A stretch of 64,000 nucleotides of DNA from Candidatus Gottesmanbacteria bacterium (lineage in GTDB: Bacteria > Patescibacteriota > Microgenomatia > UBA10105 > UBA927). Where the stretch lies: positions 44,714-108,713 of the forward strand of contig JAUXTO010000042.1 of NCBI GenBank assembly GCA_030679255.1. The letters are read 5' to 3'. Positions within the stretch are counted from its first letter, which is position 1, and every line of letters starts with the position of its first letter. This document shows, one piece after another, positions 1 to 64,000 of the stretch. The position numbers and the translations under genes were made by a program. The notes below the pieces were generated by a model, which did no database searches, was not told the DNA's origin, and saw only the letters and a list, made by a program, of their open reading frames with translations.

Positions 1-174
1 ATAGCCGGGCGTTCGACGGTCGAAAATCTTGTAGAGATCATCGAATTGCCCAAGAACGTCCACCCATTTTTTGTCGGTACCCAGTATCATCCTGAATATC
101 GATCCCGACCGCTTGTGCCGCATCCGCTGTTTCTTAGTTTTATCAACGCCTGCCGCCAACAACCAAAACGATGA
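1..174 (+). CDS. pyrG: CTP synthase, C-terminal fragment (gene starts upstream of window)
   Basis: Frame-1 translation ...[29 protein letters not shown]... matches conserved glutamine-amidotransferase C-terminus of CTP synthase; TGA at 172-174. Confidence 0.65.
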
Positions 175-1565
175 TTGATTGGAACACGATTACTCCTCTT
201 ACGTCACTGACTCATCTGGATGGCAGAAATGCGTCCAAGCTTTTCGTCCTCAAACCCTATTTTTCTGAATTTGCCTGGATGCAGACGCGGCTCACGGTCA
301 TGATCGGGTACGCGATCGCACTTGCATCATCGCACGGGGTTAGTCTTGCCCTCTCCCAACAACGGCAATGCAAATCGTTGCACGCATCGTTTTCATTACG
401 TGATGCTCAAGAGGTCGTTGCCATTGAGCGCACCGTCAATCATGATCTCAAAGCCCTGGAGCTCTATTTGGCGGCTAGCCTTAAAAGGTCTCACCTTTTG
501 AGGCTAATTCCTTATATTAATCTTGGGATTGGATCAGAGGATATCAATTCCATGGCGTTTGCGTTACTCATGGTCGGAAGTAGGGATGACGTGATGATTC
601 CGGCAATCAGGAAGATGGCTAAACAGCTAATCGAGTTAGCGTTTACCCATCGCGCGACTGCCATGGTTGCCAGAACTCACGCCCAACCGGCAAATGTCAC
701 GACGTTTGGTAAAGAGATCGCCAATACACTATCGCGATTGAGCGACGAAATGGAAATCTTTCAAACCATGAAGTTTCAGGCAAAATGTTCCGGTGAAGTC
801 GGCACCTATCAGGCGTTTATGGGGTTGGGGAAGTCATTTGATGCGATGGTTTTTTGTGATCGATTTATCCGTTCCTTCGGGCTCACACCGTGTCCGGTGT
901 CTACACAAATCGCGCCGTATGACAGTCTTGTGCGCTTTTTGCAGAGTCTGTACCGTATCAACATCATTCTCTTGGACCTTTGTAAAAATATGTGGCTCTA
1001 TGTGCTTTTGGGATATCTGAAAGTAAAAAAGCTTGACGCAGAAGTGGGCTCTGCCGGCATGCCGCATAAAGTCAACCCTATCTATTTTGAAGGCGCGGAA
1101 GGGGGGCTGGAAATGGCAAACGGAATTATTGAACTTTTTGTGCGCAAGCTTCCGGTCAACCGCCTGCAACGGGATTTTTCAGATTCGACGATGCGGCGGA
1201 ATATAGTCCTTCCTTTGTCGTATAGCCTCTTGTCGTATCAGAGTATTGTGGAGGCCTTAGAACGGATTGATGTCGATACGGATGCGATTCAAAAAGATTT
1301 GGCGAGTCATGCGGAAGTCTGGACGGAAACGGTGAAAGCATACGGAACGACTCATGGCATCGATGATATGTATGATCGCTTAAAGAAGGCAACGCGCGGC
1401 CGGGTGCTGTCGCAAAAAGATTTGCAGGATATCATTACCGCACTGCCTCTCAATGAAAAAGAACAGCAAGAGTTGCGCAAATTTTGCGGTATGTATCCGA
1501 ATCCCTATCCGGGCAGAATCGTTGATGATGTTATCAAACGGACAAAGAAGGTTTTTAATTACTAA
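171..1565 (+). CDS. purB: adenylosuccinate lyase (fumarate-lyase family)
   Basis: 464 aa; signature ...[10 protein letters not shown]... typical of fumarate lyase superfamily/PurB; 4-nt ATGA overlap with pyrG stop. Confidence 0.8.
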
Positions 1566-4336
<2,771 letters not shown>

Positions 4337-4357
4337 GAAAGCTGGTAGAATAGCCGA

Positions 4358-4777
4358 ATGGCCAATCAAGTCACCTGGACATTGAGTGAAGGAGAGAATA
4401 AACAGTCCGTATTGATTCACATCGGAGATACGGTTCGTGTCCATTACAAACTGATTGAGCACGAAAAAGTAGCCGGCAAAACCAAGCGGGAAGTCAAAGA
4501 AGAAACCCGTGAACGGACCCAGGTCTTTGAAGGCATTTTGATCTCCATCCGCGGTAGTGGCGTCAACTGTATGTTTACGGTGCGTCATATGGGGACGGGC
4601 GCGGTAGGCATTGAACGTATTTTTCCGCTTATGTCCCCGTGGATAAGGAAAATGGAAGTGAAAAAGCACGGCGATGTCCGGCGTGCCAAACTTTATTATT
4701 TGCGCGGACGCCAAGGTAAGTCCGCTACCCGCATCGATGAGACAACGGTTCACATTCGACCCACCGGCGCCAAATAA
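4358..4777 (+). CDS. rplS: 50S ribosomal protein L19
   Basis: 139 aa; [12 protein letters not shown]...[16 protein letters not shown]...RRAKLYYLR matches bL19. Confidence 0.9.
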
Positions 4778-5141
4778 GAATTTCCACAAGAAACGCCTCG
4801 GCAAAATCGGCGAAGACCTTGCCTGTGAGTATCTCCTTAATCACCAGTACACCATCATTGAACGGAATTTCCAGAAACGGTATGGGGAGCTCGATATCAT
4901 CGTGATCAAAGACAAGATACTTATCTTTGTAGAGGTAAAAACGAGAATCGGCAGACGATTTGGGTTGCCGGAAGAATCCGTGACACCCCGAAAACTTCGC
5001 GAAGTTATTCAGACTGCTCATTACTACAAGCTCCTCCATCCCGAGCTACCCGAAAGGATGAGGATCGACGTTATCGCCATAGAACTTGAAACGGACGAAA
5101 CCCTCAAAGCCTTCCGCCACATCGAAAACGTGACTTCATAG
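4737..5141 (+). CDS. yraN: YraN/UPF0102 family endonuclease-like protein (start uncertain; ORF track starts at 4674)
   Basis: [34 protein letters not shown] pattern of UPF0102; first in-frame ATG downstream of plausible overlap with rplS at 4737. Confidence 0.65.
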
Positions 5142-5144
5142 TTG

Positions 5145-5855
5145 TCATTCCCGCGTAGGCGGGAATCCAGTATTTGGGCACGTCTTTGCCTTCCGGAATC
5201 CCGCTTTCACCGCTTCTTTTTCCGTACAAAACCAACGGTCGCCGTGGTGGAGTTCAAGCTTGGTAGTCGCATACGTTTGACAGCCGGGGAAATGATAGGT
5301 GGGGATGCCGTTCGTCGTAACGTTTGCTTTTATGGAACATGATGGGTTTTTTGGATTTGTTTCTTGCGTACATAAGTTACTGAATATACCGACCTTCTTT
5401 TTACGGGCTTGATTTGTGGCATCCTTTAATTCCTGTAAGTCCAAATTTTCGCGGTCATTCATTTCCGCCCACCCGGAGGCGAGCATCGCCGTACTCACGA
5501 GCCCTTCATCCGTATACACGAGGCCCATCGAACGGCTGCCGATGTGATAGAGGACTTTCACATAGAGCGCTTTGTCGAGGATGAGTTTCTCGAGTTCTTT
5601 TTTTGCCTCTTCACTGCCACATTGTCCCATTTCGGGAGTGTTGATGCCCGAGAGCCGGATATACTGTTTCTCTTTGGTCTCAAACGTATCGCCGTCAAAG
5701 ACGCGGATGGCTGTATAGCTGGGGACGGGAACCGATTTTCCCTTTCCGAAGGAGAGCATTAATGTTGCACCAATAGCAACCGTTGCCGCAGCCACTCCGG
5801 TGATTTTCAGTTTGGAGAACCGTGGTTTGATTATGAGATTTACTCTTTCTTTCAC
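5145..5855 (-). CDS. membrane-anchored thermonuclease (SNase-like) family protein with Cys-containing C-terminal domain
   Basis: 236 aa; N-terminal TM helix; VFDGDTFE...IRLSGINTPE SNase motifs; C-terminal ...GIPTYHFPGCQTY...RWFCTEKEAVKAGFRKAK domain. Confidence 0.65.
   Translation of the reverse strand: MKERVNLIIKPRFSKLKITGVAAATVAIGATLMLSFGKGKSVPVPSYTAIRVFDGDTFETKEKQYIRLSGINTPEMGQCGSEEAKKELEKLILDKALYVKVLYHIGSRSMGLVYTDEGLVSTAMLASGWAEMNDRENLDLQELKDATNQARKKKVGIFSNLCTQETNPKNPSCSIKANVTTNGIPTYHFPGCQTYATTKLELHHGDRWFCTEKEAVKAGFRKAKTCPNTGFPPTRE
5148..5165. terminator. possible bidirectional hairpin between convergent yraN and nuclease genes (overlaps last codons of nuclease ORF)
   Basis: ttcccgc-gtag-gcgggaa perfect 7-bp stem. 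Confidence 0.25.
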
Positions 5856-5897
5856 ATTTATATCGTAGTATACGAGCGCTGCTTGCCCTATGAAGGT

Positions 5898-6335
5898 TTA
5901 CCTGTGTTTATTTATCTCGAAGTGTCTATTTGTTATTGCACGAACACAAAAATATTTTCCCGCTATAAAATAAAATATTCTTGCGGTAGATTGAATTTTA
6001 TGCTCCATCAGATCCACGTCGGGACTTAAGTTGCTATACAATTTTTTATATGCTCCGCTATTGACTACCGATAGAATATCAATATTATTCTGTTTTAGGG
6101 TAATTTTATTGTAACAGTTTCCAACAGTGCGAAGGTTCATTAAAGCTTTTCGACCGCCATGTTTTTCTAGGTCTAGTATTTCACACAAATCATCACGGTA
6201 ATATTTGAACGTGATAGCAAATTTTTCATATTCCGGATCTTTTGATTGAGATATTTGAGCAGCAGTTTCGGGTATATATTTGTTTTCCCTTATAGGTTTG
6301 AATTGGGGTATTGGAGATGAGCCGTTGTTATGCAT
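5898..6335 (-). CDS. hypothetical protein; putative toxin partner of Panacea-domain protein (C-terminal R-x5-H HEPN-like motif)
   Basis: 145 aa; 8-nt overlap with upstream DUF4065 gene; C-terminal ...CVRAITNRHFE resembles Rx4-6H. Confidence 0.4.
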   Translation of the reverse strand: MHNNGSSPIPQFKPIRENKYIPETAAQISQSKDPEYEKFAITFKYYRDDLCEILDLEKHGGRKALMNLRTVGNCYNKITLKQNNIDILSVVNSGAYKKLYSNLSPDVDLMEHKIQSTARIFYFIAGKYFCVRAITNRHFEINKHR

Positions 6336-6804
6336 GTTTCAGGCTCTTGAAGTATTTTTTCATTTCCTTCTTGGATATGATATTGGTTGAGGCATCTCCT
6401 GCGCTTAATCCTTCGCGAGCCAACTGCCAGGGTTCTTCATTGTGCGTAAGGGTTTCAAGATATTCAGCTTCAAATTTGCCATACACCTTCCAAACTTCAT
6501 TTAACAGATCATCCGTCTTTAAGGAAGCAATTTCTTTGGGATCAATGATCACATTAATATTTTCATATCCGAATTTACGATATTGATCGTATATACTCGG
6601 TATGGCAGGGCCGTGTACCCAAGCCTGTATATCCTCTTTGAAAAGAGGTCTATCTTTTAGAGCTAAATACCACGCTTGGGCGTAGTACAATAGTTTTTGA
6701 AGTTTTTTGTTTGTGATTGTTTTGCCTTCAGTCGAAGCTTTCCAAATGAAGAATTTAGCAACGAGTGAGGCGCTAAAGGGAGTTTTTATTATCATAAAAA
6801 TCAC
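6328..6804 (-). CDS. Panacea/DUF4065 (GepA/SocA-like) domain protein, putative antitoxin
   Basis: 158 aa; KLQKLLYYAQAWYLALKDRPLF...W..GP motif characteristic of DUF4065/Panacea domain. Confidence 0.6.
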   Translation of the reverse strand: MIFMIIKTPFSASLVAKFFIWKASTEGKTITNKKLQKLLYYAQAWYLALKDRPLFKEDIQAWVHGPAIPSIYDQYRKFGYENINVIIDPKEIASLKTDDLLNEVWKVYGKFEAEYLETLTHNEEPWQLAREGLSAGDASTNIISKKEMKKYFKSLKHA

Positions 6805-6904
6805 CTCCTCTTATATTATTTTCATCTGTAAGAAGGATAATGTCAATATAACAATATTTGTTTTGGGAACCATTGATGAGAAAGTAACACATTTACTGAT
6901 ATTT

Positions 6905-6913
6905 TGCTATAAT
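6905..6913 (+). promoter_or_regulatory. extended -10 (TGcTATAAT) promoter for tRNA-Lys
   Basis: tgctataat 11 nt upstream of tRNA 5' end. Confidence 0.4.
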
Positions 6914-6923
6914 AATCGCCTAG

Positions 6924-6998
6924 GGGTCGGTAGCTCAACGGTAGAGCAGTAGCCTTTTAAGCTATTGGTTCTGAGTTCGAATCTCAGCCGACTCACCA
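6924..6998 (+). tRNA. tRNA-Lys (anticodon UUU)
   Basis: Manual fold: acceptor GGGTCGG/CCGACTC (one G-U), D-arm GCTC-AACGGTA-GAGC, anticodon stem GTAGC/GCTAT loop CTTTTAA, T-arm CTGAGTTCGAATCTCAG, encoded CCA. Confidence 0.85.
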
Positions 6999-8515
6999 AC
7001 TTTGGCAGAGGGGGTACTATACTCCCTAGTCATCGCATATCCACGCCCTAATTCTGGTGTTCGAAATTTTATTCCTTCATAGACAAGTCCATTAGGGAAC
7101 ATCGAACACCCGATAGCCAGTTTGCCCTCAAGAGAGGCATCAATCCATACCCGTTTCATGTGAGAGAAGTAGTATTTGATAAAATTGACGCTGGTATCGA
7201 CATCAAGACGATCTATCTTTTTTTCACTAACAATACCCCGCTTCACTGCTAGCTGGGTTTCAAGATCATCTTTCATGGCGAGATATTCTTTGTCTGTATA
7301 TACACCTTTGGCGTTCTTGAGTCTCACTGTCCTCAACAATTCTTCAAGCTCTGCAATATCCCGGTGAACCTGATCCTCTGTATGGATGAGAAGGTTATTT
7401 TGAGCCTGCCACTTCTCGAGCACCATCTCTCCGAACCACTGCATATAGCCTTCGTCAAAAGTGATTCCATCAACAAGCTTGAGAAATGCTTCCTCTATAC
7501 CGTTCTCGCCGTCCTTACCATAGGAAATCACCTTATGTACGCCTCTTGTTGGACAGGCATAATACCCATATTTTTTGTATTTTCCCTTACTCCATGCGGA
7601 GGAGAGTTTTTTTCCACACTCACACCGGAGAATCCCCCTCAATGGGAAGTCCTCCCGTTGTTTCGCATATCGTTCTAGTTTTGATGGTCGCTTCCCTGTA
7701 AGTATCTCCCGGACACGGTAGAAGGTATCCAGGTCGATCATCGCCTCTTGCTGTCCGGTGGCTTCCCCATACTTCTGTGATACGAGAATACCTGCATAAA
7801 ACTTGTTAGAAAATACCCTGCTTGCTGATTGACGGAGAAACTTCTTGCACCGGCTGTCGTGTGTCAAGGTAAGCCCTAGTTTATTTATCTCTCTGGCTAC
7901 CTGAATCATGGAGAGTTTTTCCTGATCGACCCTATGCCACATAGTCTGAATGACTGGAAACCATGTCGGGTCTTTAACTGCAATGCTTTTTCCGTTCACT
8001 TTTTGCATTAGATATCCGATAGGAGGCTTTGAAGTTATATGTCCTTCGGTAAATCTTCTTTTAAGAGAGTTGGATACGTTCTGTGCCCTTTCCTCATTTT
8101 GATATTGATTGAATGATGCAAGGATCGTTTCGATCATTTTCTCTGCTGGTCTGTCGCCGGATGGTTCTGTAGTGGATATGAGACTGACGCCATGCTTTGC
8201 CATGAGTTCACGGATCACCAGGTAATCGAGTGTATTCCTATTAAGCCGTGAGAAGGCATAGACAATGATTGCGGATATATCGTTTTTGGGGTCTTTGACA
8301 AACGTGAGCATCTCCTGAAGTTGAGCCCTATCGGTCGTGGAAGCGCTAACTCCTTCTTCTCTGAATGTTTTGGCTACGATAAACCCCAATTGATCTGCCT
8401 TCTTTTGACACAGATCCTGCTGACTATCCAAAGAATAGCCATCAATTTGCTTATCACTGCTCACGCGGACATAAGTAACACAGTTTTTCATGCGAGTAGA
8501 TTTTGGGCAGCACAT
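6962..8515 (-). CDS. large serine recombinase (integrase); C-terminal tail overlaps tRNA-Lys 3' end; true start may be 8491 (MKNCVTYVRV)
   Basis: 517 aa; resolvase catalytic motif YVRVSSDKQ, recombinase domain, C-terminal CxxC...C zinc ribbon (CECGKK...YYAC). Confidence 0.85.
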   Translation of the reverse strand: MCCPKSTRMKNCVTYVRVSSDKQIDGYSLDSQQDLCQKKADQLGFIVAKTFREEGVSASTTDRAQLQEMLTFVKDPKNDISAIIVYAFSRLNRNTLDYLVIRELMAKHGVSLISTTEPSGDRPAEKMIETILASFNQYQNEERAQNVSNSLKRRFTEGHITSKPPIGYLMQKVNGKSIAVKDPTWFPVIQTMWHRVDQEKLSMIQVAREINKLGLTLTHDSRCKKFLRQSASRVFSNKFYAGILVSQKYGEATGQQEAMIDLDTFYRVREILTGKRPSKLERYAKQREDFPLRGILRCECGKKLSSAWSKGKYKKYGYYACPTRGVHKVISYGKDGENGIEEAFLKLVDGITFDEGYMQWFGEMVLEKWQAQNNLLIHTEDQVHRDIAELEELLRTVRLKNAKGVYTDKEYLAMKDDLETQLAVKRGIVSEKKIDRLDVDTSVNFIKYYFSHMKRVWIDASLEGKLAIGCSMFPNGLVYEGIKFRTPELGRGYAMTREYSTPSAKVGESAEIRTQNQ

Positions 8516-8660
8516 TTATTGTTGCGCCCCTTTAGTTTATTTTGCAATAGGTCAAGAGCAACATCGGCCAGCCGGGAGAATTTTTGGATCATCTCGGCTA
8601 CTTCTTGATCGGTCATATCTTTGATCTTATCTCCAAGTAGTTGTCTGGTGCGTTCAGTGG

Positions 8661-9023
8661 TCATGGTGTTTGTCTCAAAATAGTCCGAAACGTCCGGACA
8701 CTGTCCAATAGTGATCGTGGCGGGACACTTGCCTTGTTGCTAATAAACGCATTGACTTCTTCTTGTGCTATGTCTCCCGGGGAGAATTCCAGAGTTACCC
8801 TGCCGGTCATGTCCCGTTTCTGGGATATGAGCTTGAGTATTCCGAGCCCCGTTAGGTATAAAAGATAGGTAGCGAGATCCTGATCGCTTGATTTATAGGT
8901 GTCCATGTGTTCTCCTTTTGGCTGCCGGTGTAAAGAATGGCCACAATTTGAGTAATAATCCTTCTTCTCGAACGGTAAACCACTGGTGATAGATGGATTC
9001 ATACTCACGACTATTACGATCAA
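8661..9023 (-). CDS. hypothetical protein (element-encoded)
   Basis: 120-aa ORF in recombinase-primase operon; likely start at internal Met (MDTYK). Confidence 0.3.
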   Translation of the reverse strand: MIVIVVSMNPSITSGLPFEKKDYYSNCGHSLHRQPKGEHMDTYKSSDQDLATYLLYLTGLGILKLISQKRDMTGRVTLEFSPGDIAQEEVNAFISNKASVPPRSLLDSVRTFRTILRQTP

Positions 9024-9270
9024 GAAGCTGTAAGCGTGTTCGTAGCTCTACCTCATGTTTTTTTATGCTCTTGTGTGGATCATCCGGAGCAATCTCACTC
9101 AATTCCTGTAAACTGGCAGATCGAACCCGTTGTCTATGAAGGAGTTCCTTATCTATCTGCTGTAAATTGGTCTTGTCCAAGAAGGCGGGCTTTTCTGCTA
9201 TCCGTTCACGAAGTCTTGTAGCCATGGCTGATAATTTTTCATCTGGTAGTGCGTAGAGTTGTAGTTTCAT
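8893..9270 (-). CDS. hypothetical protein (element-encoded)
   Basis: 125-aa ORF, 4-nt overlap with primase stop. Confidence 0.35.
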   Translation of the reverse strand: MKLQLYALPDEKLSAMATRLRERIAEKPAFLDKTNLQQIDKELLHRQRVRSASLQELSEIAPDDPHKSIKKHEVELRTRLQLLDRNSREYESIYHQWFTVREEGLLLKLWPFFTPAAKRRTHGHL

Positions 9271-10859
9271 TCAATTACCTCCAAATTGTCTAAGAATTCG
9301 TCTTGTTCACTTTTCTTGTCATTGGTGGAGGTTGGTGGAACTTCGTAGGCACGAGGTGGAGCTTCGAGGCCTGTTTTACTAAACTCTCTATGCGAGAAGT
9401 CTCTAGAGGTAGTTTGTGGAAATGACCCTTGAACCTCCACCGTAGCCTCAAAATTGGTTGACGAACCTCCACCTGACAACGAAATTCCCCGGTAGAAATT
9501 GCCCTTTTTGCCCTCTAAGCGCTTGTAGCGTTCTCCTATCTTTTGGTAGAAGGTTTTGCTACCTAGCGATTCCTTTTTATCGTACCCCTGCTCAATGGCC
9601 CAAGCCTGGTATGCTTTCCACAAATCTGATGCTTTTGTTTCCACGGTCGGGAGCAATTCACACTTCTCGTTGATAAAGTCCGCCAACGTATCGCTTTCCT
9701 GTTGGTATTCGCTTGTCGCCTCAAGCACACACTGTGGAATAGGCTGCAAGCCCTCTTGTTGCCACAACAAGCAGCCTTGAATGAGCCAGTTGAGTATTCC
9801 CGATTGTTCTGTCTGGAGCTTTTGGGTCAGCTTGAGGTCTTGTTGGGCCGTGGTAAAAATACGGGTAAAGGGGATCAGTCGAACCCGGCGCCAGAATCCA
9901 AGAGAATCATCGCTCACAAGCGGTTTATGATTGACGAATAACCATATTTTGCAATGGGGCTCAAAGGTAAACCCCTCCGCATACAGGTAACGTGCCGTGA
10001 TTGCATCACCACCGGATATGTTTTTGAGCCTAGATTCATCTATCTTGCGTCCACCTAGCACCTCAGACGATACCACCATGCGCTTGAATTCCAGGGATGC
10101 TAGGTCGTTTGATGTGGTCGTTTGATTCCGTTGAAAGGTATGAAATGGTGCGTCGTGACTGTAATCTCCAAGTACATTCCGAAGTGTTGAAAAGAGGACG
10201 CTTTTACCGTTGCTACCGATCCCATAACAAAAGAACACGACCTGTTCCGATGTATCGCCCGTGAGGGTGTACCCAAGTGCCTTGTGAACAAAGCGAATAA
10301 GCTCCTCATTGCCCTCAAAGATTTCACCGATAAACTGTTCCCACCGTGGGCAGGTAGCAGCCGGATCATAAGATATATGCGTCGACATGGTGATCCGGTC
10401 TTCTTGTTTTCCTTCTCGGAACGATCCGTCATTGAGGTCAATAATCCCGTTTTCACAAGCGAGGAGATTTTTGTGCTGATCCCATTCCTGCCCGTTGTCT
10501 GCAATTGGAAGAAGATTTTTTGCGATTCCTGTTGACGCATCAAGACGCATCTTAGATTCACTTTGTATGGCCCATTTAGCTACTGCGGTACGCTTTGATA
10601 AATCTTCAATATCTTTTGCATCGCTATAGAGTTGTTTGACTGCCAGCACCGCAAATCGGTTAATCTCTCCGGAATCATCGGGACACCATCGGGGGGATTT
10701 CCAAAGCAGCCATCGCTTGCGGCGGTGATCGAAGCGCACCCTATCCCCAAACAGTTCAACGATCTTTTCAGCGTTAGACGTATCGGTGCATCGGATAGGT
10801 TCACTACTTGGGTTGATTAGCTTCATTGTTTTATCGATAATTTGGTCTGCTGTTTTCAT
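9267..10859 (-). CDS. D5/P4-family primase-helicase C-terminal (NTPase) protein
   Basis: 530 aa; Walker A FFCYGIGSNGKSVL typical of phage/plasmid primase P4-family C-terminal domain. Confidence 0.75.
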   Translation of the reverse strand: MKTADQIIDKTMKLINPSSEPIRCTDTSNAEKIVELFGDRVRFDHRRKRWLLWKSPRWCPDDSGEINRFAVLAVKQLYSDAKDIEDLSKRTAVAKWAIQSESKMRLDASTGIAKNLLPIADNGQEWDQHKNLLACENGIIDLNDGSFREGKQEDRITMSTHISYDPAATCPRWEQFIGEIFEGNEELIRFVHKALGYTLTGDTSEQVVFFCYGIGSNGKSVLFSTLRNVLGDYSHDAPFHTFQRNQTTTSNDLASLEFKRMVVSSEVLGGRKIDESRLKNISGGDAITARYLYAEGFTFEPHCKIWLFVNHKPLVSDDSLGFWRRVRLIPFTRIFTTAQQDLKLTQKLQTEQSGILNWLIQGCLLWQQEGLQPIPQCVLEATSEYQQESDTLADFINEKCELLPTVETKASDLWKAYQAWAIEQGYDKKESLGSKTFYQKIGERYKRLEGKKGNFYRGISLSGGGSSTNFEATVEVQGSFPQTTSRDFSHREFSKTGLEAPPRAYEVPPTSTNDKKSEQDEFLDNLEVIE

Positions 10860-11398
10860 ATCAATCTCCTCACCGCATCCGGAAAACTATACTTGTCGTG
10901 ATTCATCAAGTAGTCGATGGCTGACCCACCGTGAGCAGCACATCCAAAGCAGTGGTAGGAGTTGTCTTTGGTATAGAAGTAAAAAGACGCGGTTCGTTCT
11001 TCATGGAAGGGGCAGAGTGCCTTGAAGTTATGCCCGGAACGGATAAGGCGGCCGTCATAGAGTTCGTGGGTGGGATATTCCTTTGCCCTGTCTATCTGGT
11101 CTTGAGAGAGAAAATTAGATGGCTTTGATTCCTGTGGCAAACACCGAAGGTACAAATCGCACCAATAGGCCAACTCTGCTTTTAACTGATCCCGTTTCCG
11201 TTGTTCTGCAAACTGGATATACCACGGTGCGCGGTTGGTTCCCATCCTGTGGCCAAGATACTCTCGTTGGGCAGGTGTGAAACGGCGGGAGTTGTGTACC
11301 ATGGTGGTGTACTCCCAGACCTTCTCCTTGAAGATTGGCTTAATGTCGTCTTTGCCGAATATGTCTATAGTTTGGTTCATTGTCATAATACTCTCCAT
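10856..11398 (-). CDS. CHC2 zinc-finger primase N-terminal domain protein
   Basis: 180 aa; CPFHEERTASF...YHCFGCAAHG zinc-binding motif of DnaG-type primases; ATGA overlap with D5 ORF. Confidence 0.7.
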   Translation of the reverse strand: MESIMTMNQTIDIFGKDDIKPIFKEKVWEYTTMVHNSRRFTPAQREYLGHRMGTNRAPWYIQFAEQRKRDQLKAELAYWCDLYLRCLPQESKPSNFLSQDQIDRAKEYPTHELYDGRLIRSGHNFKALCPFHEERTASFYFYTKDNSYHCFGCAAHGGSAIDYLMNHDKYSFPDAVRRLI

Positions 11399-11573
11399 TT
11401 CTGCCCACTAAAAAACCCCCGTACCATTGGACTAATAAAATCCAATCGTACAGAGGTTGGTCAGACGGTTACCTTATACCGAAGGGTAGCTCAGGATGTC
11501 AGCTTTCTCAGCTCGACTATCGTCCGTTACTGTTCTTTCAACTGACGCCCAAAGACTTTGTGCTATGTGAACG

Positions 11574-11876
11574 TCAGATTTTCTTTTTATCTTTACCCAT
11601 CATTTTAATTTTATCGTCGTGTATAGCAGTAAGTGACGGTGAACGCATAAACTTCATAATGTTTTCACCAAGAACAACATTCTTTCGTCCAACTTTAGAC
11701 GAAACTAGTTTTCCCGATTTCATAAGTTTATAAATAGAACGAACATCGACGTTCATCGTTTCAGCTACTTCGTCCGGTCCGTATACTTTAAGTGGCACTA
11801 TTGGTTTAATATCCATAATCGCAGTATACACCCCATTATCTCTAAATGCAATAGGGCAAAAAGCAATTGAATACAT
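11574..11876 (-). CDS. excisionase/AlpA-like HTH DNA-binding protein (start may be internal MDIKPIV at 11816)
   Basis: KVYGPDEVAETMNVDVRSIYKLMKSGKL helix-turn-helix resembling phage Xis/AlpA family. Confidence 0.45.
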   Translation of the reverse strand: MYSIAFCPIAFRDNGVYTAIMDIKPIVPLKVYGPDEVAETMNVDVRSIYKLMKSGKLVSSKVGRKNVVLGENIMKFMRSPSLTAIHDDKIKMMGKDKKKI

Positions 11877-12032
11877 CTACCTCTTGACACTGATCTCTAC
11901 AGGGTATACGCTTGAGTAGCTTAGAAAGAACCGGTGAGAACATATTGTATAATTACTACGCCATCAGGCGAGATCTTTCTAAGCAATCGATTCTCACCAA
12001 CCTGATGGCAATTTTTGTGGAAAGGAGACAAC

Positions 12033-12152
12033 ATGAGAAATATACTAGCTGACCGGGCCTTCCTGCTCCGGACGATTCAGGCGCTCATCTGTGGCGCGAT
12101 GGCGTTTCTCGCATCTGGGAGTTTAGGGTTGAAAATCGGGAGGATTCTATGA
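12033..12152 (+). CDS. 39-aa hydrophobic peptide (possible)
   Basis: ATG preceded by aaaggagacaac; MRNILADRAFLLRTIQALICGAMAFLASGSLGLKIGRIL; ATGA overlap with next ORF. Confidence 0.2.
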   Translation: MRNILADRAFLLRTIQALICGAMAFLASGSLGLKIGRIL

Positions 12153-12367
12153 GCAGACGCACCGTATTACTCGACAGGATATACAAGCGATTTGCCACAC
12201 CGGAAGACCTACGGATTGTGGATGAGCTATATGCCAAAGGTTCCAAAGGTGTTGCTGTCCGCAAGATGCTTCAAGACATCCTTGAGAGACTGGATACCAA
12301 AGAATGGAATGCGGAGAAAGCACGGAGAATAGATGATTTTGATATCCCACGACTTCTTGCAGCGTGA
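12149..12367 (+). CDS. hypothetical protein (element-encoded)
   Basis: 72-aa ORF with RBS gggagg. Confidence 0.35.
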   Translation: MSRRTVLLDRIYKRFATPEDLRIVDELYAKGSKGVAVRKMLQDILERLDTKEWNAEKARRIDDFDIPRLLAA

Positions 12368-12426
12368 GGCTAGGGGTAGAGGTTCTGCTATGTAGAGGCG
12401 CTTCGGGAAACCGGGGCGCTTTTAGT

Positions 12427-12996
12427 TCAATTAGCAACAACAAGCGCTGTTACAACAGTTGGATGTTTATAAAATTTCCCCTCAAACGCATATACCCCTG
12501 CATCCCATTGCCCTTCGGCAAACAACACTTCTGCGTGTTTAGGGCTATTGATCCATGCGTGTACAATTGTTTCTGAATTAGTAGGACCTAGCGCAAGATT
12601 TTCCTTCATCCTGTCATACCGTAGCCGCAGCCTGGTAATAATGTTTTTCATTGTCGCACCGCTTCGCGTGGCTTCGTGGCTAAACTCGCTATTTTCAAGC
12701 ATATCTTTTGCCCGGAGATAGGCAACGTAAGATAGATCGTGGCTTTCAACAAAAGGAGGTAAATTATTCTCTTGCCTGGCTTGGTTTATGAGAGCAAACA
12801 TTTGTTTTACATCAACGGACGTCGTTGATGAAGGCGGTTCCGGGAGTACCGCAGAAGAAAAAACGTATTGAATGTCACCTTTAACCTCATATACAAGAAC
12901 GCCAAGCGCGCCAAAAGCCAGAAGAATTGCTGCAAGCGTAAGGAGTATCGGGAGTTTTAGGCTTATAGGACGCTTCATACATCTATTATACTCCAA
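12427..12996 (-). CDS. CAP/SCP (YkwD-like) domain protein with N-terminal signal anchor
   Basis: 189 aa; N-terminal TM; WINSPKHAEVLF...GVYAFEG resembles CAP-domain SPxHxxN(I/L)L motif. Confidence 0.55.
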   Translation of the reverse strand: MEYNRCMKRPISLKLPILLTLAAILLAFGALGVLVYEVKGDIQYVFSSAVLPEPPSSTTSVDVKQMFALINQARQENNLPPFVESHDLSYVAYLRAKDMLENSEFSHEATRSGATMKNIITRLRLRYDRMKENLALGPTNSETIVHAWINSPKHAEVLFAEGQWDAGVYAFEGKFYKHPTVVTALVVAN

Positions 12997-13224
12997 ATCG
13001 AATGACTAGCTGTTTACGTAGCATCGTGGTGTTGTGGTGGATGTTTTCTATGACTTATCGTAAAAGGGTAGAATATACCTCTTTTGAATATAAAGCCGTT
13101 TTACCCCTACAGATGAGGCTGGATAAACGGTAACTTACCCTCTTACAGGCGATCCACTATGGAAAGATTAGATAGGGGATTCTTCTTATTGTAAACATAG
13201 GATTATTCTTTATACCATCTTCTC

Positions 13225-13419
13225 ATGGCAAATTGGGATGATATTTTACAGGAATTAAAGAGCATTAAAGACCTCTTGCAACACAGTACGATCACGGTTG
13301 TTTCCAACTCGATAAGCCCTTCACAATCACCAAGTGTCTCGGTTTCTCCAAGCGTCAGTCCGTCAGTGAGCGTCAGTCCAAGCTACTCTCCCTCAATTTC
13401 TCCGTCAGTCTCCTCGTAA
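13225..13419 (+). CDS. small protein with (V)SPS repeat tail (possible; may be repeat artefact)
   Basis: 64 aa; C-terminal SPSQSPSVSVSPSVSPSVSVSPSYSPSISPSVSS encoded by GTCAGTCC-type DNA repeats. Confidence 0.2.
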   Translation: MANWDDILQELKSIKDLLQHSTITVVSNSISPSQSPSVSVSPSVSPSVSVSPSYSPSISPSVSS

Positions 13420-13544
13420 TACAAAAGAGTGTCTTCGTCTCACAATCTACCCTCATATATGAATTGTACGACTCAATAAGGAGCGTAATCTCGTGCCTGT
13501 GAGGTCGTAGGATGCCCTAGGAGGCACGAAGTGGGGTCAGGTGG

Positions 13545-16500
13545 CTATAGTTCCTTCTTAATTTTGGGGTACTTTATAGAAGTGATAGTTTTTAGCTTTG
13601 GCACCTTATATTTCTTGAATTTGGCAAGTCGCTTGGGTTTCTTCAGAGTAAACTTTTTCAGTGCAATCATTTTGACCTTAGGAATCTTCTTGACGGTCAA
13701 CCTTGCTTTGGAGGTAGAAAGATCAGAAAGCACTTCTTTGACTTGGGATACATCAATAACACCGGCGGTCACCGCAGCACTGATCTTGTTCTTTTGTGTC
13801 GTGAGCGCTGACTTGTATTTTGAGAGCGCTTGTTTATCTACCTCATAATTTCCCACCATCTTTGGCTTTTGAGGGATATAAGAAACGTCTACAGAAGTCA
13901 CTGTGCCTGAAGGGGAAACATAGAAAAGCTTTGTCCCACTGCTTGCGGGTTGTCCTGTGAGGCCTACGGTTTGTCTCGCCTTGAGATCTTCTTTGGTTTC
14001 TGCTTGTTGATCCATAAAGTCACTATATGTTTTGGTTCCACCACGGACCAACTCGGATTGATTGGCTGATAGGGGCCGGGCATTACTATCAAAGTACGTC
14101 TGTGCTTGTGGAGTAGAGTATTGTCCGAACAACATGGACTTTACATAGTTGGGGAATGTTTGTTCTACTGGGAAACGGATATTTCCAGTCGGCGTTGTTG
14201 ATTCCCCCTTATTGTAGGATTGTAGACCTTCAACGGTTTTTCTTATCTGTACGCCACCAGGAAAAAACGCTGGTGCTACTTTGATGAGATTGCGCTTGCC
14301 TTCTTCTCTCGTTTGTTCTTCGCCAAAAAGCATTTGTCCTGTTGCTTGTCCCGCCTGCAACGATGGGGTAAGTCTAGGGTTTATTGGTAATAGGTCTAAC
14401 TTCATCCCGAATGCGTCCTTGAGTATTTTTGCCATAACGAGAGTTGCTCCGACGTAGCGCACCAATCCCGCAATATCCCTTTGTGCAACCTTAGTGAGCA
14501 GGAATTCTCCTTGCTTAATGTTGAACGACTGGAACTGAAGAAGTGTTTTGTTGATATCGCTTGATAGCGCAAGGGGTGTGTCGATACTGCCGAACACAAA
14601 TTGTGTTTTCCGAACGATACCCTTTGCGTACTCTATCGCCTGTTGTTCACTCATGTTTTGTGAAAGTGCCTTGGCTTTCGCGCCGTAATAAGCAGCACCA
14701 CGATTGATCTTTTCCGCTTTATCGAACAGGTAGAACAGGCCTTCGTCGAGCTTTGTGAGGATGTTTTTGTAGACGCCGATATTCCTATCCTGAATGAATG
14801 AATCTTTCAGCACTCCTACGCGTTCAAGTTCGTTTGATCCCCAGTTTCGGGCAAGCTTCAAGTAGCCTGTGGCTGTCCAACGTTCCCCAAGCTCTGCGTA
14901 AGTGTTGGCGCCCTGGGAAAGATTTCGAAGCGCCGAAGATACATTCAATCCCAGTGTCCCGCGATAGACTGTCTGCCTGATCGATTGAGATAGAGCCGTT
15001 ACTGGTCGGGGACCGAAGCGGTACCCGATAGGAGTGCTCTTGATGAAATTATCAATGAGGGTATCTATCTCCGTAGGACGAAGATTGATTCTGTCCGTGA
15101 GTTTTTGTAGATATTTATATTGTGACAGTTCGAGGCTTGGTGATTTTGCCTTTAATGCTTCCAGGGCAGGGTCAAGATTATATTTCCTCACTGCCCGTTT
15201 GGTATAAGCATCGAGAGCCGCCCATGTATCTTTGAGATAGTCAATCCTGTCGCTTTTACGCATGAGCAGGAACGGATCGTAGACCCCACCCGCGACCTTC
15301 TGGTCGATAAGTTTAGCGAGGGCAGGGTCAAACTCTCCCTCAACCGCGCCCTTGGTCCAGATGTGGGTGATGTAATTACTTATCTGTTTAGATGGTGGCA
15401 GTTTTAACTTCGTTGCCCAGTCCGCTAAATACCCTCTGATCTCCATTGCAACCCTGCCTTCAACGGGATTGAGTCCTACATTTTCCCCGTCCAAAGCTCT
15501 GAATATCCGTTCGTTGCTCTCAGGCGGAACCCGCTTCTGCCAGTCTGATATTCTCTTTATTTCATCCGGTAATTGCGTGAGATACGATTCGTACTGTGAA
15601 CGAAGATACTTCGCTTCATCTCCCAGCCCGATCTTTTGAAGTACCTGTTCGGGCGTTCTCAAATAATCAACAATGTTTACCTTGTTTTGTACGTTGGTGA
15701 ACGTGGGGTCAATGACGTTTTGTACACGTCCTATTGCTTGCGGGTCGTTGGCGGTAAATGCTTTTTTTACATATCTCTTGGCCTCCTCGACATTTGCGGC
15801 AACCATCTTGTCATATGAGGAATGATCGAGCGGGCTTATCCCGTCATCAAGGATTCGTTGTGCTTCTTTGGCGTCAATAAACCGTATCTGACGGGCGGTA
15901 AATCCACGACTTCCTAACTCTTGGGGATAGTTCAGAAGATTTGACAACCGTTCATTCGGAGTTTTAGGTACTTTAGAAAGTGCTTCATCAATGGTAAATA
16001 TTTTGTCCTCTATGGTACGAATAATACTCCCGACTTGGGTATCATTCTTCATAGTCTGAATGATTGCATAATCTTTTTTGTAGTCTCCTGAACCACCGAC
16101 TAAATTCACTAGTTCCTTGTTGAGTGTTGCCCGTAACGCTTGTAAGTCGTCTTTTGCTCCCGTCTTTATGAGCTTATCCGCAAACTCGTTGTACACGATT
16201 GACGCTTCTTCTGGTGTTTTGGTGAGGGAAAGACGACCACTAAGTGCGTTTTGAATCTCTGGTGTTTTGGTAAACCCCATGATCGCCAGTCGATCTGTCT
16301 CCTGGAGTTGTTTTCCTGCTGCTATTTCTTTTGGGGTAAATGTTGTTTGTCCTCTGTTTGCTTTTGTTAAGAACGATTGCTCCTCCGGTGAGTAAGAGCC
16401 TCCCGTGAGCAGATTCAAGCTAAACTTGGCTATATCCCCAGTCTTTACATCAAAGCCTTCTGGTTTAATAGGATTTCCTACACCCCATTTTAATGTGGGA

Positions 16501-16823
16501 AGCTTATTCAGTTGTGCGTCGATCTGTGGTTGATAGTCCGTCATCACTGCACGGGAGGGGATGATGTTACTCGAATATATTCCTTGTTTCTGAAGGCTTT
16601 GCTGAGAAATTGTATTTTGCTTTAATTGATTGGAAAAATTAGTTACTGCATCATTGACCCTGTTCACAAAGGGTTGTACCTGGGGCTGCAGTTGTTTCTG
16701 TACCCACGACGCTGGTGTTGGATTCTGCTGGATAAACGACTGAGCCTGACCGAACAGTTTACTTGCGGTATTTTGAATTTTCGTTGCTACTTGTTGACTT
16801 AGAGTGTCCCATAGATTAGCCAT
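13545..16823 (-). CDS. very large Q-rich hypothetical protein (virion structural-like); start set at MANLWDTLSQ, ORF track extends to 16991
   Basis: About 1090 aa; 8-nt overlap with stop of upstream gene; Q/N-rich N-terminus, K-rich C-terminus; no family recognised by eye. Confidence 0.5.
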   Translation of the reverse strand: MANLWDTLSQQVATKIQNTASKLFGQAQSFIQQNPTPASWVQKQLQPQVQPFVNRVNDAVTNFSNQLKQNTISQQSLQKQGIYSSNIIPSRAVMTDYQPQIDAQLNKLPTLKWGVGNPIKPEGFDVKTGDIAKFSLNLLTGGSYSPEEQSFLTKANRGQTTFTPKEIAAGKQLQETDRLAIMGFTKTPEIQNALSGRLSLTKTPEEASIVYNEFADKLIKTGAKDDLQALRATLNKELVNLVGGSGDYKKDYAIIQTMKNDTQVGSIIRTIEDKIFTIDEALSKVPKTPNERLSNLLNYPQELGSRGFTARQIRFIDAKEAQRILDDGISPLDHSSYDKMVAANVEEAKRYVKKAFTANDPQAIGRVQNVIDPTFTNVQNKVNIVDYLRTPEQVLQKIGLGDEAKYLRSQYESYLTQLPDEIKRISDWQKRVPPESNERIFRALDGENVGLNPVEGRVAMEIRGYLADWATKLKLPPSKQISNYITHIWTKGAVEGEFDPALAKLIDQKVAGGVYDPFLLMRKSDRIDYLKDTWAALDAYTKRAVRKYNLDPALEALKAKSPSLELSQYKYLQKLTDRINLRPTEIDTLIDNFIKSTPIGYRFGPRPVTALSQSIRQTVYRGTLGLNVSSALRNLSQGANTYAELGERWTATGYLKLARNWGSNELERVGVLKDSFIQDRNIGVYKNILTKLDEGLFYLFDKAEKINRGAAYYGAKAKALSQNMSEQQAIEYAKGIVRKTQFVFGSIDTPLALSSDINKTLLQFQSFNIKQGEFLLTKVAQRDIAGLVRYVGATLVMAKILKDAFGMKLDLLPINPRLTPSLQAGQATGQMLFGEEQTREEGKRNLIKVAPAFFPGGVQIRKTVEGLQSYNKGESTTPTGNIRFPVEQTFPNYVKSMLFGQYSTPQAQTYFDSNARPLSANQSELVRGGTKTYSDFMDQQAETKEDLKARQTVGLTGQPASSGTKLFYVSPSGTVTSVDVSYIPQKPKMVGNYEVDKQALSKYKSALTTQKNKISAAVTAGVIDVSQVKEVLSDLSTSKARLTVKKIPKVKMIALKKFTLKKPKRLAKFKKYKVPKLKTITSIKYPKIKKEL

Positions 16824-18078
16824 AGATCGGTTGACCGTTTTGATCGTATCCTTTGAATACTTTTCCGGATATTTGTCCTGTGTAATTTGGTGTGTTTTGT
16901 CCGTTTGATGAATTGATTGATAACGGTGATGCTGGAGTGGTTGTCGTTTGATTGAAGTAGTTATTGAGTGCTGATTGTGAGCCTTGACCACTCATTTGCA
17001 TCTGTCGGGCATAGGTATCTAACGCTGTTGCAGCCTGGCTTCGTTGAAGTTCTAGGGTTTGCTCAAATTGAATTTTCTGAGAGTTTATTTGAAACACTTC
17101 ATTCCGGAGAGTCTGTAAAGCAGAGAGAGAAGCTTGGGCTTTTGCAGATGCTATTTGTGACCTGCTTTGTGAAATAGAAAGAAGTTTGTTTTGAAAGTCA
17201 CTCTTTGCTTGAGAGAAAGCAGAATCCGTATCGTATTTTAGCTTCGTCTTAGCGGTAGAGTAGCCACGATCAAGATCATATTTTTGAGTGTCAATCTGTG
17301 CCATAGTGTCGCTATAGGATCGCTGTGTTAGTCCCATCTGACGTTGCTGTTCAACAGATGAAAGTTCACTGGCTGCTTCACCTGCGGACGTACTACCACC
17401 AAAGCGTTGCTGATATCCACGACGTAATTCGTCATACAGTCTTCGTGCTGCTGTAAGCGCATCTTCTTTTCGATACCCTGCGCTTGTTGCGTTGCGATCA
17501 AGAGTAGAAAGACCAGAGGTATTTTGATCATTGAGCATCTGAGTGTTCACATCGAATTGCCCTTGGATTGATTTTTGTACATCGGGATATTGAGCATTCA
17601 GAGTATTTTCAGCTTCTGTGAGATATTGAAACGAGGGGTTATACAGTGCATCAATCTGGGATTGAATATCGGGCTGGCCTTGGCCTTGTTGTGCCATGAG
17701 TTCTCGATAGCGGGATTCTTGTGAGGGGTTACGATCCATCTTAGATAATTGTTGAAGTTCTGAATCACTTGGGCCTGTGGGGGTTGTGTTCGCTCTTGTT
17801 GTTACTCCATTAACCTGACCCGTTCCTGTGTTATTGTTTCCACCGGTAACCATTCCTGAGGGCTTGGGTTGTATGTAAGGGGTGTCGTATGTTCCGGTAA
17901 CTGGTTTTCCTGCGATCGTGTTAGCTAGACCTGTGACGGGTCCAGCGCCTACGACATTAGGAGTCACCATGCTTCCAATATTTGCCACGGTTTGACCCAG
18001 TGCCTGACGTGCCTGCCCAGAACCAAATTGATTGACTGCAAGATCGTACCATCCACCTAAATTTTGAATTGCTCCCAT
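16816..18078 (-). CDS. Q/N/S/T-rich hypothetical protein (start at MGAIQNLGG with aggaga RBS)
   Basis: About 420 aa low-complexity protein; RBS AGGAGAA 5 nt upstream of ATG at 18078. Confidence 0.45.
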   Translation of the reverse strand: MGAIQNLGGWYDLAVNQFGSGQARQALGQTVANIGSMVTPNVVGAGPVTGLANTIAGKPVTGTYDTPYIQPKPSGMVTGGNNNTGTGQVNGVTTRANTTPTGPSDSELQQLSKMDRNPSQESRYRELMAQQGQGQPDIQSQIDALYNPSFQYLTEAENTLNAQYPDVQKSIQGQFDVNTQMLNDQNTSGLSTLDRNATSAGYRKEDALTAARRLYDELRRGYQQRFGGSTSAGEAASELSSVEQQRQMGLTQRSYSDTMAQIDTQKYDLDRGYSTAKTKLKYDTDSAFSQAKSDFQNKLLSISQSRSQIASAKAQASLSALQTLRNEVFQINSQKIQFEQTLELQRSQAATALDTYARQMQMSGQGSQSALNNYFNQTTTTPASPLSINSSNGQNTPNYTGQISGKVFKGYDQNGQPIYG

Positions 18079-18286
18079 ATGTTCTCCTGTGCCTAATCCT
18101 ATCCAACCGATATTTATGTTTACAATGACCAAAAATTAAGTCCTGGAATAACGGGAGGAAGTAAAATGAAAATTTGGCCTCTCCATTAAGATACACGCCT
18201 CCCGTTGTCTCAAATCTTAATCCTAAGGGGCGTTTTGGTCGTCACCTCACGCCCCATGATTATTAGTTGTTTTATAAAAGAACCAA

Positions 18287-18502
18287 TTACACACCTTTAG
18301 AATGAATCACTGAGCTTGCTTTTCCTTTGCCTGCTATGCCTGCTGTTTTCTGTAACTTGGAAGTCAATGCTCCTGTTTTGTTTGCATTTGAGACATACTT
18401 TGCATGTGCCAGCGACAGGTCACCCGCATGAACGTACTTAGCTTGTTTTGCTCCTACGTTTGCCGCTACGTCTTTACTCCATCCTTGTTTATCGATTGCC
18501 AT
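18287..18502 (-). CDS. small K/A-rich hypothetical protein
   Basis: 71-aa ORF in TerL-downstream block. Confidence 0.3.
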   Translation of the reverse strand: MAIDKQGWSKDVAANVGAKQAKYVHAGDLSLAHAKYVSNANKTGALTSKLQKTAGIAGKGKASSVIHSKGV

Positions 18503-18520
18503 ATAGTATTTTCACCTCCC

Positions 18521-18724
18521 TTATGTAAATCTTCTTTTACCTACGAAATCAATCAACATTTGAATGATCTCTTTTTTACTTAACTGCTCACCATTAGCGA
18601 TGATGAAAGTAAAAATCTCATCCTCTATGGTCCTTTCACCAATCTGTGCCTGTCCATGATTTGCCGTATTAGCCCACTGTGTGGCTACGGAATCCATGTG
18701 TTCTAAAACGTTATATGTTGTCAT
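18521..18724 (-). CDS. small hypothetical protein
   Basis: 67-aa ORF. Confidence 0.3.
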   Translation of the reverse strand: MTTYNVLEHMDSVATQWANTANHGQAQIGERTIEDEIFTFIIANGEQLSKKEIIQMLIDFVGKRRFT

Positions 18725-18748
18725 ATAGTTTTTCCTTTCTAAATGTTT

Positions 18749-18931
18749 TTATATTTTTGCTTTTAACACTCTCCATTCCATCTCGTCTCTTGTAAAAAGT
18801 TTCTTGTCGATATTTACCCGCATGGGTGGATCTCTCGGTTCACCTTCTGTTTTTCTAATGGCATCGTACTTCTTGATCCGTTCCATAATCTCAACATCAT
18901 TTGCCGTTGGTTCTGTTGTTTGTTTTGTCAT
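18749..18931 (-). CDS. small hypothetical protein
   Basis: 60-aa ORF. Confidence 0.25.
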   Translation of the reverse strand: MTKQTTEPTANDVEIMERIKKYDAIRKTEGEPRDPPMRVNIDKKLFTRDEMEWRVLKAKI

Positions 18932-18993
18932 ATCTGTTTATTCACCTCCTCTAAATTGTGAGATAAAGCTATTCATGTTTGCACGAGCAAAAA

Positions 18994-20298
18994 TCATCCG
19001 ATTCTCCATTTCTTTTTTAGTTCTTTTGCTTTTTGTAGCGATTGGTATGAGTTTGTCTTTGGTGTCTGATCAAGATTCCAGCAGTAATATTCAAACGCTC
19101 TCATGGCGTGGGAGTATTGGTTGTGAATAGGTATCTCGTTGGATTGGTTTACCATGGTCTCTCGTTTTTGAGGGTAACAATAGTTCACAAGACAGTCTCG
19201 AAACCGAGAACAATTTGGATTTGAGGATGATACATATAGCCGTGACATAAAACGATGCGCATTCCGTATCTGCGTTGGAATATCAGGGATAAACGAAGTC
19301 TTTACATAGTGTCCGAGTCTTGCAAGTTCCTCTATTGGTGATTTGCCGGTTGTTAAGTCTCTTGCAGTTCCCGCAATATCACCTGCTTCAAAGGAAGGAA
19401 TTATATATGGCTTTGCACTGACAGCTTGGACAAAGTGGTCAATATTGGCATTTGAATCTTCGATATAGTCAATCAAGCGGATTTCTGAACCTCTTTGCTG
19501 AAGAAATAGAATAACCGTTGGATCATTCACGCCAAAGTCCCACGCTAAATGAAGAGGAAGCAAAGGATCATAGTCAAAAGGAATGTATCGTGTCTCCATG
19601 TCCCAGTCTTCATACACAACACCGTGAGGCTTTTCGTATTCTGCAAGAATTTCCTGTCGATAATATCCCATGCCCATTTGTTTATATTCAGTTATCAATG
19701 CTTGTAATTCCTGGGGATCAAGTTCAGGATTATCTGAAGAAGTAAAGTGAAAACACTTGAACAGACCGCTTTGTTCTAGTGAGTAGAGTTGTCTAAATCC
19801 TTTGGGAGTTCCTGCCATGATAGCGGGAGCTTTATTGGTTATAAGGTTTGGACGAATAACTGTTGGCCATATATTTGATTCCCAATCATCAATCTCATCA
19901 CCCGCGAACGCTCCCCAATTTGAAATACCACGAAGTGCCTCCGCATTTTCAACACCAAGTAGTTGTACTTTCCCACCATTAGGAAGTGATATAGAGAGTT
20001 CCGCCTCATTCTTTTTATAGGGAAGTTTTATCCCTGTGAAATGGTCAAGCATCCGTTGTACATGGTCTGACCACACGATGTTTTTACTCTGTACTCTGTT
20101 TGGTGAAACATACGGGCATGTGAGGTTCGTTTTAAGTGCCATTTCAAAAAGCCATGAGATAAGAAGGCTTGTTTTTCTCCATTTACGGCCTGCACGAAGT
20201 TGAATAAACCGAAAACCATCATCAAGAGCCTTCAATACTTCCTTTTGTCCTGAGTGTGGTTTTGTCGGATAGAATGTATTTACTTTTATTTCGCTCAT
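18994..20298 (-). CDS. terL: terminase large subunit
   Basis: 434 aa; FIQLRAGRKWRKTSLL Walker-A-like motif and overall layout of phage TerL (ATPase + nuclease). Confidence 0.75.
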   Translation of the reverse strand: MSEIKVNTFYPTKPHSGQKEVLKALDDGFRFIQLRAGRKWRKTSLLISWLFEMALKTNLTCPYVSPNRVQSKNIVWSDHVQRMLDHFTGIKLPYKKNEAELSISLPNGGKVQLLGVENAEALRGISNWGAFAGDEIDDWESNIWPTVIRPNLITNKAPAIMAGTPKGFRQLYSLEQSGLFKCFHFTSSDNPELDPQELQALITEYKQMGMGYYRQEILAEYEKPHGVVYEDWDMETRYIPFDYDPLLPLHLAWDFGVNDPTVILFLQQRGSEIRLIDYIEDSNANIDHFVQAVSAKPYIIPSFEAGDIAGTARDLTTGKSPIEELARLGHYVKTSFIPDIPTQIRNAHRFMSRLYVSSSNPNCSRFRDCLVNYCYPQKRETMVNQSNEIPIHNQYSHAMRAFEYYCWNLDQTPKTNSYQSLQKAKELKKKWRIG

Positions 20299-20299
20299 A

Positions 20300-20740
20300 T
20301 TATTCTCCCCTAGTTAGAACAACCTCAATGTTTGTTTGTTGCATCTGTGCTGGTATATCGGTTTCTATACCGAGGAGTTTTCCGAGTTTGTCGTGATAAT
20401 CTTTTCGTGTCTTATGATCCGCATACATCTCACCGGAGAATTGATCTCGTTTAGTAGCTTCTACCCCCTGACGAAGCTGATCAAAGTATTTCTCATGATC
20501 TAGACCATAGGCTTGCATGATCTCTTGTTTGTTAACTCGTGCTAACCATCGTGATCCCAAGACCCGTGAGGAGTGATCGTCAACAGAAGGGTGCAATTCC
20601 TTGTATGCTTTTGAGGCATTTAGTCCGCACTTCACCCACGTAAGATAAAAAAGCATCAGATCTAAGTTTCCATCAAACGCTTTCTCGAGATCCTTAATGT
20701 TAGGTGTTATTTTATTTTTCATTGGTATCTTTCTTCTCAA
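20300..20740 (-). CDS. terS: terminase small subunit-like HTH protein
   Basis: 146 aa immediately upstream of terL; CGLNASKAYKELHP resembles TerS N-terminal HTH. Confidence 0.5.
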   Translation of the reverse strand: MRRKIPMKNKITPNIKDLEKAFDGNLDLMLFYLTWVKCGLNASKAYKELHPSVDDHSSRVLGSRWLARVNKQEIMQAYGLDHEKYFDQLRQGVEATKRDQFSGEMYADHKTRKDYHDKLGKLLGIETDIPAQMQQTNIEVVLTRGE

Positions 20741-20927
20741 AGTATCGAAAGCGGTGCTGTACTATTTTCTTTGGATCGATCTCAGGATAATCAGAGACCA
20801 TGTCTCTCCCCCCAAGTCGAAGGAAAAGATAACACCGTAAACAAAGCGTATCGACGATATCGTGCATAGTTACACGAAAAAAATACTCTCCAACCACTTG
20901 TGTACAATAGAAACATACCCGCTTCAC
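20712..20927 (-). CDS. hypothetical protein
   Basis: 71-aa ORF overlapping neighbours in operon. Confidence 0.2.
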   Translation of the reverse strand: MKRVCFYCTQVVGEYFFRVTMHDIVDTLCLRCYLFLRLGGRDMVSDYPEIDPKKIVQHRFRYFEKKDTNEK

Positions 20928-21223
20928 TTTGCCCCTTCCTGATTTAGTTTTGTCACAATTTCGTCTGCGGTGTTCAGTGTCAACTCGGTATTACTCTCGG
21001 ATATCATGGCCGCTCCGTCATTCACCGTTTGCATAGCCTCATTGTTTTTTTTCATCTGCTCTAGCAAGCTCATGTTTCGCAGCGCTAGTTCGTTTGAGAG
21101 CTTGAGGACACAGTCAATGTGCCACGACCCCTGTTGAAGACCAATCTTTGTGGTGAGTTGTGTTTCTCCCGTGCCACAATAAGGGCAATTGCCGTCGCTT
21201 ATATGCTCCATTGAATCGTTCAT
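20924..21223 (-). CDS. zinc-ribbon hypothetical protein
   Basis: 99 aa; CPYCGTGE ... C pattern. Confidence 0.35.
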   Translation of the reverse strand: MNDSMEHISDGNCPYCGTGETQLTTKIGLQQGSWHIDCVLKLSNELALRNMSLLEQMKKNNEAMQTVNDGAAMISESNTELTLNTADEIVTKLNQEGAK

Positions 21224-21316
21224 ATTGACCTCCTCATTGAATAATAAAAAAGAGATATGTATGTTTACAAGTGCCCTTTATTGCATACATACAAGTTCCC
21301 GATATAGGATTGATTT

Positions 21317-21595
21317 ATGAATACATTACAGACGGAATTCCACCAGAAGGTGAACGAGAGAAACCGGATCATCTTTGAGCGGTACAAAATGGTATCGGGG
21401 GATGTGCTTTCCATAGAATATGGTATCAGTCACCAACGGATTCATCAGATTGTTCGTAAAATAGAAAAAGAAACCGGTGTTAGCATGCGCCAGATTATCA
21501 GAGAGCGAAAGCGGGTTGCCGTGGTTGATGCGTGGAGGGCAAAGTCAATGATTTATAAGCATGACTGGGGGTCGGTACAGTATCAACCTGTTTAG
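21317..21595 (+). CDS. hypothetical HTH-like protein
   Basis: 92 aa; LSIEYGISHQRIHQIVRKIEKE resembles sigma-70 region-4-type HTH. Confidence 0.35.
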   Translation: MNTLQTEFHQKVNERNRIIFERYKMVSGDVLSIEYGISHQRIHQIVRKIEKETGVSMRQIIRERKRVAVVDAWRAKSMIYKHDWGSVQYQPV

Positions 21596-21730
21596 CATAA
21601 GAGGCTACGCTGTCATAAACATTGGTACATAGACATGAAGTTGCTGATATATACTGTTATATTCTCTTAGAAGGTGTTCGAAATAGAGCAATTCGGGCTC
21701 ACTATTTTTGAAACATAAATTGTTTTATAT

Positions 21731-22276
21731 ATGAAACCACGAATCATATATATTCATGGGAATCAGACGACGCATTGGTCTTTCGCGTGGGCTGCGTGGC
21801 TGAAGCAGGAATTGGAAAAGAAAGGCTATATCACGTTTTTTGAAACATTTCCGGATTCTATCATCGCCCGATGCGAATATTGGTTACCGTTCCTCAAAGA
21901 CCATGTGAAGGCGGGGGAACATGATGTGCTGGTTGGTTGGTCTACCGGTGCAGTAGCGGCACTTCGATATGCGGAAACGAATAGAATACTCGGTTCAGTC
22001 TTGATCTCCCCAAGCTACACGGATTTGGATGACGAGATGGAAAAGCAGGGCGGGTACTTTACGACTCCTTGGGATTGGCAAAGCATCAAAAAAAATCAAA
22101 AGCAAATCGCATTATTTTACGGCGACGATGACCCGTACATCCCACAGGAACAGTTTGAATTTATAGCAAAACAACTTACTGCTAGGACGATGAAAATTCG
22201 AGGAGCAAAACACTTTATCGAACAAAACACCTTCCCCGAGCTTCTTGCCTACTTACTCGAAGTATGTTCACATTAG
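21731..22276 (+). CDS. YdeN/RBBP9-like alpha/beta serine hydrolase
   Basis: 181 aa; IYIHGNQTTHW, GWSTGA nucleophile elbow. Confidence 0.6.
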   Translation: MKPRIIYIHGNQTTHWSFAWAAWLKQELEKKGYITFFETFPDSIIARCEYWLPFLKDHVKAGEHDVLVGWSTGAVAALRYAETNRILGSVLISPSYTDLDDEMEKQGGYFTTPWDWQSIKKNQKQIALFYGDDDPYIPQEQFEFIAKQLTARTMKIRGAKHFIEQNTFPELLAYLLEVCSH

Positions 22277-22293
22277 CATGATAATAATTTTGA

Positions 22294-23262
22294 TTGTATA
22301 ATCAAATAATGCCTTACCCATCATCTGCTAAAGATCAATTCGTAAACGGCGTGCTGCATGAGTCAGATAGACTAATTACTGACCAAGTTAGAACTAGGTG
22401 GTCAGGATATGAGATGAAAAGGATCGCTAAGACAATTCCATTAATTGAAGGTGATCTTAATGATAGTCCGTTTCCATACCATTTTGATCTGAGAACAGGA
22501 GGATTTGTCGATATGGGAGCGTCTGATAGTCAAACTGTGACTGGTGTTAATCGTGATGTCATTTATCGAGTCCAATACCAAAACAGTCATGGAGAACTTG
22601 AGCAATATCCGCCTTTTAAAATCGGTGGTTTAAATATAGTTGAAGGGATCAAAGGAACATCGTTGCCTAAAGATCAGGTCGGTGGGTTGAAACGAGCGTT
22701 GGCAATGATCGAACCAAAACGGGATTTTGTTTTAGATGGAGTTGATTGGAAGGATCTAGCTATGATGAAAGCGTTGAGTGTGATAGGAGTATCCGGGCAA
22801 GATTTGCCCTGGACTACTCTCTCTGAGCGGTTTGAAGAATCTAATTCTGTAGTCCCTCAACTATTACAGTATAAAAATTTCGACGACATTCCTAATTTAT
22901 TTACTCCAGATGAACTTAAGCTAACATTTGGAATAGAATCGAAATTTAAATTATCACGTTTATTTAAAGCGCTCGCCGCAAATCCATCATCCCCTGCTAG
23001 CATATCAACGGACAATTTTTATGCAACTGTTGTAACTTATATGTTGCAAAAATCTTTACCCTCACTTTATGATTTAACAAAAGGTATAAGTACGAAGAAG
23101 CAGCTATCTGCAGATGAGCAGCAAGCGGTTGAGAAAATTACAAGTTTTTGTGTAGATAAAGGTTTGGCTATATGGGAGAATATAGAATCTGATAAGAGAT
23201 TGGTACTAAACCCGCACGTTATTAATTGGATAAGAAGTATGGTTCCCGACAAAGCTGAGTAA
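22294..23262 (+). CDS. hypothetical protein (low-GC cargo at element edge)
   Basis: 322-aa ORF, no recognisable motif. Confidence 0.45.
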   Translation: MYNQIMPYPSSAKDQFVNGVLHESDRLITDQVRTRWSGYEMKRIAKTIPLIEGDLNDSPFPYHFDLRTGGFVDMGASDSQTVTGVNRDVIYRVQYQNSHGELEQYPPFKIGGLNIVEGIKGTSLPKDQVGGLKRALAMIEPKRDFVLDGVDWKDLAMMKALSVIGVSGQDLPWTTLSERFEESNSVVPQLLQYKNFDDIPNLFTPDELKLTFGIESKFKLSRLFKALAANPSSPASISTDNFYATVVTYMLQKSLPSLYDLTKGISTKKQLSADEQQAVEKITSFCVDKGLAIWENIESDKRLVLNPHVINWIRSMVPDKAE

Positions 23263-23297
23263 TTTGTTTCATGAGTCTGAGACCAAATTTTTAACGT

Positions 23298-23537
23298 TTA
23301 CCGAAATTGGACGATGGCCAGGATGACTTGGGCTACTGCGAGGATCACTTGGGAAACGGCGAGGTAGAGCATCATACGCTGCACCCGGTCCGCGTCTTTA
23401 TTAAACCGCTCAATAGTACCGATGAGCCTCCGGAAAATTTCTGCGTGTGCGCTCTCCGTGTACTGCCGCTCTTTATTGGAGAGGAGCGTATCCACGATTG
23501 CTTCATTTGATTGTTCTTTGGGGTTAGTAGTTGTCAT
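23298..23537 (-). CDS. small membrane protein (C-terminal TM with internal SQVILAVAQVILA repeat)
   Basis: 79-aa ORF, hydrophobic C-terminus. Confidence 0.3.
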   Translation of the reverse strand: MTTTNPKEQSNEAIVDTLLSNKERQYTESAHAEIFRRLIGTIERFNKDADRVQRMMLYLAVSQVILAVAQVILAIVQFR

Positions 23538-23556
23538 GTGATCGTATTCTAAGATA

Positions 23557-24300
23557 TTAGCTACCCTTTTTCCACTTTACAGAAGTAAGCAGGGGCGCAT
23601 ACATATCATCGTCAAGAGAAATTTCTAATGCTTGAATCTCTTTTTGGTTCGGCGGACGGCTCAGATATGATGCAAAAGGGAAATTGCGGATGAGAGCGAG
23701 GGGCGTCTGTTCATTTCCTTCGCCCATGACGCTGACCGCTGCGGCGGCCAGGCTATCGATGACACTGGCTTTCGTGGCATGCAGGTTTTTGCCAAAAATA
23801 TCCGGCGTCCCGATGTAATTTTTCAAAGGCTCGATACCGCACCAGGCAATCGACCGGCCCAGTGTGCCCCATTGGAGGGGATCAACGTGGGTATCCGTCA
23901 CGATGACGCCGATGTTTTTGAGATGAGATTTTTGCTGGACATGCGTCCAAATCATTGCCGCTGACTCAAAAGGGTTCCGTGGCCAGAGAATGAAATATCC
24001 ATTGCCATTGCTTTCGTCGATGCCGGAATTGGCGACAAGTTTATGGTTTTTGATTGTGATCGTCATACCATACGTTTCTGAAAGCGGTAAATCCAGGTAG
24101 CGATCCGCTTCCTGTTTGATAAGTGTGAGCTTGTCCGTCTGTCCGTCATTTTTGACGAGCGACTGCTCGCATATGCTCACGATTTTGGATGTGACGGCCA
24201 GGATGTCTCCTTCATGAAGTTTTGGAAGATACTGGTCCAGTATTGCCAATAGCTCATCGCCTGGTAAGATGGGTTTGGTTTTGATGGCGGTCACTTCCAT
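23557..24300 (-). CDS. CofE-like gamma-glutamyl ligase (F420-0:L-glutamate ligase family) protein
   Basis: 247 aa; LPGDELLAILDQYLPKLHEGDILAVTSKIVSICE pattern of CofE/F420 ligase family. Confidence 0.6.
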   Translation of the reverse strand: MEVTAIKTKPILPGDELLAILDQYLPKLHEGDILAVTSKIVSICEQSLVKNDGQTDKLTLIKQEADRYLDLPLSETYGMTITIKNHKLVANSGIDESNGNGYFILWPRNPFESAAMIWTHVQQKSHLKNIGVIVTDTHVDPLQWGTLGRSIAWCGIEPLKNYIGTPDIFGKNLHATKASVIDSLAAAAVSVMGEGNEQTPLALIRNFPFASYLSRPPNQKEIQALEISLDDDMYAPLLTSVKWKKGS

Positions 24301-24336
24301 ATAATCGCATTATATATCAGGTGGTATACTACATCT

Positions 24337-25170
24337 ATGAAGGATAAATATTCCGCCATATGGGTTTCTCATTCCTCAATCGGTGACTATCTCAAATGTC
24401 CGCGGGCGTATTATTTGCGTAATGTCTACCGTGATCCAAAAACGAATCATAAAATTTCTCTTATGGCGCCTGCCTTGGCTCTTGGGCAAATAGTCCACGA
24501 AGTAATTGAATCGCTCTCGACCCTCCCGGTAGAAGAACGGTTTACCCAACGCCTCATTGACCGATACGCCAAAAGTTGGGAGAAAGTCAGCGGGGAGCGC
24601 GGGGGATTTGCCTCAGCGGAGGAAGAAGAAAAATTCCGTATCCGGGGAGAAGAAATGATTGCCCGGGTGGTCGATCATCCCGGACCCCTCACCCATAAAA
24701 CCATCAAGATCCGTCAGGAGCTCCCGTACTTTTGGCTTTCGGAGGAAGACAATATTATTCTCTGCGGTAAGATCGATTGGCTAGAGTATCTAGAGGAGAG
24801 TGATAGTGTCCGCATCGTGGACTTTAAAACGGGTAAGTTTGATGAAGAACCCGACTCGCTGCAGCTCCCGATTTATTATCTCCTGGCCTCCCGCTGTCAG
24901 ACGAAGCCGGTCACCGGTATAAGCTACTGGTACCTCAATCGTGATCCGGAGCCGGTTGCCATGGATCTGCCGGACAAAGATGACGCTATCACCCGTATCC
25001 TTGAGTATGCCAAACGGATTGCTCTCGCCCGTAAACTTGGACGGTTTGTTTGTAAAGATAAAGACGGATGTCGCGCATGCCGTCCTCTTGAGGCAATTGT
25101 GTCAGGAAAAGCAAAACTTGTGGGGGTCAATGATTTTGGACAGGACCTCTATGTTCTTTTATCCGCGTGA
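24337..25170 (+). CDS. PD-(D/E)xK nuclease superfamily protein, Cas4/RecB-like with Cys cluster
   Basis: 277 aa; N-terminal CPRAYYL Cys plus C-terminal CKDKDGCRAC; D...IVDFKTGK nuclease motif. Confidence 0.6.
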   Translation: MKDKYSAIWVSHSSIGDYLKCPRAYYLRNVYRDPKTNHKISLMAPALALGQIVHEVIESLSTLPVEERFTQRLIDRYAKSWEKVSGERGGFASAEEEEKFRIRGEEMIARVVDHPGPLTHKTIKIRQELPYFWLSEEDNIILCGKIDWLEYLEESDSVRIVDFKTGKFDEEPDSLQLPIYYLLASRCQTKPVTGISYWYLNRDPEPVAMDLPDKDDAITRILEYAKRIALARKLGRFVCKDKDGCRACRPLEAIVSGKAKLVGVNDFGQDLYVLLSA

Positions 25171-25611
25171 AGAGCGTTTAACGAGTTTGGCGACAAACAC
25201 GATCTCGCGCACCTCTCCGTCATCTGTTTCAAACTCCGTCGATCCCGTGAGGCGTGCAAACTCGCGTAGGTACTCGGAGAGCGACGCATCCGCCTCTTTG
25301 ACCTCTGTCGCCAGTTCATTTGCTTTATCAACGAGTATCTTATTTGCCGGTGCTTTCATGAGTTCTGATTTGGTCGCAGCTTTCACTTTTGCTGCTTTTT
25401 TTGCTTCCTCTTCATGGAGTTTATAGGTTTCGTCATTGGATAGCGCACTTGCGACCATTTCTCGGAGCTTCTTGAGCTCTGTTTTATTTGCATCAATTGA
25501 GGTTATGTGTTGTTTGATCAAGCCTTCTAGGCTCGTCAGTACCGTGGGATCAGCGTGTGGTTGAGTAGAAGGTTCGGAACTGACAATTTGCGCGTCTTGT
25601 ATGTCTGCCAT
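25159..25611 (-). CDS. hypothetical coiled-coil protein
   Basis: 150-aa ORF convergent with nuclease. Confidence 0.4.
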   Translation of the reverse strand: MADIQDAQIVSSEPSTQPHADPTVLTSLEGLIKQHITSIDANKTELKKLREMVASALSNDETYKLHEEEAKKAAKVKAATKSELMKAPANKILVDKANELATEVKEADASLSEYLREFARLTGSTEFETDDGEVREIVFVAKLVKRSSRG

Positions 25612-25682
25612 AGAACTATACTATACGGGGCATACACCCGCGAAATCAATAGGGAAGTTTATGGTATACTAGTTTCTCACGT

Positions 25683-26369
25683 ATGTGGAAACATGTCATT
25701 GGTATTGGCGCAATCGTTTCCCTTATCGGGGTGATTGGGTTTCTGGTGGTGAAGCCCACACCGCAACCCGAGGAAACGAGAGTATTGCCCAGTCCAAGTC
25801 CGACACAAGCGGCTGTCGATGTGTTAAGTGAAACTATATCCGTGACACCGACATCAACAGCCGTTACGCCGACACCGATGACATTTGATATGAAAAAATC
25901 CTACACCGCCATCCTTCACACAGAGAAAGGGGACATTACGATTGTCCTTAATGCCCGCGACACGCCCAAGACAGCGGAGAACTTTGTGACACTCGCCCGG
26001 AAAAGTTTCTATGATGGTACGGTATTTCACCGGGTGATCCGCGGTTTTATGATTCAGGGGGGAGATCCCAAAGGCGATGGCACCGGAGGACCAGGATACA
26101 AATTTGCCGATGAACCGATTACCGGAGAATATAACCGCGGGACGGTCGCTATGGCCAATAGCGGCCCCAATACGAATGGTAGCCAGTTTTTTATCATGCA
26201 CGCGGATACCGCACTCCAGAAAGATTACGTCATTTTTGGCCGTGTAACGAAGGGTTTGGATGTTGTGGACGCCATTGCCACCGCAGCTGTTAAAATGAGC
26301 CCGTCGGGTGAGGATTCTACACCCGTGACACCGGTCAAAGTAACATCGGTTGATATTATCGAGAAGTAA
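25683..26369 (+). CDS. ppiB: cyclophilin-type peptidyl-prolyl cis-trans isomerase with N-terminal TM anchor
   Basis: FHRVIRGFMIQGGDP...GTGG...FFI cyclophilin signature. Confidence 0.85.
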   Translation: MWKHVIGIGAIVSLIGVIGFLVVKPTPQPEETRVLPSPSPTQAAVDVLSETISVTPTSTAVTPTPMTFDMKKSYTAILHTEKGDITIVLNARDTPKTAENFVTLARKSFYDGTVFHRVIRGFMIQGGDPKGDGTGGPGYKFADEPITGEYNRGTVAMANSGPNTNGSQFFIMHADTALQKDYVIFGRVTKGLDVVDAIATAAVKMSPSGEDSTPVTPVKVTSVDIIEK

Positions 26370-26586
26370 TGCGGTCGGGCATAGCGGTTGTGTATTGAGC
26401 CAGAGTATGCTATACTCCTATCTACTGTTGGATTGAAGTAATCCATCTGCTTAACAAAGATAAGTTTCCTAGAAGTGTAAGAGAAAAAACGCCCCAAGAT
26501 TTATTAATAACTTCTGCGTCTTTTCCTCATTTCCGTTAATTTTCCGGTTTTAAGCAGTTATATTTTTTCAATAGGCTCTCAATACT

Positions 26587-27780
26587 ATGAGATTTGACCG
26601 TCCTCACTTTCAACGCCGCGGGTTTTCCGGAGGGAATCGTTCCCGTCCGATTAAAACCGTACCCAAAGCGGCTCTTATGGCCAGTATCGCCCAAAGTAAG
26701 ATCGCGTCCCAAAGAGAACCGGTAGTGTCAAATGAGCCCATCATCACCCACGTTTTTGCGGATTTCGCCCTTGACCGGCAATTACAGGAAAATATCCGGG
26801 CCAAGAGCTACGTTACCCCGACTCCCATTCAGGATCAGGTCATTCCGGCGATCCTTGCGGGCCGGGACGTCATCGGGACCGCTAAAACCGGCACAGGAAA
26901 GACGGCCGCGTTTCTCATCCCCCTTATCCAAAAAGTGACCCTTGACCGCGCCCAACGCGTGCTCGTCGTTGCTCCCACGCGGGAGCTTGCCTACCAAATT
27001 CATAAAGAACTTCGGGATTTTGCACGAGGTCTATCGATCCGTAGCGCACTTCTCATCGGTGGCACAGGGGAGTGGCGGCAGAAGGAAGACCTCTACCGCG
27101 ATCCGCACTTTGTCATCGCCACACCGGGACGGCTTAAAGATTTCATTGAAACCCGGGCGATTCGATTGTCAGGATTCCGCAACGTAGTCCTTGATGAAGC
27201 GGACCGTATGGTCGATATAGGTTTTATCAACGATATCAAATATTTCATATCGCTTATCCCGAAAGAACGACAATCGTTATTTTTTTCCGCGACCATCTCT
27301 GGCGGCGCTGGAGAGATTCTTACGGATTTTGTCCGTAATCCCGTGAAGGTTTCCGTCAATACTCAGGACTCAAAAGCCACCATCATGCAGGATGTCATTC
27401 CTGTCCCCGGAAACACGACGAAGCTTGCGATGCTTCATGAAATGCTTAAGAAAAAGGAATTTGACAAGGTGTTAGTGTTCGGGCGCACCAAGCATGGGGT
27501 TCAGCGGCTCTCTGATGAACTGGAAAAACGCGGGGTGAGGGCGGGCGCCATACACGGCAACAAACGGCAAAACCAACGGCAATATGTCCTTAACCAATTT
27601 GCCAGAAGCGAGATCCAGATATTACTGGCCACGGATGTAGCCAGCCGCGGTCTGGATATCCCAAACGTTTCCCATGTCATCAATTGGGATCTTCCGGAGA
27701 CCATGGATGACTATACGCACCGCATCGGACGCACCGGCCGCGCTAATAAACAGGGGATTGCCCTTACCTTCATTGACTGA
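26587..27780 (+). CDS. DEAD-box ATP-dependent RNA helicase
   Basis: PTPIQ, AKTGTGKT, DEAD (LDEADRM), SAT, HRIGRTGRA motifs. Confidence 0.9.
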   Translation: MRFDRPHFQRRGFSGGNRSRPIKTVPKAALMASIAQSKIASQREPVVSNEPIITHVFADFALDRQLQENIRAKSYVTPTPIQDQVIPAILAGRDVIGTAKTGTGKTAAFLIPLIQKVTLDRAQRVLVVAPTRELAYQIHKELRDFARGLSIRSALLIGGTGEWRQKEDLYRDPHFVIATPGRLKDFIETRAIRLSGFRNVVLDEADRMVDIGFINDIKYFISLIPKERQSLFFSATISGGAGEILTDFVRNPVKVSVNTQDSKATIMQDVIPVPGNTTKLAMLHEMLKKKEFDKVLVFGRTKHGVQRLSDELEKRGVRAGAIHGNKRQNQRQYVLNQFARSEIQILLATDVASRGLDIPNVSHVINWDLPETMDDYTHRIGRTGRANKQGIALTFID

Positions 27781-27802
27781 CCATTAGGCCATAGATAATT
27801 TC

Positions 27803-28168
27803 TTGGAAATAGTGTATAATGCACCCATAATCCAACAATCCGGAATCAGTAATTATTCTACGAAAAATCAGCGGGACATTATCCTCGACACTGCTGATAA
27901 TCTCACCCAGATAGGGCAGTGGGCACGGGATTGTTTTCATAAAGAAGAGGAGCGTATTGAGCTGTTTTTGACGCTTACCCGCAAAAATCTCAATTCTCTT
28001 CAGGGATTTCCTCTATCCACTGCGTTTGTCCATGACTATAAGAAATTTTGTAAAGGATTTGAGAAATTGGAAGAAGAATACCGCATCGGCATCAGCGACC
28101 GCTCTGAGTGGTCCAAAGGAATCCTCAAGTGGGCATCAAGCCTCACCCAAAGCTCGCATTTACTGTAA
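27803..28168 (+). CDS. hypothetical protein
   Basis: 121-aa ORF. Confidence 0.3.
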   Translation: MEIVYNAPIIQQSGISNYSTKNQRDIILDTADNLTQIGQWARDCFHKEEERIELFLTLTRKNLNSLQGFPLSTAFVHDYKKFCKGFEKLEEEYRIGISDRSEWSKGILKWASSLTQSSHLL

Positions 28169-28464
28169 TTATATCCCATAATGTGATATAATATGGGGTA
28201 TGAGTGATGAACAAGATACATGGCTAAGTATTAAAATTAAACCAACAAATTTGACGGCAGACGTTAGTGCGCTGGATGCCAAATTGGAATCAACTTTTCC
28301 TGCTGGTGTGACACAACATTATGAAGATGGAAAACGAGCTAATAGACAAAACGTGTTGGTAAAAACGGTACTTTAGATTGTTCTTTTGCCCCATATCTAA
28401 ACAGTTATGCTTCTGGTAGCATAATCCGCATGAAAAAACACTCTGTTCTCACTGCCAAACCCCT

Positions 28465-29409
28465 ATGCAGCGGTGGGGAAAAACTGCTGCAGGAAATATC
28501 CGCTGGTACTGCCCACGATGTCTTCATTCGCGCATTAGAAGACGGAAGGATGTTTCGATTCGATCGGCACATGCTCTGTTTGTCACATGGCTTACCGGTA
28601 CAGCATCGTTAGGAGAAATTGCTCGTTCAAAAAGGGTTTCTGTCAGAACACTTGAACGCCGATTTTCGTGTTTCTTGGAAAAAAAGAGCCCGGTTACATG
28701 GTCATCATCTGTCGATGTTCTTATCATCGACGGCCTCTATTTAGAACCCAGAGAGAACTGTGTTCTTATTGGAAAAACAAAAACAACAATCGTTCAGTGG
28801 TTGTTTGTCCAACGAGAAAACTATGGTTCATGGCGTCTCTTTTGCCAACATATTCCTGCCCCGCGCGTGGTCGTCTGTGACGGTCAACGAGGGATGCGGG
28901 CAGCTTTGCGTGACGCATGGCCGCATACTCTTGTCCAACGGTGCATGGTCCATATATTTCAGTTAGCAACAGCACGATTAACAAGGAGACCAAAAACTCC
29001 TGCAGGGCAAGACCTGCGTGTTTTGGTCCAGCAGCTTTTTGCTATCCATACAAGGAGACAGAAACGCCGATGGATCAGGAAGTACAGAAAATGGAGAAAA
29101 CGATATGACCATTTCCTCAAGGAACGAACAATTGGGCAGCAACCAGGCAAGAAACGGACGTGGTGGTATACCCATAAACGGATCCGGTCTGTGCGTACGC
29201 TCCTGGACAATGCACTCCCAGAATTATTTACCTACATCGGACACCCGGAAATCCCAAGGACCACGAACCACGTCGAGGGAGGAATCAATAGTAGGCTTTC
29301 AGAATTACTGTACCGTCATCGAGGAATATCCTTGGAGAAAAAGGAGGTGTTGGTTGCAACGTTCTTGGGGAGGAAACAGGGGCAAAAACCAACACGAAAT
29401 GTCTATTAG
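28465..29409 (+). CDS. IS1595-family-like DDE transposase
   Basis: 314 aa; N-terminal Zn-ribbon RWYCPRC; C-terminal TTNHVEGGINSRLSELL (TNxxEsxNxxlK) typical of IS1595/ISXO2-like transposases. Confidence 0.55.
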   Translation: MQRWGKTAAGNIRWYCPRCLHSRIRRRKDVSIRSAHALFVTWLTGTASLGEIARSKRVSVRTLERRFSCFLEKKSPVTWSSSVDVLIIDGLYLEPRENCVLIGKTKTTIVQWLFVQRENYGSWRLFCQHIPAPRVVVCDGQRGMRAALRDAWPHTLVQRCMVHIFQLATARLTRRPKTPAGQDLRVLVQQLFAIHTRRQKRRWIRKYRKWRKRYDHFLKERTIGQQPGKKRTWWYTHKRIRSVRTLLDNALPELFTYIGHPEIPRTTNHVEGGINSRLSELLYRHRGISLEKKEVLVATFLGRKQGQKPTRNVY

Positions 29410-30043
29410 CTCTGGAAAACACAGTTTTAGACCTGAAGCTGATGGCACTTATGAAGTAAGATTATTAGTGCCCTCAGTGAGACCTCACGTAGAACAAACA
29501 ATCTATTCACACAATTTTGAGCTGATTCAAATCATGGAGCAACCGGGTGATAAAGTTCTTCCTCTAACCTCTCGAGTTTAATTTTTTATTATTGTAGCTA
29601 GTAGTAAGTACTCTGTTTCCACAAAATTCAAACCCATTTCAAAGAAAATTTGTGATCGCCAGGCTCCAGCATGGTCGTCCTCCGCGCTTTCGTTTAAAAA
29701 CATTTTTCTACCTCCCTACAAGATAAAAGCCCCGCCTCGGCGGAGCAAAAAAATCCTACTATTATCGATAGACCATACGCAGATGATATACTCGAAATAT
29801 GTATTTAGTTCTTATAGCGTTATCGCTTATTACTCTTGTTGTATTAGATTGGAAAGTTGGATTACCCGTGGCTATTATAGTATTTTGTTTAGATAGGGTT
29901 ATAGATCGTTCTAGAAGAGAGTTAGAGGAAAAAATCAATAAACCACTGTAATTCGATTCTTTGTTTGAATAGGCCCATCAATCTTCCAGGTTAAAGTGCT
30001 AAAATAAGCGCAGCAATTCATTGTGTTGAAAGGAATGTACCTA

Positions 30044-30375
30044 TGACAAACCCAATTACAATATTTGAAGAAATAAAGAAAATGAATGAATACCAGTCGG
30101 AGTATTGGTCTGCGCGTTAGTTCGCGAAAATTTTGGAATATGCAGATTATCGTAACTTTGAGACTGTTATTAAAAAGGCTAAGGAATCGTGTAAACATAG
30201 CGCCCAGTCAATCCGCGATCATTTCGTTGACGTCACCGATATGATCGAAGTAGGTAAAACTGCATCACGAAGATTCGTCAAACCATACAAGAGCTTGGCG
30301 GTACTATGCCTGAGCGGTTATGGGCGGGTGATGATATTACAAAAGCAAAAAGAAGAATATCATCACAGAAATTAA
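30044..30375 (+). pseudogene. disrupted DinD/DNA-damage-inducible protein D-like gene (in-frame TAG after 25 codons, 3' frame change)
   Basis: MTNPITIFEEIKKMNEYQSEYWSAR*FAKILEYADYRNFETVIKKAKESC... matches N-terminal consensus of DinD-like proteins but interrupted. Confidence 0.4.
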
Positions 30376-30497
30376 CGAAACAATTGAGCGTCGGTGATGA
30401 ACATGATACTTCGTAAGGTTGTCAACAACCTTCCTGGTTAATTATCGAACCTCACCCAAAGCGCACATTTGTTGTAACGTCACGTTTCCCCAATTAT

Positions 30498-30995
30498 CTA
30501 TCCAATACTTGTTTGCGAATAATAGAGTGATTCGATGACTTGCAGATCGGAAGTAGGTACATCAGCAGAGAGCGATTCCAATATCGTATGAGTTTCCGGA
30601 TCTTCTAATGCTATTTTCCATTTGCCTGTATCGTTATATGCGCAACTTGGTGGAAACATATGATGATGCCACAACGCACCTTTACTAATGAGTTCCTGAG
30701 CGCGCTTTGCAATGAGCATGGAAGACGGAGAAAGATTACTTTCCATAGTATTCGATTTTTTTACATCAACATTATGGAGAAGTGCCAACAGCTCTTTGCC
30801 AAGCTCCATCATGGGTTTGGAAGAGTAGGAGATATACATTGTATTATTCGTCCGATCTTCTACCACAAATCCAAATTGTGATTTTGTATTAAACCTGCAC
30901 GTTGGGGAAAATAAGTGATAATGCCAAGTGGCTCCACGAGATTGGCAGTCAAGAGCAATTTTTTTGATCGATTTTTTATCTACCTCTATGAACAT
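30498..30995 (-). CDS. hypothetical protein with internal tandem duplication
   Basis: 165 aa; two homologous ~75-aa halves (GATWHYHLFSPTCRFN / GALWHHHMFPPSCAYN). Confidence 0.4.
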   Translation of the reverse strand: MFIEVDKKSIKKIALDCQSRGATWHYHLFSPTCRFNTKSQFGFVVEDRTNNTMYISYSSKPMMELGKELLALLHNVDVKKSNTMESNLSPSSMLIAKRAQELISKGALWHHHMFPPSCAYNDTGKWKIALEDPETHTILESLSADVPTSDLQVIESLYYSQTSIG

Positions 30996-31157
30996 ATTTT
31001 CTATAGTATCATTTTTTACAAAAATAGATGGCTTGCAAACCGCAGCTCAAGCGAAAGATGGTACCCCGTGCCGAATTGCCGCGAGTACGCGGCGTTCGCC
31101 AGCAGAGGTTTATCGTGTTAGATAGCTCCAAAATGTTTTATAGGCTATAATCACGCC

Positions 31158-31499
31158 ATGCCATCTGGTGTCTGCGCCAATTGTCATAATAAGGGTTGTG
31201 AAATCAAAGATCCCGTTGTGGCCAAATGGGATCTTTCGGCAACCACTTGGCTGGAATGCGCCTTCTCTTCATGCGCCGACGGATTAAAGGCAGCCAGAGA
31301 TGCAAGAGATTCAGGACAGTACGAAGACATTTTCCTTGCTGACGGAAGCCAAATACAAGCAGCGATGTTTGGAACCGCGGAAAAGGAAACTGCAGACTAT
31401 TACCCACATCGCGGTTGCACCAAAGCAGGGATAATACTCGGCGAAACACTGGAAGGTTATAAGCCTACGGGTCAAACTCTTTATACGCGAAGCGCCTAG
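31158..31499 (+). CDS. Cys-rich hypothetical protein
   Basis: 113-aa ORF; CANCHNKGC...C...C..C. Confidence 0.3.
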   Translation: MPSGVCANCHNKGCEIKDPVVAKWDLSATTWLECAFSSCADGLKAARDARDSGQYEDIFLADGSQIQAAMFGTAEKETADYYPHRGCTKAGIILGETLEGYKPTGQTLYTRSA

Positions 31500-31533
31500 T
31501 AAGGAGAAGCAGTTTTTGATAGTATATAAGGGT

Positions 31534-31605
31534 GGCCCCATCGTCTAGCGGTTAGGACAACGGGTTTTCAGCCCGTTTACACCAGTTCGAATCTGGTTGG
31601 GGCTA
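31534..31605 (+). tRNA. tRNA-Glu (anticodon UUC), CCA not encoded
   Basis: GGCCCCATCGTCTAGCGGTTAGGAC start typical of tRNA-Glu; anticodon arm ACGGG-TTTTCAG-CCCGT; T-arm ACCAGTTCGAATCTGGT. Confidence 0.8.
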
Positions 31606-31651
31606 CTTAAATCGCAGCAGAATAGTTATATTTATTGGAAGGAGAAATAAT

Positions 31652-32113
31652 GTGAGCGTAAATCAATATAACTTTAGAGGTCGTCTTCAGGATGTTGCAA
31701 AGGGTACTATAACTCTAAACCAGAAACTTAGTGCCATAACTACGTTAATATCATCCGTGTTAAAGCAAGATTCAACACTTCGAATTAGATATGTAGCTGG
31801 AAGAGTTACTTCCGATGGGCAGGATTTCATCAGTCAGAATCTGATAAAACTGAATATATATACTGACAAGCTTGAAAATATGTACGGGCAATACGTATTT
31901 TCTGCAGCAGATGTTTTTCCGGACGAAACATATTGGAAAAAAAATATAACGACAAAGGAACTTAAATACATCTACATAGATTTTTGGCAGAAGATATTAA
32001 AGAACGGAATTACAGATATGTATATGTCTCCTGGATGGGAGACATCAAACGGTGCAACGTTTGAACACGAATTTGCACAAAAAAACGGAATAGAAGTTCA
32101 CTACCCTATCTAA
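31652..32113 (+). CDS. DUF4406/nucleoside 2-deoxyribosyltransferase-like protein
   Basis: 153 aa; IRYVAGRVTSDG (like IYLAGPMTG) and C-terminal YMSPGWETSNGATFEHEFAQKNGIEV motif. Confidence 0.45.
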   Translation: MSVNQYNFRGRLQDVAKGTITLNQKLSAITTLISSVLKQDSTLRIRYVAGRVTSDGQDFISQNLIKLNIYTDKLENMYGQYVFSAADVFPDETYWKKNITTKELKYIYIDFWQKILKNGITDMYMSPGWETSNGATFEHEFAQKNGIEVHYPI

Positions 32114-32136
32114 CTCTTCCCGAAGATTCCGTACAA

Positions 32137-32601
32137 TTACACCCCCCGGGGGTGTGGGTTCACGCTATACGATTCATCCGCATGTACCTTTTTTGCCTCT
32201 TCTTTAGTATACGGCGAGAAAAAGACTATAATCACGCCGTCGGGATCGCGGACGACAAATTCCAATTTCCCCCAATGGTAATGCCGGACTCCAACGACCG
32301 GCTCGATTCCGGCTTTTTTGCATATCGCCAACATTTCGGATATTGAATCGACCTGAATGAAAAGGGAAATTTTTGAGGAATTCACCGTTTCCTGAAATAC
32401 ATGCGGTTTCACGCCACGGTGTCCGTCTGCAATTTCGAGGATGGTGTTACCATATTGGAAATCAGCACCGCTATATTGTTCTTTTACTTCCTGATCCGGA
32501 CCAAACGAACTGACTTTCTTAAATCCCAATGATTCATAGAATGCAAGCGATTGCTGAAAATTTTTGACTTTAATATGGATGTTGATCGATGAAATTGCCA
32601 T
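32137..32601 (-). CDS. glyoxalase/bleomycin-resistance (VOC) family protein
   Basis: 154 aa; paired beta-alpha-beta-beta-beta module pattern (SLAFYESLGF ... LEFVVRDPDG). Confidence 0.65.
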   Translation of the reverse strand: MAISSINIHIKVKNFQQSLAFYESLGFKKVSSFGPDQEVKEQYSGADFQYGNTILEIADGHRGVKPHVFQETVNSSKISLFIQVDSISEMLAICKKAGIEPVVGVRHYHWGKLEFVVRDPDGVIIVFFSPYTKEEAKKVHADESYSVNPHPRGV

Positions 32602-32722
32602 ACATTTAGTGTTTACGTCAGATTCATTGTACCATTTGGCCCGAAGGAATCAATGTATTTTGCCCCCTGATATATATTTCCAAAGTGTGGTATAGTACGG
32701 GTACTGAAAGGAGACAAAAACT

Positions 32723-32920
32723 ATGCAAGGTACAGTCAAAACAAAGACCGATAGAGGATTTGGTTTTATTACCCGCGAAGGCGAAGTAAAAGACCTTTTC
32801 TTTCATTCTAAGGACTTGGTTGGTGTGACCTATGACGAGCTTCAAGTTGGAGACGTCGTAACATTTACCGTTGAAGATGGTCCAAAAGGCCAAAGTGCGA
32901 AGAATGTAAAGAAAGTATAA
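32723..32920 (+). CDS. cspA: cold-shock protein
   Basis: MQGTVKTKTDRGFGFITREGEVKDLFFH cold-shock domain. Confidence 0.85.
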   Translation: MQGTVKTKTDRGFGFITREGEVKDLFFHSKDLVGVTYDELQVGDVVTFTVEDGPKGQSAKNVKKV

Positions 32921-32944
32921 CTTTTTTTGATTCAAAAACACATA

Positions 32945-32976
32945 AAAAGTTCCCCGCTTCGCGGGGGACTTTTTTT
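32945..32976. terminator. bidirectional rho-independent terminator between cspA and tdk
   Basis: aaaagtccccgc-ttc-gcgggggactttttt with A-run/T-run on both sides. Confidence 0.6.
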
Positions 32977-33559
32977 ATGCATCCCAACACGCCCTGCAGC
33001 GGGCTTCAAAGACGGCGTCGTCAAGTTTGGCGACGAATGCAGGATCCGGCTCGAGAGCATTGGCTTTGGTTTTTACGATTCCTACACGTTTGTGATACAC
33101 GGCATCAGATCCGCAAAGCATGCAGATGGCCGAGAGTTTGGTGACTTTATCTGCCATCGCCATGAGCGCCGGCACGGGGGTAAACGGCTGGCGGTCGAAG
33201 GTGAGCGCTAGTCCGGTGACGATCACCTGTTTGCCCTGCGAGAGGAGCGTTTCTACAACAGCGATTAATCCCTCGCCCATGTGTTGGGCCTCATCGATGC
33301 CGACGATATCCGTATCCTTAGTCACCAACGTAAGGATGTCTTTGGCAGATTTGATCATTTCACTGTCAAACGTCAGCCCCGCATGAGAGTAGAGCTTTTT
33401 TGCGCGACCGTAGCGTATATCGATATCCGGCTTGAACACCTGTACTTTTTTCTTGCCTATGGTCGCCCGTTTGACCTGGCGGATGAGCTCCTCAGTCTTG
33501 CCGCAATACATGGGTCCGGCGATGACTTCCAAATAACCGAGTTTAGTTTTCATGTTCAT
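32975..33559 (-). CDS. tdk: thymidine kinase
   Basis: GPMYCGKTEELIRQ P-loop, IVGIDEAQ, C-terminal Zn cysteines. Confidence 0.85.
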   Translation of the reverse strand: MNMKTKLGYLEVIAGPMYCGKTEELIRQVKRATIGKKKVQVFKPDIDIRYGRAKKLYSHAGLTFDSEMIKSAKDILTLVTKDTDIVGIDEAQHMGEGLIAVVETLLSQGKQVIVTGLALTFDRQPFTPVPALMAMADKVTKLSAICMLCGSDAVYHKRVGIVKTKANALEPDPAFVAKLDDAVFEARCRACWDA

Positions 33560-33602
33560 ATTCTACGCCCCCATTTTTCATAAATGAAGAAGGAAAAAGC
33601 CT

Positions 33603-33636
33603 ATCACAAAATTATGCACGTGCATAATTTTGTGAT
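33603..33636. promoter_or_regulatory. 34-bp perfect palindrome (candidate operator) in tdk/orf84 divergent region
   Basis: ATCACAAAATTATGCAC|GTGCATAATTTTGTGAT, 44 nt upstream of tdk start. Confidence 0.5.
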
Positions 33637-33823
33637 GATATGGTTTGATGGGATTGACGCGACAGGCATTCGGGTATATTTTTAATAGTGATAGATTAAT
33701 TTAGATACGAAAGGTTCATATGCCAGGTAGTAGATTTTCGATATTTTTCGATATGAAAAATGTTAATTTTGTTAAAAATACCTTACTAACAATACAAAAC
33801 ATAGTTATCTGAGTTTATGCATC

Positions 33824-33843
33824 ATTGCATAAATCGAAAATTC
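33824..33843. promoter_or_regulatory. second palindrome sharing TTATGCA half-site
   Basis: TTTATGCA-tcat-TGCATAAA 11 nt upstream of orf at 33854. Confidence 0.4.
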
Positions 33844-33853
33844 ACTACCTGGT

Positions 33854-34108
33854 ATGGCGGAAACTATCGATGAACAGGTTTCGGTAAATTTATTATTTAA
33901 CCATATTAAGCGGTCGGCTGCTCCGACGTCTCTTTACTGGCGGGGGCGGCGGTATACGATCACGAGCGTCGGACTGCATCACACCACGCGGGAAGGGCGG
34001 ACGCTCCTCCATATTTTTTCCGTAACGGACGGAACAACGGCTTTTAAGCTGGAGCTTAATTCAGAAACGCTTGGGTGGAGGCTATTGGAGATAGACGCTC
34101 AAGCATAA
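33854..34108 (+). CDS. hypothetical protein upstream of Y-family polymerase
   Basis: 84-aa ORF co-oriented with downstream polymerase. Confidence 0.4.
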   Translation: MAETIDEQVSVNLLFNHIKRSAAPTSLYWRGRRYTITSVGLHHTTREGRTLLHIFSVTDGTTAFKLELNSETLGWRLLEIDAQA

Positions 34109-34244
34109 GCACCAAATTCCAATATTCAAGCATCAAATAAATCACAAGCATCAAATGAAAATAAACAAGAAGTAATTCGTGTTGTTTATATATTAGTACT
34201 TGTGTTCGTTTGTTTGGTGCTTGGCACTTGATGCTTGGAATTTC
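34105..34244. repeat. dispersed imperfect-palindromic intergenic repeat, copy A
   Basis: words CCAAATTCCAA / CAAGCATCAA / TTGGTGCTTGGCACTTGATGCTTGGAATTT shared with copies at 39650 and 47818; ends at start codon. Confidence 0.5.
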
Positions 34245-35594
34245 ATGAATACATTTAGTCTTTTCCCTCCTACTATCATGCACGTCGATCTCAATTCGTG
34301 TTTTGCCAGTGTGGAGCAGCAGGCAAACCCGTTACTTCGGGGAAAACCAATTGTCGTAGCCGCCTACACGACCGACAGAGGGTGTATTTTAGCAGCGTCT
34401 GTAGAAGCCAAACGCCTGGGCATCAAAACCGGCATGCGGGTGGGGGAAGGGAAAGCATTGTACCCGCGTCTCGTCGTCCTTGCACCGGATCCGGAAAAGT
34501 ACCGGTGGGTCAATAGGAAGCTCTTCGCGCTTCTTTCCTCCTACACGCCGCATATTTCGGTCGAATCCATTGATGAGATGGTGATGGATTTACGCGACAC
34601 TCCAGCGTTAGAGCGTCACATCAAAGGATTGACAGGGTCTCGCCCTGTCAATAAACAGGGCGAGACCCCTACAAGCCAACACATTGACGCTATGATTTGT
34701 ATTGGTAAAAATATCAAGAAGCGCATCAAGGATGAGATTGGCGAGTGGCTCACGGTCTCGATCGGCATTGCGCCCAATCGATATCTGGCCAAAGTCGCCT
34801 CAGGGCTCCATAAGCCCAATGGACTGGATATCATCACCCAAGAAAACATTGAGGAGATCTTTACCGGACTTCGGCTTGAGGATTTATGCGGTATCAAGGA
34901 AGGCAACGCAGGGAGACTTCGGATGGCCGGCATCAATACGCCGGTTGAGTTTACCCGCGCTTCGGCAGCAGCACTGGTTGCCGCACTTCACAGTAAAACA
35001 GGTTTGAGTTGGTGGCAGCGGCTCCATGGGTATGAAGATGGGGTCATGTATAAAAATTTTAATCAATCAGAAGATATTCAGAAAACTTTCGGGCAATCAT
35101 TTGCTCTGGGTACCCCGCGCGTGCCGAGCGATCCACAGACAGCAAAAATTATGGCTCAGCTCATCGTCAAGATGGGCCGGCGGCTTCGCGGTGCGGGCTT
35201 TGTGGCTCAGGCGTTGAGCGTGTCATTTTTATTTTCCGATTATTCTCATTGGGTGAAGAATATACGGACAACGGAGCCTCTGTTTGCCGATAGTGATTTT
35301 TTAGCGCATGCCGGTAAACTTTTAGTGATGGCGCCACATAAACCCGTGAGAATTCTTGCCGTGACCAGCTTTCATTTGAGCGCGCGCGGATCGGGGCAAA
35401 TAGGACTATGGAATACCGATGAGACGAAATGGAAAATTACTGATGCTCTGGATGCCATTGCCAATCGGTGGGGTGAGTTTGCGGTTACGCCGGGCCGCAT
35501 GTTGGGGATGGAACCCGCTTCGACTCGCGAGTCAGGGCGAGTTCAGCGAGGCGAGCAGAAGGTGCAGGACAGGATAGCGTTCGGGAAAGTATAA
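34245..35594 (+). CDS. Y-family DNA polymerase (DinB/UmuC-like); start trimmed to MNTFSL
   Basis: MHVDLNSCFASVEQ...GKPIVVA...catalytic palm motifs of Y-family polymerases. Confidence 0.8.
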   Translation: MNTFSLFPPTIMHVDLNSCFASVEQQANPLLRGKPIVVAAYTTDRGCILAASVEAKRLGIKTGMRVGEGKALYPRLVVLAPDPEKYRWVNRKLFALLSSYTPHISVESIDEMVMDLRDTPALERHIKGLTGSRPVNKQGETPTSQHIDAMICIGKNIKKRIKDEIGEWLTVSIGIAPNRYLAKVASGLHKPNGLDIITQENIEEIFTGLRLEDLCGIKEGNAGRLRMAGINTPVEFTRASAAALVAALHSKTGLSWWQRLHGYEDGVMYKNFNQSEDIQKTFGQSFALGTPRVPSDPQTAKIMAQLIVKMGRRLRGAGFVAQALSVSFLFSDYSHWVKNIRTTEPLFADSDFLAHAGKLLVMAPHKPVRILAVTSFHLSARGSGQIGLWNTDETKWKITDALDAIANRWGEFAVTPGRMLGMEPASTRESGRVQRGEQKVQDRIAFGKV

Positions 35595-35689
35595 AAATTA
35601 TAAAAATTTAGTTCTTGACGAATGAATACTCGGTAGGGTAGTGTAGAGATACAATTTAATATATCCAGAGTGACGGGCTAAACGGAGAA

Positions 35690-35830
35690 CTCACTTCATA
35701 GCCGTCCAGCAACCGACCCCGAGCTTGTCGAAGGTCACGGTGCTCCCATGAGCCCCCGCAATAGGCGGGGAATGATAGGCCCCATAGGGAAACAAAAAAC
35801 TCTCCTTAGGGAGAGTTTTTTCGTATTGAA
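35690..35830 (+). promoter_or_regulatory. structured GC-rich leader with intrinsic terminator (35794-35821) upstream of metK; riboswitch-like, class not assignable
   Basis: stems GACGGGCTA/TAGCCGTC and CCCCGC-aatag-GCGGGG; terminator AACTCTCC-ttag-GGAGAGTT+T6 ending 35 nt before metK ATG. Confidence 0.4.
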
Positions 35831-35855
35831 ATGTGTTTTTTATGAAAGGAGTACT

Positions 35856-36959
35856 ATGAAAACTTTTTTTACCTCTGAGTCGGTGGCTTCGGGCCATCCT
35901 GATAAAATTTGTGATCAGATATCCGATGCGATTGTAGACGCAGCGATAACCGTTGATCCCCAGTCACGCGTCGCGGTAGAAACGCTCGTGACCACCAATC
36001 GGATTGTTTTAGCGGGAGAAGTCACCTGTTCCAAGCGGTTGCCGTATGAATCGATTGCTCGTCGCGTCATCCATTCACTTGGGTACACTACTGGTATCTA
36101 TAATTTTTCGCATCATTCGCCGATGTCTATCTATATCCATGAGCAATCTCCGGATATTGCCCAAGGGGTTGACACCGGCGGCGCGGGTGATCAGGGCATG
36201 ATGTTTGGCTATGCATGCCGGGAAACGCCGGAGCTTATGCCGCTGCCTATTATCCTCGCTCATCGACTCGTTGAACGTATGGACGAGGCGCGTGAAAATA
36301 AGACCTTGGCGTTTTTGCGTCCTGATGGAAAAAGTGAAGTAAAAGTTGCCTATGAAAAAGGTAAACCTATTAGCGTCGAGCATGTGGTGTTAGCCGTCCC
36401 GCACGATCCCAAAGTGACAAACGAGGAGGTTAAGGGCATGTTGATCGCTCAGGTGATCAAGCCCGTGATGAAACAATATGGACTGGCGATGCTGAAGGAA
36501 AAAGATGTCATCGTCAATGGCACCGGTAAGTGGGAAATAGGCGGTCCGGCTTCCGATACCGGAGTCACGGGAAGGAAAATAATTGTTGATACATACGGGG
36601 CCTATGCGCGCCACGGTGGTGGATGTTTTTCCGGGAAAGATCCGACGAAGGTTGACCGGAGCGCGGCGTACGCGTGCCGGTACATCGCCAAAAATGTCGT
36701 TGCGGCGGGCCTTTCTGACCGCGCGGAAGTGCGGGTGGCATACGTGATCGGGCATCGGGAACCGATCGCCAAATCCGTCGAATGCTTTGGGACAGAGAAA
36801 AAATCCATCAAGGCTGTGGAGCAATTTGCCTGGAAGCTTTTGGATTTGTCCGTTCCCGGAATCCTAGAAGGACTATCTCTGCGGCAGCCGATTTACCAGA
36901 AGACCGCCCGCTACGGCCATTTCGGACGGGATGGATTTCCATGGGAAGTAGTACTGTAG
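35856..36959 (+). CDS. metK: S-adenosylmethionine synthetase
   Basis: FTSESVASGHPDKICDQISDAIVDA and GGGAFSGKDPTKVDRS motifs; start trimmed to MKTFFTSE. Confidence 0.9.
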   Translation: MKTFFTSESVASGHPDKICDQISDAIVDAAITVDPQSRVAVETLVTTNRIVLAGEVTCSKRLPYESIARRVIHSLGYTTGIYNFSHHSPMSIYIHEQSPDIAQGVDTGGAGDQGMMFGYACRETPELMPLPIILAHRLVERMDEARENKTLAFLRPDGKSEVKVAYEKGKPISVEHVVLAVPHDPKVTNEEVKGMLIAQVIKPVMKQYGLAMLKEKDVIVNGTGKWEIGGPASDTGVTGRKIIVDTYGAYARHGGGCFSGKDPTKVDRSAAYACRYIAKNVVAAGLSDRAEVRVAYVIGHREPIAKSVECFGTEKKSIKAVEQFAWKLLDLSVPGILEGLSLRQPIYQKTARYGHFGRDGFPWEVVL

Positions 36960-37049
36960 GAAAAAAGTATAATACTACATAGTACTGTACTTTTGCATAA
37001 TCAGCAGTAAGCTGGAGTTATTGCGCGGCATTCTATACAATAGCAATCA

Positions 37050-38306
37050 ATGACTGATTATCGGCCATTGGCAGAGATTTTGCGGCCCAAAACTCTCGAT
37101 GAGGTCGTTGGGCAGGATCATTTAGTGGGAGCGTCTGGAATCATCCGGAAAATGTTGGGGAGCACCTTCCTCCCTTCCATGATTTTCTGGGGGCCGCCGG
37201 GTTCGGGAAAAACGAGTCTTGCATTTCTTTTGGCAACATTGTCCAACGCACATTTTGTCGCCAAATCCGCGGTAACGTCTTCTCTTGCCGAAGTCCGTAC
37301 CATTGTCAAAGAAGCTCAAGCGCTTTTGGATTCATCGGGACAGAGGACGGTTTTTTTCCTCGACGAGATTCACCGGTTTAACAAGGCACAACAGGATGCG
37401 CTTCTTCCCCACGTCGAACATGGCACGGTCATCTTCATCGGGGCAACGACCGAGAACCCTTCGTTTGAAGTCATATCGCCTCTCCTTTCGCGTTGCCGCG
37501 TCCTCGTTCTCAAGCCTCTTGAAGACAAGGATTTAAACGCGATTATAGATCGGGGGTTGTCATACCTGAAAAGAAAATTAGATGATGATGCCCGCACGTT
37601 CCTTAAGGAAGTTGCCAATGGTGACGGGCGAGCATTATTAACCATTTTAGAAATTTCAGCCCGTTTGACTGATTCAAAAATTACCCGAAATAAGTCAGGC
37701 ACGATACCGGCCCGCCTGCCGGCGAGGCAGGGAATCAAACGATCAAACAGTATCAGTGCTTCGGATATCGAGGAGGCGGCACAGAAGAAGATGTTGCAAT
37801 ATGATCAGACTGGCGAGGAACACTACAACACGATCAGCGCGTTTATCAAATCCATGCGGGCAAGCGATATAGACGCGGCACTTTATTACTTGGCGCGTAT
37901 GGTCGCAGCCGGCGAGGATCCGCTTTTTATTGCCCGCCGCATGGTGATATTTGCTTCCGAAGATATTGGACTAGCTCAACCTACCGCCTTGGTCGTTGCC
38001 AACGCAGTCTTTGACGGCTGTCATAAGGTCGGCTATCCGGAGGCGCAGATACTGCTCGCCCACGGCGTGAGTTACTTGGCTCAGGCCAAGAAGGACCGGA
38101 GCGCCTACGACGCTTTTTTTGCCGCTCTTAGTGATGTCAAACAATTCGGCAATCTTCCGATTCCGCTCATGATCCGCAACGCACCCACGAAACTTATGAA
38201 AGATTTGAATTATGGGAAGGGATATCAAAAGTATACGACAGAAAGCTTGCTACCGGAGAAACTGAAAGGAAAAAAGTATTACAATAGGACTGGGTCGTCC
38301 GCCTGA
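37050..38306 (+). CDS. rarA: replication-associated recombination protein A (AAA ATPase)
   Basis: GPPGSGKTSLA Walker A, DEIHRFNKAQQDALL. Confidence 0.85.
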   Translation: MTDYRPLAEILRPKTLDEVVGQDHLVGASGIIRKMLGSTFLPSMIFWGPPGSGKTSLAFLLATLSNAHFVAKSAVTSSLAEVRTIVKEAQALLDSSGQRTVFFLDEIHRFNKAQQDALLPHVEHGTVIFIGATTENPSFEVISPLLSRCRVLVLKPLEDKDLNAIIDRGLSYLKRKLDDDARTFLKEVANGDGRALLTILEISARLTDSKITRNKSGTIPARLPARQGIKRSNSISASDIEEAAQKKMLQYDQTGEEHYNTISAFIKSMRASDIDAALYYLARMVAAGEDPLFIARRMVIFASEDIGLAQPTALVVANAVFDGCHKVGYPEAQILLAHGVSYLAQAKKDRSAYDAFFAALSDVKQFGNLPIPLMIRNAPTKLMKDLNYGKGYQKYTTESLLPEKLKGKKYYNRTGSSA

Positions 38307-38426
38307 CCTTACTTCTCGCCTTTTCAATTCTATTCGAATACGGCTCGAAGAGCGGTCTTAGGCGGATGTAAGAAACACTAAGCCTCGAAATCTCGGCAAG
38401 TGTTTCTAACAGGAGGTGAATGAGCT

Positions 38427-38681
38427 ATGGATATTCAAATCGGGAAAGTGACACATTATTATGACAAAATATTTGTCGCAGTGATTACGGTCATGAACCA
38501 GCCGCTTAAAGTCGGCGATACCGTGAAAGTATCGGGGCATGATAATGAGTTTACCCAGAAGATTACGTCCCTGCAGATAGAACACGATCAGGTACCAAGT
38601 GTCGCCGTTGGGGAGACCTGCGGCATGAAAGTAGACCAACCGGTCAAGGCTGGGGACGTGTTATACTTGATGGGTTCATGA
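38427..38681 (+). CDS. hypothetical small beta-barrel protein
   Basis: 84-aa ORF with RBS aggagg. Confidence 0.35.
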   Translation: MDIQIGKVTHYYDKIFVAVITVMNQPLKVGDTVKVSGHDNEFTQKITSLQIEHDQVPSVAVGETCGMKVDQPVKAGDVLYLMGS

Positions 38682-39151
38682 AAATAGCATTATCAGCCGG
38701 CGGGGTCATCATATGCTCTGATCATAATGAATGGTATGTCCTTATGTTAAAGGACATGAATGGCGCCTGGACGTTTCCGAAAGGGATGATCGAAATTGGG
38801 GAAACGCCTCAAGAGGCAGCAGTACGGGAAATTCATGAAGAAACCGGTATTTCCGGTATTACATTGCTTCATCCGCTTCCTCCTATACACTATTTTTATA
38901 AGCGTAACGGGACGGTCAAAAAAATGGTACACTATTTTATTTTTCAGTCGAAAACCCGCGTCATCCCTCACGTACAGAAAGAAGAAGGAATTCAGGAAGC
39001 CAAGTGGGTGGGTATTGAAGACGCGATTGCTACCATTGGCTACCGGGAAACAAATGTGCAGTTGTTAGAAGAGACGAGAAAGAAGATTACGACAATGGAC
39101 AATAAACAGAAAACAGGAAGCAGTAAAGAGGAAAAACTAAATAACAGATAA
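38678..39151 (+). CDS. NUDIX hydrolase
   Basis: GMIEIGETPQEAAVREIHEETGI Nudix box. Confidence 0.75.
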   Translation: MKIALSAGGVIICSDHNEWYVLMLKDMNGAWTFPKGMIEIGETPQEAAVREIHEETGISGITLLHPLPPIHYFYKRNGTVKKMVHYFIFQSKTRVIPHVQKEEGIQEAKWVGIEDAIATIGYRETNVQLLEETRKKITTMDNKQKTGSSKEEKLNNR

Positions 39152-39173
39152 TGATAATTGAGAATATATTTCT

Positions 39174-39653
39174 ATGGAAGTAGAAAATGCCCCCGATGTC
39201 ACCAAAATTATGCGTCAGATTCTCAAGCGGACACCGTTTGAGCATGTGAAAGCAGATCAGATAACCTGTATGCGCAGTACCGGTGCCACAAGCCGGGCCT
39301 ACGCACGCATATGGAGTTTTCCCAAAATTTGGCAGAAAGCACTCGCGCACCCTCCTCATTACATCATTGAAGTTCTTGCGCATCACTTTGACAAACTCAG
39401 GGATGACGATAAAATCCGCACGATCATCCATGAGCTCATGCACATTCCGAAGAATTTTTCCGGAGCATTGGTTCCCCATCATGGGAGATACCATCGGATA
39501 GACAGAAGGACGGTAGAGAAATTGTTTCAAGTGTACGGTGTAAATTCTCAGCCAAAGGCTGATCAGCCTTTGGCTGACAAATCACAAGCTTCAAGCACCA
39601 AGCAAACGACGAAAACACCAATAAATAAAATCCGAAACTTTCTTAATTTGTAA
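39174..39653 (+). CDS. putative zinc metallopeptidase (HExxH)
   Basis: 159 aa; IIHELMH motif. Confidence 0.45.
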   Translation: MEVENAPDVTKIMRQILKRTPFEHVKADQITCMRSTGATSRAYARIWSFPKIWQKALAHPPHYIIEVLAHHFDKLRDDDKIRTIIHELMHIPKNFSGALVPHHGRYHRIDRRTVEKLFQVYGVNSQPKADQPLADKSQASSTKQTTKTPINKIRNFLNL

Positions 39654-39702
39654 TTCGTTTAGAATTTGTTTGGAATTTGGTACTTGTTGCTTGGAATTTA
39701 TG
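39650..39702. repeat. dispersed intergenic repeat, copy B (right-arm only)
   Basis: GTAATTCGTTTAGAATTTGTTTGGAATTTGGTACTTGTTGCTTGGAATTT ending at holA ATG. Confidence 0.45.
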
Positions 39703-40395
39703 TTGATTTTATTACATGGTGATCATATCGTCGCTTCCCGCGCTGCACTGACCGAGCGTATTGACGAGGCTAAAAAGCAGGGGAAGGAAATCCGTCAGCT
39801 TGACGGCAACGCTGTCGATGCGCCGTCTCTGACCCAAGCGCTTGAATCCTCGTCTCTATTTGGGGGAATCGTACTCGTCGTCATCGAAGGATTACTCACG
39901 AAACTGGGAAAAAAAGAGAAGCAGGCGGTACAACTTACTGATATCATCAAGCGGTCGGGAGAATCCGGAGATATTATTCTCTGGGAAGGAAAAGAGATTG
40001 GCAAAATCCTTACGGGATTACTGGGAACAAAGACTTCCATCCAATTATTTAAAACTCCGGTCGTTATATTTAAATTCCTGGACGGTGTTGCTCCGGGTCG
40101 GGCACCCGGGCTATTATCGCTCTTCGGTGAAGCGCTCGCGGTAGACGCTCCCGAGCTTATTTTTACCTTGCTCGTCCGACGCGTACGGCAACTTATCCAA
40201 TTACGGGATAATGTGACGCCGGATGGACTCCAGGGGTGGCAGGCTGGGCGTTTGACAAGCCAAGCCAAGTCCTTTACCATGGATAAACTTCTCTCTATGG
40301 AGAAAAATCTTCTTGATATTGATGTCTCCATCAAAACCGGCACCTCGCCGTTTCCCCTCGCACAACAACTCGAATTATTTATTGTCGACCTTTAA
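39700..40395 (+). CDS. holA: DNA polymerase III delta subunit-like; start trimmed to MLILLHGD
   Basis: N-terminal LLHGD..., size and delta-subunit-like helical layout. Confidence 0.55.
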   Translation: MLILLHGDHIVASRAALTERIDEAKKQGKEIRQLDGNAVDAPSLTQALESSSLFGGIVLVVIEGLLTKLGKKEKQAVQLTDIIKRSGESGDIILWEGKEIGKILTGLLGTKTSIQLFKTPVVIFKFLDGVAPGRAPGLLSLFGEALAVDAPELIFTLLVRRVRQLIQLRDNVTPDGLQGWQAGRLTSQAKSFTMDKLLSMEKNLLDIDVSIKTGTSPFPLAQQLELFIVDL

Positions 40396-40483
40396 GTTAG
40401 ATTGGATTTTTCAAGAGATGTATGTTGCAAGATGCGGTCGCATCTAATTATATACAGGCCTATACTGTAAAAGGAGGAAAAAT

Positions 40484-41902
40484 ATGAATGCAAAAATTCC
40501 TGATCATGTATTCCGAGGATATGATTTGCGCGGACTCGTGGGAAGCGAGCTTAATGAGGAAACGGTTGCGCTATTGGGTAAAGGCTACGCGACGTGGCTT
40601 CTGGAGCGGCGTATTTATGATTGTGTTTTGGGCTTTGATTGCCGGCTCACCGGTCCAACATTCCGTGATGTGATGGTTCGGGAATTAACGAGCGCGGGTA
40701 TCACAGTATTTGACATCGGCATGACGCTTTCGCAAATAGCCTATTTTGCCGGTTACTTTTTTCGTACGCGCGGGATGGTGATGATAACGGCTTCCCATAA
40801 TCCCAAGGAATATAACGGATTTAAATTTGGAACTGGGTATTCAGAGACCATGTTGACGGATGAGGTCATTGCTCTGCGGGATCTTGTCAAATCCGGGAAA
40901 TTTAAGACGCGGCTACCAGTCGGTAAACACATTCGACAGGATATTAAAAAAGAGTATAGTGACGATCTCATGCGGCGCGTAGACACAATTGGAAAATTTA
41001 AAGTCGTCGTCGATTCCTGTGCCGCAACGACAGGTATTTTTCTTCCCGATATATTGCGCCGTGTCGGATGCGAGGTCATCGAGCAAAACACGACTCCGGA
41101 TGGTAATTTTCCGGTAGGCACTCCGGATCCGACCGAGCGAGACGTGCAGGAGCGCCTTGCCAAACGAGTGAAAATAGAGAAAGCGGATCTGGGGTTTTCG
41201 TATGATTGTGATGGAGACCGGATCGGTGTCGTAGACGGGCAAGGAAATCTTATTTGGAATGACACATTAGTTTCTCTTTTTGCCAAGGACATTCTTACTT
41301 CATTGCCGGGCGCTAAAATCGTATACAACGCGCTTTGCTCCAAGCAAGTTGATGATGTGGTTCGCGGAGCCGGTGGTAAACCCGTCATGTGGCTCACCGG
41401 TCATTCCTTTATAAAAGCCAAAGTCCGTGAAGAACACGCGCCGTTTGGTGGCGAGCTTTCCGGACATATGTATTTCGTTGATAATTTTTACGGGCATGAC
41501 GATGGGGCAATAGCTTCCCTTCGACTCCTCGCGTACCTTACACGAATCGGTAAATCTCTTAAAGAAGCGATCAGTGATCTTCCCAAATACATTTCGAGCC
41601 CGGAAATCAAATTAGGCTGCCCGGACGCAGTAAAATTTGATCTCGTGAACCAAAAAATTGGCGGGGAAATCAAGAAACTTTACCCTGATGCACGTTATAC
41701 GGAGATCGATGGCGTTCGCATGGATACGATGGATGAAATGCTTATCGTACGCGCTTCGCAAAACGGTCCGTATCTGACCGTCAAATTCGAGGCAAAGGTG
41801 CAAGCGCAATATGATCTATTACGTCAACAGGTTAGCGAAATTTTGCATCGCTACCGTGAAGTAGATTTTACCAAAGGCGTCAATACAGATTCTCTACAAT
41901 GA
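40484..41902 (+). CDS. phosphomannomutase/phosphoglucomutase family protein
   Basis: TASHNPKEYNGFKF active-site Ser loop. Confidence 0.85.
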   Translation: MNAKIPDHVFRGYDLRGLVGSELNEETVALLGKGYATWLLERRIYDCVLGFDCRLTGPTFRDVMVRELTSAGITVFDIGMTLSQIAYFAGYFFRTRGMVMITASHNPKEYNGFKFGTGYSETMLTDEVIALRDLVKSGKFKTRLPVGKHIRQDIKKEYSDDLMRRVDTIGKFKVVVDSCAATTGIFLPDILRRVGCEVIEQNTTPDGNFPVGTPDPTERDVQERLAKRVKIEKADLGFSYDCDGDRIGVVDGQGNLIWNDTLVSLFAKDILTSLPGAKIVYNALCSKQVDDVVRGAGGKPVMWLTGHSFIKAKVREEHAPFGGELSGHMYFVDNFYGHDDGAIASLRLLAYLTRIGKSLKEAISDLPKYISSPEIKLGCPDAVKFDLVNQKIGGEIKKLYPDARYTEIDGVRMDTMDEMLIVRASQNGPYLTVKFEAKVQAQYDLLRQQVSEILHRYREVDFTKGVNTDSLQ

Positions 41903-42714
41903 GCGCTACATATTATCAACAACTGCAAAAAGATGCGGAGTTTATAGTCCAGCGCGCCGCCATATTGCTTCGACGCTACCAACAGAAGGCAACCATTGTC
42001 GTACAAAAAGACATCGGAGATTTTGCGACGACTGCTGATCTGGCATCAGAATCGCTTATCAGAGCATATATTCATAAAAGATATCCTACCCATAGCATCT
42101 ATGGTGAAGAGGGAGGACTCGAGGATAATCAGTCAGAATACGAGTGGATTATCGATCCATTGGACGGCACCAAGGAATATGCCCGCGGTGTCAAAGAATA
42201 TAACTGTTTGATTGCGGTGGAACATGATAAAAAACTCGTTGTTGGGGTCATCCGGCGAGCTGGATTAGATGAGCTGTATAGTGCAGTGGTCCGGCAGGGC
42301 GCAAAAAAAGATGGGAAAACAATCGGGGTTTCGAAGATAAGAGATTTACCGATATCCCACGTTGGGTACCATCTACCGGTCGGGATGCCACGATTTGAGC
42401 GAGCACGAACCGAGAAACATTTTTCTTTGTTAAAGGAATTGACATTTATGTGCTACCGGCTCCGTCCGAGTTGGGATGATGCGAAGTCACTCGGATATGT
42501 CGCAAGTGGTGTCATCGAGGCTCATATTATCCCCGCCGAACTTCCCAATGCGTGGCATGATCTTGCCGCAGGATTGCTTCTCGTGCAGGAAGCAGGCGGC
42601 CGCGTCACCCACCTGGATGGGAGTGAACTCAAAACTCATGACATGAGTAGAGGCTTTTTGGCAAGTAATGGTTTGGTTCATGATAAACTTATACAGTTAA
42701 TAGGAAAGGACTAA
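41899..42714 (+). CDS. inositol monophosphatase/FBPase-family phosphatase
   Basis: WIIDPLDGTKEY metal-binding motif. Confidence 0.8.
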   Translation: MSATYYQQLQKDAEFIVQRAAILLRRYQQKATIVVQKDIGDFATTADLASESLIRAYIHKRYPTHSIYGEEGGLEDNQSEYEWIIDPLDGTKEYARGVKEYNCLIAVEHDKKLVVGVIRRAGLDELYSAVVRQGAKKDGKTIGVSKIRDLPISHVGYHLPVGMPRFERARTEKHFSLLKELTFMCYRLRPSWDDAKSLGYVASGVIEAHIIPAELPNAWHDLAAGLLLVQEAGGRVTHLDGSELKTHDMSRGFLASNGLVHDKLIQLIGKD

Positions 42715-42716
42715 GT

Positions 42717-43160
42717 ATGGCAGGAGGATTTGATCCGAAAAAATTTTCTATAACACCGTTTCAAAAACGGGTGGAGAAGCCGTGGGGGTATGAAATTATT
42801 TATACACCGGATGATGCGCCCGCGACGGGCAAAATTCTCCATGTGAACGCCGGAAAGCGGCTGAGTCTCCAATATCATGATGTGAAACGGGAGACCTTAT
42901 GCCTCATCAATGGAGAGGGGAACATCACGCTCAGCAATGACCACGATGAAACGGTAGAGATTCCCATGGAACTTTACAAGGGATATCATGTCACCCCAGG
43001 ACAAGTACATCGCGTCACGGCGGTCACGGATATGGATTTTATCGAAGCATCAACACCGGAATTGGGTAACACTTTCCGGCTTCAGGATGATAATAACAGA
43101 CCGACGGAGACAGAAGCATTACGGAAAGAAGATAATCGTGGATGGAAAAATGGAACATAG
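42717..43160 (+). CDS. cupin-domain protein (mannose-6-phosphate isomerase-like)
   Basis: 147-aa cupin; LHVNAGKRLSLQYH... Confidence 0.5.
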   Translation: MAGGFDPKKFSITPFQKRVEKPWGYEIIYTPDDAPATGKILHVNAGKRLSLQYHDVKRETLCLINGEGNITLSNDHDETVEIPMELYKGYHVTPGQVHRVTAVTDMDFIEASTPELGNTFRLQDDNNRPTETEALRKEDNRGWKNGT

Positions 43161-43184
43161 TTAATTTTTTAAAGGAGGATCGTT

Positions 43185-43790
43185 ATGAACGTTGATTTTA
43201 CATTTGTCCCTAAGCATTATGCGGCAAGGACGCATGAAAAAATGCAGGAAGTGCTCATGGATCCGGCGGGCCGCGGTCCGGCGATCCATTACTACATGAT
43301 CCGCGGAGGCGTGGCCCAAAAGAATATCACTGTTTGGGAACCGGGCACTGTAAGCGGAGAATATATCAAAACGTACGGTCACTACCACGTAGGGAAGCTC
43401 GATGAAACGTATTGGGTGCTTTTTGGCGAAGGAGTAGCGCTTCTCCAAAAGCTTGCGCTGGATGCTCAAGGCGCTATGATACCGGAAGTCGTCGAGGAAT
43501 TTAAGGCGATCCGGGTAAAAGCAGGTGATAGCGTGTATATGCCGGAAGGATATGGGCATCTCGTCGCTAATGTAGGTCCGACGTATTTTGTGACGGCCGA
43601 TGATAGTCCGGTCAATTTTGACGAAGCGAATGCAGTAAGCATGCCCGGACACGCGGATTACGAACCCGTCAAAAAGATGCAGGGTTTTGCGTACTATGTG
43701 GTCGAGTACGAAGGTAAACCGGCACTCAAGAAGAATCCAAAATATAACGAGGTAAAAAAAGAGGACTACGGCGGTCTGCTACTCGTTTAG
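43185..43790 (+). CDS. cupin-type glucose-6-phosphate isomerase (archaeal cPGI-like)
   Basis: 201 aa; TYGHYHV...E motif reminiscent of cupin PGI T(x)GHxH. Confidence 0.55.
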   Translation: MNVDFTFVPKHYAARTHEKMQEVLMDPAGRGPAIHYYMIRGGVAQKNITVWEPGTVSGEYIKTYGHYHVGKLDETYWVLFGEGVALLQKLALDAQGAMIPEVVEEFKAIRVKAGDSVYMPEGYGHLVANVGPTYFVTADDSPVNFDEANAVSMPGHADYEPVKKMQGFAYYVVEYEGKPALKKNPKYNEVKKEDYGGLLLV

Positions 43791-43843
43791 TTCTGAAAAC
43801 TGACCCCTTGAATTTTCTGCTCCATCCGCTAGAGTAAACGCAT

Positions 43844-44113
43844 ATGCTTACGAAAAAAGACATCACGTTACTTATAGTGACGATGAAGGAAGTCTTTGCA
43901 ACGAAAGATGACCTTAAAGCTCTAGAAAGTCGCATGAACGATCGTTTCGCAACCAAGAACGACATGCTTGAGTTTAAGGATGCTATTTTACACGAAATAG
44001 TTAAGATGCGCGATGAAGTCGCCATCGTTGGCGGCCAACGCGATATGCTTGAGGATCATGAACTGCGAATAGAAACGGTCGAAAAACATCTTCACATTCA
44101 ACCCGGCGTGTAG
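43844..44113 (+). CDS. hypothetical coiled-coil protein
   Basis: 89-aa ORF. Confidence 0.3.
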   Translation: MLTKKDITLLIVTMKEVFATKDDLKALESRMNDRFATKNDMLEFKDAILHEIVKMRDEVAIVGGQRDMLEDHELRIETVEKHLHIQPGV

Positions 44114-44158
44114 GTGTTGCCAGTTGATAAATCTTCAAATATTCTCCATACTAAATAT

Positions 44159-46453
44159 ATGCTACCCAAATTTGTTGTTTGGTTTAACGAAGTAGACAAG
44201 GAAGATATTCCTCTTGTGGGCGGCAAGGGGGCAAATTTAGGCGAGATGACCAAGGCGGGGTTTCCGGTGCCGGGAGGATTCATTGTCACCTCTGCGGCAT
44301 ATAAACATTTTCTCGACGTGACCCATTTGCGGTCGAAAATCGAATCAGCACTGCATAATTTGGATGTCAGTGACAGCAAAAGACTCGACATGGTGTCTCA
44401 AGCTGTCCGCGAGCTTATCACCGGCTCCGAATTTCCCCGCGAAATTGCCAATGAAGTGATTACTGCCTATTTCAAGCTCGATGAAGGATTAGTCAAGCAC
44501 GCTATGGTTGCCGTACGGTCATCGGCAACCGCTGAGGATCTACCCGGCGCATCATTTGCCGGTCAACAGGAAACGTTTCTCAATGTGTATGGGGAGGCCA
44601 ATCTCATTGAAAAGATTAAAGAAGCCTGGGCATCGCTCTTTACTTCCCGTGCTATTTTTTACCGGGCGACAAATAAATTTGATCACTTCAGAGTCGCGAT
44701 AGCTATCCCCGTACAACGCATGATTGAATCGGCCGCCTCCGGCATCATGTTTACGATTGATCCAGTGACGAATGATAAGAGCGTCATTGTCATTGAAGCG
44801 ATCCATGGATTGGGTGAAATGATCGTGCAAGGAGCCGTCACCCCGGACCACTACGAAGTGGATAAGGCTACGTTTGCGATCAAAATGAAAACCGTCAAAA
44901 CACAGGAAAAAAAGATGGTGAAGAAGGGAAATGGGAATGAAATTAAAATTATCAGTAAAAAAGATGGTTCGAAACAAAAAATTAGCGATGCGCACATTGT
45001 CGCTCTTGCCAAAATTGCCAAAAAGCTTGAAGAGCATTATTTCTTTCCGCAGGACAGTGAATGGGCGATCGAAAAGGACAAGATTTACATCGTGCAAACC
45101 CGTCCGGTGACGACGACGGGGAAACAGTCGTCAGTCGTCAGTCGTCAGTCTTCAGACAGTCTGATAGCTGATAGCAGAAAGCTGACAGCTTTATTAAAAG
45201 GAGACCCTGCGAGCCCCGGTATGGCCAGCGGTCCGGTGAAAATACTTTCTTCTCCCAAAGAGATCCATAAAGTGATGGCGGGAGATGTGTTGGTTGCTGA
45301 GATGACCAATCCGGATTATGTCCCCGCTATGCGTAAAGCAGTTGCTATCCTCACTGAACGCGGAGGAAGGACTTCCCACGCGGCGATCGTATCGCGGGAA
45401 CTGGGAATTCCGGCCGTCGTCGGCGCGAAAGGAGCAAAAAAGCTCCTGAAAGACGGTATGATCATCACGGTCAATGGAAGTACGGGAGAGGTTTACCGCG
45501 GAGCGGTACGATCAAATACTACAAATACTACCAATACTACCAACGAAAAAAATTCGAAAATTAAAACGGCGACGAAGGTATATGTCAATCTCGCCGAACC
45601 CAGTCGCGCCAAAGAAGTCTCAAAATTACATGTGGATGGGGTTGGGCTACTTCGGGCTGAATTTATGATGGCGGGTATCGGGACACACCCCAAAAAGTTT
45701 ATTGAAGACAAAAAACAAGCGCTGTTTGTATCCCAGTTGTCCGAGGGTATGGGGACTATTTGTGAAGCGTTTTCCCCCAGGCCGGTCATCTACCGGGCGT
45801 CGGACTTTCGGACCAATGAATTCCGTAATCTCAAAGGCGGCAAAGCATATGAACCCGCTGAGGATAATCCGATGTTGGGATTCCGCGGGGCAGCCCGCTA
45901 TATCGCTGACCCAAGGGTTTTTGAACTTGAACTGGAGGCCATCAAGGTTGTGCGGAACAAAAGAGGCTTCAAAAATTTACATCTCATGATTCCGTTTGTC
46001 CGGTCTCCCAAAGAAATGCTCGAGGTCAAGCAAATTGTGGCAGGGAATGGTCTTATCCGCTCATCGAACTTTAAATTGTGGATGATGGTCGAAATTCCGA
46101 CCAACGTTATCCTCATCGAGGATTATCTGGACATCGGACTCGATGGAATATCCTTTGGATCGAATGATTTGACCATGCTTATTTTGGGGACGGACCGGGA
46201 TAATAGCGAAGTTGCCCATGACTTCCGGGAAACGGATCCGGCTGTCATGTGGGCATTTGAACGCGTCATAAAGGCTTGTGTCAAACGGGGCGTGACGACT
46301 TCTATGTGCGGACAGGCGCCGTCCGATTATCCGGATCTTGTGGAAAAGCTTGTTGAGTGGGGAGCGACCAGTGTCTCGGTGAATATCGATAGCGTTGATA
46401 ATGTCCGCCGGACGATTGCAGAAGCGGAAAAGAAGAGAGTCAATAAAGTCTGA
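44159..46453 (+). CDS. ppsA: phosphoenolpyruvate synthase (pyruvate, water dikinase); start trimmed to MLPKFVVWF
   Basis: LVGGKGANLGEM ATP-grasp, GGRTSHAAIVSRELGIPAVVG phospho-His domain, PEP-utilising C-terminal domain. Confidence 0.85.
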   Translation: MLPKFVVWFNEVDKEDIPLVGGKGANLGEMTKAGFPVPGGFIVTSAAYKHFLDVTHLRSKIESALHNLDVSDSKRLDMVSQAVRELITGSEFPREIANEVITAYFKLDEGLVKHAMVAVRSSATAEDLPGASFAGQQETFLNVYGEANLIEKIKEAWASLFTSRAIFYRATNKFDHFRVAIAIPVQRMIESAASGIMFTIDPVTNDKSVIVIEAIHGLGEMIVQGAVTPDHYEVDKATFAIKMKTVKTQEKKMVKKGNGNEIKIISKKDGSKQKISDAHIVALAKIAKKLEEHYFFPQDSEWAIEKDKIYIVQTRPVTTTGKQSSVVSRQSSDSLIADSRKLTALLKGDPASPGMASGPVKILSSPKEIHKVMAGDVLVAEMTNPDYVPAMRKAVAILTERGGRTSHAAIVSRELGIPAVVGAKGAKKLLKDGMIITVNGSTGEVYRGAVRSNTTNTTNTTNEKNSKIKTATKVYVNLAEPSRAKEVSKLHVDGVGLLRAEFMMAGIGTHPKKFIEDKKQALFVSQLSEGMGTICEAFSPRPVIYRASDFRTNEFRNLKGGKAYEPAEDNPMLGFRGAARYIADPRVFELELEAIKVVRNKRGFKNLHLMIPFVRSPKEMLEVKQIVAGNGLIRSSNFKLWMMVEIPTNVILIEDYLDIGLDGISFGSNDLTMLILGTDRDNSEVAHDFRETDPAVMWAFERVIKACVKRGVTTSMCGQAPSDYPDLVEKLVEWGATSVSVNIDSVDNVRRTIAEAEKKRVNKV
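45125..45185. repeat. coding tandem repeat (CAGTCGT)x3+ within ppsA linker
   Basis: cagtcgtcagtcgtcagtcgtcagtc...ctgatagctgatagc encoding SSVVSRQSSDSLIADS. Confidence 0.6.
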
Positions 46454-46522
46454 AAGTCTATAAAGTCTATAAAGTCTATAAAGTCTAATGTTCTTTTTCG
46501 ACTTTCGACTTTCGACTTTAGG
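46446..46522. repeat. tandem repeats (AAAGTCTAT)x4 followed by complementary (CGACTTT)x3 immediately after ppsA stop; can fold as long hairpin (terminator-like)
   Basis: aaagtctataaagtctataaagtctataaagtcta...cgactttcgactttcgacttt. Confidence 0.6.
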
Positions 46523-46532
46523 GACTTATTGT

Positions 46533-47804
46533 ATGTCTACCAAAATTTACACCATCATTGCGCGGGAAATTCTTGATTCCCGTGGTAATCCGACGATAGA
46601 AACTATGGTAATCCTCGAAAGCGGATACCGTGGCGTTGCGGCGGTTCCTGCCGGGACATCACTCGGAAAATATGAAGCGAAGGAGCTGCGCGACGGCGAT
46701 GGCGCACGCTATTATGGCATGGGTGTATTAAAGGCGGTCAATGCGGTCAACACGACGATCGTATCGAAGCTGCGTGGTATGGACGCTCTCGACCAAGCGG
46801 GGATTGACCAGGCGATGATTGTCCTGGACGGTACGGAAGATAAATCTAAACTTGGGGCCAATAGCATCCTCAGTGTCTCGCTGGGTGTCGCTGCTAGTGC
46901 GGCCGCCGCGTCGCGCATCCCTCTCTACCGGTACCTGAATACACTCTTTACTCCGCTTGTGCCGACGACCCTTGCAAAAATTCCCACGCCGACGGTCAAT
47001 GTCATAAACGGCGGCAAGCACGGCGCCGGTAATTTAGATTTTCAGGAATTTCAGGTGATACCGGCGAGTAATCGTAGTTTCACGGATGCGCTCCGGCTTG
47101 CCGTGGAAGTCTACCAAAAACTCAAAGGGATACTCCAATACCGTAATGCCTCGACTGCTGTGGGATATGAAGGCGGGTTTGCGCCAAATCTCTATACCAA
47201 TATCGATGCGATGCAGCTTCTTCAGGAAGCGGTGCGCGCCACACCATACCGGTTTGGTGTCGACGTTTTTTTTGGGCTCGATGTAGCGTCCAGTCATTTT
47301 AAAACAGCCCGTGGGTACCAGATAAAAGATAAGGAGACTCCGATGAGTCCCAAGGATTTTGTTACTTATCTGGCAGATCTCCATAAAAATTACCGCCTGC
47401 TTATTCTTGAAGACGCGCTTGATGAAGATGATTGGGAGGGCTGGATGGAACTCACCGCCCGGTTTGGTGCTGAGGTGATGATCGTCGGAGATGATTTGCT
47501 TGCGACGAACCCCAAACGGCTCGAGAAGGCGATTGCCCAAAAAGCATGTACCACGATACTCCTCAAACCCAATCAAATCGGCACACTCACCGAATTTTTC
47601 CGTGTGGTCGCTATGGCCAAAAAAAATCATATTCAAACCATTGTTTCCCATAGGAGCGGTGAGACCAATGATGCGTTTATTGCCGATCTCGGCGTTGCCG
47701 TACAGGCCGACTATGTCAAATTCGGCGGCCCCACTCGTGGAGAGAGAGTAGCCAAATATAACCGTTTGTTGCAGATAGAAGCAGAGCTATTTTCACAAAA
47801 ATAA
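46533..47804 (+). CDS. eno: enolase; start trimmed to MSTKIYTII
   Basis: IIAREILDSRGNPTIE N-terminus and enolase C-terminal motifs. Confidence 0.9.
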   Translation: MSTKIYTIIAREILDSRGNPTIETMVILESGYRGVAAVPAGTSLGKYEAKELRDGDGARYYGMGVLKAVNAVNTTIVSKLRGMDALDQAGIDQAMIVLDGTEDKSKLGANSILSVSLGVAASAAAASRIPLYRYLNTLFTPLVPTTLAKIPTPTVNVINGGKHGAGNLDFQEFQVIPASNRSFTDALRLAVEVYQKLKGILQYRNASTAVGYEGGFAPNLYTNIDAMQLLQEAVRATPYRFGVDVFFGLDVASSHFKTARGYQIKDKETPMSPKDFVTYLADLHKNYRLLILEDALDEDDWEGWMELTARFGAEVMIVGDDLLATNPKRLEKAIAQKACTTILLKPNQIGTLTEFFRVVAMAKKNHIQTIVSHRSGETNDAFIADLGVAVQADYVKFGGPTRGERVAKYNRLLQIEAELFSQK

Positions 47805-47817
47805 GCACATGTGTGTA

Positions 47818-47945
47818 TAAATTCCAAGCATCAAGCGCCAAGCACCAAACAAACGAATACAAGCACCAATATACAAACGTTTAGAATTTGGAATTTTGAT
47901 ATTGGAATTTGTTTGGTAATTGGAATTTGGTACTTGATGCTTTTT
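47818..47945. repeat. dispersed imperfect-palindromic intergenic repeat, copy C
   Basis: AAATTCCAAGCATCAAGCGCCAAGCACCAAACAAACGAA... / ...TTTGTTTGGTAATTGGAATTTGGTACTTGATGCTT arms. Confidence 0.5.
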
Positions 47946-47947
47946 TT

Positions 47948-49588
47948 ATGGTCAAACCAGTTGTCCTCATTGTTTTAGATGGTTGGGGTCTCGCGCCCCC
48001 CGGGCCCGGGAACGCCATTAGTCTCGCGCATCTTTCGGCGATGCCCTTTCTTTGGCACACCTACCCCCATACACAACTTGCCGCATCCGGCGAAGCAGTC
48101 GGCCTACCGTACGGCGAAGATGGGAATACAGAAACCGGACACATCAATATCGGAGCCGGACGCACCGTTTATCAGGATCTTCCGCGTATTTCTATGGCGG
48201 TCAAAGACGGAAGTTTTTTCACCAATGATGCACTCCTTGCCGCCGTATCCCACGCGCGGACTAATCACTCTGCTATTCATCTTATGGGAGTGGTGTCTGA
48301 CGGCGGGGTCCATGCAAGCCGCGAGCATGTGTATGCAATTCTCGAGCTCATTAAGAAGCAGCAGTGCGAGAGTCCCGTCTATATCCATGTATTTACGGAT
48401 GGCAGGGACGCTTCTCCTACATCAGGCGAGCGGTTTGTCGGTGAATTAGAAGACCGGATACATGCCCTTGGGGTGGGTCAGATTGCGACCATCATCGGCC
48501 GGTATTTTGCGATGGACCGTGACCGTCGGTGGGACCGGACGGAGCGGGCGTATCGAGCGCTTACCGAAATAGACGGAGGAACGATTGCCGTGTCGGCAAC
48601 CATTGCAATCCGGGATTCCTATGCGCGTCATGTGACCGATGAATTTATCGAGCCGGTCATTATCGCAGATACGTCCGGCAATCCATTACCGAGAATTCAG
48701 GATAATGATGCGGTGATTTGTTTTAATTTCCGTATTGACCGGCCGCGCCAATTGACGCGCGCACTCGTGCTTCCGAACTTTGAGACGGTAGAGCCCTCGA
48801 CCGCGTTTGATCCTTATGCGGTCAAATATTATCACCGCCATGTGGTCCTTCAAGATGACCGTGCTCATCCGTTTACCCGGTCTGTCGTCCGGAAAAACCT
48901 GTTCGTGGTCACCATGACTCAATACGAACCAAATCTTCCTGTGAGTGTCGCATTTCCGCCTCAAAAGGTATTTGCCCCACTGGGAAGTGTATTTGCTGAC
49001 CATAAAATTCGACAGCTGCGCGTCTCAGAAACGGAAAAGGAGCGCTTTGTCACCTACTATTTTAATGGTATGCGTGAAGTCGCCTACGAGAGGGAGGACC
49101 GGCTTATCATTCCATCAGTGAACGTCCCCACGTATGATTTGAAGCCGGAGATGGCAGCTCTCGAGCTCACCGAACACGTGTTACACCGTATCGTCATTGG
49201 GGTATATGGATTTATCCTCATTAATTTTGCAAATCCTGATATGGTTGCCCATACCGGAAATATCGCGGCTTCGGTCAAGGCATGCGAAGTAACCGATTCC
49301 TGTCTGGGATCTATCGTCAAGGCAGTTATGGCTCAAGACGGCACTTGCGTCATCACCGCGGATCATGGTAACGTGGAAGAGATGCTTGGGGTCGGTGGAG
49401 AAATGGACACCGAGCATTCGACGTTTTCCGTTCCTTTCATTATGGTACATTCCTCGTTACAGGGGTATCCACAAGTGCTTTCTACTGGCAAATTGGGAGA
49501 TATAGCTCCCACCATCCTCTCTCACATGCATCTCCCTATTCCTCCGGAAATGACCGGTAAAAATTTATTACAGGATTTTTCTTTGTAA
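47948..49588 (+). CDS. gpmI: 2,3-bisphosphoglycerate-independent phosphoglycerate mutase; start trimmed to MVKPVV
   Basis: VLIVLDGWG N-terminus, iPGM Mn-binding pattern. Confidence 0.85.
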   Translation: MVKPVVLIVLDGWGLAPPGPGNAISLAHLSAMPFLWHTYPHTQLAASGEAVGLPYGEDGNTETGHINIGAGRTVYQDLPRISMAVKDGSFFTNDALLAAVSHARTNHSAIHLMGVVSDGGVHASREHVYAILELIKKQQCESPVYIHVFTDGRDASPTSGERFVGELEDRIHALGVGQIATIIGRYFAMDRDRRWDRTERAYRALTEIDGGTIAVSATIAIRDSYARHVTDEFIEPVIIADTSGNPLPRIQDNDAVICFNFRIDRPRQLTRALVLPNFETVEPSTAFDPYAVKYYHRHVVLQDDRAHPFTRSVVRKNLFVVTMTQYEPNLPVSVAFPPQKVFAPLGSVFADHKIRQLRVSETEKERFVTYYFNGMREVAYEREDRLIIPSVNVPTYDLKPEMAALELTEHVLHRIVIGVYGFILINFANPDMVAHTGNIAASVKACEVTDSCLGSIVKAVMAQDGTCVITADHGNVEEMLGVGGEMDTEHSTFSVPFIMVHSSLQGYPQVLSTGKLGDIAPTILSHMHLPIPPEMTGKNLLQDFSL

Positions 49589-49600
49589 GAAAGGAACAGT

Positions 49601-50707
49601 ATGAAAACAACTATCTCTGTCATCAAAGCAGATACCGGTTCCGTCGGAGGACATAATAGGCCAAGCAACGCAATGCTTGCCAAAGCACAGGAACAAGTCG
49701 ATATGGCGGTCCAAAAGGGTTTATTGAGCGATGCCCGTATTACCTTTACCGGCGACGATATTGCCCTCCTCATGATTCACGGCAAAGGCGTAGATAATCC
49801 GGATATTCATAAACTCGCCTGGGATACGTTTGTCGCAACGACGGCGATAGCTAAGTCTCAGGGACTTTACGGGGCGGGACAGGATCTCCTCAAAGATGCA
49901 TTTTCCGGCAACGTGCGGGGCATGGGACCGGGGAGCGCGGAAATTGAACTTGAGGAGCGACCAGCTGAACCATTTGTCGTGTTTGCGGCAGACAAATGCG
50001 GTCCCGGTGTTTTTAATTACCCGCTCTTCGAAGCATTTGCCAATCCGTATCACAACGCAGGGCTCCTCCTCGCGCCGGAGATGAAAGATGGATTTACGTT
50101 CACGATCATGGATGTCAATAATGTTGATGCCGATCGGGTGATTACCCTTAAAGTTCCGTCGGATTATTATGATATCTGTACGCTTCTGCGCGATCCTAAT
50201 CATTATGTCATCGAGAGCGTCACGGAAAACGCGAGCGGGTTGCAGGCGGCAGCGTCATCGACAAGCAGACTTCATAATATATCCGGGAAATATGTAGGTA
50301 AGGATGATCCGGTGGCAATCGTGCGGACCCAAAAGACCTTTCCATCGACCGGAGAGATTCTTTCTCCGTGGGCCCTCGCACACTTTACGCTAGGAGATAA
50401 CCGTGGGTCCCATCATGTCGCCGTCATGCCGGTCAAGCAAAATAGTATAATTTCATTTTTTGACGGACCGACGATCGTATCGGCCGCCGGGTACTGTGTC
50501 CATGAGGGGAAACTCACGGAGGCCGTGGATCTTTTTGATCAGCCATTTTGGGATCTGATCCGGACAAAAGCGTCGGAAAAGACCCTATCTATCCGGGCGC
50601 AAGGATTTTACGGACCTGCTATGGCAGGGATGGATGAGCTCGAGTATACCGGAGTCGTCCAAAATCTCAAACGGTTGGGTGAGAAATTTGTCATACGACA
50701 GAAATGA
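49601..50707 (+). CDS. fbp: fructose-1,6-bisphosphate aldolase/phosphatase (archaeal-type class V FBPase)
   Basis: MKTTISVIKADTGSVGGH N-terminus characteristic of FBP aldolase/phosphatase. Confidence 0.75.
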   Translation: MKTTISVIKADTGSVGGHNRPSNAMLAKAQEQVDMAVQKGLLSDARITFTGDDIALLMIHGKGVDNPDIHKLAWDTFVATTAIAKSQGLYGAGQDLLKDAFSGNVRGMGPGSAEIELEERPAEPFVVFAADKCGPGVFNYPLFEAFANPYHNAGLLLAPEMKDGFTFTIMDVNNVDADRVITLKVPSDYYDICTLLRDPNHYVIESVTENASGLQAAASSTSRLHNISGKYVGKDDPVAIVRTQKTFPSTGEILSPWALAHFTLGDNRGSHHVAVMPVKQNSIISFFDGPTIVSAAGYCVHEGKLTEAVDLFDQPFWDLIRTKASEKTLSIRAQGFYGPAMAGMDELEYTGVVQNLKRLGEKFVIRQK

Positions 50708-52434
50708 AATCAGACGTGTACACAAAGCACCCGGACCCCAAGAAGCCCGCTAATCTCGATGACTATGATCGGGTCTATCGTTCGTTTGACTGGAAACAGG
50801 CCCGAAAGGAAATAGATTGGTTTGACGGGGTAACGATGAATGCCGCCTATAACGCGATAGACCGGCATACGCAGACCTGGCGGAAAAATAAAATTGCCCT
50901 CTACTGGGAAGACGAAGACGGTTCCACAAAACAATACACATTCGAACAACTTTCTCTGTTGTCCAATAAAATGGGTAACATCCTCAAGGATTTTGGAGTC
51001 ACCCGTGGACAAAGGGTTTTTATTTTCCTTCCCCGTGTACCGGAACTCTATATTAGTTTCTTAGGGATACTCAAGATCGGAGCAATAGCGGGTACGCTTT
51101 TTAGTGCTTTTCAGGAACAGGCCCTTGCAGACCGGCTAGGCAATAGCGATGCGGAAGTGGTGATCACGAACACTGAGCTTAAAAAACGGATTGACAAAGT
51201 CCGGAGTAAACTCCCTGCGCTCAAACATATTATTACTATAGATAGCCCGGACTTTGCTACATCCATGGAACACGCAAGTGATGAACTGCATATTGCCCAC
51301 ATGGATCCGGATGAGTATGCGTTCATGCTCTATACGAGTGGCACGACCGGTAAACCGAAAGGTGTCGTTCACGTCCACAGAGCAATCCTCCAGGAGCATA
51401 TGACCGCTAAGTGGGTTTTGGATCTGCGGGACGACGATACCTATTGGTGCACTGCTGATCCGGGTTGGGTGACGGGCATTGCCTATGAAATACTCGGCAG
51501 CTGGTCATGCGGAGTGACCGCGGTCGTTTTTGCCGGACGGTTTGATCCAAAACGGTGGTATCAACTATTAGATAAATACAAGGTCACGGTTTGGTATACG
51601 GCCCCCACGGCTATCCGCATGCTGATGGCCGCAGGGAGCGCTCTTGTCAAAGAATTCGATCTCTCGGCACTGCGTCATATGTGTTCCGTCGGAGAGCCGC
51701 TTAATCCCGAAGCCATCACCTGGGCGATCAAGACGTTTGATAAGCCGTTCCACGACACGTGGTGGCAGACGGAGACGGGTGCGATCTCTATCGCCAATTT
51801 TCCCTGCCTGGATATCAAAATTGGCTCCATGGGCAAACCCGTTCCGGGTATACACGCGGCAATCGTCGATGATACTGGGCGCGAGTGTAAACCCAACGAA
51901 GAAGGACATATTGCCATCAAGCCCAAATGGCCGTCCATGATGCATACCATTTGGAGAAGACCCCAGAAATACAAAAGTTATTTTGAACACGGGTGGTACA
52001 TCAGTGGCGATCGAGGGATGCGGGACGCAGACGGATACTTCTGGTTTATCGGGAGGGCCGATGATGTCATCAAAACTGCCGGAGAACGTGTGGGCCCGTT
52101 TGAAGTGGAATCCGCGCTTGTGGCTCACCCTGGAGTGGTAGAGGCAGGAGTCATCGGTAAGCCCGATGCCATGCGGGGGGAAATCATTAAAGCGTTTGTG
52201 GTACTTACGGAGAGTCAAAAGTCAAAAGTCAAAAGTCAAAAGTCTGCTGATGCATTTAAGGAGGAGCTTTCGCAGTATGTGAAAAAGCATCTGGCTGGAC
52301 ATTCCTACCCCCGTGAGATAGAATTCATCGATAAGTTGCCCAAAACCCGTTCCGGCAAGATCATGCGCCGTATTTTGAAAGCCAAAGAAATGGGCTTGCC
52401 GATAGGGGATACGAGCACATTAGAGGAGTATTGA
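50704..52434 (+). CDS. acs: AMP-forming acyl/acetyl-CoA synthetase
   Basis: YTSGTTGKPKGV AMP-binding motif; contains coding (GTCAAAA)x4 repeat. Confidence 0.8.
   Translation: MKSDVYTKHPDPKKPANLDDYDRVYRSFDWKQARKEIDWFDGVTMNAAYNAIDRHTQTWRKNKIALYWEDEDGSTKQYTFEQLSLLSNKMGNILKDFGVTRGQRVFIFLPRVPELYISFLGILKIGAIAGTLFSAFQEQALADRLGNSDAEVVITNTELKKRIDKVRSKLPALKHIITIDSPDFATSMEHASDELHIAHMDPDEYAFMLYTSGTTGKPKGVVHVHRAILQEHMTAKWVLDLRDDDTYWCTADPGWVTGIAYEILGSWSCGVTAVVFAGRFDPKRWYQLLDKYKVTVWYTAPTAIRMLMAAGSALVKEFDLSALRHMCSVGEPLNPEAITWAIKTFDKPFHDTWWQTETGAISIANFPCLDIKIGSMGKPVPGIHAAIVDDTGRECKPNEEGHIAIKPKWPSMMHTIWRRPQKYKSYFEHGWYISGDRGMRDADGYFWFIGRADDVIKTAGERVGPFEVESALVAHPGVVEAGVIGKPDAMRGEIIKAFVVLTESQKSKVKSQKSADAFKEELSQYVKKHLAGHSYPREIEFIDKLPKTRSGKIMRRILKAKEMGLPIGDTSTLEEY
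52213..52244. repeat. coding tandem repeat (AGTCAAA)x4 in acs
   Basis: agtcaaaagtcaaaagtcaaaagtcaaaagtct encoding SQKSKVKSQKS. Confidence 0.6.
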
Positions 52435-52449
52435 TTCACGATCAAATAT

Positions 52450-52731
52450 ATGAGCGAATTTATTGCAGTAAATGGATGGTGTGCCCATTTGAAAAATAGG
52501 CACATGGGTCAAACTGAGTATGTGTCTGTGAAGTTCGAAGATGTAGCAGATGATCAAGGAGTTCGTGTCGGATCAGAAGGTGTATGTATGGCTTCTTCTT
52601 TAGAGATGAGAGCATGTGGCCATGCCTGTCGTACCGTTAAAGTCACAGACCGAACTGATCATGCTTTGATAAATTCTGAAGGAGGATATATTGAATTTGA
52701 GCCCTCTCCTGCCGTGGAACCTACTTCGTGA
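52450..52731 (+). CDS. hypothetical protein
   Basis: 93-aa ORF. Confidence 0.2.
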   Translation: MSEFIAVNGWCAHLKNRHMGQTEYVSVKFEDVADDQGVRVGSEGVCMASSLEMRACGHACRTVKVTDRTDHALINSEGGYIEFEPSPAVEPTS

Positions 52732-52784
52732 ATGGATTTTTATGTATTCCTAATCTCCACTCCCGGAGTGAAGTAGCTCTACAC

Positions 52785-53606
52785 TTAAGGAGAAGAAGGA
52801 AGACGCAGGAGAAGGACGAATTCTCCTTGAGGATCGGAAAAATGGGTGAGAGCCTCTGAAAGCGTTCCCCGCCAGAGTTCTTCATGGACCTTCGTAAGCT
52901 CTCGGGCGATCACAATATCAATGTCACCCAGTACTTCCTTCATGTCCCCAAGCGTTTGTAGGAGCTTATGAGGGGCGCAGTAGAAAATATATGTGCAGCC
53001 ATGCAAGGCACTTCTTTTCGTGCCTGCGAGAAAGTAGCTGAGATTCTCAAAAAGTTTCCTACGGTGAGATTCTTTTTCCGGTGGGTAGCCCAAGAATAGA
53101 AAATTGTTGGCAGGCAGTCCGGAGACGGAGAGCGCGGCGATTGCAGCCGAGGGTCCTGGGATACTTACCACCTTGATTCCCCGCTTTATCGCTTCTCGGA
53201 CGAGCGTATACCCCGGATCGGAGATGAGGGGCGTTCCGGCGTCGCTCGCTAGGGCGACGGATTTTCCTTCTGATAATTTTTGAATGAGTAACGGAGTCTG
53301 AGTTAGTTCATGGTTGTCATCGTAGCGGATGAGTTGGGGGTTCAATGTCATTCCGGCCCTAGAGCCGGAATCCATCTTCTGAACACTGGATCCCGGGTCC
53401 CTCCATTTCGGCGGGCAGGCAAGCCCGGGATGACGAATTAAAAATATATAGCGTTCCTTTAACTCATGAAGCAATAGGCCCGTTCTTCGAGTATCTTCAC
53501 AGGCGATGATATCGACGGAGAAGAGAGTTTTGATAGCACGGATCGTGATATCTTCCATGTTCCCAATTGGGGTGGCGACAATATATAATGTACTCATGGA
53601 TTTCAT
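52785..53606 (-). CDS. rsmI: 16S rRNA (cytidine1402-2'-O)-methyltransferase; start trimmed (ORF track extends to 53834)
   Basis: LYIVATPIGNMEDITIRAIKTL...ACEDTRRTG tetrapyrrole-methylase-fold RsmI motifs. Confidence 0.8.
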   Translation of the reverse strand: MKSMSTLYIVATPIGNMEDITIRAIKTLFSVDIIACEDTRRTGLLLHELKERYIFLIRHPGLACPPKWRDPGSSVQKMDSGSRAGMTLNPQLIRYDDNHELTQTPLLIQKLSEGKSVALASDAGTPLISDPGYTLVREAIKRGIKVVSIPGPSAAIAALSVSGLPANNFLFLGYPPEKESHRRKLFENLSYFLAGTKRSALHGCTYIFYCAPHKLLQTLGDMKEVLGDIDIVIARELTKVHEELWRGTLSEALTHFSDPQGEFVLLLRLPSSP

Positions 53607-54267
53607 TTTACATCTGGACCGGTATTTAAGCCAGTTTGTCAGTACGTACGGGATGCTCTCATACGCGGTGTTATTTTTGATCGTGTTTGCCGAGACCGGA
53701 TTTATCGTCACACCGTTTCTCCCCGGCGACTCACTCCTGTTTGCGGCAGGTGCCATAGCCGCACTCGGCGCACTGAACGTTTGGATAGTTGCCGTGATTC
53801 TTATCATTGCCGCGATTTTGGGTGACACCGTCAACTACTGGATCGGACACTACTTCGGGCAAAAAATTGTGAACCACCCACGTATTCCTTTTATCAACCA
53901 AGAACATATTGATAAAACGGAACAATTTTACAAAAAGCACGGAGGAAAAACGATCATCCTGGCGCGGTTTGTGCCAATTGTCCGCACCTTTGCGCCGTTT
54001 GTCGCAGGAATCGGGACCATGGAGTACCGGAAATTTTTACAGTATAACGTCATCGGAGGGGTGATCTGGGTAGGAATTTTTACGTTTGCAGGATATTTTT
54101 TCGGCAATATGGCTTTTATCAAAGAAAACTTCCACTATGCTATTGTGGCGATCGTCGTATTGTCTGTTCTCCCCATGATTTATGAGTACATCCAGCATAA
54201 ACGTCATCCGGATGTGCCTGGGGTATCGACCAAGAAGCTTCGCGGGATGGTCAATGACAAGAAGTAA
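53596..54267 (+). CDS. DedA/SNARE-associated family membrane protein
   Basis: VTPFLPGDSLLFAAG DedA motif; start trimmed to MDFILHL. Confidence 0.75.
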   Translation: MDFILHLDRYLSQFVSTYGMLSYAVLFLIVFAETGFIVTPFLPGDSLLFAAGAIAALGALNVWIVAVILIIAAILGDTVNYWIGHYFGQKIVNHPRIPFINQEHIDKTEQFYKKHGGKTIILARFVPIVRTFAPFVAGIGTMEYRKFLQYNVIGGVIWVGIFTFAGYFFGNMAFIKENFHYAIVAIVVLSVLPMIYEYIQHKRHPDVPGVSTKKLRGMVNDKK

Positions 54268-54278
54268 TGGCGTTCCTA

Positions 54279-54914
54279 TCAGTTAATCGAAAATTTGCGG
54301 ATAAGTCCCACACAGCGTCCCTGGATCTTGACGTGGGTCGCAAATATCGGAGACATCTGAGCATTAGCCGGCATGAGCTTAATCCGATCTTTTTCAAAAA
54401 ATATCCGTTTCAGGGTCGCGAGCCCATTTGGGAGTAAAGCGACGACAATATCTCCATTCTTAGCATCCTGCTGGTGCTGGATGACGACGAAATCGCCGTC
54501 CAGAATACCGTCTTCAATCATCGAGTTACCTTTCACTTGTAATATGTAGTGGGGTTTGCCTGCCGATACCATGGCAGGGGCAACCGATACATAATAATTA
54601 GGGTCTGTATAGGGCTCCAGGGGACTACCGGCGGCGATAAAGCCCAAGACGGGCAGTTCGATAGCTCCTTCGTTCCCTCCGGCTTGCGACCGGTAGGTGT
54701 CTTTGACGACTTCCAGTCCCCGTGCCGTACCGTCAAGCTTTTTGATAAATCCTTTTATCCTCAGACGGTCGATATGCTCGTGGACCGTCGCCGGTGAGCG
54801 TATCCCCATGGAATCGCCGATTTCTTTGAGGGTCGGCGCGTACCCATAGCGTTGGATGAACTGCGTGATAAAATCAAGAAGCTGGCGTTCACGGACATAG
54901 AGTATAGCTGGCAT
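54279..54914 (-). CDS. lexA: LexA repressor
   Basis: N-terminal winged-helix, S24 peptidase (VKGNSM...K) domain; start trimmed to MPAILYV. Confidence 0.8.
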   Translation of the reverse strand: MPAILYVRERQLLDFITQFIQRYGYAPTLKEIGDSMGIRSPATVHEHIDRLRIKGFIKKLDGTARGLEVVKDTYRSQAGGNEGAIELPVLGFIAAGSPLEPYTDPNYYVSVAPAMVSAGKPHYILQVKGNSMIEDGILDGDFVVIQHQQDAKNGDIVVALLPNGLATLKRIFFEKDRIKLMPANAQMSPIFATHVKIQGRCVGLIRKFSIN

Positions 54915-54979
54915 ATCTGTTATACTTTTACATAATATACCCGAACTGTCAAGGGCATTTATATGACACAAACTCTATC

Positions 54980-57004
54980 ATGTTTCAACTAAAAACCGAG
55001 TATAGTCCAAGTGGTGATCAACCGCAGGCAATCGAAAGCCTTGTTTCCAATATCAAATCCGGAGCACGCGAGCAAGTACTTCTTGGGGTAACGGGAAGCG
55101 GAAAGACCTACACCATGGCCAGTGTCATAGAGCGGCTGCAGCGTCCGACGCTTATCATCTCGCACAATAAAACGTTGGCCGCCCAACTTTATCAGGAGTT
55201 TCGGGATTATTTTCCTCACAATATCGTCTCGTACTTCGTCTCGTACTACGATTATTACCAGCCGGAGGCATATATTCCTCAGACAGATACGTATATAGAG
55301 AAAGAAACGCAGATTAATGAAGAAATAGACAAGCTGCGCCTGGCTGCAACCGCCAATCTTCTCACCAGGCCGGATACGATCGTCATTGCTTCGGTTTCCT
55401 GTATTTACAATATTGGGAGTCCGAAAGAATACGGACATTTCGTATTGGAGCTTAAACCAGGGGTTCGCATTACCCGGCAAAGCATCATGGAGCGTCTCGT
55501 TGCTCTCCAGTATGAGCGTAATAATTATGGGTTTGTCCGGGGAACTTTCCGCGTCCGTGGGGATACGATCGATCTTTTTCCGGCCTATGAGGATTTAGGA
55601 TTACGAATGGTTGTCCAATTAGACAAAGTAGTCCAATTAGTCAAATTTGACTCGCTGACGGGTAAAACCGTAGAAGTACTACCCGCAGTGATGATCCACC
55701 CGGCCAAGCACTATATGACGGATCCCCGGACATACAAGGATGTATTTCCTAGGATCCGTGAAGATTTAAACCGACAAGTTGCTGCATTTAAAGCGCAAGG
55801 CAAACTATTGGAAGCCCAACGGCTTAAAGAGCGGGTAACGTATGACCTCGAGATGATCCAGGAATTAGGCTACGTCAATGGCATAGAAAACTATTCCCGG
55901 TATTTTGACGGAAGAAATCCTGGAGACCCGCCGTATACCCTACTCGACTATTTTGACGAGGCTGCAACTCAAAGCCAGGCTTTAAGGGCCCCAAAGCCTG
56001 GCTTTGATTCATCAAAAGAGTGGCTTTTGTTTCTCGACGAGTCACATATGACGGTACCTCAGATACGCGGGATGTATAACGGCGACCGCTCACGCAAGCA
56101 AACGCTCATTGATTTTGGGTTTCGTTTACCATCGGCCATAGATAATCGTCCTTTGCGATTTGAAGAATTTCAAAGGAGGATGCCACAAACCGTGTATGTT
56201 TCCGCAACCCCGGATGAGTGGGAGATTGCACGCGCTTCGAACGTAGTCGAACAGCTCGTCCGCCCGACGGGGCTTGTGGATCCACAGGTCACGGTGAAAC
56301 CTTCGAAGGGACAAATCGATGATTTACTTATCGAAATTAAAATACGGGTAGAGCGTCACGAACGCGTACTCGTGACGACACTTACCAAGCGTATGGCGGA
56401 AGATCTTTCTGCGTTTTTAGAAAAAGAAGGGATAAAGGTGCATTACCTCCATTCCGATGTGCAAACACTTGAGCGGAGTGACATATTAGATGACCTGCGG
56501 CGCGGAACCTACGATGTGATCGTCGGCATCAATCTCCTTCGCGAAGGCTTGGATCTACCGGAGGTTTCTTTGGTCGCGATTTTAGACGCAGATAAAGAGG
56601 GGTTTCTCCGAAGCCGCACGAGTCTTATTCAAACTATGGGCCGGGCATCGCGGCATCTCTCAGGATCAGTCATCATGTATGCGGATCGCGTCACGGATTC
56701 TATGAAAGCGGCAATGGGTGAAGTGGAACGCAGGAGAACCGTACAACTTGCGTACAATAAAGCCGGCAACATTACCCCCATAAGTATCACCAAACCCATC
56801 CGTGACCGGCTCGTCGAAAAAGCAAAAGAGGTGGAAGTGAAACCGCTTATCGCCCAAGCCGCACAAGCGGAACTTGACCGAATGACCCCGCAGGATAAAA
56901 AGAAGTTGATCGTGGAGATGACCAAAGCCATGCGGCGGGCCAGCCGCGACCTCGACTTTGAATCCGCCGCCCGCCTTCGGGATACGATCACGCAGATATC
57001 GTAA
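54980..57004 (+). CDS. uvrB: excinuclease ABC subunit B
   Basis: GVTGSGKT, helicase motifs, C-terminal UVR domain. Confidence 0.95.
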   Translation: MFQLKTEYSPSGDQPQAIESLVSNIKSGAREQVLLGVTGSGKTYTMASVIERLQRPTLIISHNKTLAAQLYQEFRDYFPHNIVSYFVSYYDYYQPEAYIPQTDTYIEKETQINEEIDKLRLAATANLLTRPDTIVIASVSCIYNIGSPKEYGHFVLELKPGVRITRQSIMERLVALQYERNNYGFVRGTFRVRGDTIDLFPAYEDLGLRMVVQLDKVVQLVKFDSLTGKTVEVLPAVMIHPAKHYMTDPRTYKDVFPRIREDLNRQVAAFKAQGKLLEAQRLKERVTYDLEMIQELGYVNGIENYSRYFDGRNPGDPPYTLLDYFDEAATQSQALRAPKPGFDSSKEWLLFLDESHMTVPQIRGMYNGDRSRKQTLIDFGFRLPSAIDNRPLRFEEFQRRMPQTVYVSATPDEWEIARASNVVEQLVRPTGLVDPQVTVKPSKGQIDDLLIEIKIRVERHERVLVTTLTKRMAEDLSAFLEKEGIKVHYLHSDVQTLERSDILDDLRRGTYDVIVGINLLREGLDLPEVSLVAILDADKEGFLRSRTSLIQTMGRASRHLSGSVIMYADRVTDSMKAAMGEVERRRTVQLAYNKAGNITPISITKPIRDRLVEKAKEVEVKPLIAQAAQAELDRMTPQDKKKLIVEMTKAMRRASRDLDFESAARLRDTITQIS

Positions 57005-57051
57005 CTCAGGTATAATACCTATGCCCCGGCACCATCCGAGGAGTTAATACT

Positions 57052-60024
57052 ATGGATACATTGATTATTAAAGGAGCCAGACAACATAATCTCAAAAACA
57101 TCAATCTTGAGCTACCGAAAAATAAACTTATCGTTTTTACGGGATTATCGGGATCAGGCAAAAGTTCTCTTGCGTTTGACACAATTTATGCCGAGGGCCA
57201 ACGGCGGTACGTTGAGTCTCTGTCCTCCTATGCCCGGCAATTCTTAGGTATCATGGATAAACCGGATGTGGATAGTATCGTAGGGCTTTCTCCGGCTATA
57301 TCCATCGATCAGAAATCTACCTCCCATAACCCGCGATCGACGGTCGGCACCGTCACGGAAATCTACGATTATCTGCGCCTCCTTTATGCCCGTATCGGTC
57401 ACCCACACTGTCCTACGTGCGGCAGGGAAGTCACGAAATTAGACAAAACGCAGATTGTTTCGATGATTTTGGATGCAGCAGGAACTGCTTTGGCCCGCGA
57501 AGGCAAAAAAATATTTAAATGTGCAATATTGGCGCCCATAGTCCGGGACCGGAAAGGCGAGTTTACCGGATTACTCGATAACGTCAGGACAAAAGGATAC
57601 CGCAGTATCCGGGTTGATGGTCATTTTTTTGGGATTGATGAGGACATTAGTCTCATCAAAACGAACAAGCATACGATTGATGTGGTGATTGATAAATTGG
57701 TGCTTGATCGAGACACGATTGAATTTCTGAAAAGGTCTCACCTTATCAAAAAACAAGGTGAGACCTTAAAACAACTCCCGGACGTGGCTATGAGATCGCG
57801 TATCGCTGACGCGGTCGAACAAGCGCTCACACTTTCAGAAGGGTATGTGGTTCTCGCGCATATCCAAGATAAAGGGTTTGATCTACCCGATAAACCGAGG
57901 GAAACGATCGATACGCTCTTCAGTGAAGCCCTGAGTTGTCCCAATTGCGGTATATCACTGGCCGAGATCGAGCCACGGTCGTTTTCGTTTAACTCTCCGC
58001 ATGGGGCGTGTCCTACATGCACGGGACTTGGAAAAATAATGACCGTTGACCCTGATCGCGTCATAAGTCCCATTCTGTCGATTTCCGAAGGGGGAATCTT
58101 GCCCTTTGCCAAGATGTTTTTTCACGATACATGGTTTTCGCGGATTGTGTCGACGGTGACTCAAGAACATAAGATTGATATGCGTGCCCCTCTTTCGCGG
58201 TTAACCCTAGCGCAACGAGATGTGCTTCTTTATGGCACCGGAGACCGGATGTATCACGTGCACGGTAAAAACCGGTTCGGGGATGATACGTCTATATCAG
58301 AAGCATTCCCCGGGTTTGTCAACGAACTCAAACGGCGCTTTGTAGAGTCACAATCAGACTTTGTCCGCGAAGAAATACAAAAGTATATGCGTGAGGAAAT
58401 CTGTACTTCCTGCGACGGCGCGAGACTCAAAAAAGAAACACTTACCGTGACGGTTAATAATCAATCTATTGCCCAGGTGACGGCGCTATCGATCGAGTTA
58501 TGTTTTATTTGGATTACGGAGTTGGGAAAAACGATGACGTCCAATTCCGATAAGACTATTGCCATCCCGATTATCAAAGAAATAGCCGCTCGGTTACAAT
58601 TTCTGCTTGCCGTGGGTCTCGAGTACTTGACACTCTCGCGGACAGCGACCACCCTTTCCGGAGGAGAGGCGCAGCGCATCCGTTTGGCGTCCCAAATCGG
58701 ATCCGGACTTTCCGGGGTGCTCTATGTCCTGGACGAGCCATCAATTGGGCTCCACCAACGGGATAACGATAAACTCATCGGGACCCTCAAGAAACTTCGT
58801 GATTTAGGCAATACCGTCATCGTCGTCGAGCATGATCGGGAAACTATGGAGGAAAGTGATTGGCTGGTGGATTTCGGCCCCGGCGCGGGGGAACATGGTG
58901 GATCGATTGTCGCCGAAGGCACGATTGGTGAAATAAAACGCAATACCCATTCGCTCACCGGCCAATACCTTACGGGAAAACGGGTTATTCAACGCGAACA
59001 TTTGCGGCTCGTTCCCTCTGTGAGAAGTGGGGAATTGACGATCATTGGTGCTCGACAAAATAATCTGAAGAATCTGGAGGTTACTGTTCCCTTAGGAAAA
59101 TTAGTCTGTGTTACCGGAGTATCCGGGAGCGGAAAATCAAGTCTCATCGTCGAAACACTCTATCCTGCGCTCACGAATCATTTTAACCCGATGAGTCGAT
59201 TAGACGTAGGATCCTACGATAAACTTATCGGATTAGAACTCGTGGATCGCGCGATCCTCATCGATCAATCGCCGATTGGAAGGACTCCGAGAAGTAATCC
59301 AGCGACGTATACCGGTGCTTTTACGTATATCCGGGATCTCTATGCCCAGCTTTCCGAATCAAAACTCCGGGGGTATCAACCCGGCCGTTTTTCTTTTAAC
59401 GTAAAAGGCGGACGCTGCGAAGCGTGCGAAGGCGAAGGGCAGAAAAAAATCGAAATGCAATTTCTCTCAGACGTCTATGTGACGTGCGAAGTATGTCATG
59501 CCACGAGGTATAACCCGGAAACATTGGAAGTTACCTTTCATGGGAAATCTATTGCGGAAGTGCTCGCGATGACCGTCGCCCAAGGGAGAGAGCTTTTTGT
59601 GCATCATCCGGTGTTAGTCAGTAAATTTCAAACGATTATTGATGTAGGACTGTCGTATATCAAGCTTGGTCAACCAGCCCCGACCCTTTCCGGCGGAGAA
59701 GCGCAGCGGGTAAAATTGGCCACAGAACTTTCCAAACGGGCAACCGGGAAAACGATGTATATCCTGGATGAGCCCACGACCGGACTTCATTTTGATGATC
59801 TTCAGAAACTTTTGACTGTCCTTCACCGGCTCACACAAACCGGCAATACCGTCATCGTTATTGAACATAATTTGGATATTATTAAAAATGCGGATTGGAT
59901 CATTGATTTGGGCCCCGAAGGAGGAGACGCGGGAGGGAACATTATTGCCCAGGGTAGGCCCAGGGATATAGCAATGAGTACACAATCCTATACAGGACAA
60001 TTCCTGAGAAAAATAATAGAATAA
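57052..60024 (+). CDS. uvrA: excinuclease ABC subunit A
   Basis: two ABC ATPase modules GLSGSGKSSLA / GVSGSGKSSL, zinc fingers. Confidence 0.95.
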   Translation: MDTLIIKGARQHNLKNINLELPKNKLIVFTGLSGSGKSSLAFDTIYAEGQRRYVESLSSYARQFLGIMDKPDVDSIVGLSPAISIDQKSTSHNPRSTVGTVTEIYDYLRLLYARIGHPHCPTCGREVTKLDKTQIVSMILDAAGTALAREGKKIFKCAILAPIVRDRKGEFTGLLDNVRTKGYRSIRVDGHFFGIDEDISLIKTNKHTIDVVIDKLVLDRDTIEFLKRSHLIKKQGETLKQLPDVAMRSRIADAVEQALTLSEGYVVLAHIQDKGFDLPDKPRETIDTLFSEALSCPNCGISLAEIEPRSFSFNSPHGACPTCTGLGKIMTVDPDRVISPILSISEGGILPFAKMFFHDTWFSRIVSTVTQEHKIDMRAPLSRLTLAQRDVLLYGTGDRMYHVHGKNRFGDDTSISEAFPGFVNELKRRFVESQSDFVREEIQKYMREEICTSCDGARLKKETLTVTVNNQSIAQVTALSIELCFIWITELGKTMTSNSDKTIAIPIIKEIAARLQFLLAVGLEYLTLSRTATTLSGGEAQRIRLASQIGSGLSGVLYVLDEPSIGLHQRDNDKLIGTLKKLRDLGNTVIVVEHDRETMEESDWLVDFGPGAGEHGGSIVAEGTIGEIKRNTHSLTGQYLTGKRVIQREHLRLVPSVRSGELTIIGARQNNLKNLEVTVPLGKLVCVTGVSGSGKSSLIVETLYPALTNHFNPMSRLDVGSYDKLIGLELVDRAILIDQSPIGRTPRSNPATYTGAFTYIRDLYAQLSESKLRGYQPGRFSFNVKGGRCEACEGEGQKKIEMQFLSDVYVTCEVCHATRYNPETLEVTFHGKSIAEVLAMTVAQGRELFVHHPVLVSKFQTIIDVGLSYIKLGQPAPTLSGGEAQRVKLATELSKRATGKTMYILDEPTTGLHFDDLQKLLTVLHRLTQTGNTVIVIEHNLDIIKNADWIIDLGPEGGDAGGNIIAQGRPRDIAMSTQSYTGQFLRKIIE

Positions 60025-60051
60025 GTAAATAAAAGAATAAGGAATAAGCGA

Positions 60052-61929
60052 ATGAAACCCTACTTGAACATTTTATTTCGCAATACTCTCGTGGGCATCA
60101 AACGTATTCCATTCAATTATTCTATTATTCTGTTATTCGTTTATTCTCTTATTTCTGCGCCGATGGCGCAGGCGGCAGGTGAGTTTACCGCCAATTATGA
60201 TGTTTCCTACGCCATCGCCCCAAACGGCGTGACGATCGTCACCCAAACCGTATCGCTCGTCAACCGTCAAACAAATTTTTATCCCAAACAGTATTCGATA
60301 CTCCTGGATACGCTCAATGTCCGTAACATCATAGCGCGGGATGACGGGGGGACCGTGACCCCGAAGATTACCCAGACAGACGGAAAAACGGAGATTCTGA
60401 TTACCTTCAATAAACAAATTGTCGGACTCGGTAAACAAACACAATTTACTCTGCGGTTCGAAAATATGGATATTGCCCAAAAAAATGGGAATATTTGGGA
60501 GGTGAATATCCCGGGTATTACTGATGATGAGAATTTAGGAACGTATGCGGTGAGCATTCAAACCCCACCGACGTTTGGGGCCACCAGTTATCTCAAACCA
60601 TTGCCTGCCGACGGGAAGCGTTGGAGCCGGGATCAGATGACCCGGGGCGGCATAAGTGCCGCATATGGTGATACTCAATATGCAAAATTGACCCTACGGT
60701 ATTATCTCGACAATCCGGGAGTGAGGGGTACCCGCCAGGAAATTGCTTTGCCTCCCGATACGGCATTTCAACGGGTAGCAATTGACGCGATCAACCCAAA
60801 ACCTCTCGAAATGGTCAAAGATGATGATGGGAATTGGCTTGCCCGTTATTTGGTTAGTCCGGGTCAAAAATTGTCGATTGAAGCAGTCATTTCCGTGACA
60901 TTGCGCTTGCCATCCCTTAATTCGGAAATTGCTTCATCTTCAGGTGTTTATCAAGATCGTCAACTCAATGACTATCTGAAGCCATTACCGTATTGGGAGT
61001 CGAGCGATCCTACGATCAAATCTCTTGCTGCAACATATGCCACGCCCAAAGATATCTATGATTACGTCGTGTCAACACTAAATTATGATTATGAGCGTGT
61101 CAAAACTATCCCTAAACGGAAAGGTGCCCTCGAAGCCACCAAAACCCCAAAAAGCGCGCTTTGTATGGAATTTACTGATTTGTTTATTGCCATTGCCCGT
61201 GCGGCAGGAATACCAGCCCGTGAAGTCGTAGGATATGCCCATACGACCAATGCGATCTTGCGCCCGCTCTCTCTCGTCACGGATGTACTCCACGCATGGC
61301 CGGAGTATTATGACCGGGAACGGGGCAGATGGATGCCCATCGATCCGACGTGGGGAAGTACCACGGGAGGCGTCGATTACTTTTCGGTACTGGATTTTAA
61401 CCATATCGCATTTGCCATCCACGGAAAATCCAGTTCTCAGCCACTGCCTGCCGGGTTTTACCGGGAAAATGGCCGTGAAGGAAAAGATGTACTCGTTGAA
61501 TTTTTAGGAGAAGTCATCTCGTCCGCCACGGCTAAACTTATTCCCCGGATTGAATTCCCAGGAACCGTCACGGCTGGATTCCGGGGAGTTGGTATGGCAA
61601 CGGTAGAAAATACGGGTGGCGTAGAAGCTACGGATGTTTCCGTTCATATAGAGACCGTACCTTTTTCGTATACGATGAACAAAGACCATCAAACCATTGC
61701 CCCCTACAGCAACCTTACTTTGCCCTTGACGATGTCTATACCTGCTTTACTCGGCCGATCAAAAGGAAGAATCACGATGACCGTGGGTGACCGCTCGGTT
61801 GAGCATTCCTTCGATATACAACCCATTTCTTGGCTTTATTTGTCTCTATCCGGTATGATCGGAAGCGCAGGGATTTTGTTATGGATCGTCATCGTACATC
61901 CTTTTTCAAAAAAAGTACCCAAAAAATAG
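60052..61929 (+). CDS. transglutaminase-like domain membrane protein
   Basis: 625 aa; N- and C-terminal TM; ALCMEFTDLFIAIARAAGIPAR transglutaminase-like Cys core. Confidence 0.65.
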   Translation: MKPYLNILFRNTLVGIKRIPFNYSIILLFVYSLISAPMAQAAGEFTANYDVSYAIAPNGVTIVTQTVSLVNRQTNFYPKQYSILLDTLNVRNIIARDDGGTVTPKITQTDGKTEILITFNKQIVGLGKQTQFTLRFENMDIAQKNGNIWEVNIPGITDDENLGTYAVSIQTPPTFGATSYLKPLPADGKRWSRDQMTRGGISAAYGDTQYAKLTLRYYLDNPGVRGTRQEIALPPDTAFQRVAIDAINPKPLEMVKDDDGNWLARYLVSPGQKLSIEAVISVTLRLPSLNSEIASSSGVYQDRQLNDYLKPLPYWESSDPTIKSLAATYATPKDIYDYVVSTLNYDYERVKTIPKRKGALEATKTPKSALCMEFTDLFIAIARAAGIPAREVVGYAHTTNAILRPLSLVTDVLHAWPEYYDRERGRWMPIDPTWGSTTGGVDYFSVLDFNHIAFAIHGKSSSQPLPAGFYRENGREGKDVLVEFLGEVISSATAKLIPRIEFPGTVTAGFRGVGMATVENTGGVEATDVSVHIETVPFSYTMNKDHQTIAPYSNLTLPLTMSIPALLGRSKGRITMTVGDRSVEHSFDIQPISWLYLSLSGMIGSAGILLWIVIVHPFSKKVPKK

Positions 61930-63257
61930 CGCCGGATTCTACCGGTCTTGCTTCCGTCACGACGCGTCCCGGTGTTTATCTCTATTGCGATTCCCATGGT
62001 ACAGTTCTTTATGTAGGAAAAGCGAAAAATGTAAAGAAAAGAGTCCGGCAATATTTTGTCCGCAGAGAGAGACTCACGACGAAAACGCAAACCTTGGTTC
62101 CTCAAATCAGCTCTATCCAAACGATTGCAACCGACAGCGAATTTGACGCCCTCCTCTTGGAAGCACATCTTATACGGGAATTTATGCCGAAATATAACAG
62201 TATTGCCAAGGATGATAAAAGTCCGCTCTATATCGCAATCACATTTGAAGAACTATTGCCACGCATCATTTTGACAAGAAAAACGACGATCGATTCATGG
62301 AAATCTCATCCAAAACGTGCGATTTTTGGTCCGTTTCAATCGGGTCGGATAGCGCGCCGGCTCTTGCTCTCCGTGCGGCATAGTATTCCATTCTGCAGCC
62401 AAAAACAACGTAATGGAAACCCTTGTTTTTATACCCACATAGGACTTTGCGACCCCTGTCCAAGTCTCATAAGCAAAATGCCGGAAGGAATAGGCAAGGC
62501 TCAATTACTTCGAAGGTATAAACACAATATTCGACGTGTTGCTCTGGTCCTCTCAGGACAGGCAAGTAAAGTCCGGATCGAACTGACGCACGCGATGAAT
62601 GCGCGCGCTGGTGTCATGGCGTATGAGGAGGCAGGAGAGATAAAAAAACAAGTGGATGCGCTCGATATGCTCCTGACCCATATATTTGATCCGAGTGTAT
62701 ATACCGATGGGGCAAGTCAACCCTCCCACATTCATGAGACACGACTTACCGACCTTGTCCGGGTATTATCGGGTGCAGGGATGACCTTGACATCGCTCAA
62801 AAGAATCGAGTGCATCGATATTTCCACCATACAAGGTTCATGGTCTACCGGATCGCTTGTCGTATTTACGGATGGTATTCCTGATACGGGACAGTACCGC
62901 AGATTCCGTATCAAGCTCGGGGGCAAGCCGAATGATGTGGGCATGATGACTGAAGTTATCACACGCCGGTTTGGGCACGCGGAGTGGCCAAATCCTAATT
63001 TACTGATTGTTGACGGAGGAAAGCCGCAGGTGAAAGGAGCGCTCAATGCGCTATCTGGATTTTCAAATATTCCCATTATTGGCCTCGCGAAGCGATTTGA
63101 GGAAATTATTATTCCATCAGGCAATCCTTCATCTCCTTTCTTTTCAACGATTCGACTTGAAACCTCCCGCCCTGCTCTCCAGATACTCCAGCACATCCGG
63201 GATGAGGCCCACCGGTTTGCAAAAAAATATCACACCTCGTTGCGATCGCTCTCGTAG
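61881..63257 (+). CDS. uvrC: excinuclease ABC subunit C (short form, ~459 aa)
   Basis: GIY-YIG PGVYLYCDSHGTVLYVGKAKN..RVRQYF; 49-nt overlap with upstream gene if start is 61881. Confidence 0.75.
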   Translation: MDRHRTSFFKKSTQKIAPDSTGLASVTTRPGVYLYCDSHGTVLYVGKAKNVKKRVRQYFVRRERLTTKTQTLVPQISSIQTIATDSEFDALLLEAHLIREFMPKYNSIAKDDKSPLYIAITFEELLPRIILTRKTTIDSWKSHPKRAIFGPFQSGRIARRLLLSVRHSIPFCSQKQRNGNPCFYTHIGLCDPCPSLISKMPEGIGKAQLLRRYKHNIRRVALVLSGQASKVRIELTHAMNARAGVMAYEEAGEIKKQVDALDMLLTHIFDPSVYTDGASQPSHIHETRLTDLVRVLSGAGMTLTSLKRIECIDISTIQGSWSTGSLVVFTDGIPDTGQYRRFRIKLGGKPNDVGMMTEVITRRFGHAEWPNPNLLIVDGGKPQVKGALNALSGFSNIPIIGLAKRFEEIIIPSGNPSSPFFSTIRLETSRPALQILQHIRDEAHRFAKKYHTSLRSLS

Positions 63258-63305
63258 GAACCGCTTTCGTTGGTAATTCACCCGGTTTATGGTAGCATTT
63301 ATAGT

Positions 63306-63710
63306 ATGAAAAAGTTCCTGCGTTCGATCGTATTTCATGTGTTTGCGCTCTGGCTGACCAGCACGCTCATCACGAGTCTCTCCATATCCGGAAATGCATG
63401 GGGCATGCTCTCGGCCGGGTTTATGCTCACCGTCATGATGGTGCTTCTCAAGCCTTTGGTGTCTCTTATATTTCTCCCGATCAATATCTTGACACTTGGA
63501 CTCCTGAGTTGGTTTGTCAACGTCGTTGTCCTTTACCTTTGGACGCTATTCGTGCCCAACGTGTCGCTCGTACCATGGGTATTTCCAGGGTTAAATGTTG
63601 GCGGATTTATCATGCCTTCGGCCCAATTAAGCATGCCCTGGACTCTGGTGATTGTGTCCTTGGTCATCATGTTTATCGTTTCTGCATTGGAACGGTTAGA
63701 TGATCATTAA
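63306..63710 (+). CDS. 4-TM membrane protein (phage-holin-4/DUF360-like family)
   Basis: four hydrophobic segments; start trimmed to MKKFLRS. Confidence 0.45.
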   Translation: MKKFLRSIVFHVFALWLTSTLITSLSISGNAWGMLSAGFMLTVMMVLLKPLVSLIFLPINILTLGLLSWFVNVVVLYLWTLFVPNVSLVPWVFPGLNVGGFIMPSAQLSMPWTLVIVSLVIMFIVSALERLDDH

Positions 63711-63721
63711 ATTGGTTCCCT

Positions 63722-64000
63722 ATGCAACATAAAGTTCATTATCCGAGAGTGGTCTGTATTGGGGGAGGAACGGGTACCTTTGTGGCTCTAAAGGGACTCA
63801 AGGAATACCCCGTCGATCTTACGGCAATCGTTACCATGGCAGATAGTGGCGGAAGCAATAAGCGGATCCGTGATGAATTCGGACTTCTTCCGACGAGCGA
63901 TATCCGTCAATGTTTCGTGGCCCTTGCCGATGAAAATGGCGGCGCGGGACTTATGCGTAATCTTTTTATGTACCGTTTTGAAAAGGGCCAGGGAATAGCC
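63722..64000 (+). CDS. yvcK: YvcK/UPF0052 gluconeogenesis-factor family protein, 5' fragment (continues past window)
   Basis: MQHKVHYPRVVCIGGGTGTF...MADSGGSNKRIRDEFGLLP. Confidence 0.7.
   Translation, partial: MQHKVHYPRVVCIGGGTGTFVALKGLKEYPVDLTAIVTMADSGGSNKRIRDEFGLLPTSDIRQCFVALADENGGAGLMRNLFMYRFEKGQGIA

Follow-up and report, generated by a model that had tools for sequence, protein, structure and literature searches.

The core gene set of PICIs comprises an integrase (int), an AlpA-type HTH regulator, a D5-type replicase and terS, and a TerL of their own is a marker of cfPICIs, not of PICIs (PMC10085698). We analysed a 64,000-nucleotide window of a Candidatus Gottesmanbacteria (CPR) genome (GCA_030679255.1 JAUXTO010000042.1:44714-108713), all coordinates being counted from its first letter, in which sequence comparison identifies a 14,706-bp integrated mobile element at about 6997-21697, in a tRNA-Lys gene, with a gene set that, its putative terS included, matches this PICI core. 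A preliminary description of the same DNA had recognised a phage-related element that is integrated at tRNA-Lys and carries genes for integration, replication and packaging but none for head or tail; our analysis supports this general call and adds the exact att sites.

The element resembles PICIs (SaPIs and Gram-negative PICIs) in its size of ~15 kb, its flanking att sites with the integrase at one end, its divergent regulatory region with an AlpA/HTH_17-type regulator beside the replication module and its D5_N-type replicase-helicase, which is here accompanied by a CHC2 zinc finger, no primase catalytic domain being found. Like them it carries one or more packaging genes but no capsid, tail or lysis genes, and is about one third of the size of its presumed helper. 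It differs from PICIs in possessing its own TerL and two putative internal-head proteins, which is atypical, in its CPR host, in the position of attP inside int, and in the serine type of its integrase, the described PICIs having tyrosine integrases; no homologues of Stl, Ppi or Cpm were found in the element. With cf-PICIs it shares int, regulator, replicase, a gene in the TerS position and the large terminase of its own, but capsid, portal, protease, head-tail adaptor and connector genes were searched for in the element and are absent. The capsid-forming, cf-PICI-like satellite offered as one option in the preliminary description is therefore unsupported. P4-like satellites, which are marked by psu, delta, sid, epsilon and the alpha primase-helicase, have only the D5-type helicase in common with the element, and the Psu, Sid and Delta families gave no Pfam or PHROG match among its proteins, which places it outside the P4-like group.

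Insertion by a large serine integrase into the end of tRNA-Lys

The integration target, tRNA-Lys(UUU) at 6924-6998 on the plus strand, was identified by ARAGORN and Rfam (tRNA, 72.9 bits), in agreement with the preliminary description. A circular relative (L009) matches the window colinearly from 8494 to 6992, then switches to 21702 and continues to 21655. Because colinearity breaks at 6992 and resumes at 21702, we placed attL (6992-6996, the last bases of the tRNA) and attR (21698-21702) at a common core of 5 bp, CTCAC. The attR segment (21617-21702, minus strand) shows 84% DNA identity with positions 5875-5924 of L009 and contains, besides the core, the detached 3' end of int, encoding the conserved Int C-terminus ...EPELLYFEHLLREYNSIYQQLHVYV, a peptide kept in L009, L051 and L050; a window-wide search found this attR-like site a single time. 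The GTGAG junction between Int and tRNA-Lys recurs in L050 and L052. The tRNA gene consists of host DNA up to the core and of element DNA after it, the latter supplying the encoded CCA, and host-type tRNA-Lys genes in two other Patescibacteria MAGs end in ...CCGACTCACA, without an encoded CCA. The insertion is the work of a large serine integrase and took place at the CTCAC core, in the terminal bases of tRNA-Lys(UUU).

The hydrolase and 322-aa genes at 21731-23262 are host genes outside the element, and the right boundary of 23290 previously drawn from GC and gene content lay 1.6 kb too far right, the true one being 21702 by colinearity with L009. The element is AT-richer than its surroundings, as had been noted, but only slightly so (GC 0.441 vs. 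0.473 in the rest of the window), and the core of only 5 bp bears out the earlier remark that no long direct repeats are created by serine integrases.

The integrase gene (6962-8515, minus strand) encodes, by ORF reconstruction, a prophage form of 517 aa and overlaps the 3' end of tRNA-Lys by 37 nt, the arrangement in which a large serine recombinase had first been recognised. The three domains of this class are present: Resolvase (Pfam, E 5.6e-30), Recombinase (4.4e-8) and Zn_ribbon_recom, the last at 24.8 bits, just below the cut-off of 25.3 which close homologues of Int pass. Residues 8-508 share 78% identity with the integrase of L009. As attP lies within the 3' end of int, integration swaps the Int C-terminus, so that the tail of the prophage Int is read from the tRNA: its final eight sense codons come wholly from the tRNA (host) sequence beyond the core, which is itself spanned by two further codons. 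The excised, circular form would encode a 538-aa integrase, with the C-terminus that is conserved across relatives. Domain composition, short crossover core and lack of long direct repeats are those of phiC31/Bxb1/A118-type integrases; unlike these, the present integrase targets a tRNA gene, at its 3' end, and attP overlaps the int coding sequence, which gives Int one C-terminus in the integrated state and another in the excised state. No gene of the element could be recognised as a recombination directionality factor.

Replication, packaging and putative internal-head genes

The leftward replication-integration operon begins with a gene for an HTH_17 (AlpA/excisionase-type) DNA-binding protein (11574-11876, minus strand; Pfam HTH_17 3.1e-8), described earlier as an Xis-like HTH protein, with weak PHROG excisionase matches, a homologue in L009 and, presumably, a regulatory role. 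It lies upstream of two translationally coupled minus-strand genes, one for a 180-aa protein that bears a CHC2 (DnaG-type) zinc finger at its C-terminus (10856-11398; Zn_ribbon_DnaG 4.5e-21), the other for a 530-aa D5-type SF3 replicative helicase/replication initiator (9267-10859; D5_N 1.3e-28, DUF5906 4.9e-12, Pox_D5 8.3e-7). The preliminary description had called these a CHC2 zinc-finger primase domain and a D5/P4-type primase-helicase; zinc finger and helicase both stand, but the searches gave no sign of a primase catalytic domain, be it Toprim or AEP, and the PHROG DNA primase families match the 180-aa protein over the zinc finger only. Two overlapping candidate small ORFs of 120 and 125 aa in the ORF list follow (8661-9270, minus strand), without Pfam, PHROG or PADLOC match, and directly upstream of int is a 58-aa ORF (8488-8664, minus strand), for which tblastn found counterparts in the same place before int in L009 (73% identity over 37 aa) and L010 (38%).

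On the other side of the HTH_17 gene is a divergent regulatory region (11877-12148), in which the repeat search found three interleaved inverted-repeat pairs at 11919-12009 and which has no Rfam match. It is followed by a plus-strand ORF of 72 aa (12149-12367), without family match, whose 42% identical homologue in L009 occupies the corresponding place and is likewise divergent; from its position the ORF is a candidate repressor or switch protein. Next to it an accessory gene encodes a membrane-anchored or secreted CAP/SCP-domain protein of 189 aa (12427-12996, minus strand; Pfam CAP 2e-9, phrog_16914 1.3e-16), homologues of which adjoin the coiled-coil gene described below in L008, L021 and L029 (cluster 19).

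In the rightmost operon, on the minus strand, an intact gene (18994-20298) encodes a TerL of 434 aa, confirming the earlier call: it matches phrog_2 (2.2e-18), has no Pfam match, and shares 30-32% identity with annotated TerLs of Pelagibacter podophages (tblastn, E 1e-40), 71-77% with those of L008 and L009 and 52-67% with the phage TerLs L001-L007. When the protein is aligned with nine relatives, RAGRKWRKTS, GDExDDW, GTPKG and WDFGVNDPT are all seen to be kept, and every Walker A/B and RNase-H-like nuclease motif conserved in the TerLs of phages of this lineage is present. The 146-aa gene directly upstream (20300-20740, minus strand) is a putative TerS, judged by where it lies, by its size and by an HTH-like motif near the N-terminus; the firmer TerS call of the preliminary description finds no profile or BLAST support, and it is the relative L050 which carries a Pfam Terminase_2 TerS. 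Also in the ORF list are two small ORFs (71 and 99 aa; 20712-21223, minus strand) at the head of this operon, which gave no Pfam, PHROG or PADLOC match, and three (71, 67 and 60 aa; 18287-18931, minus strand) between TerL and the coiled-coil gene, which gave no PHROG match. Divergent from the packaging operon, a 92-aa HTH protein (21317-21595, plus strand) shows weak similarity to Mor/late activators (Pfam Mor 3.2e-4, below the gathering cut-off; phrog_532 6.2e-4).

The two Q-rich proteins of ~420 and ~1090 aa noted earlier do exist, at 420 and 1092 aa, and belong to conserved families. The Q/N-rich 420-aa protein (16816-18078, minus strand, start set from P0009) has, in its AF2 model (pLDDT 74), a disordered N-terminus and, after it, a long coiled coil made of three helices, at 136-226, 231-315 and 320-377; a fold search returned generic coiled-coil matches only. 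Its gene is always directly upstream of that of the 1092-aa giant (13545-16823, minus strand, annotated start from P0001), which combines a conserved N-terminus, a "domain X" of ~550 aa and a Lys-rich C-terminal tail. As the AF2 model of the giant is of low confidence (pLDDT 47, almost all helices), its reading as all-alpha and not of capsid or portal fold draws on secondary structure and context. It belongs to a large, unannotated family (5439 cluster representatives), has weak, partial DarB-like PHROG matches and, in the window's own copy, no Pfam effector or LPD domain, and its relatives carry LPD38, ART-PolyVal or RelA_SpoT. Polyvalent proteins, as described by Iyer et al. 2017 (PMC5512222), are very large multidomain proteins with LPD or effector domains whose genes accompany those for phage packaging and head. 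From this gene context, and from the domains of its homologues, the giant is predicted to be a polyvalent, packaged head protein. It resembles the polyvalent/MuF-type proteins (P1 DarB, phi24B gp47, SPP1 gp7-position) in that conserved N- and C-termini enclose variable central modules in the family and that the gene lies in the head module, beside the portal gene, in full phages; it differs in that the element which carries it lacks capsid genes. Virions of phi24B have been found to contain an LPD38 giant (bioRxiv 10.64898/2026.04.10.717836); for the giant of the window, a place in virions is a prediction. The 36-45-kb phages related to the element carry the coiled-coil and giant pair within the head module, between the portal and the scaffold/capsid genes, and neither protein is taken for a capsid protein.

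The earlier statement that portal, capsid and tail genes are lacking holds in both Pfam and PHROG searches of the element, which also found no scaffold, lysis or holin genes. As a positive control, the same searches recovered a portal (phrog_1216) and a major capsid protein (phrog_1328 6.8e-48; phrog_9953) in the related full-size phages L011, L018 and L003. Nothing comparable was found among the L009 ORFs tested, and the precomputed Pfam matches, which are the data viewed for L008, L014 and L052, include no capsid family.

Relatives and a possible satellite lifestyle

The relatives include two circular contigs, L009 (15,709 bp) and L014 (15,767 bp), each with a 30-nt terminal overlap and in L014 with an integrase ORF that closes across the junction, and two other tRNA-Lys islands, all without capsid genes. 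These circles need not represent packaged DNA; they could be plasmid-like episomes. TerL is missing in L014, and in L052 within the 10 kb seen, so the terminase is not a constant of the family; the constant pair is that of the coiled coil and the giant, whose role in the head is putative.

We lean towards the view that the element is a PICI-like phage satellite, its dependence on a helper being deduced from gene content. Since it has integration, replication and packaging genes and two putative internal head proteins, yet no capsid, portal or tail genes, it is most likely transported inside particles of a helper phage of ~40 kb. On induction the element would excise and replicate, and its own terminase would load its DNA into procapsids of a co-infecting helper phage of that lineage; its coiled-coil and giant proteins would be built into the head and delivered with the DNA, where they may serve as protective or establishment factors, or alternatively as capsid remodelling factors. 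The elements measure 14.7-15.7 kb against 36-45 kb for the related phage contigs, and a size of about one third of the helper genome would fit either packaging into small capsids or full heads that hold three copies each. More tentatively, this may be the first example of a novel satellite class that is restricted to phages of CPR/Patescibacteria: ~15-kb tRNA-Lys elements, with a serine integrase gene spanning attP and no capsid, which parasitise ~40-kb phages with their own terminase and packaged coiled-coil/polyvalent proteins. If so, integration itself would act as a genetic switch that alters the integrase C-terminus.

Three other readings were weighed against that of a satellite. An autonomous minimal virus with a particle made of the 420-aa and 1092-aa proteins, the "novel virus" of the preliminary description, would account for two proteins which together fill about 30% of the element and fall into no annotated family, but we strongly disfavour it and consider it very improbable: one of the two is modelled as a three-helix coiled coil and the other predicted to be almost wholly helical, with homologues that bear polyvalent-protein effector domains, both coexist with a standard portal and HK97-type major capsid protein in the 36-45-kb phages, and a terminase requires a portal, which the element lacks. 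An integrative, plasmid-like episome which never enters particles, and uses TerL, coiled coil and giant as anti-phage weapons or for another route of DNA transfer, has more in its favour, namely the circular contigs, the relatives without TerL, the occurrence of polyvalent proteins on conjugative elements also (PMC5512222) and the other tRNA-Lys islands of the same integrase clade, with cargo that includes Abi_alpha, and DUF4238 with CapR-like genes. It is nonetheless unlikely, as the element shows no conjugation, relaxase or partition genes (Pfam, PHROGs) and no match to PADLOC defence systems, its TerL is conserved at all catalytic motifs, and the phage versions of the pair are embedded among structural genes.

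We find it still harder to accept a cryptic, degraded prophage, that is, the remnant of a ~40-kb temperate phage of this lineage from which deletions removed the genes for portal, capsid, tail and lysis and which no longer travels in particles, an option also raised in the preliminary description. All phage-like genes of the element do have close homologues in the 36-45-kb phages, the order TerS-TerL-coiled coil-giant is that with which the L018 head module begins, and the helper of a satellite is deduced from gene content. Against this reading, the same reduced, capsid-less gene set and ~15-kb size recur in L008, L009, L014, L051 and L052, two of them circular, with proteins only 50-78% identical, and all ORFs of the element are intact, with the TerL motifs kept. 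Moreover, the stretch at attR that encodes the detached Int C-terminus has kept its coding sequence from element to element, which argues for regular excision.

Integration site and boundaries of the element

Searches of the window for a directly repeated tRNA 3′ end, taken in its window form or in its host-type form, found nothing. The ends of the element were located by comparison with a circular relative (L009), a 15,709-bp Logan contig whose ends overlap by 30 nt, as those of a circular contig assembled at k = 31, the Logan setting, should do (k-1). The Int, TerL and giant proteins of this relative share 78%, 76% and 56% identity with those of the window, and its DNA is colinear with window positions 8494 to 6992 and then immediately with 21702 to 21655. 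A GTGAG/CTCAC core of only 5 bp is common to the three sequences, placing attL at 6992-6996, at the 3′ end of the tRNA acceptor stem, and attR at 21698-21702, and giving an element length of 14,706 bp. As attR maps to the sole attR-like site in the window, the alpha/beta-hydrolase and 322-aa genes (21731-23262) are host genes, and the right boundary of the preliminary description (~23290) lay 1.6 kb too far to the right; its expectation that long direct repeats would be absent agrees with the empty repeat search and the 5-bp core. The host segment to the right of attR (21703-23290) has a GC content of 0.397, the lowest in the region and below that of the element itself.

In the reconstructed attB the hydrolase gene begins 29 nt downstream of tRNA-Lys. 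The host-type tRNA-Lys genes of two other Patescibacteria MAGs (L012 and L013) lack an encoded CCA, and in the window tRNA-Lys a CA supplied by the element completes one. The T-arm, which differs from that of both MAGs, was considered as element-derived and ruled out, the crossover being the last five acceptor-stem bases. An empty site was also sought by synteny with these MAGs and none was obtained, both being too rearranged. In L013 the homologue of the 150-aa gene at 25159-25611 is inverted and immediately upstream of tRNA-Lys, which, from gene order, indicates that the surroundings of the tRNA locus are rearranged between lineages. A 12-mer, GGTGTTCGAAAT, occurs at 7056-7067 and 21673-21684, so placed that the reconstructed attP has one copy on either side, with ~14 nt separating the end of the first from the core and ~60 nt separating the core from the start of the second. 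The attR-side copy is similar to the tRNA T-loop (GTTCGAAT), and the same motif pair is present in L009. The attP/attB pair of a serine integrase at a tRNA gene is now precisely mapped, and may serve as a recombination tool.

Gene content

A minus-strand gene series extends from 6962 to 21223, from the large serine recombinase (Int, 6962-8515) to small ORFs after the TerS position. Its 1092-aa product is identical to a GenBank protein from a Candidatus Gottesmanbacteria MAG, encoded on a contig of 158,781 bp, which makes the host a member of the CPR/Patescibacteria. Int overlaps tRNA-Lys(UUU) (6924-6998) as previously described, and matches Pfam Resolvase and Recombinase with a zinc ribbon near threshold. 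On the same strand are small unannotated ORFs near the recombinase, a helicase (D5_N/DUF5906/Pox_D5), a 180-aa protein with a CHC2 zinc finger at its end, an HTH_17 protein, a CAP-domain protein with a hydrophobic N-terminal segment, the 1092-aa giant (13545-16823), the 420-aa coiled-coil protein (16816-18078), three small ORFs beside TerL, and TerL, followed by a 146-aa ORF where TerS would be expected and by another two small ORFs. The TerL call is confirmed by a match to PHROG phrog_2 (2.2e-18), by 30-32% identity to annotated Pelagibacter podophage TerL and by its alignment with nine relatives, in which every ATPase and nuclease motif is conserved. Statistical support for calling the 146-aa ORF TerS was not found, and by its position it is a putative TerS; of the proposed primase-helicase, the helicase and the CHC2 zinc finger stood, whilst no primase catalytic domain was found among the element proteins. 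Pfam returned zero matches for TerL, the coiled-coil protein and the giant, an Rfam scan matched the tRNA only, PADLOC detected zero defence genes, and a scan for promoters and terminators gave no useful signal, promoter-like sites being commoner in shuffled sequence.

Three interleaved inverted-repeat pairs, two of them perfect (11 and 9 nt) and none with an Rfam match, occupy 11919-12009, in the intergenic stretch from which the HTH_17 gene and a 72-aa ORF diverge. They may act as operators or as an origin, or form alternative RNA structures. A 39-aa ORF at 12034-12153 (+) has a good ribosome-binding site, overlaps the beginning of the 72-aa ORF by an ATGA, and may open a rightward regulatory operon. 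The 64-aa ORF at 13225-13419 (+), between the giant and CAP genes and on the other strand, consists largely of SPSVS-type repeats and is unlikely to be a genuine gene.

The coiled-coil and giant pair and the nature of the element

More than 100 members make up the family of the 420-aa protein, which has no Pfam domain. Its AF2 model (pLDDT 74, 98-sequence alignment) has a disordered Q/N/G-rich N-terminus followed by a bundle of three 60-90-residue helices, and Foldseek against PDB and BFVD returned generic coiled coils only, one weak match being annotated ‘DNA transfer protein’. The model of the giant (pLDDT 47, 6 sequences) is nearly all helices and too poor for a fold search, and neither the sequence of the giant alone nor a profile of 42 sequences gave a meaningful match when searched against PDB sequences. 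A full HMM search recovered 5439 cluster representatives, most of 900-1900 aa, with E ≤ 0.001, of which 2028 reach E ≤ 1e-30, flagging more than 5,000 large phage proteins as a large unannotated family. By BLAST the giant comprises three modules: a short N-terminal motif common to all giants of the group, a ~550-aa ‘domain X’ that is 40-52% identical to giants on ~20 IMG/VR contigs and is covered by no Pfam model in any family member scanned, and a C-terminal tail rich in Lys. Among giants equivalent to it by homology or position, those of L002/L018, L017 and P0008 carry LPD38 and P0007 carries RelA_SpoT, ART-PolyVal is present above the gathering score in the L039 giant, and 19 of 42 family members match a DarB-like PHROG; judged by sequence, these matches are hallmarks of polyvalent proteins. 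It is proposed that polyvalent proteins are packed into the head, to be delivered along with the DNA (PMC5512222), and phi24B virions were found to contain an LPD38 giant (bioRxiv 10.64898/2026.04.10.717836).

On 36-45-kb contigs of related phages the pair lies within the head module. One phage (L018) has the order TerS-TerL-coiled coil-325 aa-giant(LPD38)-120-114-portal-69-243-major capsid protein, in two others (L028 and L029) the pair has the portal on one side and, on the other, a 264-287-aa gene preceding the major capsid protein gene, and a further three (L011, L015 and L017) have the order coiled coil-giant-TerS-TerL-~140 aa-portal. PHROGs recognise the portal and major capsid protein in these phages (phrog_1216; phrog_1328, 6.8e-48; phrog_9953), whilst the same kind of search found neither in the window element. 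Since both are so readily recognised in the relatives, their absence from the element is real and not due to poor sensitivity, in keeping with the earlier failure to see head genes by motif.

Elements of ~15 kb recur at 22-78% protein identity, and capsid genes were found in none of those searched (L009 in the ORFs tested; L008, L014 and L052 by precomputed Pfam). The circular L009 (15.7 kb) encodes TerL, Int, the coiled coil and the giant, and a 14.8-kb contig (L008) has a similar gene set, TerL included. A second circular element of 15.7 kb (L014) encodes Int, whose ORF closes across the circular junction, the coiled coil, the giant and a Prim-Pol/DnaB replicase, without TerL. Pairs equivalent by position are encoded by L051, a 15.0-kb contig (334 and 1324 aa; no family match for TerL), and by L052 (376 and 1336 aa; no TerL in the 10 kb seen), which is integrated at tRNA-Lys and also encodes Int.

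As in the P4/P2 and SaPI/80alpha systems, a satellite with about one third of the length of its helper can be packaged singly in a small capsid or as a trimer in a head of full size. Three times 14.7 kb is 44 kb, matching the 36-45-kb relatives. The PICI core set consists of int, an AlpA-type HTH, a D5-type replicase and packaging genes, with no structural genes (PMC10085698); the element follows this gene logic but differs in its serine integrase and its own TerL, and it shares TerL, a cf-PICI marker, with cf-PICIs but has none of their capsid genes. Given the PICI-like gene set and the one-third size match, we favour on balance a satellite that would depend on a helper, with the coiled-coil and giant pair presumably built into the head.

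The same capsid-less gene set might instead belong to an integrative episome using these genes for ends other than packaging, which we consider unlikely, or to a degraded prophage, which appears a little less likely again, the TerL motifs being complete and capsid-less elements of this size recurrent. An autonomous novel virus with the two large proteins as its structural proteins, an earlier idea, is highly improbable, as they are a coiled coil and a giant of the polyvalent class predicted to be mostly helical, and portal and capsid are encoded separately in the related phages. Very little is known of the mobile elements and viruses of CPR bacteria (Patescibacteria), and a literature search found no paper describing phage satellites in them by title or abstract. 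A capsid-less satellite that retains TerL and two head-internal proteins would sit between PICIs and cf-PICIs, and would point to a hijacking strategy built on packaged proteins.

Rewiring of the integrase gene and the integrase clade

The int ORF runs across attL and has its stop codon inside the tRNA, giving a prophage form of 517 aa, whilst the joined element ends encode a 538-aa Int ending in ...EPELLYFEHLLREYNSIYQQLHVYVPMFMTA. This C-terminus is kept as a peptide in L009 and L051, both unintegrated, and on the attR side of a related island at tRNA-Lys (L050), from which it follows that selection acts on the excised-form gene. We infer that the C-terminal swap has a functional effect on Int; the rewiring of its coding sequence by integration is directly testable.

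The integrases of L050 and L052 (51% and 48% identity to that of the window) likewise overlap tRNA-Lys(UUU) with the 3′ end of their genes, at the same GTGAG junction, so that tRNA-Lys is the target of this clade in three genomes or more, and the cargo varies. Searching metagenome contigs with the integrase returned one 2-kb contig, and IMG/VR zero matches. L050 carries two tandem attR-like sites ~645 bp apart (985-1110 and 1630-1760), each with GTGAG followed by coding sequence resembling the Int C-terminus, as might be left by successive integrations or by an older element now decayed. An integrase 63% identical to that of the window (P0119, JGI 3300075153) lies at the end of an apparent small island with DUF4238 and DUF4379/CapR-like genes, and from this gene content the clade appears to mobilise unrelated cargo. 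Besides its serine integrase, L009 encodes two adjacent tyrosine recombinases at 12442-14420.

Follow-up and report, generated by a model that had tools for sequence, protein, structure and literature searches.

Short tandem repeats of seven to nine nucleotides recur in and between several metabolic genes of the 64-kb stretch of DNA analysed here (the window), and the locus raises the question of what makes them and whether the tetranucleotide AGTC/GACT, which several of them carry, has any part in it. A first-pass annotation had listed such arrays at four or five places, all built on one core, and had suggested that the coding ones are slipped-strand contingency sites and that the core is a recognition site. 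We called arrays over the window with Tandem Repeats Finder (TRF) and an exact-run script, and four of the five listed arrays were recovered, the exception being that at 13334-13415. In ppsA, the CAGTCGT repeats placed at 45125-45150 were called by TRF as (CAGTCGT)x4.4 at 45125-45155 with 95% matches, and the period-9 repeat placed at 45508-45543 as (AATACTACC)x3.2 at 45515-45543, also with 95% matches. The repeat and complementary array described around the ppsA stop codon are present too: an array of unit AAAGTCTAT, given by TRF as (AGTCTATAA)x5.7 with 88% matches, starts at the end of ppsA (46438-46487), and (TTTCGAC)x3.4 lies between ppsA and eno at 46496-46519 with 100% matches. The AGTCAAA repeats reported inside acs form a perfect array (x4.6 at 52213-52244, 100% matches). 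In the exact-run scan, only four arrays with a period of at least 6 were perfect anywhere in the 64 kb, and all four carry AGTC or GACT; the chance expectation of one such array in the window is far below 1. With head-to-tail units of 5-11 nt and lengths beyond chance, the window arrays are long simple-sequence repeats.

The segment 13334-13415 (forward strand) is the Ser/Pro/Val-rich tail of an orphan 64-aa ORF (13225-13419). The claim that tandem repeats encode this "SPS tail" fails, as TRF makes no call there, even down to a score of 30, and autocorrelation does not exceed 0.40 (at lags of 12 and 18). CGTCAGT does occur four times within the segment, at irregular spacings of 8, 10 and 32 nt. 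The ORF has no match in Pfam or among the PHROGs, and a search of 5.8 billion proteins returned no homologue. A prophage-like island of about 6900-21000, adjoining a tRNA (6924-6995), encloses the segment and encodes a large serine recombinase (6962-8515), a D5-like primase-helicase (9267-10859), an 1148-aa protein without Pfam domains (13545-16991) and the large subunit of a terminase (18994-20298), along with a DnaG-type zinc ribbon, an HTH_17 protein and a CAP-domain protein.

TRF also called arrays that had been overlooked, namely (CTGATAG)x4.3 at 45161-45190, beside the CAGTCGT array in ppsA, and two sets of inverted arrays, one of heptamers in the eno-gpmI spacer (47824-47930) and one of 8-mers at 60011-60153. 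Since all of these lack AGTC, the "shared core" is partly a selection effect. Of the 13 arrays of period 7-9 in the window, twelve fall within 44000-61000, a 17-kb stretch that runs from the glycolytic/gluconeogenic operon through uvrA, which leaves a single one for the remaining 47 kb (P = 1e-6). On inspection, an apparent array in UvrB (55613-55647) has 73% matches and is ordinary coding sequence, and the resemblance of 11497-11521 to the right arm of the ppsA array (76% match) is a chance similarity and no array.

Pfam identifies PEP synthase (ppsA) at 44159-46453, and in the window also enolase (true start 46533), iPGM, class-3 FBPase and, at 50704-52434, an AMP-forming acetyl-CoA synthetase. 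All relatives of the window PpsA come from Patescibacteria MAGs, the nearest with a phylum-level name being Candidatus Gottesmanbacteria (Microgenomates, in the candidate phyla radiation, CPR), and the window is accordingly Gottesmanbacteria-like. The Patescibacteria/Gottesmanbacteria MAG homologues of ppsA are 54-91% identical to it, and the nearest relative of all (P0001, locus L161) shares 94% protein identity; an exact-sequence look-up of the gene gave no match, and a metagenome scan no 100% match. By Pfam boundaries and TRF, 45116-45199 (forward strand) is interdomain linker 1, which joins the ATP-binding domain to the mobile His domain and is built of heptamers throughout: about four TCGTCAG units (the CAGTCGT array of TRF, 45125-45155), a 5-nt centre and a right arm of four units (CTGATAG/CAGAAAG/CTGACAG, 45161-45190). 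The DNA of this linker is an in-frame inverted pair of heptamer arrays, and its RNA folds at -29.7 kcal/mol (z -3.1). The same 4+4 architecture (4 x NNNTCAG, 5-nt centre, 4 x CTGANAG) is shared by the window and six related loci (L161-L166); in this long-linker family the hairpin has 19 consensus pairs with 96% of cells paired, but compensatory change is seen at only 2 of the 19. The third right-arm unit is CAGAAAG in every case, evidently because CTGAAAG at that position would introduce an in-frame TGA. In all, seven homologues carry the hairpin in frame at this structurally permissive position, as Rickettsia palindromic elements (RPEs) are carried.

Other lineages have filled the same linker with other heptamers: AAGTCMA in L002 and L082, GACTCAG in L003, AAAAGTC in L093, GCAAATG in L051 and GAAAACA in L095, with none in L001, the closest named MAG. 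The linker-1 arrays of L002 and L003 are direct-only and do not fold (direct-only arrays, that in acs included, have z from +0.6 to +2.1). Linker 2 connects the mobile domain with the PEP-binding domain and contains the (AATACTACC)x3.2 array (45515-45543, forward strand), which encodes NTTNTTNTT; the unit count of this array is three in the window and in L161 but four in L001, and different 7- or 9-nt arrays occupy the linker in other lineages. Among the homologues P0001-P0060, the long hairpin linker is present at 94% and at 70-77% identity and missing from those at 90-91%, and the linker type of L001 reappears in a 73% homologue. This patchiness with respect to overall identity suggests linker replacement or recombination between ppsA alleles.

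The acs array (52213-52244, forward strand) encodes SQKSKVKSQKS in a variable loop of the AMP-binding C-terminal domain of Acs, a position at which homologues differ by 0, +7 or over +20 residues; the coding arrays do sit in linkers and loops, in keeping with the linker-length idea of the first-pass annotation, and the length of these sites varies among homologues. The array forms no hairpin (z +2.1). Its length is equal in the window, L001, L002 and L161 (84-87% DNA identity), which differ by point substitutions only, the array of L002 having decayed to AAAGTTN.

Two heptamer arrays in coding DNA are each read in all three frames, AGTCAAA as AGT CAA AAG TCA AAA GTC AAA (SQKSKVK) and CAGTCGT as CAG TCG TCA GTC GTC AGT CGT (QSSVVSR). 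Since one 7-nt word is read in three frames, the periodicity must have been generated at the level of DNA, as had been supposed, and protein-level selection cannot have produced it. It is also a property of the lineage. In 138 non-redundant Microgenomates loci (2.06 Mb), TRF called 74 arrays of period 7, as against 1.8 in triplet-shuffled controls, an excess of about 40-fold, while other periods reached 1.5-3 times expectation. Forty-two of the 74 lie outside long ORFs. Of roughly 24 that are internal to ORFs, about 15 fall in linkers 1 and 2 of PpsA, and these linkers account for 0.7% of the DNA (P = 7e-18 for about 15 of 74). Units that are not multiples of three are thereby depleted from coding DNA and tolerated at permissive sites, as is typical of long simple-sequence repeats. 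In the window's own clade (157 kb) there are 51 arrays with periods of 7-9, or roughly one every 3 kb. L001 has an almost perfect 8-nt array, (GCTTAGTA)x5.8, at 4610-4655, and expansion in this clade therefore extends to units other than heptamers.

Between genes the arrays tend to take another form, in which an A-rich array is followed by a complementary T-rich one and the strand folds into a hairpin (z about -4; -3.9 to -5.5 for the array hairpins of the window, L002, L161 and L164). The spacer of ppsA and eno is the clearest case. Its 5' arm is the 9-nt array of AAAGTCTAT-type units (5.7 copies, 46438-46487, forward strand), which begins in the last codons of ppsA (stop 46451-46453), and its 3' arm is (TTTCGAC)x3.4, the complement of AAAGTCG, at 46496-46519 (forward strand), ending 14 nt before the eno start codon (46533). 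The hairpin as a whole (46437-46527) is long and periodically bulged, with a folding energy of -31 kcal/mol and z -3.9; orthologous hairpins have z -3.9 in L002, -4.25 in L161 and -5.5 in L164. The arm units are AAAGTC:GACTTT in the window, L002 and L164 and AAACTCA:TGAGTTT in L161, a compensatory change at the level of whole units. Unit numbers in the arms also differ (5/3.4 in the window against 3/5 in L002). The element is absent from L001, L082, L163, L165 and L166, in which the stop and start codons overlap or are 4-30 nt apart, and comparison of filled and empty sites reveals no obvious target duplication, the boundaries being blurred by the repeats themselves. An Rfam search of the whole window at gathering thresholds returned two tRNAs only and no known RNA family at the hairpins. 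Repeat tracts of this sort affect gene calling as well: the mechanical ORF for enolase starts inside an array (46488-46532) and that for iPGM likewise (47909-47946), where homology puts the starts at 46533 and about 47947.

On balance we think it probable that the arrays are heptanucleotide (less often 8- or 9-nt) simple-sequence repeats that slippage generates and that persist at tolerant sites. Replication slippage itself is something we infer from the three-frame reading of a single word and from differences in unit number between relatives, and to that extent the slipped-strand origin proposed earlier is supported. Coding arrays are almost confined to sites free in sequence and length, namely the two swivel linkers of PEP synthase and the variable loop of acetyl-CoA synthetase; selection trims them such that reading frames stay open, and they evolve mainly by point substitution with the occasional gain or loss of a unit. 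Selection on the fold may keep the hairpin arms complementary, or templated repair may do so, and the spacer hairpins might influence the operon transcript by affecting the stability of its 3' end, its processing or how accessible the start codon is. Several observations count against this account. It leaves the clustering of 12 of 13 arrays in 44-61 kb unexplained, and the perfection of the acs array in the window, where its orthologues are substituted, needs either recent homogenisation or chance. The constancy of short tracts, the excess of AGTC-bearing units and one dispersed hairpin family, all described below, weigh the same way.

A different possibility, which we regard as unlikely but the most serious of the rivals, is that the arrays belong to small mobile elements of palindromic structure, similar to MITEs and REPs or to RPEs, which inserted in spacers and at permissive in-frame sites in genes and whose tandem sub-structure is a property of the element. 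The window does contain one dispersed family, a palindromic element of about 130 nt with copies at 47817-47945, 34100-34245 (reverse) and 39590-39701 (reverse); both orientations are thus present, a 60-nt stretch is 92% identical between copies, and every copy stops 0-3 nt short of a start codon. The forward copy fills the eno-gpmI spacer and folds at -41 kcal/mol (z -4.0), with heptamer-like units YCAAGCA ... TTTGGWA and no AGTC core. The ppsA-eno hairpin, which some close relatives have and others lack, its boundaries being clean, also fits mobility, as does the in-frame 81-84-nt linker-1 hairpin, found in 70-94% homologues and missing from some at 90-91%, a patchy distribution resembling that of RPEs (PMC10969869). 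At least some elements, those of the three-copy family, have spread otherwise than by local slippage. Against a general explanation of this kind, however, only that family occurs in dispersed copies, as a MITE, REP or RPE would, and it was not found in any of 167 related loci; the AAAGTC/GACTTT hairpin and the ppsA-linker hairpin are each single-copy in the 64 kb. Terminal inverted repeats and target-site duplications were not identified, the direct-only arrays (acs, and linker 1 of L002 and L003) do not fold, and unit sequences vary from locus to locus.

Two other palindromic structures in the window deserve mention. Inverted 8-nt arrays at 60011-60153 (forward strand; called by TRF and by fold), GAATAAGN upstream and TTATTCTN downstream and again without an AGTC core, flank the start codon (60052) of a transglutaminase-like gene, and the hairpin at 60005-60150 has -30.4 kcal/mol and z -4.0. 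The T-rich arm encodes a hydrophobic N-terminal segment of that gene's product, FNYSIILLFVYSLISA. The second is a near-perfect 48-nt palindrome (39539-39586), immediately upstream of copy three of the dispersed family, with a TCAGCCAAAGGCTGA / TCAGCCTTTGGCTGA core, its 24-nt arms 88% complementary and without a loop.

If anything newer is hidden here, it would be in the pairing of complementary arrays. An unlikely proposal is that the Gottesmanbacteria have distinct self-complementary hairpins of 7-nt period (some four units and four complementary ones on either side of a short centre) that spread or regenerate in spacers and in-frame enzyme linkers, have arms that co-evolve unit by unit and act as RNA structures that set the relative expression of genes in the glycolytic operon. 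We know of no RPE that is internally periodic, as the 7-nt-periodic hairpins here are; if the proposal were true, these array hairpins would be the CPR counterpart of RPEs.

It is improbable, in our judgement, that the arrays are repeated binding sites for proteins, whether tandem heptad operators for ribbon-helix-helix repressors in DNA or sites for S1-, Csp- or CsrA-like proteins in 5' untranslated RNA. Known heptad operators are made of direct and inverted heptads at 7-nt spacing, a geometry that the arrays fit, and GACTTT repeats immediately precede the start codon of eno in the window, L002, L164 and L167. The ppsA unit CTGATAG is moreover close to a rotation of TAACTGA (LSAISYQ as against LSVISYQ, PMC4679880, in the encoded peptides), and for the TAACTGA repeats of Beggiatoaceae 5'-UTR binding by S1-, Csp- or CsrA-like proteins has been proposed. 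However, the spacers are so short that any insert would abut a start codon, so position is uninformative, and units differ at orthologous sites (AAAGTC in the window, AAACTCA in L161, none in L001 or L082). Identical units also occur inside coding linkers of unrelated enzymes, and exact TAACTGA tandems are absent from the 167 related loci.

The suggestion that the coding arrays are contingency loci, in which gain or loss of a 7-nt unit would frameshift ppsA or acs and so switch it on or off, we consider very improbable. Units of 7 nt are not divisible by three, and a change of one unit would shift the frame; the window arrays are also perfect or nearly so. Copy number among relatives nevertheless goes against it. 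The acs array is constant in length in four genomes, the linker-1 arrays of L002 and L082 are orthologous five-unit tracts of equal length, and L082 and L083, 99.0% identical and gap-free over 3.2 kb, have identical arrays. Changes in unit number appear only at greater divergence (three or four units in linker 2, and the arms of the ppsA-eno spacer). Every ppsA and acs orthologue examined is in frame, with no out-of-frame allele among them, the tracts are short (3-5 units), and PEP synthase and acetyl-CoA synthetase belong to central metabolism and not to surface or restriction-modification functions. Judged from these alignments, array length seems to behave as in an ordinary microsatellite rather than a hypermutable switch, and tracts of 3-5 units that are constant over 13-17% DNA divergence look stabler than a very slippage-prone tract should be.

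Least credible of the graded alternatives is the recognition site, in which a methyltransferase or nickase that recognises or nicks at AGTC/GACT would seed the arrays. AGTC-bearing units are indeed over-represented, in 13 of the 51 clade arrays where 3.8% is expected (P = 4e-8), or in about 7 of 40 when orthologous arrays are collapsed (P = 7e-4). The bias among arrays is real, and one recurrent family, AAA(A)GTC-N / N-GACTTT(T), is its source. This family is a variant of the AAAANTC units that are common among Microgenomates; in the whole sample AAAAGTC is the most frequent canonical heptamer, and AAAGTCA tandems recur in distant loci. The CAGTCGT array of ppsA belongs to a separate family, NNNTCAG/CTGANNN, in which the core conserved between orthologues is TCAG/CTGA and AGTC is formed only where units meet, in the window and L162. 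What looked like a common core thus brings together two families that are unrelated. Outside arrays AGTC is not enriched but mildly depleted, with 306 occurrences against 351 expected from a Markov model (0.87) and 492 from a zero-order one, and this ratio is unremarkable among the 256 tetranucleotides. Three quarters of the clade arrays have no AGTC at all, and the roughly two dozen window proteins that were scanned, a part of all ORFs, include no candidate nuclease or methyltransferase. Of contexts such as GANTC (CcrM/HinfI-type) and GAGTC (nickase-type), only the L003 unit GACTCAG contains any, and GAGTC is not enriched. The residual over-representation of AGTC (P = 7e-4) has no explanation in plain slippage. 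Programmed ribosomal frameshifting was rejected, as the units are not slippery heptamers of the form X XXY YYZ and all ORFs are in frame throughout.

Heptanucleotides are the most abundant class of long simple-sequence repeats in many bacteria, and polymerase slippage has been invoked for them (Mrazek 2007, summarised in PMC4679880 and PMC4692102). The arrays described here resemble these repeats (LSSR5-11) in being head-to-tail 7-nt arrays beyond chance length with heptamers dominant, in being mostly intergenic, in varying in length and sequence between related genomes and in sometimes forming inverted pairs. They differ in their host, a small CPR genome where LSSR5-11 are mainly found in large-genome free-living Burkholderia, Xanthomonas, cyanobacteria and actinobacteria, and in their density, about one per 3 kb around a glycolytic operon, with several in frame in essential enzymes. 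The cyanobacterial STRR heptamers (CCCCAGT, TTGGTCA, CAACAGT) and the Nostoc and Xanthomonas GGGGAYT / GGGAATC heptamers are likewise typical of their lineages and mostly intergenic, and those of Xanthomonas and Nostoc differ in length and sequence even among close relatives and are sometimes arranged as inverted pairs (PMC4692102), as ours are; they are, however, G-rich and quadruplex-forming (PMC4692102), whereas the units here differ from them, are A/T-rich and form hairpins. A rotation of the STRR2 heptamer TTGGTCA, (ATTGGTC)x3.4, occurs in a Woesebacteria locus (L041, 5373-5396). What the arrays share with RPEs is palindromic sequence, about 80-150 nt long, that occurs both in spacers and, in frame, within metabolic genes (PMC10969869), in-gene positions compatible with the protein fold and, for one window family, three copies; by contrast with MITEs, REPs and RPEs, neither a consensus common to several copies nor terminal inverted repeats or target duplications were identified for the arrays themselves.

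A literature search on simple-sequence repeats in CPR bacteria found no description, and the present arrays extend heptanucleotide repeats, known from large-genome bacteria, to the candidate phyla radiation, where such density is unexpected in genomes that are small and streamlined. They are a clean natural example of DNA-level repeats writing and rewriting protein linkers, related PEP synthases having linkers made from unrelated 7- and 9-nt arrays. The hairpins that inverted arrays form between glycolytic genes are candidates for a role in regulation or RNA stability, in organisms about whose gene regulation almost nothing is known. For annotation the lesson is practical, as repeat tracts can falsely extend ORFs, enolase and gpmI here appearing to start in arrays, and may be mistaken for contingency loci.

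The TAACTGA repeats of Beggiatoaceae, cyanobacteria and some Bacteroidetes abut start codons, with in-ORF copies at the protein periphery (MacGregor 2015, PMC4679880). Our arrays are like them in having a 7-nt unit, in being short (TAACTGA arrays have 2-6 copies) and in often abutting start codons; unlike them, they employ many units instead of one and usually come as complementary inverted pairs. Exact TAACTGA tandems were not found in the window or in the 167 related loci. The nearest approach is CTGATAG (45161-45190, and 3988-4068 of L164), one base off CTGATAA, which is a rotation of TAACTGA. Its complementary arm, (CTATCAG)3, encodes LSAISYQ, nearly identical to the LSVISYQ reported for TAACTGA arrays (PMC4679880), and three heptamers amount to one 7-residue heptad with hydrophobic a and d positions.

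Follow-up and report, generated by a model that had tools for sequence, protein, structure and literature searches.

A putative head cargo protein pair in an integrated candidate satellite of a CPR bacterium

Results

Gene content of the element

Two adjacent genes in an integrated element of Candidatus Gottesmanbacteria, encoding a 1092-aa protein (P0001) and a 420-aa partner (P0031), are probably conserved members of the head/packaging block of CPR-associated tailed phages, here carried by a candidate satellite that would depend on a helper. P0001 is a putative polyvalent-type head cargo protein in which a conserved helical module follows a variable N-terminus and precedes a basic tail. We infer that the pair is accessory head cargo packaged into virions, and that the element relies on a helper phage. 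The host is a CPR bacterium, as the initial annotation had proposed.

The window, meaning the whole stretch of DNA that was analyzed, is 64 kb long, and all coordinates refer to it. The integrated element spans ~14.7 kb and encodes a TerS-like protein, TerL, replication proteins, and a serine recombinase. Its left junction is a tRNA-Lys(TTT) gene (6924..6998, plus strand, identified with ARAGORN), within which falls the stop codon of the large serine recombinase (517 aa; 6962-8515, minus strand; Resolvase, Recombinase, and Zn_ribbon_recom domains). No tRNA-derived direct repeat was found elsewhere in the 64 kb window, as is expected with a serine integrase, and the right boundary of the element is therefore approximate. 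It is probably marked by a plus-strand gene for a Mor-like transcription activator (92 aa; 21317..21595; PF08765, E 3e-4; phrog_532, E 6e-4), and from 21731 onward we find host-like serine hydrolase and F420 ligase genes. All other protein-coding genes of the element described here are on the minus strand. Ahead of the recombinase lies a conserved 58-aa ORF of family F3 (8488-8664), which is also found 5' of the integrase in the related elements L002, L005, and L011. The replication module consists of a D5_N primase-helicase (530 aa; 9267-10859) and a primase zinc-finger protein (180 aa; 10856-11398). Other genes encode an HTH_17 excisionase-type DNA-binding protein (100 aa; 11574..11876; PF12728, E 3e-8) and a CAP/SCP-domain protein with a hydrophobic N-terminus (189 aa; 12427..12996; PF00188, E 2e-9; phrog_16914, E 1.3e-16), homologues of which are also found close to the pair, or to the large gene, in L012, L019, L063, L071, and L074. 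All ORFs of the element are intact.

The large terminase subunit (TerL, 434 aa; 18994..20298) is divergent, matching phrog_2 (E 2.2e-18) and no Pfam model. It shares 71-77% identity with TerL of the small elements L001 and L002 and 32% with that of the full phage L013. Two of its motifs are altered (HAMD to HAMR, and G to R in Walker A). The same changes occur in both L001 and L002, so we consider them lineage traits rather than random decay. Walker A and nuclease motifs of this kind are unusual, and TerL in this subgroup may have lost some of its activity. The abutting 146-aa ORF (20300..20740) is TerS-like by position; it had no significant match in Pfam or PHROG searches, and a homologue is present in the Gottesmanbacteria locus L067 (E 7e-88). 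Between TerL and the pair come three tiny ORFs (18287..18931; 71, 67, and 60 aa), for which phmmer detected no homologues in loci L001-L058. The ORF coordinates bear out the initial description of two genes that overlap by 8 nt (16816-16823) downstream of TerL and three tiny ORFs.

We listed all element ORFs of at least 95 aa and scanned the plausible genes among them against protein families. No portal or capsid candidate emerged among the other ORFs, and no tail gene was recognized in the element. With portal, MCP, and scaffold-position proteins from related full phages as queries, tblastn returned no match in the 64 kb window, and no helper phage was identified within it. The ORF scans and tblastn thus agree with the earlier observation that TerS and TerL are present without a recognizable portal, scaffold, or capsid gene. 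With no capsid genes of its own, the element probably borrows the particle of a helper phage.

Architecture of the two proteins

The large gene runs from an ATG at 16823 to a stop at 13545 (13545..16823); the mechanical ORF extends further upstream to a GTG at 16991 (1148 aa). For the partner gene (16816..18078), the start agrees with the database protein P0031, and the mechanical ORF reaches a TTG at 18132 (438 aa). P0001 has an exact NCBI match from a Candidatus Gottesmanbacteria MAG, and searches recovered 30 close homologues for it and 104 homologues for the partner, which indicates that both genes are real.

The AlphaFold model of P0001 is almost entirely helical (mean pLDDT 67.6). Its N-terminus (aa 1-150; 16374..16823) is Q-rich (Q 14.7%), variable in alignments A2/A3, and mostly modeled at low confidence, with pLDDT <50 at residues 67-140. 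The conserved all-alpha core that is the family signature (aa 380-900; 14124..15686) has an ordinary composition with 17 invariant and ~90 near-invariant columns, and every invariant residue is kept in P0001. The C-terminal tail (aa 1000-1092; 13548..13826) is K-rich (K 27%) and disordered from residue 1046, and the tail sequence KKPKRLAKFKKYKVPKLK was confirmed to be present in the large protein. Across the last 60 aa, 85 of 171 family members have a K+R content of at least 25%, and the tail of P0001 possibly binds DNA. The large protein had been described as low-complexity and Q/N-rich, which holds for aa 1-150 and aa 1000-1092 but not for the core; 25-aa windows with entropy <3.0 start only at 62-66 and 1038-1068. 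A Pfam scan of P0001 gave no match, hence no recognizable effector or LPD domain, and strictly the protein is therefore not "polyvalent."

The partner protein, also described initially as giant and Q-rich, is indeed rich in Q, S, T, and G (Q 12.4%), but at 420 aa it cannot be called giant. A disordered, G/T/N/P-rich N-terminus of ~100 aa precedes a three-helix coiled coil, with helices predicted by AlphaFold at residues 136-229, 231-315, and 320-377 (mean pLDDT 73, and 90-95 over most of the helices). None of the 104 homologues has a Pfam domain, and comparison with the PDB returned only generic coiled-coil matches. Of the 83 sequences examined, 36 have the partner gene directly upstream of the large gene.

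The conserved core in other phage proteins

The family profile of the large protein matches at least 5,780 cluster representatives; of these matches, 1,325 have E<=1e-30. In members of this family, ART-PolyVal, HNH, ParB_N, ATLF, PBECR5, Zeta_toxin, RelA_SpoT, or SLT_3 domains lie N-terminal to the core. The core also forms the end of phage "polyvalent" proteins of 2,000-2,850 aa, mapping onto the C-terminal 600-700 aa of P0135-P0153, and distant relatives of 2,500-2,850 aa carry LPD23, ART-PolyVal, or MuF_C. PHROG matches fall near the C-termini of phage proteins of 2,600-4,600 aa; one of these PHROGs, annotated "DarB-like antirestriction," matches the core weakly (E 0.0025). A fold search of BFVD with the whole P0001 model gave 54 matches at E<=1e-3, and nearly all of the 50 listed are later segments (_2 to _4) of giant phage proteins, with annotations that include polyvalent, LPD, Zeta, and MuF-C. 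One weak fold match is a "structural protein" of Pseudomonas phage KPP25. In the PDB, no relative of the core and no fold match to portals was found.

Genomic context in full-size phages and small elements

Homologues of both proteins occur in ordinary phages of 30-45 kb that have TerL, a normal portal (phrog_1216, E 7e-17), and a normal MCP (phrog_1328, E 1.4e-42, and SU10_MCP). In L013, the order is TerL, portal, two small ORFs, the coiled-coil gene, the large gene, a 296-aa ORF, and MCP, and in L029 and L030 it is TerL, the coiled-coil gene, the large gene, portal, a homologue of the 296-aa ORF, and MCP. The pair is followed by a 676-aa ORF and an SU10-type MCP in L081, and by TerS and TerL in L082. 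In all larger loci with identified neighbors (these five and L079), the pair is among head/packaging genes. The initial annotation had placed the two proteins where portal and capsid normally sit. Because their homologues adjoin a standard portal and MCP, the pair is no substitute for a capsid, and the element just lacks capsid genes. The related suggestion of highly divergent, fused structural proteins conflicts with the AlphaFold models, both essentially all alpha-helical and with no HK97 or portal fold. These helical models, and the separate portal and MCP genes of the relatives, also argue against P0001 or P0031 being a portal, capsid, or tape-measure fusion.

The pair recurs in other small elements, all of which also encode a serine integrase. 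Three independent contigs are circular, as their identical ends show (L002, 15,679 bp; L011, 14,410 bp; L078, 15,737 bp); L001, L005, and L077 are linear, and L067 is among the integrated examples. L011, L077, and L078 were found to encode replication proteins (primase or helicase). Terminase genes are present in most of the small elements; TerL is of another type in L077 and is missing from L078. We found no unassigned ORF of portal length in these elements and no portal or MCP gene by tblastn, and no relaxase, T4SS, or coupling-protein gene was seen. Diverged copies (41-78% amino-acid identity), several of them integrated, share this reduced gene set. That some of the contigs are circular would fit a plasmid-like life style no less than a satellite.

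Discussion

Comparison with known systems

Polyvalent proteins are encoded by phages and conjugative elements (Iyer, Burroughs, Anand, de Souza, and Aravind 2017, PMC5512222), and polyvalent and MuF-fused proteins are predicted or known to be effectors delivered by virions (PMC5512222). The core of P0001 is homologous, at the HMM level, to the C-terminal part of these long ART-PolyVal, LPD23, and MuF_C proteins; its fold matches terminal segments of annotated members, and its family likewise fuses diverse effector domains. The differences are that P0001 itself has neither an effector domain nor a Pfam LPD match, that its core lies outside any Pfam model, and that the family places effectors N-terminal to the conserved module. 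The MuF/SPP1 gp7 minor head proteins are similar in that the large gene of L013 is beside the portal, upstream of a scaffold-position ORF and MCP, that PBECR, RelA/SpoT, Zeta, and ART are fused to a conserved head-associated module as in MuF-fused toxins, and that distant relatives contain MuF_C. Unlike them, P0001 has no Phage_Mu_F match, its conserved module is C-terminal and far larger, and the pair precedes portal or terminase genes in L029, L030, and L082. The initial MuF-like reading thus retains a minor-head-protein flavor for the large protein, but the portal, capsid, or tape-measure fusion that went with it is not supported.

T7 gp14-16, P22 gp7/gp16/gp20, and the N4 virion RNA polymerase gp50 are large, mostly helical proteins that are packaged into the head and exit along with the DNA. 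As in T7 gp16, an SLT domain is present in some relatives of the large protein. Encapsidation of N4 gp50 depends on its C-terminal region (PMC5512222). In phage P1, DarA and Hdf line the capsid on its inner side and have a link to head morphogenesis (PMC12810830), and the Dar partner proteins touch DNA and leave the head with it (PMC12810830, PMC9024508). The Dar system resembles the pair in combining a large packaged effector (as we suppose for P0001) with smaller partner proteins, and in the weak DarB-like match of the core. Unlike the Dar proteins, the pair has no methyltransferase or helicase domains, and the coiled-coil partner has no detectable sequence or fold homology to any solved protein chain; the likeness would be a functional analogy only.

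We compared the element with the satellites PICI/SaPI, cf-PICI, PICMI, and P4 as described by de Sousa et al. 2023 (PMC10085698) and in PMC10803314. Like them, it is ~15 kb long and has an integrase, its own replication genes, and packaging genes (TerS, with or without TerL) but no tail or capsid genes. It differs in using a serine rather than a tyrosine integrase, in having TerL without a capsid (PICI have TerS only and cf-PICI a full head module), in its CPR host, and in its hallmark, a head cargo pair rather than Sid/Cpm-type genes that redirect capsid size.

Proposed function and alternatives

We propose that the ~14.7 kb element is put into tRNA-Lys by its serine recombinase and packaged in particles of a related helper phage, to which it would supply its own cargo pair. 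The "unconventional components" of the initial annotation would then be better read as packaging into a helper phage particle. The conserved helical module (~520-600 aa) may bring the large protein into the procapsid and then out with the DNA, which the basic tail would touch, and the variable N-terminus carries toxin, anti-restriction, or lytic domains in relatives. The partner, a three-helix coiled coil ~90 residues long, might be an adaptor or lining protein that is needed to load or hold the large protein, which would make it comparable to DarA/Hdf, the partners of DarB in phage P1. An interaction between the two proteins is suggested by gene adjacency.

It is unlikely that the element is the remnant of a defective prophage of the L013/L029 type that lost its portal-to-tail genes, with the pair as leftovers without a current role. 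The homology of the pair and TerL to full phages with portal and MCP beside the pair fits such a remnant, and the TerL motif changes could signal decay, but those changes are common to L001 and L002, the ORFs and all invariant core residues of P0001 are intact, and the same reduced set recurs in diverged copies, including three circles of 14.4-15.7 kb and several integrated copies. An autonomous minimal virus, with a particle made of the pair instead of an HK97-type capsid and portal, would account for circular genomes of ~15 kb with TerS/TerL and no recognizable capsid gene. We consider it highly improbable: neither helical model shows a jelly-roll, HK97, or portal fold, phages that encode homologues of both proteins also have an ordinary portal and MCP, one circular element (L078) has no TerL, and the TerL motor of tailed phages requires a portal vertex.

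There is little to recommend a fused portal/MuF/tape-measure protein, or a tape-measure or tail-fiber protein of an ordinary siphovirus. The large protein is long and helical, a relative has an SLT_3 lysozyme-like domain of the type present in many tape-measure and ejection proteins, and the large gene of L013 is in the usual place of MuF, shortly downstream of portal. Against this, it has no Pfam or PHROG match to portal, MuF, or tape-measure families and no portal fold match in the PDB, related full phages have separate portal genes, the gene lies in the head/packaging block rather than between the tail chaperone and distal tail genes, and the element has no recognized tail gene. Equally improbable is a role outside the virion, with the pair as a cassette of anti-defense or toxin genes or as transfer proteins on a plasmid-like or mobilizable element. 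The occurrence of polyvalent proteins in both phages and conjugative elements (PMC5512222), the circular small elements with their own replication genes, and the one that lacks TerL are in its favor, but relaxase, T4SS, and coupling-protein genes are seen in no small element, most of these elements have terminase genes, and the pair is among head/packaging genes in all six larger loci with identified neighbors. On the best reading, CPR bacteria harbor a candidate family of phage satellites, represented by the small elements and with the cargo pair as its hallmark.

Sequence features of the two overlapping genes

The large gene runs on the minus strand from an ATG at 16823 to a stop codon at 13545 and encodes a 1092-aa protein (P0001); the mechanically called ORF begins at an upstream GTG at 16991. 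It shares 8 nt with the gene for a 420-aa protein (16816-18078, minus strand), whose start was chosen to agree with the database protein P0031. P0001 exactly matches a hypothetical protein from a Candidatus Gottesmanbacteria MAG, so the CPR host guessed in the initial annotation was right. That annotation had also described both products as low-complexity and Q/N-rich. The description suits the 420-aa protein, in which Q, S, T, and G are genuinely abundant, but in the large protein the bias is confined to residues 1-150 (14.7% Q) and 1000-1092 (27% K). Low-entropy 25-residue windows start only at residues 62-66 and 1038-1068, and composition is ordinary at residues 380-900.

This ordinary stretch is the core of a very large, unannotated protein family. 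Alignments of 27 to 31 homologues revealed a strongly conserved region at residues ~380-900, with 17 invariant columns, flanked by a variable N-terminus (1-380) and a variable C-terminus; a basic C-terminal tail is present in 85 of 171 family members. When 1.84 billion representatives were scanned in full with HMMER, 5,780 clusters matched, including 1,325 at E<=1e-30. AlphaFold predicts an almost wholly helical protein, with core blocks at pLDDT 80-94 and a disordered basic tail. Apart from a spurious coiled-coil match, no Pfam domain was detected in P0001 at E<=0.1, and the core, a helical module of ~550 aa, has neither a Pfam model nor a solved structure. Profiles of the large-protein and coiled-coil families gave nothing significant among PDB sequences, and tblastn found no match to the core in GenBank phages.

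Comparison with longer relatives places the large protein in the known, broad class of polyvalent proteins, as a reduced member. Its core can be aligned with the last 600-700 aa of a set of distant relatives (P0139-P0153, E 1e-16 to 1e-39) that carry LPD23, ART-PolyVal, or MuF_C, and the same module terminates 2,000-2,850-aa proteins containing one of these domains. In other family members the core is preceded by ART-PolyVal, HNH, ParB_N, ATLF, PBECR5, Zeta toxin, RelA/SpoT, or SLT_3 domains. PHROG matches lie toward the C-terminal ends of phage proteins of 2,600-4,600 aa. Foldseek against viral models (BFVD) gave 54 matches at E<=1e-3; among the 50 listed, nearly all are later segments (_2 to _4) of giant phage proteins, with annotations that include polyvalent, LPD, Zeta, MuF-C, and, in one case, structural. 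In Pfam scans P0001 itself lacks the combination of at least two different effector or enzymatic domains; the modules shared with bona fide polyvalent proteins, and a gene carried by phages or mobile elements amid virion or transfer genes, are the features that it has in common with the class.

For the 420-aa protein, 104 homologues were found, all of them unannotated and lacking Pfam domains. Its first ~100 residues are modeled as disordered, followed by long helices at 136-229, 231-315, and 320-377 (pLDDT 90-95), and its most conserved motif, AARRLYDELRRGYQQRFGG, lies at the first hairpin. Foldseek searches of the PDB with this model recovered generic coiled coils only, and there is neither a family model nor a solved structure for this partner. 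In 36 of the 83 sequences examined, its gene immediately precedes the large gene. The 378-aa protein encoded upstream of a 2304-aa homologue in L003, a 45 kb phage contig, has no BLASTP similarity to the 420-aa protein; thus, the partner is not recognizably conserved in all branches. Directly after the 2304-aa homologue, L003 encodes a lysozyme-like protein with PG_binding_1 and SLT_3 domains (17044-18366), an arrangement reminiscent of podovirus ejection-protein modules.

The gene pair in full phages

Full phage contigs that encode the pair are 30-45 kb long, have ordinary portals and capsids, and carry the pair inside the head and packaging block. In one phage locus (L013) the order is TerL, portal (phrog_1216, E 7e-17), two small ORFs, the pair, a 296-aa ORF, and major capsid protein (MCP; phrog_1328, E 1.4e-42). 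Two others (L029 and L030) have TerL, the pair, portal, a homologue of the 296-aa ORF, and MCP. In L081 the pair is followed by a 676-aa ORF and then an SU10-type MCP, and in L082 the pair, here with an ART-PolyVal domain, precedes TerS and TerL. The pair is therefore accessory, and sits in or near the slot usual for MuF-type minor head proteins.

The initial annotation had proposed that the two proteins are divergent portal-MuF-tape-measure-like fusions or else that the element packages with unconventional components. No portal, MCP, MuF, or tape-measure match was obtained for either protein in Pfam and PHROG scans. For a portal, the all-alpha models, the lack of a portal among the PDB matches, and the separate portal gene of the related phages all argue against it. 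An HK97-fold MCP is countered by the lack of both a profile match and an HK97 fold, and by the related phages' own MCPs (phrog_1328, SU10_MCP). The 420-aa protein was likewise rejected as a portal or HK97-type capsid. A tape measure fits poorly with an element in which no tail gene was recognized, and with the head/packaging location of the pair in full phages with identified neighbors. As to the position typical of MuF proteins, the pair adjoins the portal gene upstream of scaffold and MCP in L013, precedes portal or terminase genes in L029, L030, and L082, and has no portal gene at all for company in the window; neither a Phage_Mu_F Pfam match nor a PHROG head-morphogenesis match was found. 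We give a portal/MuF/tape-measure fusion less weight than a role as accessory head proteins.

An integrated element without capsid genes

In the window the pair belongs to an integrated element that begins at a tRNA-Lys(TTT) gene (6924-6998, plus strand). This gene overlaps the 3' end of an integrase gene for a large serine recombinase (6962-8515, minus strand), whose stop codon lies inside the tRNA gene on the opposite strand. Just upstream of the integrase is a conserved 58-aa ORF (8488-8664, minus strand; family F3), found in the same place in three relatives (L002, L005, and L011), that may encode a recombination directionality factor. Rightward of the integrase lie the replication genes (D5-type primase-helicase and primase zinc-finger protein), then genes for an HTH_17 excisionase-type protein and, adjoining the pair, a CAP/SCP-domain protein whose N-terminus is hydrophobic (12427-12996, minus strand). 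Five phage and genomic loci (L012, L019, L063, L071, and L074) likewise have CAP homologues close to the pair or to the large gene. After the pair come three tiny ORFs, TerL (18994-20298, minus strand; phrog_2, E 2.2e-18), which is upstream of the pair, an abutting ORF labeled TerS-like by position and weak matches only, a 99-aa ORF, and a Mor-like activator. From 21731 onward the genes are host-like (serine hydrolase, F420 ligase), and gene content from the tRNA to this point gives an element of ~14.7 kb. No tRNA-derived att direct repeat was found at its right end, which fits a serine integrase; this boundary is approximate, placed by gene content only, and blastn against relatives did not refine the element's limits.

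All ORFs of at least 95 aa in the element were listed and the plausible genes among them scanned, and none is a possible portal or capsid protein. When related phages' portal, scaffold-position, and capsid proteins were used as tblastn queries, nothing was found in the 64 kb window.

Left of the tRNA and just outside the element is a minus-strand region (5145-6804) that may be a toxin-antitoxin or defence islet. It encodes a staphylococcal-nuclease-domain protein (5145-5855) and a SocA/Panacea antitoxin-domain protein (6328-6804), the latter overlapped by a 145-aa ORF (5898-6335). A 314-aa Mutator-family (MULE) transposase ORF lies at 28465-29409 on the plus strand.

Small relatives of the element

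A serine integrase and the pair occur together in L001, L002, L005, L011, L077, and L078, and in integrated copies such as L067, from another Gottesmanbacteria MAG. Identical contig ends indicate that L002 (15,679 bp), L011 (14,410 bp), and L078 (15,737 bp) are circular, and L011, L077, and L078 have recognizable replication genes. None of these elements has an unassigned ORF of portal length, and the same tblastn searches were blank in seven related small elements. Five other contigs of 14-16 kb (L076, L079, L080, L081, and L082) were considered as complete small elements and left out as fragments of larger phages.

Terminase content differs among the small elements, so no virion-type module other than the pair is found in every one of them. 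One type of TerL is common to the window, L001, and L002. In a second subgroup, L005, L011, and L018 TerL is split into separate ATPase (~265 aa) and nuclease (~213 aa) ORFs (11316-12738 in L011), and that of L077 is of the Terminase_3 type. The circular L078 has no TerL; besides the pair and a serine integrase it has a PrimPol-DnaB protein and a 199-aa ORF that looks like TerS and has no Pfam match. The Walker A motif is RAGRKWRKT in TerL of the window, L001 (1836-3167), and L002 (2289-3602), as opposed to AGRRAGKS in L013, and the C-terminal nuclease motif is HAMRAFEY or HAMRAYEY in the former and HAMDALRY and HALDALRY in L013 and L030, respectively. Judging from these motifs, arginine appears to replace an acidic metal-ligand position in the window-type TerL, and its nuclease activity may thus be altered.

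Among MAG contigs with close homologues (L060, L061, L063, L064, L066, L068, L069, and L075), several are titled Gammaproteobacteria or Pseudomonadales and others Gottesmanbacteria, Microgenomates, Saccharibacteria, or Peribacteria. The homologue in L060, which has a proteobacterial label, is 78% identical to P0001. Such labels may reflect mis-binned mobile-element contigs.

Probable head cargo and a candidate satellite

The best-supported reading of the pair is that it is head cargo, presumably incorporated into virions. Under this reading the large protein, of polyvalent type, would enter and leave the particle by means of its conserved C-terminal module, and the coiled-coil protein would interact with it as an adaptor. 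As analogues, P1 DarB with DarA/Hdf (PMC12810830), MuF-fused effectors, and N4 gp50 (PMC5512222) come closest. A non-virion cassette, in which the two genes would have no part in the particle, receives less weight; in the full phages with identified neighbors the pair lies within the head and packaging block.

The element itself is most simply seen as a satellite that would depend on a related phage as helper, because it is small, integrative, and self-replicating, and has packaging genes and no capsid. It has an integrase and replication genes and no capsid or tail genes; for the redirection of packaging, TerL is clear and TerS is the positional assignment. The host is an uncultured bacterium, and the window yielded no helper phage. 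The absent capsid could also point to a prophage remnant or, with a terminase retained, to an autonomous virus with an unconventional capsid. Both carry less weight with us than a satellite; relatives of similar size are circular and equipped for integration and replication, and the full phages have conventional capsids. The element differs in gene set and host from PICI, cf-PICI, PICMI, and P4, and the MCP, portal, protease, and head-tail connectors of a cf-PICI are all absent.

We found no report of phage satellites in CPR/Patescibacteria in the literature searched. We tentatively suggest, as a proposal somewhat short of probable, that the 14-16 kb elements are the first described from these bacteria, and a new kind of satellite that keeps only the internal head-cargo pair as common virion-type genes, which may reprogram the helper procapsid (size or cargo) and arm the element's own DNA against host defences. 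Procapsid reprogramming by the pair would parallel the link of P1 DarA/Hdf to head-size control.

These results place a very large unannotated family, in which at least 5,780 clusters share the ~550-aa helical module, in a genomic context and suggest a role for it that can be tested; the same applies to the module's constant coiled-coil partner. The results also suggest that CPR bacteria harbor a family of integrative elements that bear a terminase and no capsid. If these are satellites, known satellites would gain in host range as well as in gene repertoire, and the satellite and helper versions of the same cargo pair would offer a natural comparison for the loading and function of internal head proteins.

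Follow-up and report, generated by a model that had tools for sequence, protein, structure and literature searches.

The locus analyzed here occupies positions 28200–32120 of the window, the whole 64,000-nt stretch of DNA that was studied, and has a GC content of 0.419 (0.400 without its insertion sequence) against a window mean of 0.466 (sd 0.035), thus agreeing with the drop seen in the preliminary description. The objects listed in that description were all present, although several had to be corrected. To the left, the variable zone is anchored by a conserved 121-aa gene (27803–28168, + strand), adjoining the helicase gene also in the relatives L002–L007, with 56–93% aa identity. It is followed by the 5′ half (28200–28335, +) and the 3′ half (29421–29581, +) of a split 98-codon ORF having an extended −10 element (TGATATAAT, 28184–28192) 7 nt 5′ of its ATG in a leaderless-type layout, with an insertion sequence (IS) between the halves. 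The previously noted 58-aa ORF indeed exists, but at 28200–28376 instead of 28211–28387 and as the 5′ half of this IS-cut frame. Next comes an AT-rich spacer that is absent from L002, where truly non-coding DNA amounts to about 460 nt (29582–30041; GC 0.374 for the enclosing 29421–30041) and not the approximately 600 nt first given. The 50-aa hydrophobic ORF reported within it (29799–29951, +) was found with a leaderless-type extended −10 at 29784–29792, and a terminator-like hairpin on the minus strand lies at 29729–29746.

The DinD/Bro-N family gene to the right of the spacer (30043–30416, +; NCBIfam DinD matches its stitched sequence at 2.2e-33) was aligned to the intact gene of L002, which matches PADLOC PDC-S13 at 2.4e-114. 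The in-frame TAG described earlier is there (30118–30120, CAG in the L002 gene), together with a previously unlisted 466-bp internal deletion whose junction at 30269–30276 gives a frameshift, such that the C-terminal 47 codons are kept in another frame. Measured against the intact L002 gene, the deletion and the stop codon directly show decay. This module is flanked, in the window as well as in L002, by a 34-nt repeat of the end of the 121-aa gene. The first copy (28135–28168, +) is the last 34 nt of that gene, and the second (30444–30477, +; 82% identical), a duplicated 3′ end including the stop codon, forms the right boundary of the module and has the same position in L002 (3019–3055).

Beyond it lies cargo specific to this genome, encoding a 165-aa protein (30498–30995, − strand) of two alpha-beta-beta-beta-alpha repeats, each with a W-H-x-H...C...E motif. 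That its halves are homologous, as proposed, was borne out by a BLASTP comparison of the two (E = 8e-13, 36% identity over 50 aa), and the protein belongs to an unannotated family of about 147 clusters. An att-like scar then follows (31061–31093, −), in which 31061–31077 matches the 3′ end of the L002-type tRNA-Glu at 16 of 17 nt, but the window's own tRNA-Glu only at about 11 of 17, before a hairpin (GCCGCGAGTACGCGGC) at 31078–31093. In L002, this 17-nt tRNA end occurs three times in a row, with two of the copies adjoining its tRNA. The 113-aa ORF (31158–31499, +) has the six Cys residues expected from its description as Cys-rich and a leaderless-type TATAAT (31146–31151) 6 nt 5′ of its ATG. 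No relatives of it were detectable, nor any homologue of the 98-codon ORF besides its own fragment, and these two ORFs may therefore not be genes. The tRNA-Glu(UUC) lies inside the patch, as stated before (31534–31606, +; Rfam 61.3 bits). It is 73 nt long, differing from the 75-nt tRNA-Glu found at the locus in all relatives, and is on the strand opposite to that of the L002 and L007 tRNA. The neighboring DUF4406 or nucleoside 2-deoxyribosyltransferase-like gene (31652–32113, +; GTG start with a Shine–Dalgarno sequence) is absent from the relatives, and its DUF4406 assignment was confirmed at 27.7 bits against a cut-off of 22 (Pfam 3.7e-06), covering only the C-terminal third. It also matches PHROG 355 (1.1e-06) and, weakly, a phage NDT. 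The original tRNA-Glu was probably replaced by a different copy arriving with the 113-aa and DUF4406 genes, which we take only as a moderate inference because the tRNA-Glu sequences vary among relatives too.

When the locus was compared across relatives with helicases 73–91% identical, all of the sequences being metagenome-assembled, the helicase, the 121-aa gene, thymidine kinase (TK) and DinB were kept as anchors, while the DNA between them was entirely different in each genome. In L003, the 121-aa gene is followed immediately by a two-component and copper-ATPase island, L005 has tRNA-Glu alone between that gene and TK, and L007 has a cold-shock gene and tRNA-Glu there. The fine comparison rests on one close relative, L002 (helicase 91% identical), which has five blocks in common with the window (helicase/121-aa gene, DinD/34-nt repeat, tRNA-fragment motif, glyoxalase and cold-shock gene) and is unlike it in the four intervals separating them, giving four exchange slots between conserved anchors. 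Since the glyoxalase/VOC-family gene (32137–32601, −) is common to L002 only, it still belongs to the variable zone, as in relatives does the cold-shock gene, and it does not bound the patch as had been thought. The locus is thus not intact across relatives, and the earlier interpretation as a decaying integration hotspot with the tRNA inside stands in its main part, supported by variable content between kept anchors, att-like repeats, a recombinase in a relative and the decay of DinD. The patch is a hypervariable islet between the conserved 121-aa gene and the thymidine-kinase gene, not one system, and tRNA-Glu is its fixed landmark in this Gottesmanbacteria lineage.

The duplicated 17-nt and 34-nt target fragments, together with an element in one relative that carries a recombinase and sits at this tRNA, suggest that the islet would have been built through site-specific insertions recurring at the 3′ ends of both tRNA-Glu and the 121-aa gene. 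That relative is L011, in which a 494-aa large serine recombinase (Resolvase, Recombinase and Zn_ribbon_recom domains) has its end within or beside tRNA-Glu, next to a Rep protein and a reverse transcriptase. It is nonetheless conceivable, though in our judgment improbable, that site-specific integration at the tRNA played no part and the differences arose through ordinary indels, IS-mediated rearrangement and the loss of genes from an intergenic zone under little constraint. The patch has neither a recombinase nor an integrase gene, no integrase was found elsewhere in the window or in L002, an IS is present, the att-like repeats are short, and the flipping orientation of tRNA-Glu and the cold-shock gene among relatives suggests inversions. 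Against this reading stand the direct repeats, which correspond exactly to a tRNA 3′ end (17 nt) and to the end of a gene including the stop codon (34 nt) and are classical footprints of integrase-mediated insertion, and also the serine-recombinase element at the homologous tRNA and the island-like cargo of defence candidates, a toxin–antitoxin pair and metal resistance.

The search for terminal inverted repeats and a target-site duplication revealed a complete IS of 1077 bp (28336–29412, +) belonging to the IS256 superfamily (IS1249-like, zinc-ribbon variant). Its 25-bp inverted repeats (IRL 28336–28360, IRR 29388–29412) are complementary at 22 of 25 positions, and the 8-mer TGGAAAAC stands directly outside both ends (28328–28335 and 29413–29420) as a perfect duplication. 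Deleting 28336–29420 restored the single open frame of 98 codons, the chance of this frame being open by accident being about 5–10% by our own estimate. The intact inverted repeats, the perfect duplication and the exact frame restoration together show the insertion. The 314-aa transposase ORF was confirmed at 28465–29409, but its designation as IS1595-like was rejected, as the catalytic core matched Transposase_mut (34.6 bits, Pfam cut-off 21) and MULE, as well as NCBIfam IS1249 (4.4e-78) and IS256_Zn_var (6.5e-39). The transposase resembles those of IS1/IS1595 in the type of its N-terminal zinc ribbon alone, and this was probably behind the original call. Near-identical and related copies were found at other insertion sites in other samples, with the IS ends being the same in the L163 and L082 insertions and the flanks different, and other family members have 8-bp duplications and the same inverted-repeat consensus. 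An empty-site allele was not found among the sequences compared. The IS is complete and looks functional.

The expression signals of the transposase (28414–28438, +) comprise an extended −10 (TGGTAGCAT, 28414–28422), a 7-nt spacer, an ATG (28430–28432) and an A6 run (28433–28438), and four neighboring genes have the same extended −10 at 6–7 nt from their ATG. The transposase reading frame (28441–29409, +), encoding LCSHC...(M)QRWGKT...RWYCPRC as a four-Cys ribbon followed by a Mutator-type core, is one base out of register with that ATG. Across the family, an out-of-frame ATG followed by a run of 5–8 A was found in 60 of 80 members, with the ATG in frame in only one; 56 of the 60 have TGnTAnnnT 5–8 nt 5′ of it, and both +1 and −1 requirements occur, down to 43% identity. 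When clustered at <60% identity, 18 of 21 clusters were entirely out of frame. The two upstream Cys codons are invariantly TGY, varying only at the third position, while the unshifted ORF spans 5–96 codons and is unconserved, and 17 of 80 members carry a non-start codon in place of the internal Met. Recoding the N-terminus let the match to the IS1249 profile begin at position 2 instead of 11, raised the zinc-domain scores and completed the zinc domain of the profile.

This conservation behind a leaderless-type promoter implies obligatory slippage, and judging from sequence, the transposase appears readable only after a one-base slip on the A-run right after the start codon. Such a slip in transcription or translation on the A6, directly after a leaderless AUG, would join Met-Lys-Lys to the frame encoding the first CxxC of the zinc ribbon, and the need for it would hold transposase output low. 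Alternatively, the gene could simply be dead through a one-base deletion in the A-run, an IS fossil like the DinD gene; the ATG at 28430 is indeed out of frame, gene callers do start at the internal Met, leaving out half of the zinc ribbon, and there is no second copy within the window. We consider this unlikely, however, with the same layout, +1 or −1, kept in three-quarters of the relatives, with three copies of 85–90% identity at different sites all keeping the A6, and with no damage to the inverted repeats, the target duplication or any residue that is invariant in the family alignment. Many members also assemble as IS-sized contigs, a signature of multi-copy elements.

We regard as likely the full explanation of a hotspot formed by site-specific insertion, subsequent erosion, and a recent IS with a slippage-dependent transposase. 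Erosion has cost the DinD-type gene 466 bp and given it a stop codon, with no recombinase left, and the entry of the complete 1077-bp IS into the 98-codon ORF is the latest event. That the whole patch instead arrived recently as a single island, for instance as the remnant of a prophage with its own tRNA, would agree with the low GC and with the tRNA adjoining a phage-type nucleoside deoxyribosyltransferase-like gene, but is very unlikely considering that the patch is mosaic, some of its blocks occurring in L002 and others not, with GC from 0.357 to 0.491 between individual genes and blocks, that phage structural and replication genes are absent from it, and that neither the tRNA nor the 113-aa and DUF4406 proteins had matches in a viral collection. 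A mis-assembled or chimeric contig is hardly credible at all, for although the Logan assembly of SRR13727518 is interrupted within the patch, between L001 (ending at 30233) and L162 (starting at 30217), these two contigs reproduce 26587–30233 and 30217–33629 exactly, a 32-nt near-palindrome lies at the interruption, and L002 is colinear across it.

The decaying integration hotspot around tRNA-Glu is ordinary but real, and of a kind already known; the unexpected part of the locus is the IS with its slippage-dependent transposase. In tRNA-linked islands, an integrase directs insertion into a tRNA gene at its 3′ end, and a duplicated tRNA 3′ fragment is left behind. The window likewise has a tRNA landmark, a 17-nt duplicate of a tRNA 3′ end, cargo that is strain-specific and includes defence-type and toxin–antitoxin genes, and a recombinase element at a relative's tRNA. 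It differs in that the islet is tiny (about 4.4 kb) with no recombinase left, that variable DNA flanks the tRNA on both sides, that a protein gene contains a second att-like site at its 3′ end, and that the L011 recombinase is of the serine and not the tyrosine type. The DinD remnant aligns to positions 12–83 and the C-terminus of the E. coli DinD (NCBIfam NF008573)/Bro-N profile, and the intact L002 orthologue matches the PADLOC candidate system PDC-S13 over its full length, whereas the window copy is a pseudogene.

With the IS256 family and its IS1249 group (NCBIfam 'IS256 family transposase, variant Zn-binding type'), the IS shares a Mutator-type DDE core, an N-terminal four-Cys ribbon, a single transposase gene extending into the right inverted repeat, inverted repeats of about 25 bp and an 8-bp target duplication. 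IS256-family elements are typically 1.2–1.5 kb, whereas this IS has only 1077 bp and about 326 codons, its transposase falls short of the cut-offs curated by NCBIfam (263–275 versus 300, and 134 versus 150), its profile match ends at position 313 of 382, and it has an out-of-frame start codon behind an A-run. We found no report in the literature of slippage of this kind in the IS256 superfamily. Known slippage-expressed ISs include IS1 with its A6C, the IS3 family with −1 frameshifting and IS1447 with +1 transcriptional slippage (PMC6211511), and transcriptional realignment on A/T runs is among the subjects of Baranov et al. 2005 (PMC1088944). In common with these, a homopolymeric A-run would be misread to give full-length transposase, with family-wide conservation and a presumed role in throttling transposition. 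Unlike in these, however, the slip site here is at codons 2–3, right after a probably leaderless AUG, with no upstream OrfA/InsA domain and with a short, unconserved unshifted product. The family is also unusual in having both +1 and −1 types, and runs of only 5–8 A, shorter than the at least nine A usually needed for efficient elongation slippage (PMC1088944, as cited in PMC12709180). In E. coli, initiation can insert additional A's at short A/T tracts close to where transcription starts (PMC12709180), and the IS similarly has a short A-tract within the first ten transcribed bases and a sigma-70-type −10; but while the tract in such reiterative initiation begins at the start site and changes the length of the 5′ UTR, that of the IS would begin at +4, within the coding sequence, and thereby alter the frame.

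The variable patch at 28200-32120 is indeed an insertion hotspot that has decayed, with tRNA-Glu as its anchor, and as such is of a known kind; the single feature in it that may be new biology is the conserved out-of-frame ATG-poly(A) start of its insertion sequence (IS) transposase. The 165-aa protein of the patch is found at NCBI as Q8L37_07305 [Candidatus Gottesmanbacteria bacterium], and the loci encoding the most similar DEAD-box helicases were from Gottesmanbacteria or Patescibacteria MAGs. Many records named 'TPA_asm: uncultured Gammaproteobacteria bacterium' (L002, L004, L005, L008 and others) were Patescibacteria by gene content and by their synteny with Gottesmanbacteria, and the organism labels of that MAG deposit appear unreliable. 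The lowered GC content of the patch was genuine, with 0.419 for the whole patch and 0.400 without the IS, as compared with 0.466 for the window (sd 0.035 in 1-kb windows), and 29501-31000 was among the window's lowest stretches. Mis-assembly of the patch was also considered, as one Logan contig of the same sample ends, and another begins with 17 nt of overlap, exactly at a 32-nt near-palindrome (30216-30247) within the remnant of a DinD gene. The same near-palindrome is conserved in L002, the closest of the relatives' loci, which is colinear with the window across this break, and the independent Logan assembly (SRR13727518) reproduced window positions 26587-30233 and 30217-33629; mis-assembly is therefore unlikely.

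Comparing the locus across relatives, we found that the helicase, a 121-aa gene (27803-28168, +), thymidine kinase, an 84-aa gene and DinB were conserved anchors, with the content between them differing for each genome. The L005 locus had tRNA-Glu alone, L007 had a cold-shock gene and tRNA-Glu, and in L003 the 121-aa gene was directly followed by two-component and copper-ATPase genes over at least 9 kb. Encoded at 5200-14800 in L003 were a two-component system, two transport proteins of heavy-metal type with 606 and 1061 aa, and accessory membrane proteins, a content suggestive of a copper/metal island in this Patescibacteria genome. The order in L002 was an 85-aa ORF, DinD, membrane proteins, a DUF1828/PDC-M24B protein, tRNA-Glu (-), glyoxalase, a DUF433/DUF5615 pair and the cold-shock gene. 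Window and L002 had five blocks in common at 78–91% nucleotide identity and differed in four intervals, these being 28172-30041 (an ORF split by the IS, and a 50-aa ORF), 30478-31049 (the 165-aa gene), 31106-32164 (a 113-aa ORF, tRNA-Glu (+) and DUF4406) and the spacer between the glyoxalase and cold-shock genes. Presence/absence polymorphism between relatives, as used to define a tRNA-targeted island, was thus evident. An Rfam scan of 27500-33000 gave only the tRNA above threshold, with cspA-thermoregulator, Phe-leader and CrcZ far below their gathering scores; the weak cspA thermoregulator match (31.8 bits against a gathering score of 78) at 32674-32975, which spans the cold-shock gene and the region 5' of it, probably reflects coding-sequence similarity alone.

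The stitched DinD remnant (30043-30416) matched the NCBIfam DinD model in two pieces (2.2e-33, 115.9 bits), below the >242 bits required for a full-length member (NF008573), whereas L002, having a helicase 91% identical to that of the window, carried an intact 277-aa DinD gene at the equivalent position. That intact gene encodes a Bro-N domain and matched the PADLOC candidate PDC-S13 (2.4e-114). As compared with L002, the window copy had lost 466 bp (L002 2384-2849; junction at 30269-30276 with 3-nt microhomology), a deletion that causes a frameshift, and had furthermore a CAG to TAG change at 30118-30120. With an internal deletion as well as a stop codon, it is therefore a pseudogene.

The final 34 nt of the 121-aa gene, stop codon included, were found again at 30444-30477, just after the DinD remnant, and likewise occurred twice in L002 (1816 and 3025), while no second copy was found in the relatives lacking DinD. 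As the repeat flanks DinD in both window and L002, we infer that the DinD module entered the 3' end of the 121-aa gene in their common ancestor. An orphan tRNA fragment at 31061-31077, GTACCCCGTGCCGAATT, was the reverse complement of the 3' end of L002-type tRNA-Glu (16/17 match), and was followed by a hairpin with compensatory changes across its three copies. In L002 this tRNA-Glu 3' end occurred at 5632 and 5787 as well as in the tRNA itself (5936), with 5600-5935 forming two tandem units beside the tRNA, each composed of the 17-nt 3' end, the compensated hairpin and a terminator-like hairpin. A direct repeat of a tRNA 3' end at the boundary, another hallmark of tRNA-targeted islands, was thereby present in both genomes. 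A separate 28-nt 5' half of tRNA-Glu was located at 7277-7303 in L002, beyond the DUF433/DUF5615 toxin-antitoxin pair, and together the L002 fragments suggest repeated integration on both sides of the tRNA. In the relative L011, the 3' end of tRNA-Glu was adjoined (15968-19731) by genes for a reverse transcriptase of 316 aa, a Rep_ORF2/G2P-type initiator of 303 aa and a large serine recombinase of 494 aa, which make up a compact integrative element of candidate-phyla bacteria. No site-specific recombinase was encoded within window positions 28200-32600, L011 being the only locus with such a gene. At the equivalent site, L013 had a remnant of a Rep gene.

The tRNA-Glu of the window itself (73 nt) differed from those of all seven relatives at the locus by two indels and in the acceptor and T stem, where the changes were compensatory, and lay on the strand opposite to that in L002. 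Since it was unlike the tRNAs of the relatives, and since the orphan fragment at 31061-31077 mismatched it, the original tRNA-Glu may have been replaced by a copy arriving together with the 113-aa and DUF4406 genes; because tRNA-Glu varies between the relatives too, we hold this with moderate confidence. A phage origin of the 113-aa/tRNA/DUF4406 block was rejected, with no matches in IMG/VR and only a marginal NDT match in a phage collection. With polymorphic slots, att-like repeats and a broken DinD gene, the decaying integration hotspot proposed in the preliminary description was borne out. The patch illustrates in detail how the small genomes of Patescibacteria, usually called streamlined, still keep a dedicated exchange site, with defence-type, toxin-antitoxin and metal-resistance cargo turning over between close relatives.

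Among the remaining cargo, the 165-aa protein (30498-30995, -) was indeed made of two homologous halves, through a true internal duplication. A word-indexed search retrieved only the protein itself, while a full phmmer search gave 147 cluster representatives, mostly of 160–170 aa, corresponding to a family of about 147 clusters at 50% identity. The pattern W-H-x-H-x-L-x-P-x-C-x-F-N...E was conserved in both halves, with invariant H25, H27, C33 and E46 in the first of the tandem repeats and W109 and C118 in the second, where H110, H112 and E131 were nearly invariant; the family also included single-repeat members of 80–100 aa and rare multi-repeat members of 650 and 1102 aa. Sequence searches of Pfam and PDB gave no match. 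An AlphaFold model from the single sequence was useless (pLDDT 43.7) and one based on the alignment was confident (pLDDT 93.6), with a structural neighbour search using the latter giving none that was convincing. Our best guess is a small metal-binding protein; the VOC superfamily of glyoxalases, bleomycin-resistance proteins and dioxygenases, with its paired beta-alpha-beta-beta-beta modules, was considered as a possible affiliation. The family that the protein represents lacks annotation and, with its conserved His-x-His/Cys/Glu motif, deserves a Pfam entry. The DUF4406 assignment (PF14359) also held, with 27.7 bits against a gathering score of 22, for the C-terminal third of the protein only, as solely profile positions 46–91 were aligned. 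In PADLOC and PHROGs, patch proteins gave only weak PHROG matches for the DUF4406 protein, the best being nucleoside 2-deoxyribosyltransferase (1.1e-06), and the 113-aa ORF had no detectable relative in any search. At 29729-29951, the 50-aa hydrophobic ORF (+), with its leaderless-type promoter at 29784-29792, faces an ORF on the minus strand. The latter stops 16 nt short of a strong terminator hairpin on that strand (29729-29746), and the geometry resembles that of a type I toxin/antisense RNA pair.

The IS was 1077 bp long (28336-29412), with 25-nt inverted repeats (28336-28360 and 29388-29412, 22/25 complementary) bracketing the transposase ORF and an 8-bp target-site duplication, TGGAAAAC, directly outside both arms (28328-28335 and 29413-29420). 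Removal of 28336-29420 joined the fragment at 28200-28376 in frame with 29421-29581 as one ORF of 98 codons; the '58-aa ORF fragment' of the preliminary description thus exists, but as the 5' half of an ORF that the IS has interrupted. Homologue searches with the 98-aa ORF, including for an intact version that would prove an empty site, matched only its own fragment. The case for its being a gene consists of the restored frame, its leaderless-type promoter and the duplicated target site. No other IS copies or other long repeats were present in the 64-kb window. Two metagenome loci, L163 (transposase 93% identical, from a different sample) and L082 (90%), had IS ends that were the same to the base within unrelated flanks, and related elements were of 1.07–1.10 kb, with the inverted-repeat consensus GAGYTAAKTGACATTTCGTG and 8-bp duplications. 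The two inverted repeats mismatched only in a three-base block (28349-28351 versus 29397-29399) being AAA on the top strand at both ends, such that the ends differ by an inverted AAA/TTT triplet. As this asymmetry recurs in the diverged members L086, L096, L154 and L158, it may serve to distinguish the two IS ends functionally.

Although first described as 'IS1595-like', the transposase matched no IS1595 catalytic model in either Pfam or NCBIfam, whereas Transposase_mut (34.6 bits, cut-off 21) and MULE (29.7 bits, cut-off 27.6) were both above threshold; likeness to IS1/IS1595 was limited to the N-terminal zinc ribbon, where the domain common to these families (NF050000) scored 18.9–25.1 bits, under its cut-off of 28. 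The transposase is a relative of NCBIfam IS1249 (4.4e-78, 263.1 bits, curated cut-off 300), IS256_Zn_var ('IS256 family, variant Zn-binding type'; 6.5e-39, 134 bits, cut-off 150) and IS256 (46.7 bits, threshold 150), under the naming threshold of each. The IS is thus a new, unnamed and intact member of the IS256 superfamily. The family is abundant, with 615 protein clusters at E <= 1e-10, many of them on IS-sized contigs.

The called start of the transposase, M28465 (MQRWGKT...), omits the first CxxC of the zinc ribbon. Upstream of M28465, the transposase frame reads stop-HNPHEKTLCSHCQTP-M, showing that the first CxxC is encoded, and no ATG, GTG, TTG or near-cognate codon precedes it in that frame. 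The sole ATG (28430) is followed by A6 and is one base out of register with the transposase frame; one added A, or a -1 ribosomal slip, at A6 would give MKKTLCSHCQTPMQRWGKT. With the N-terminus recoded in this manner, the start of the IS1249 profile match moved from position 11 to 2 and its score rose from 263.1 to 274.8 bits, while two zinc-domain models increased from 18.9 to 25.1 and from 16.7 to 24.7 bits.

This arrangement was analyzed in a set of 80 members, comprising the window and 79 usable homologous metagenome loci (43–90% identical). In 60 of the 80, A5-A8 came directly after an ATG that was out of frame with the CxxC, with 27 requiring +1/-2 and 33 requiring -1/+2, while an in-frame ATG-poly(A) occurred once; nine of the remaining members formed a subgroup with an ordinary in-frame ATG (MT[IL]SG...). 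When clustered at 60% identity, 18 of 21 lineages were wholly out of frame. Internal initiation, by which the transposase would be made from the internal Met as in the called start, is a poor explanation, since the Met position is a non-start codon in 17/80 members and the two upstream Cys codons are invariant TGY across 73 distinct sequences, with the unshifted ORF varying from 5 to 96 codons. The same invariance, together with the 18 out-of-frame lineages, makes a recent inactivating mutation of the transposase frame an equally poor one. The frame break is thus evolutionarily conserved, falls on a slippery homopolymer and has coding constraint to either side of it, as expected of programmed recoding (frameshift or transcriptional realignment) in IS transposase genes. 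Between near-identical DNA copies, in the few pairs compared, there was no variation in A-run length that would indicate phase variation.

Of the 60 out-of-frame members, 56 had an extended -10 motif (TGnTAnnnT) 5–8 nt before the ATG, in the window as TGGTAGCAT at 28414-28422, 7 nt from ATG 28430, where a promoter scan also flagged 28398-28425. Four patch genes, encoding the 98-aa ORF, the 50-aa ORF, the 165-aa protein and the 113-aa ORF, had the same leaderless layout, in which TGnTAnnnT or TATAAT precedes the ATG by 6–7 nt and a Shine-Dalgarno sequence is absent (28184-28200, 29784-29799, 30993-31011 (-) and 31146-31158, respectively), in contrast to the DUF4406 gene with GGAGA upstream of its GTG; leaderless transcripts therefore appear to be normal in this genome. 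The transposase mRNA would accordingly begin at the AUG, with the A-run at +4 to about +9, and a slip on that run, whether of RNA polymerase on a still short hybrid or of the ribosome at AAA-AAA, would be required for transposase production, with the slip rate setting its dose. From these sequence patterns we consider it possible, although somewhat short of probable, that a widespread group of IS256-superfamily elements of about 1.08 kb, here mostly from metagenomes and many from groundwater, makes its transposase solely via obligatory slippage on A5-A8 at codons 2–3 of a leaderless mRNA, with the ATG deliberately out of frame.

Because of the out-of-frame ATG-A5-A8, seen at window positions 28414-28444 and among loci L082-L163, public gene calls begin at the internal Met and lose half of the zinc ribbon, so that transposases of this family are at present called with a truncated N-terminus; if the proposed slippage is true, such genes are systematically mis-annotated in this way, and the recoding layout would be one undescribed for any IS family. 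IS genes are known to undergo slippage at longer A/T runs (PMC1088944; PMC6211511), and short A-tracts slip during initiation (PMC12709180). We found no report of slippage or frameshifting in IS256/IS1249 or in IS of candidate phyla, within an incomplete coverage of the literature, and novelty of the ATG-A-run layout for IS256/IS1249 is therefore probable but not certain. A true recoding signal would hold a new position among the routes of IS self-limitation, directly after initiation on a leaderless transcript, and would make a simple, naturally occurring system in which to test slippage at short A-tracts. In its Mutator/IS256-type catalytic domain, inverted repeats and target duplication, which in the IS256 family is of 8–9 bp, the element agrees with that family, differing in being shorter, with 1077 bp (1.07–1.10 kb in its relatives) as compared with the 1.2–1.5 kb that is typical of IS256-family elements.
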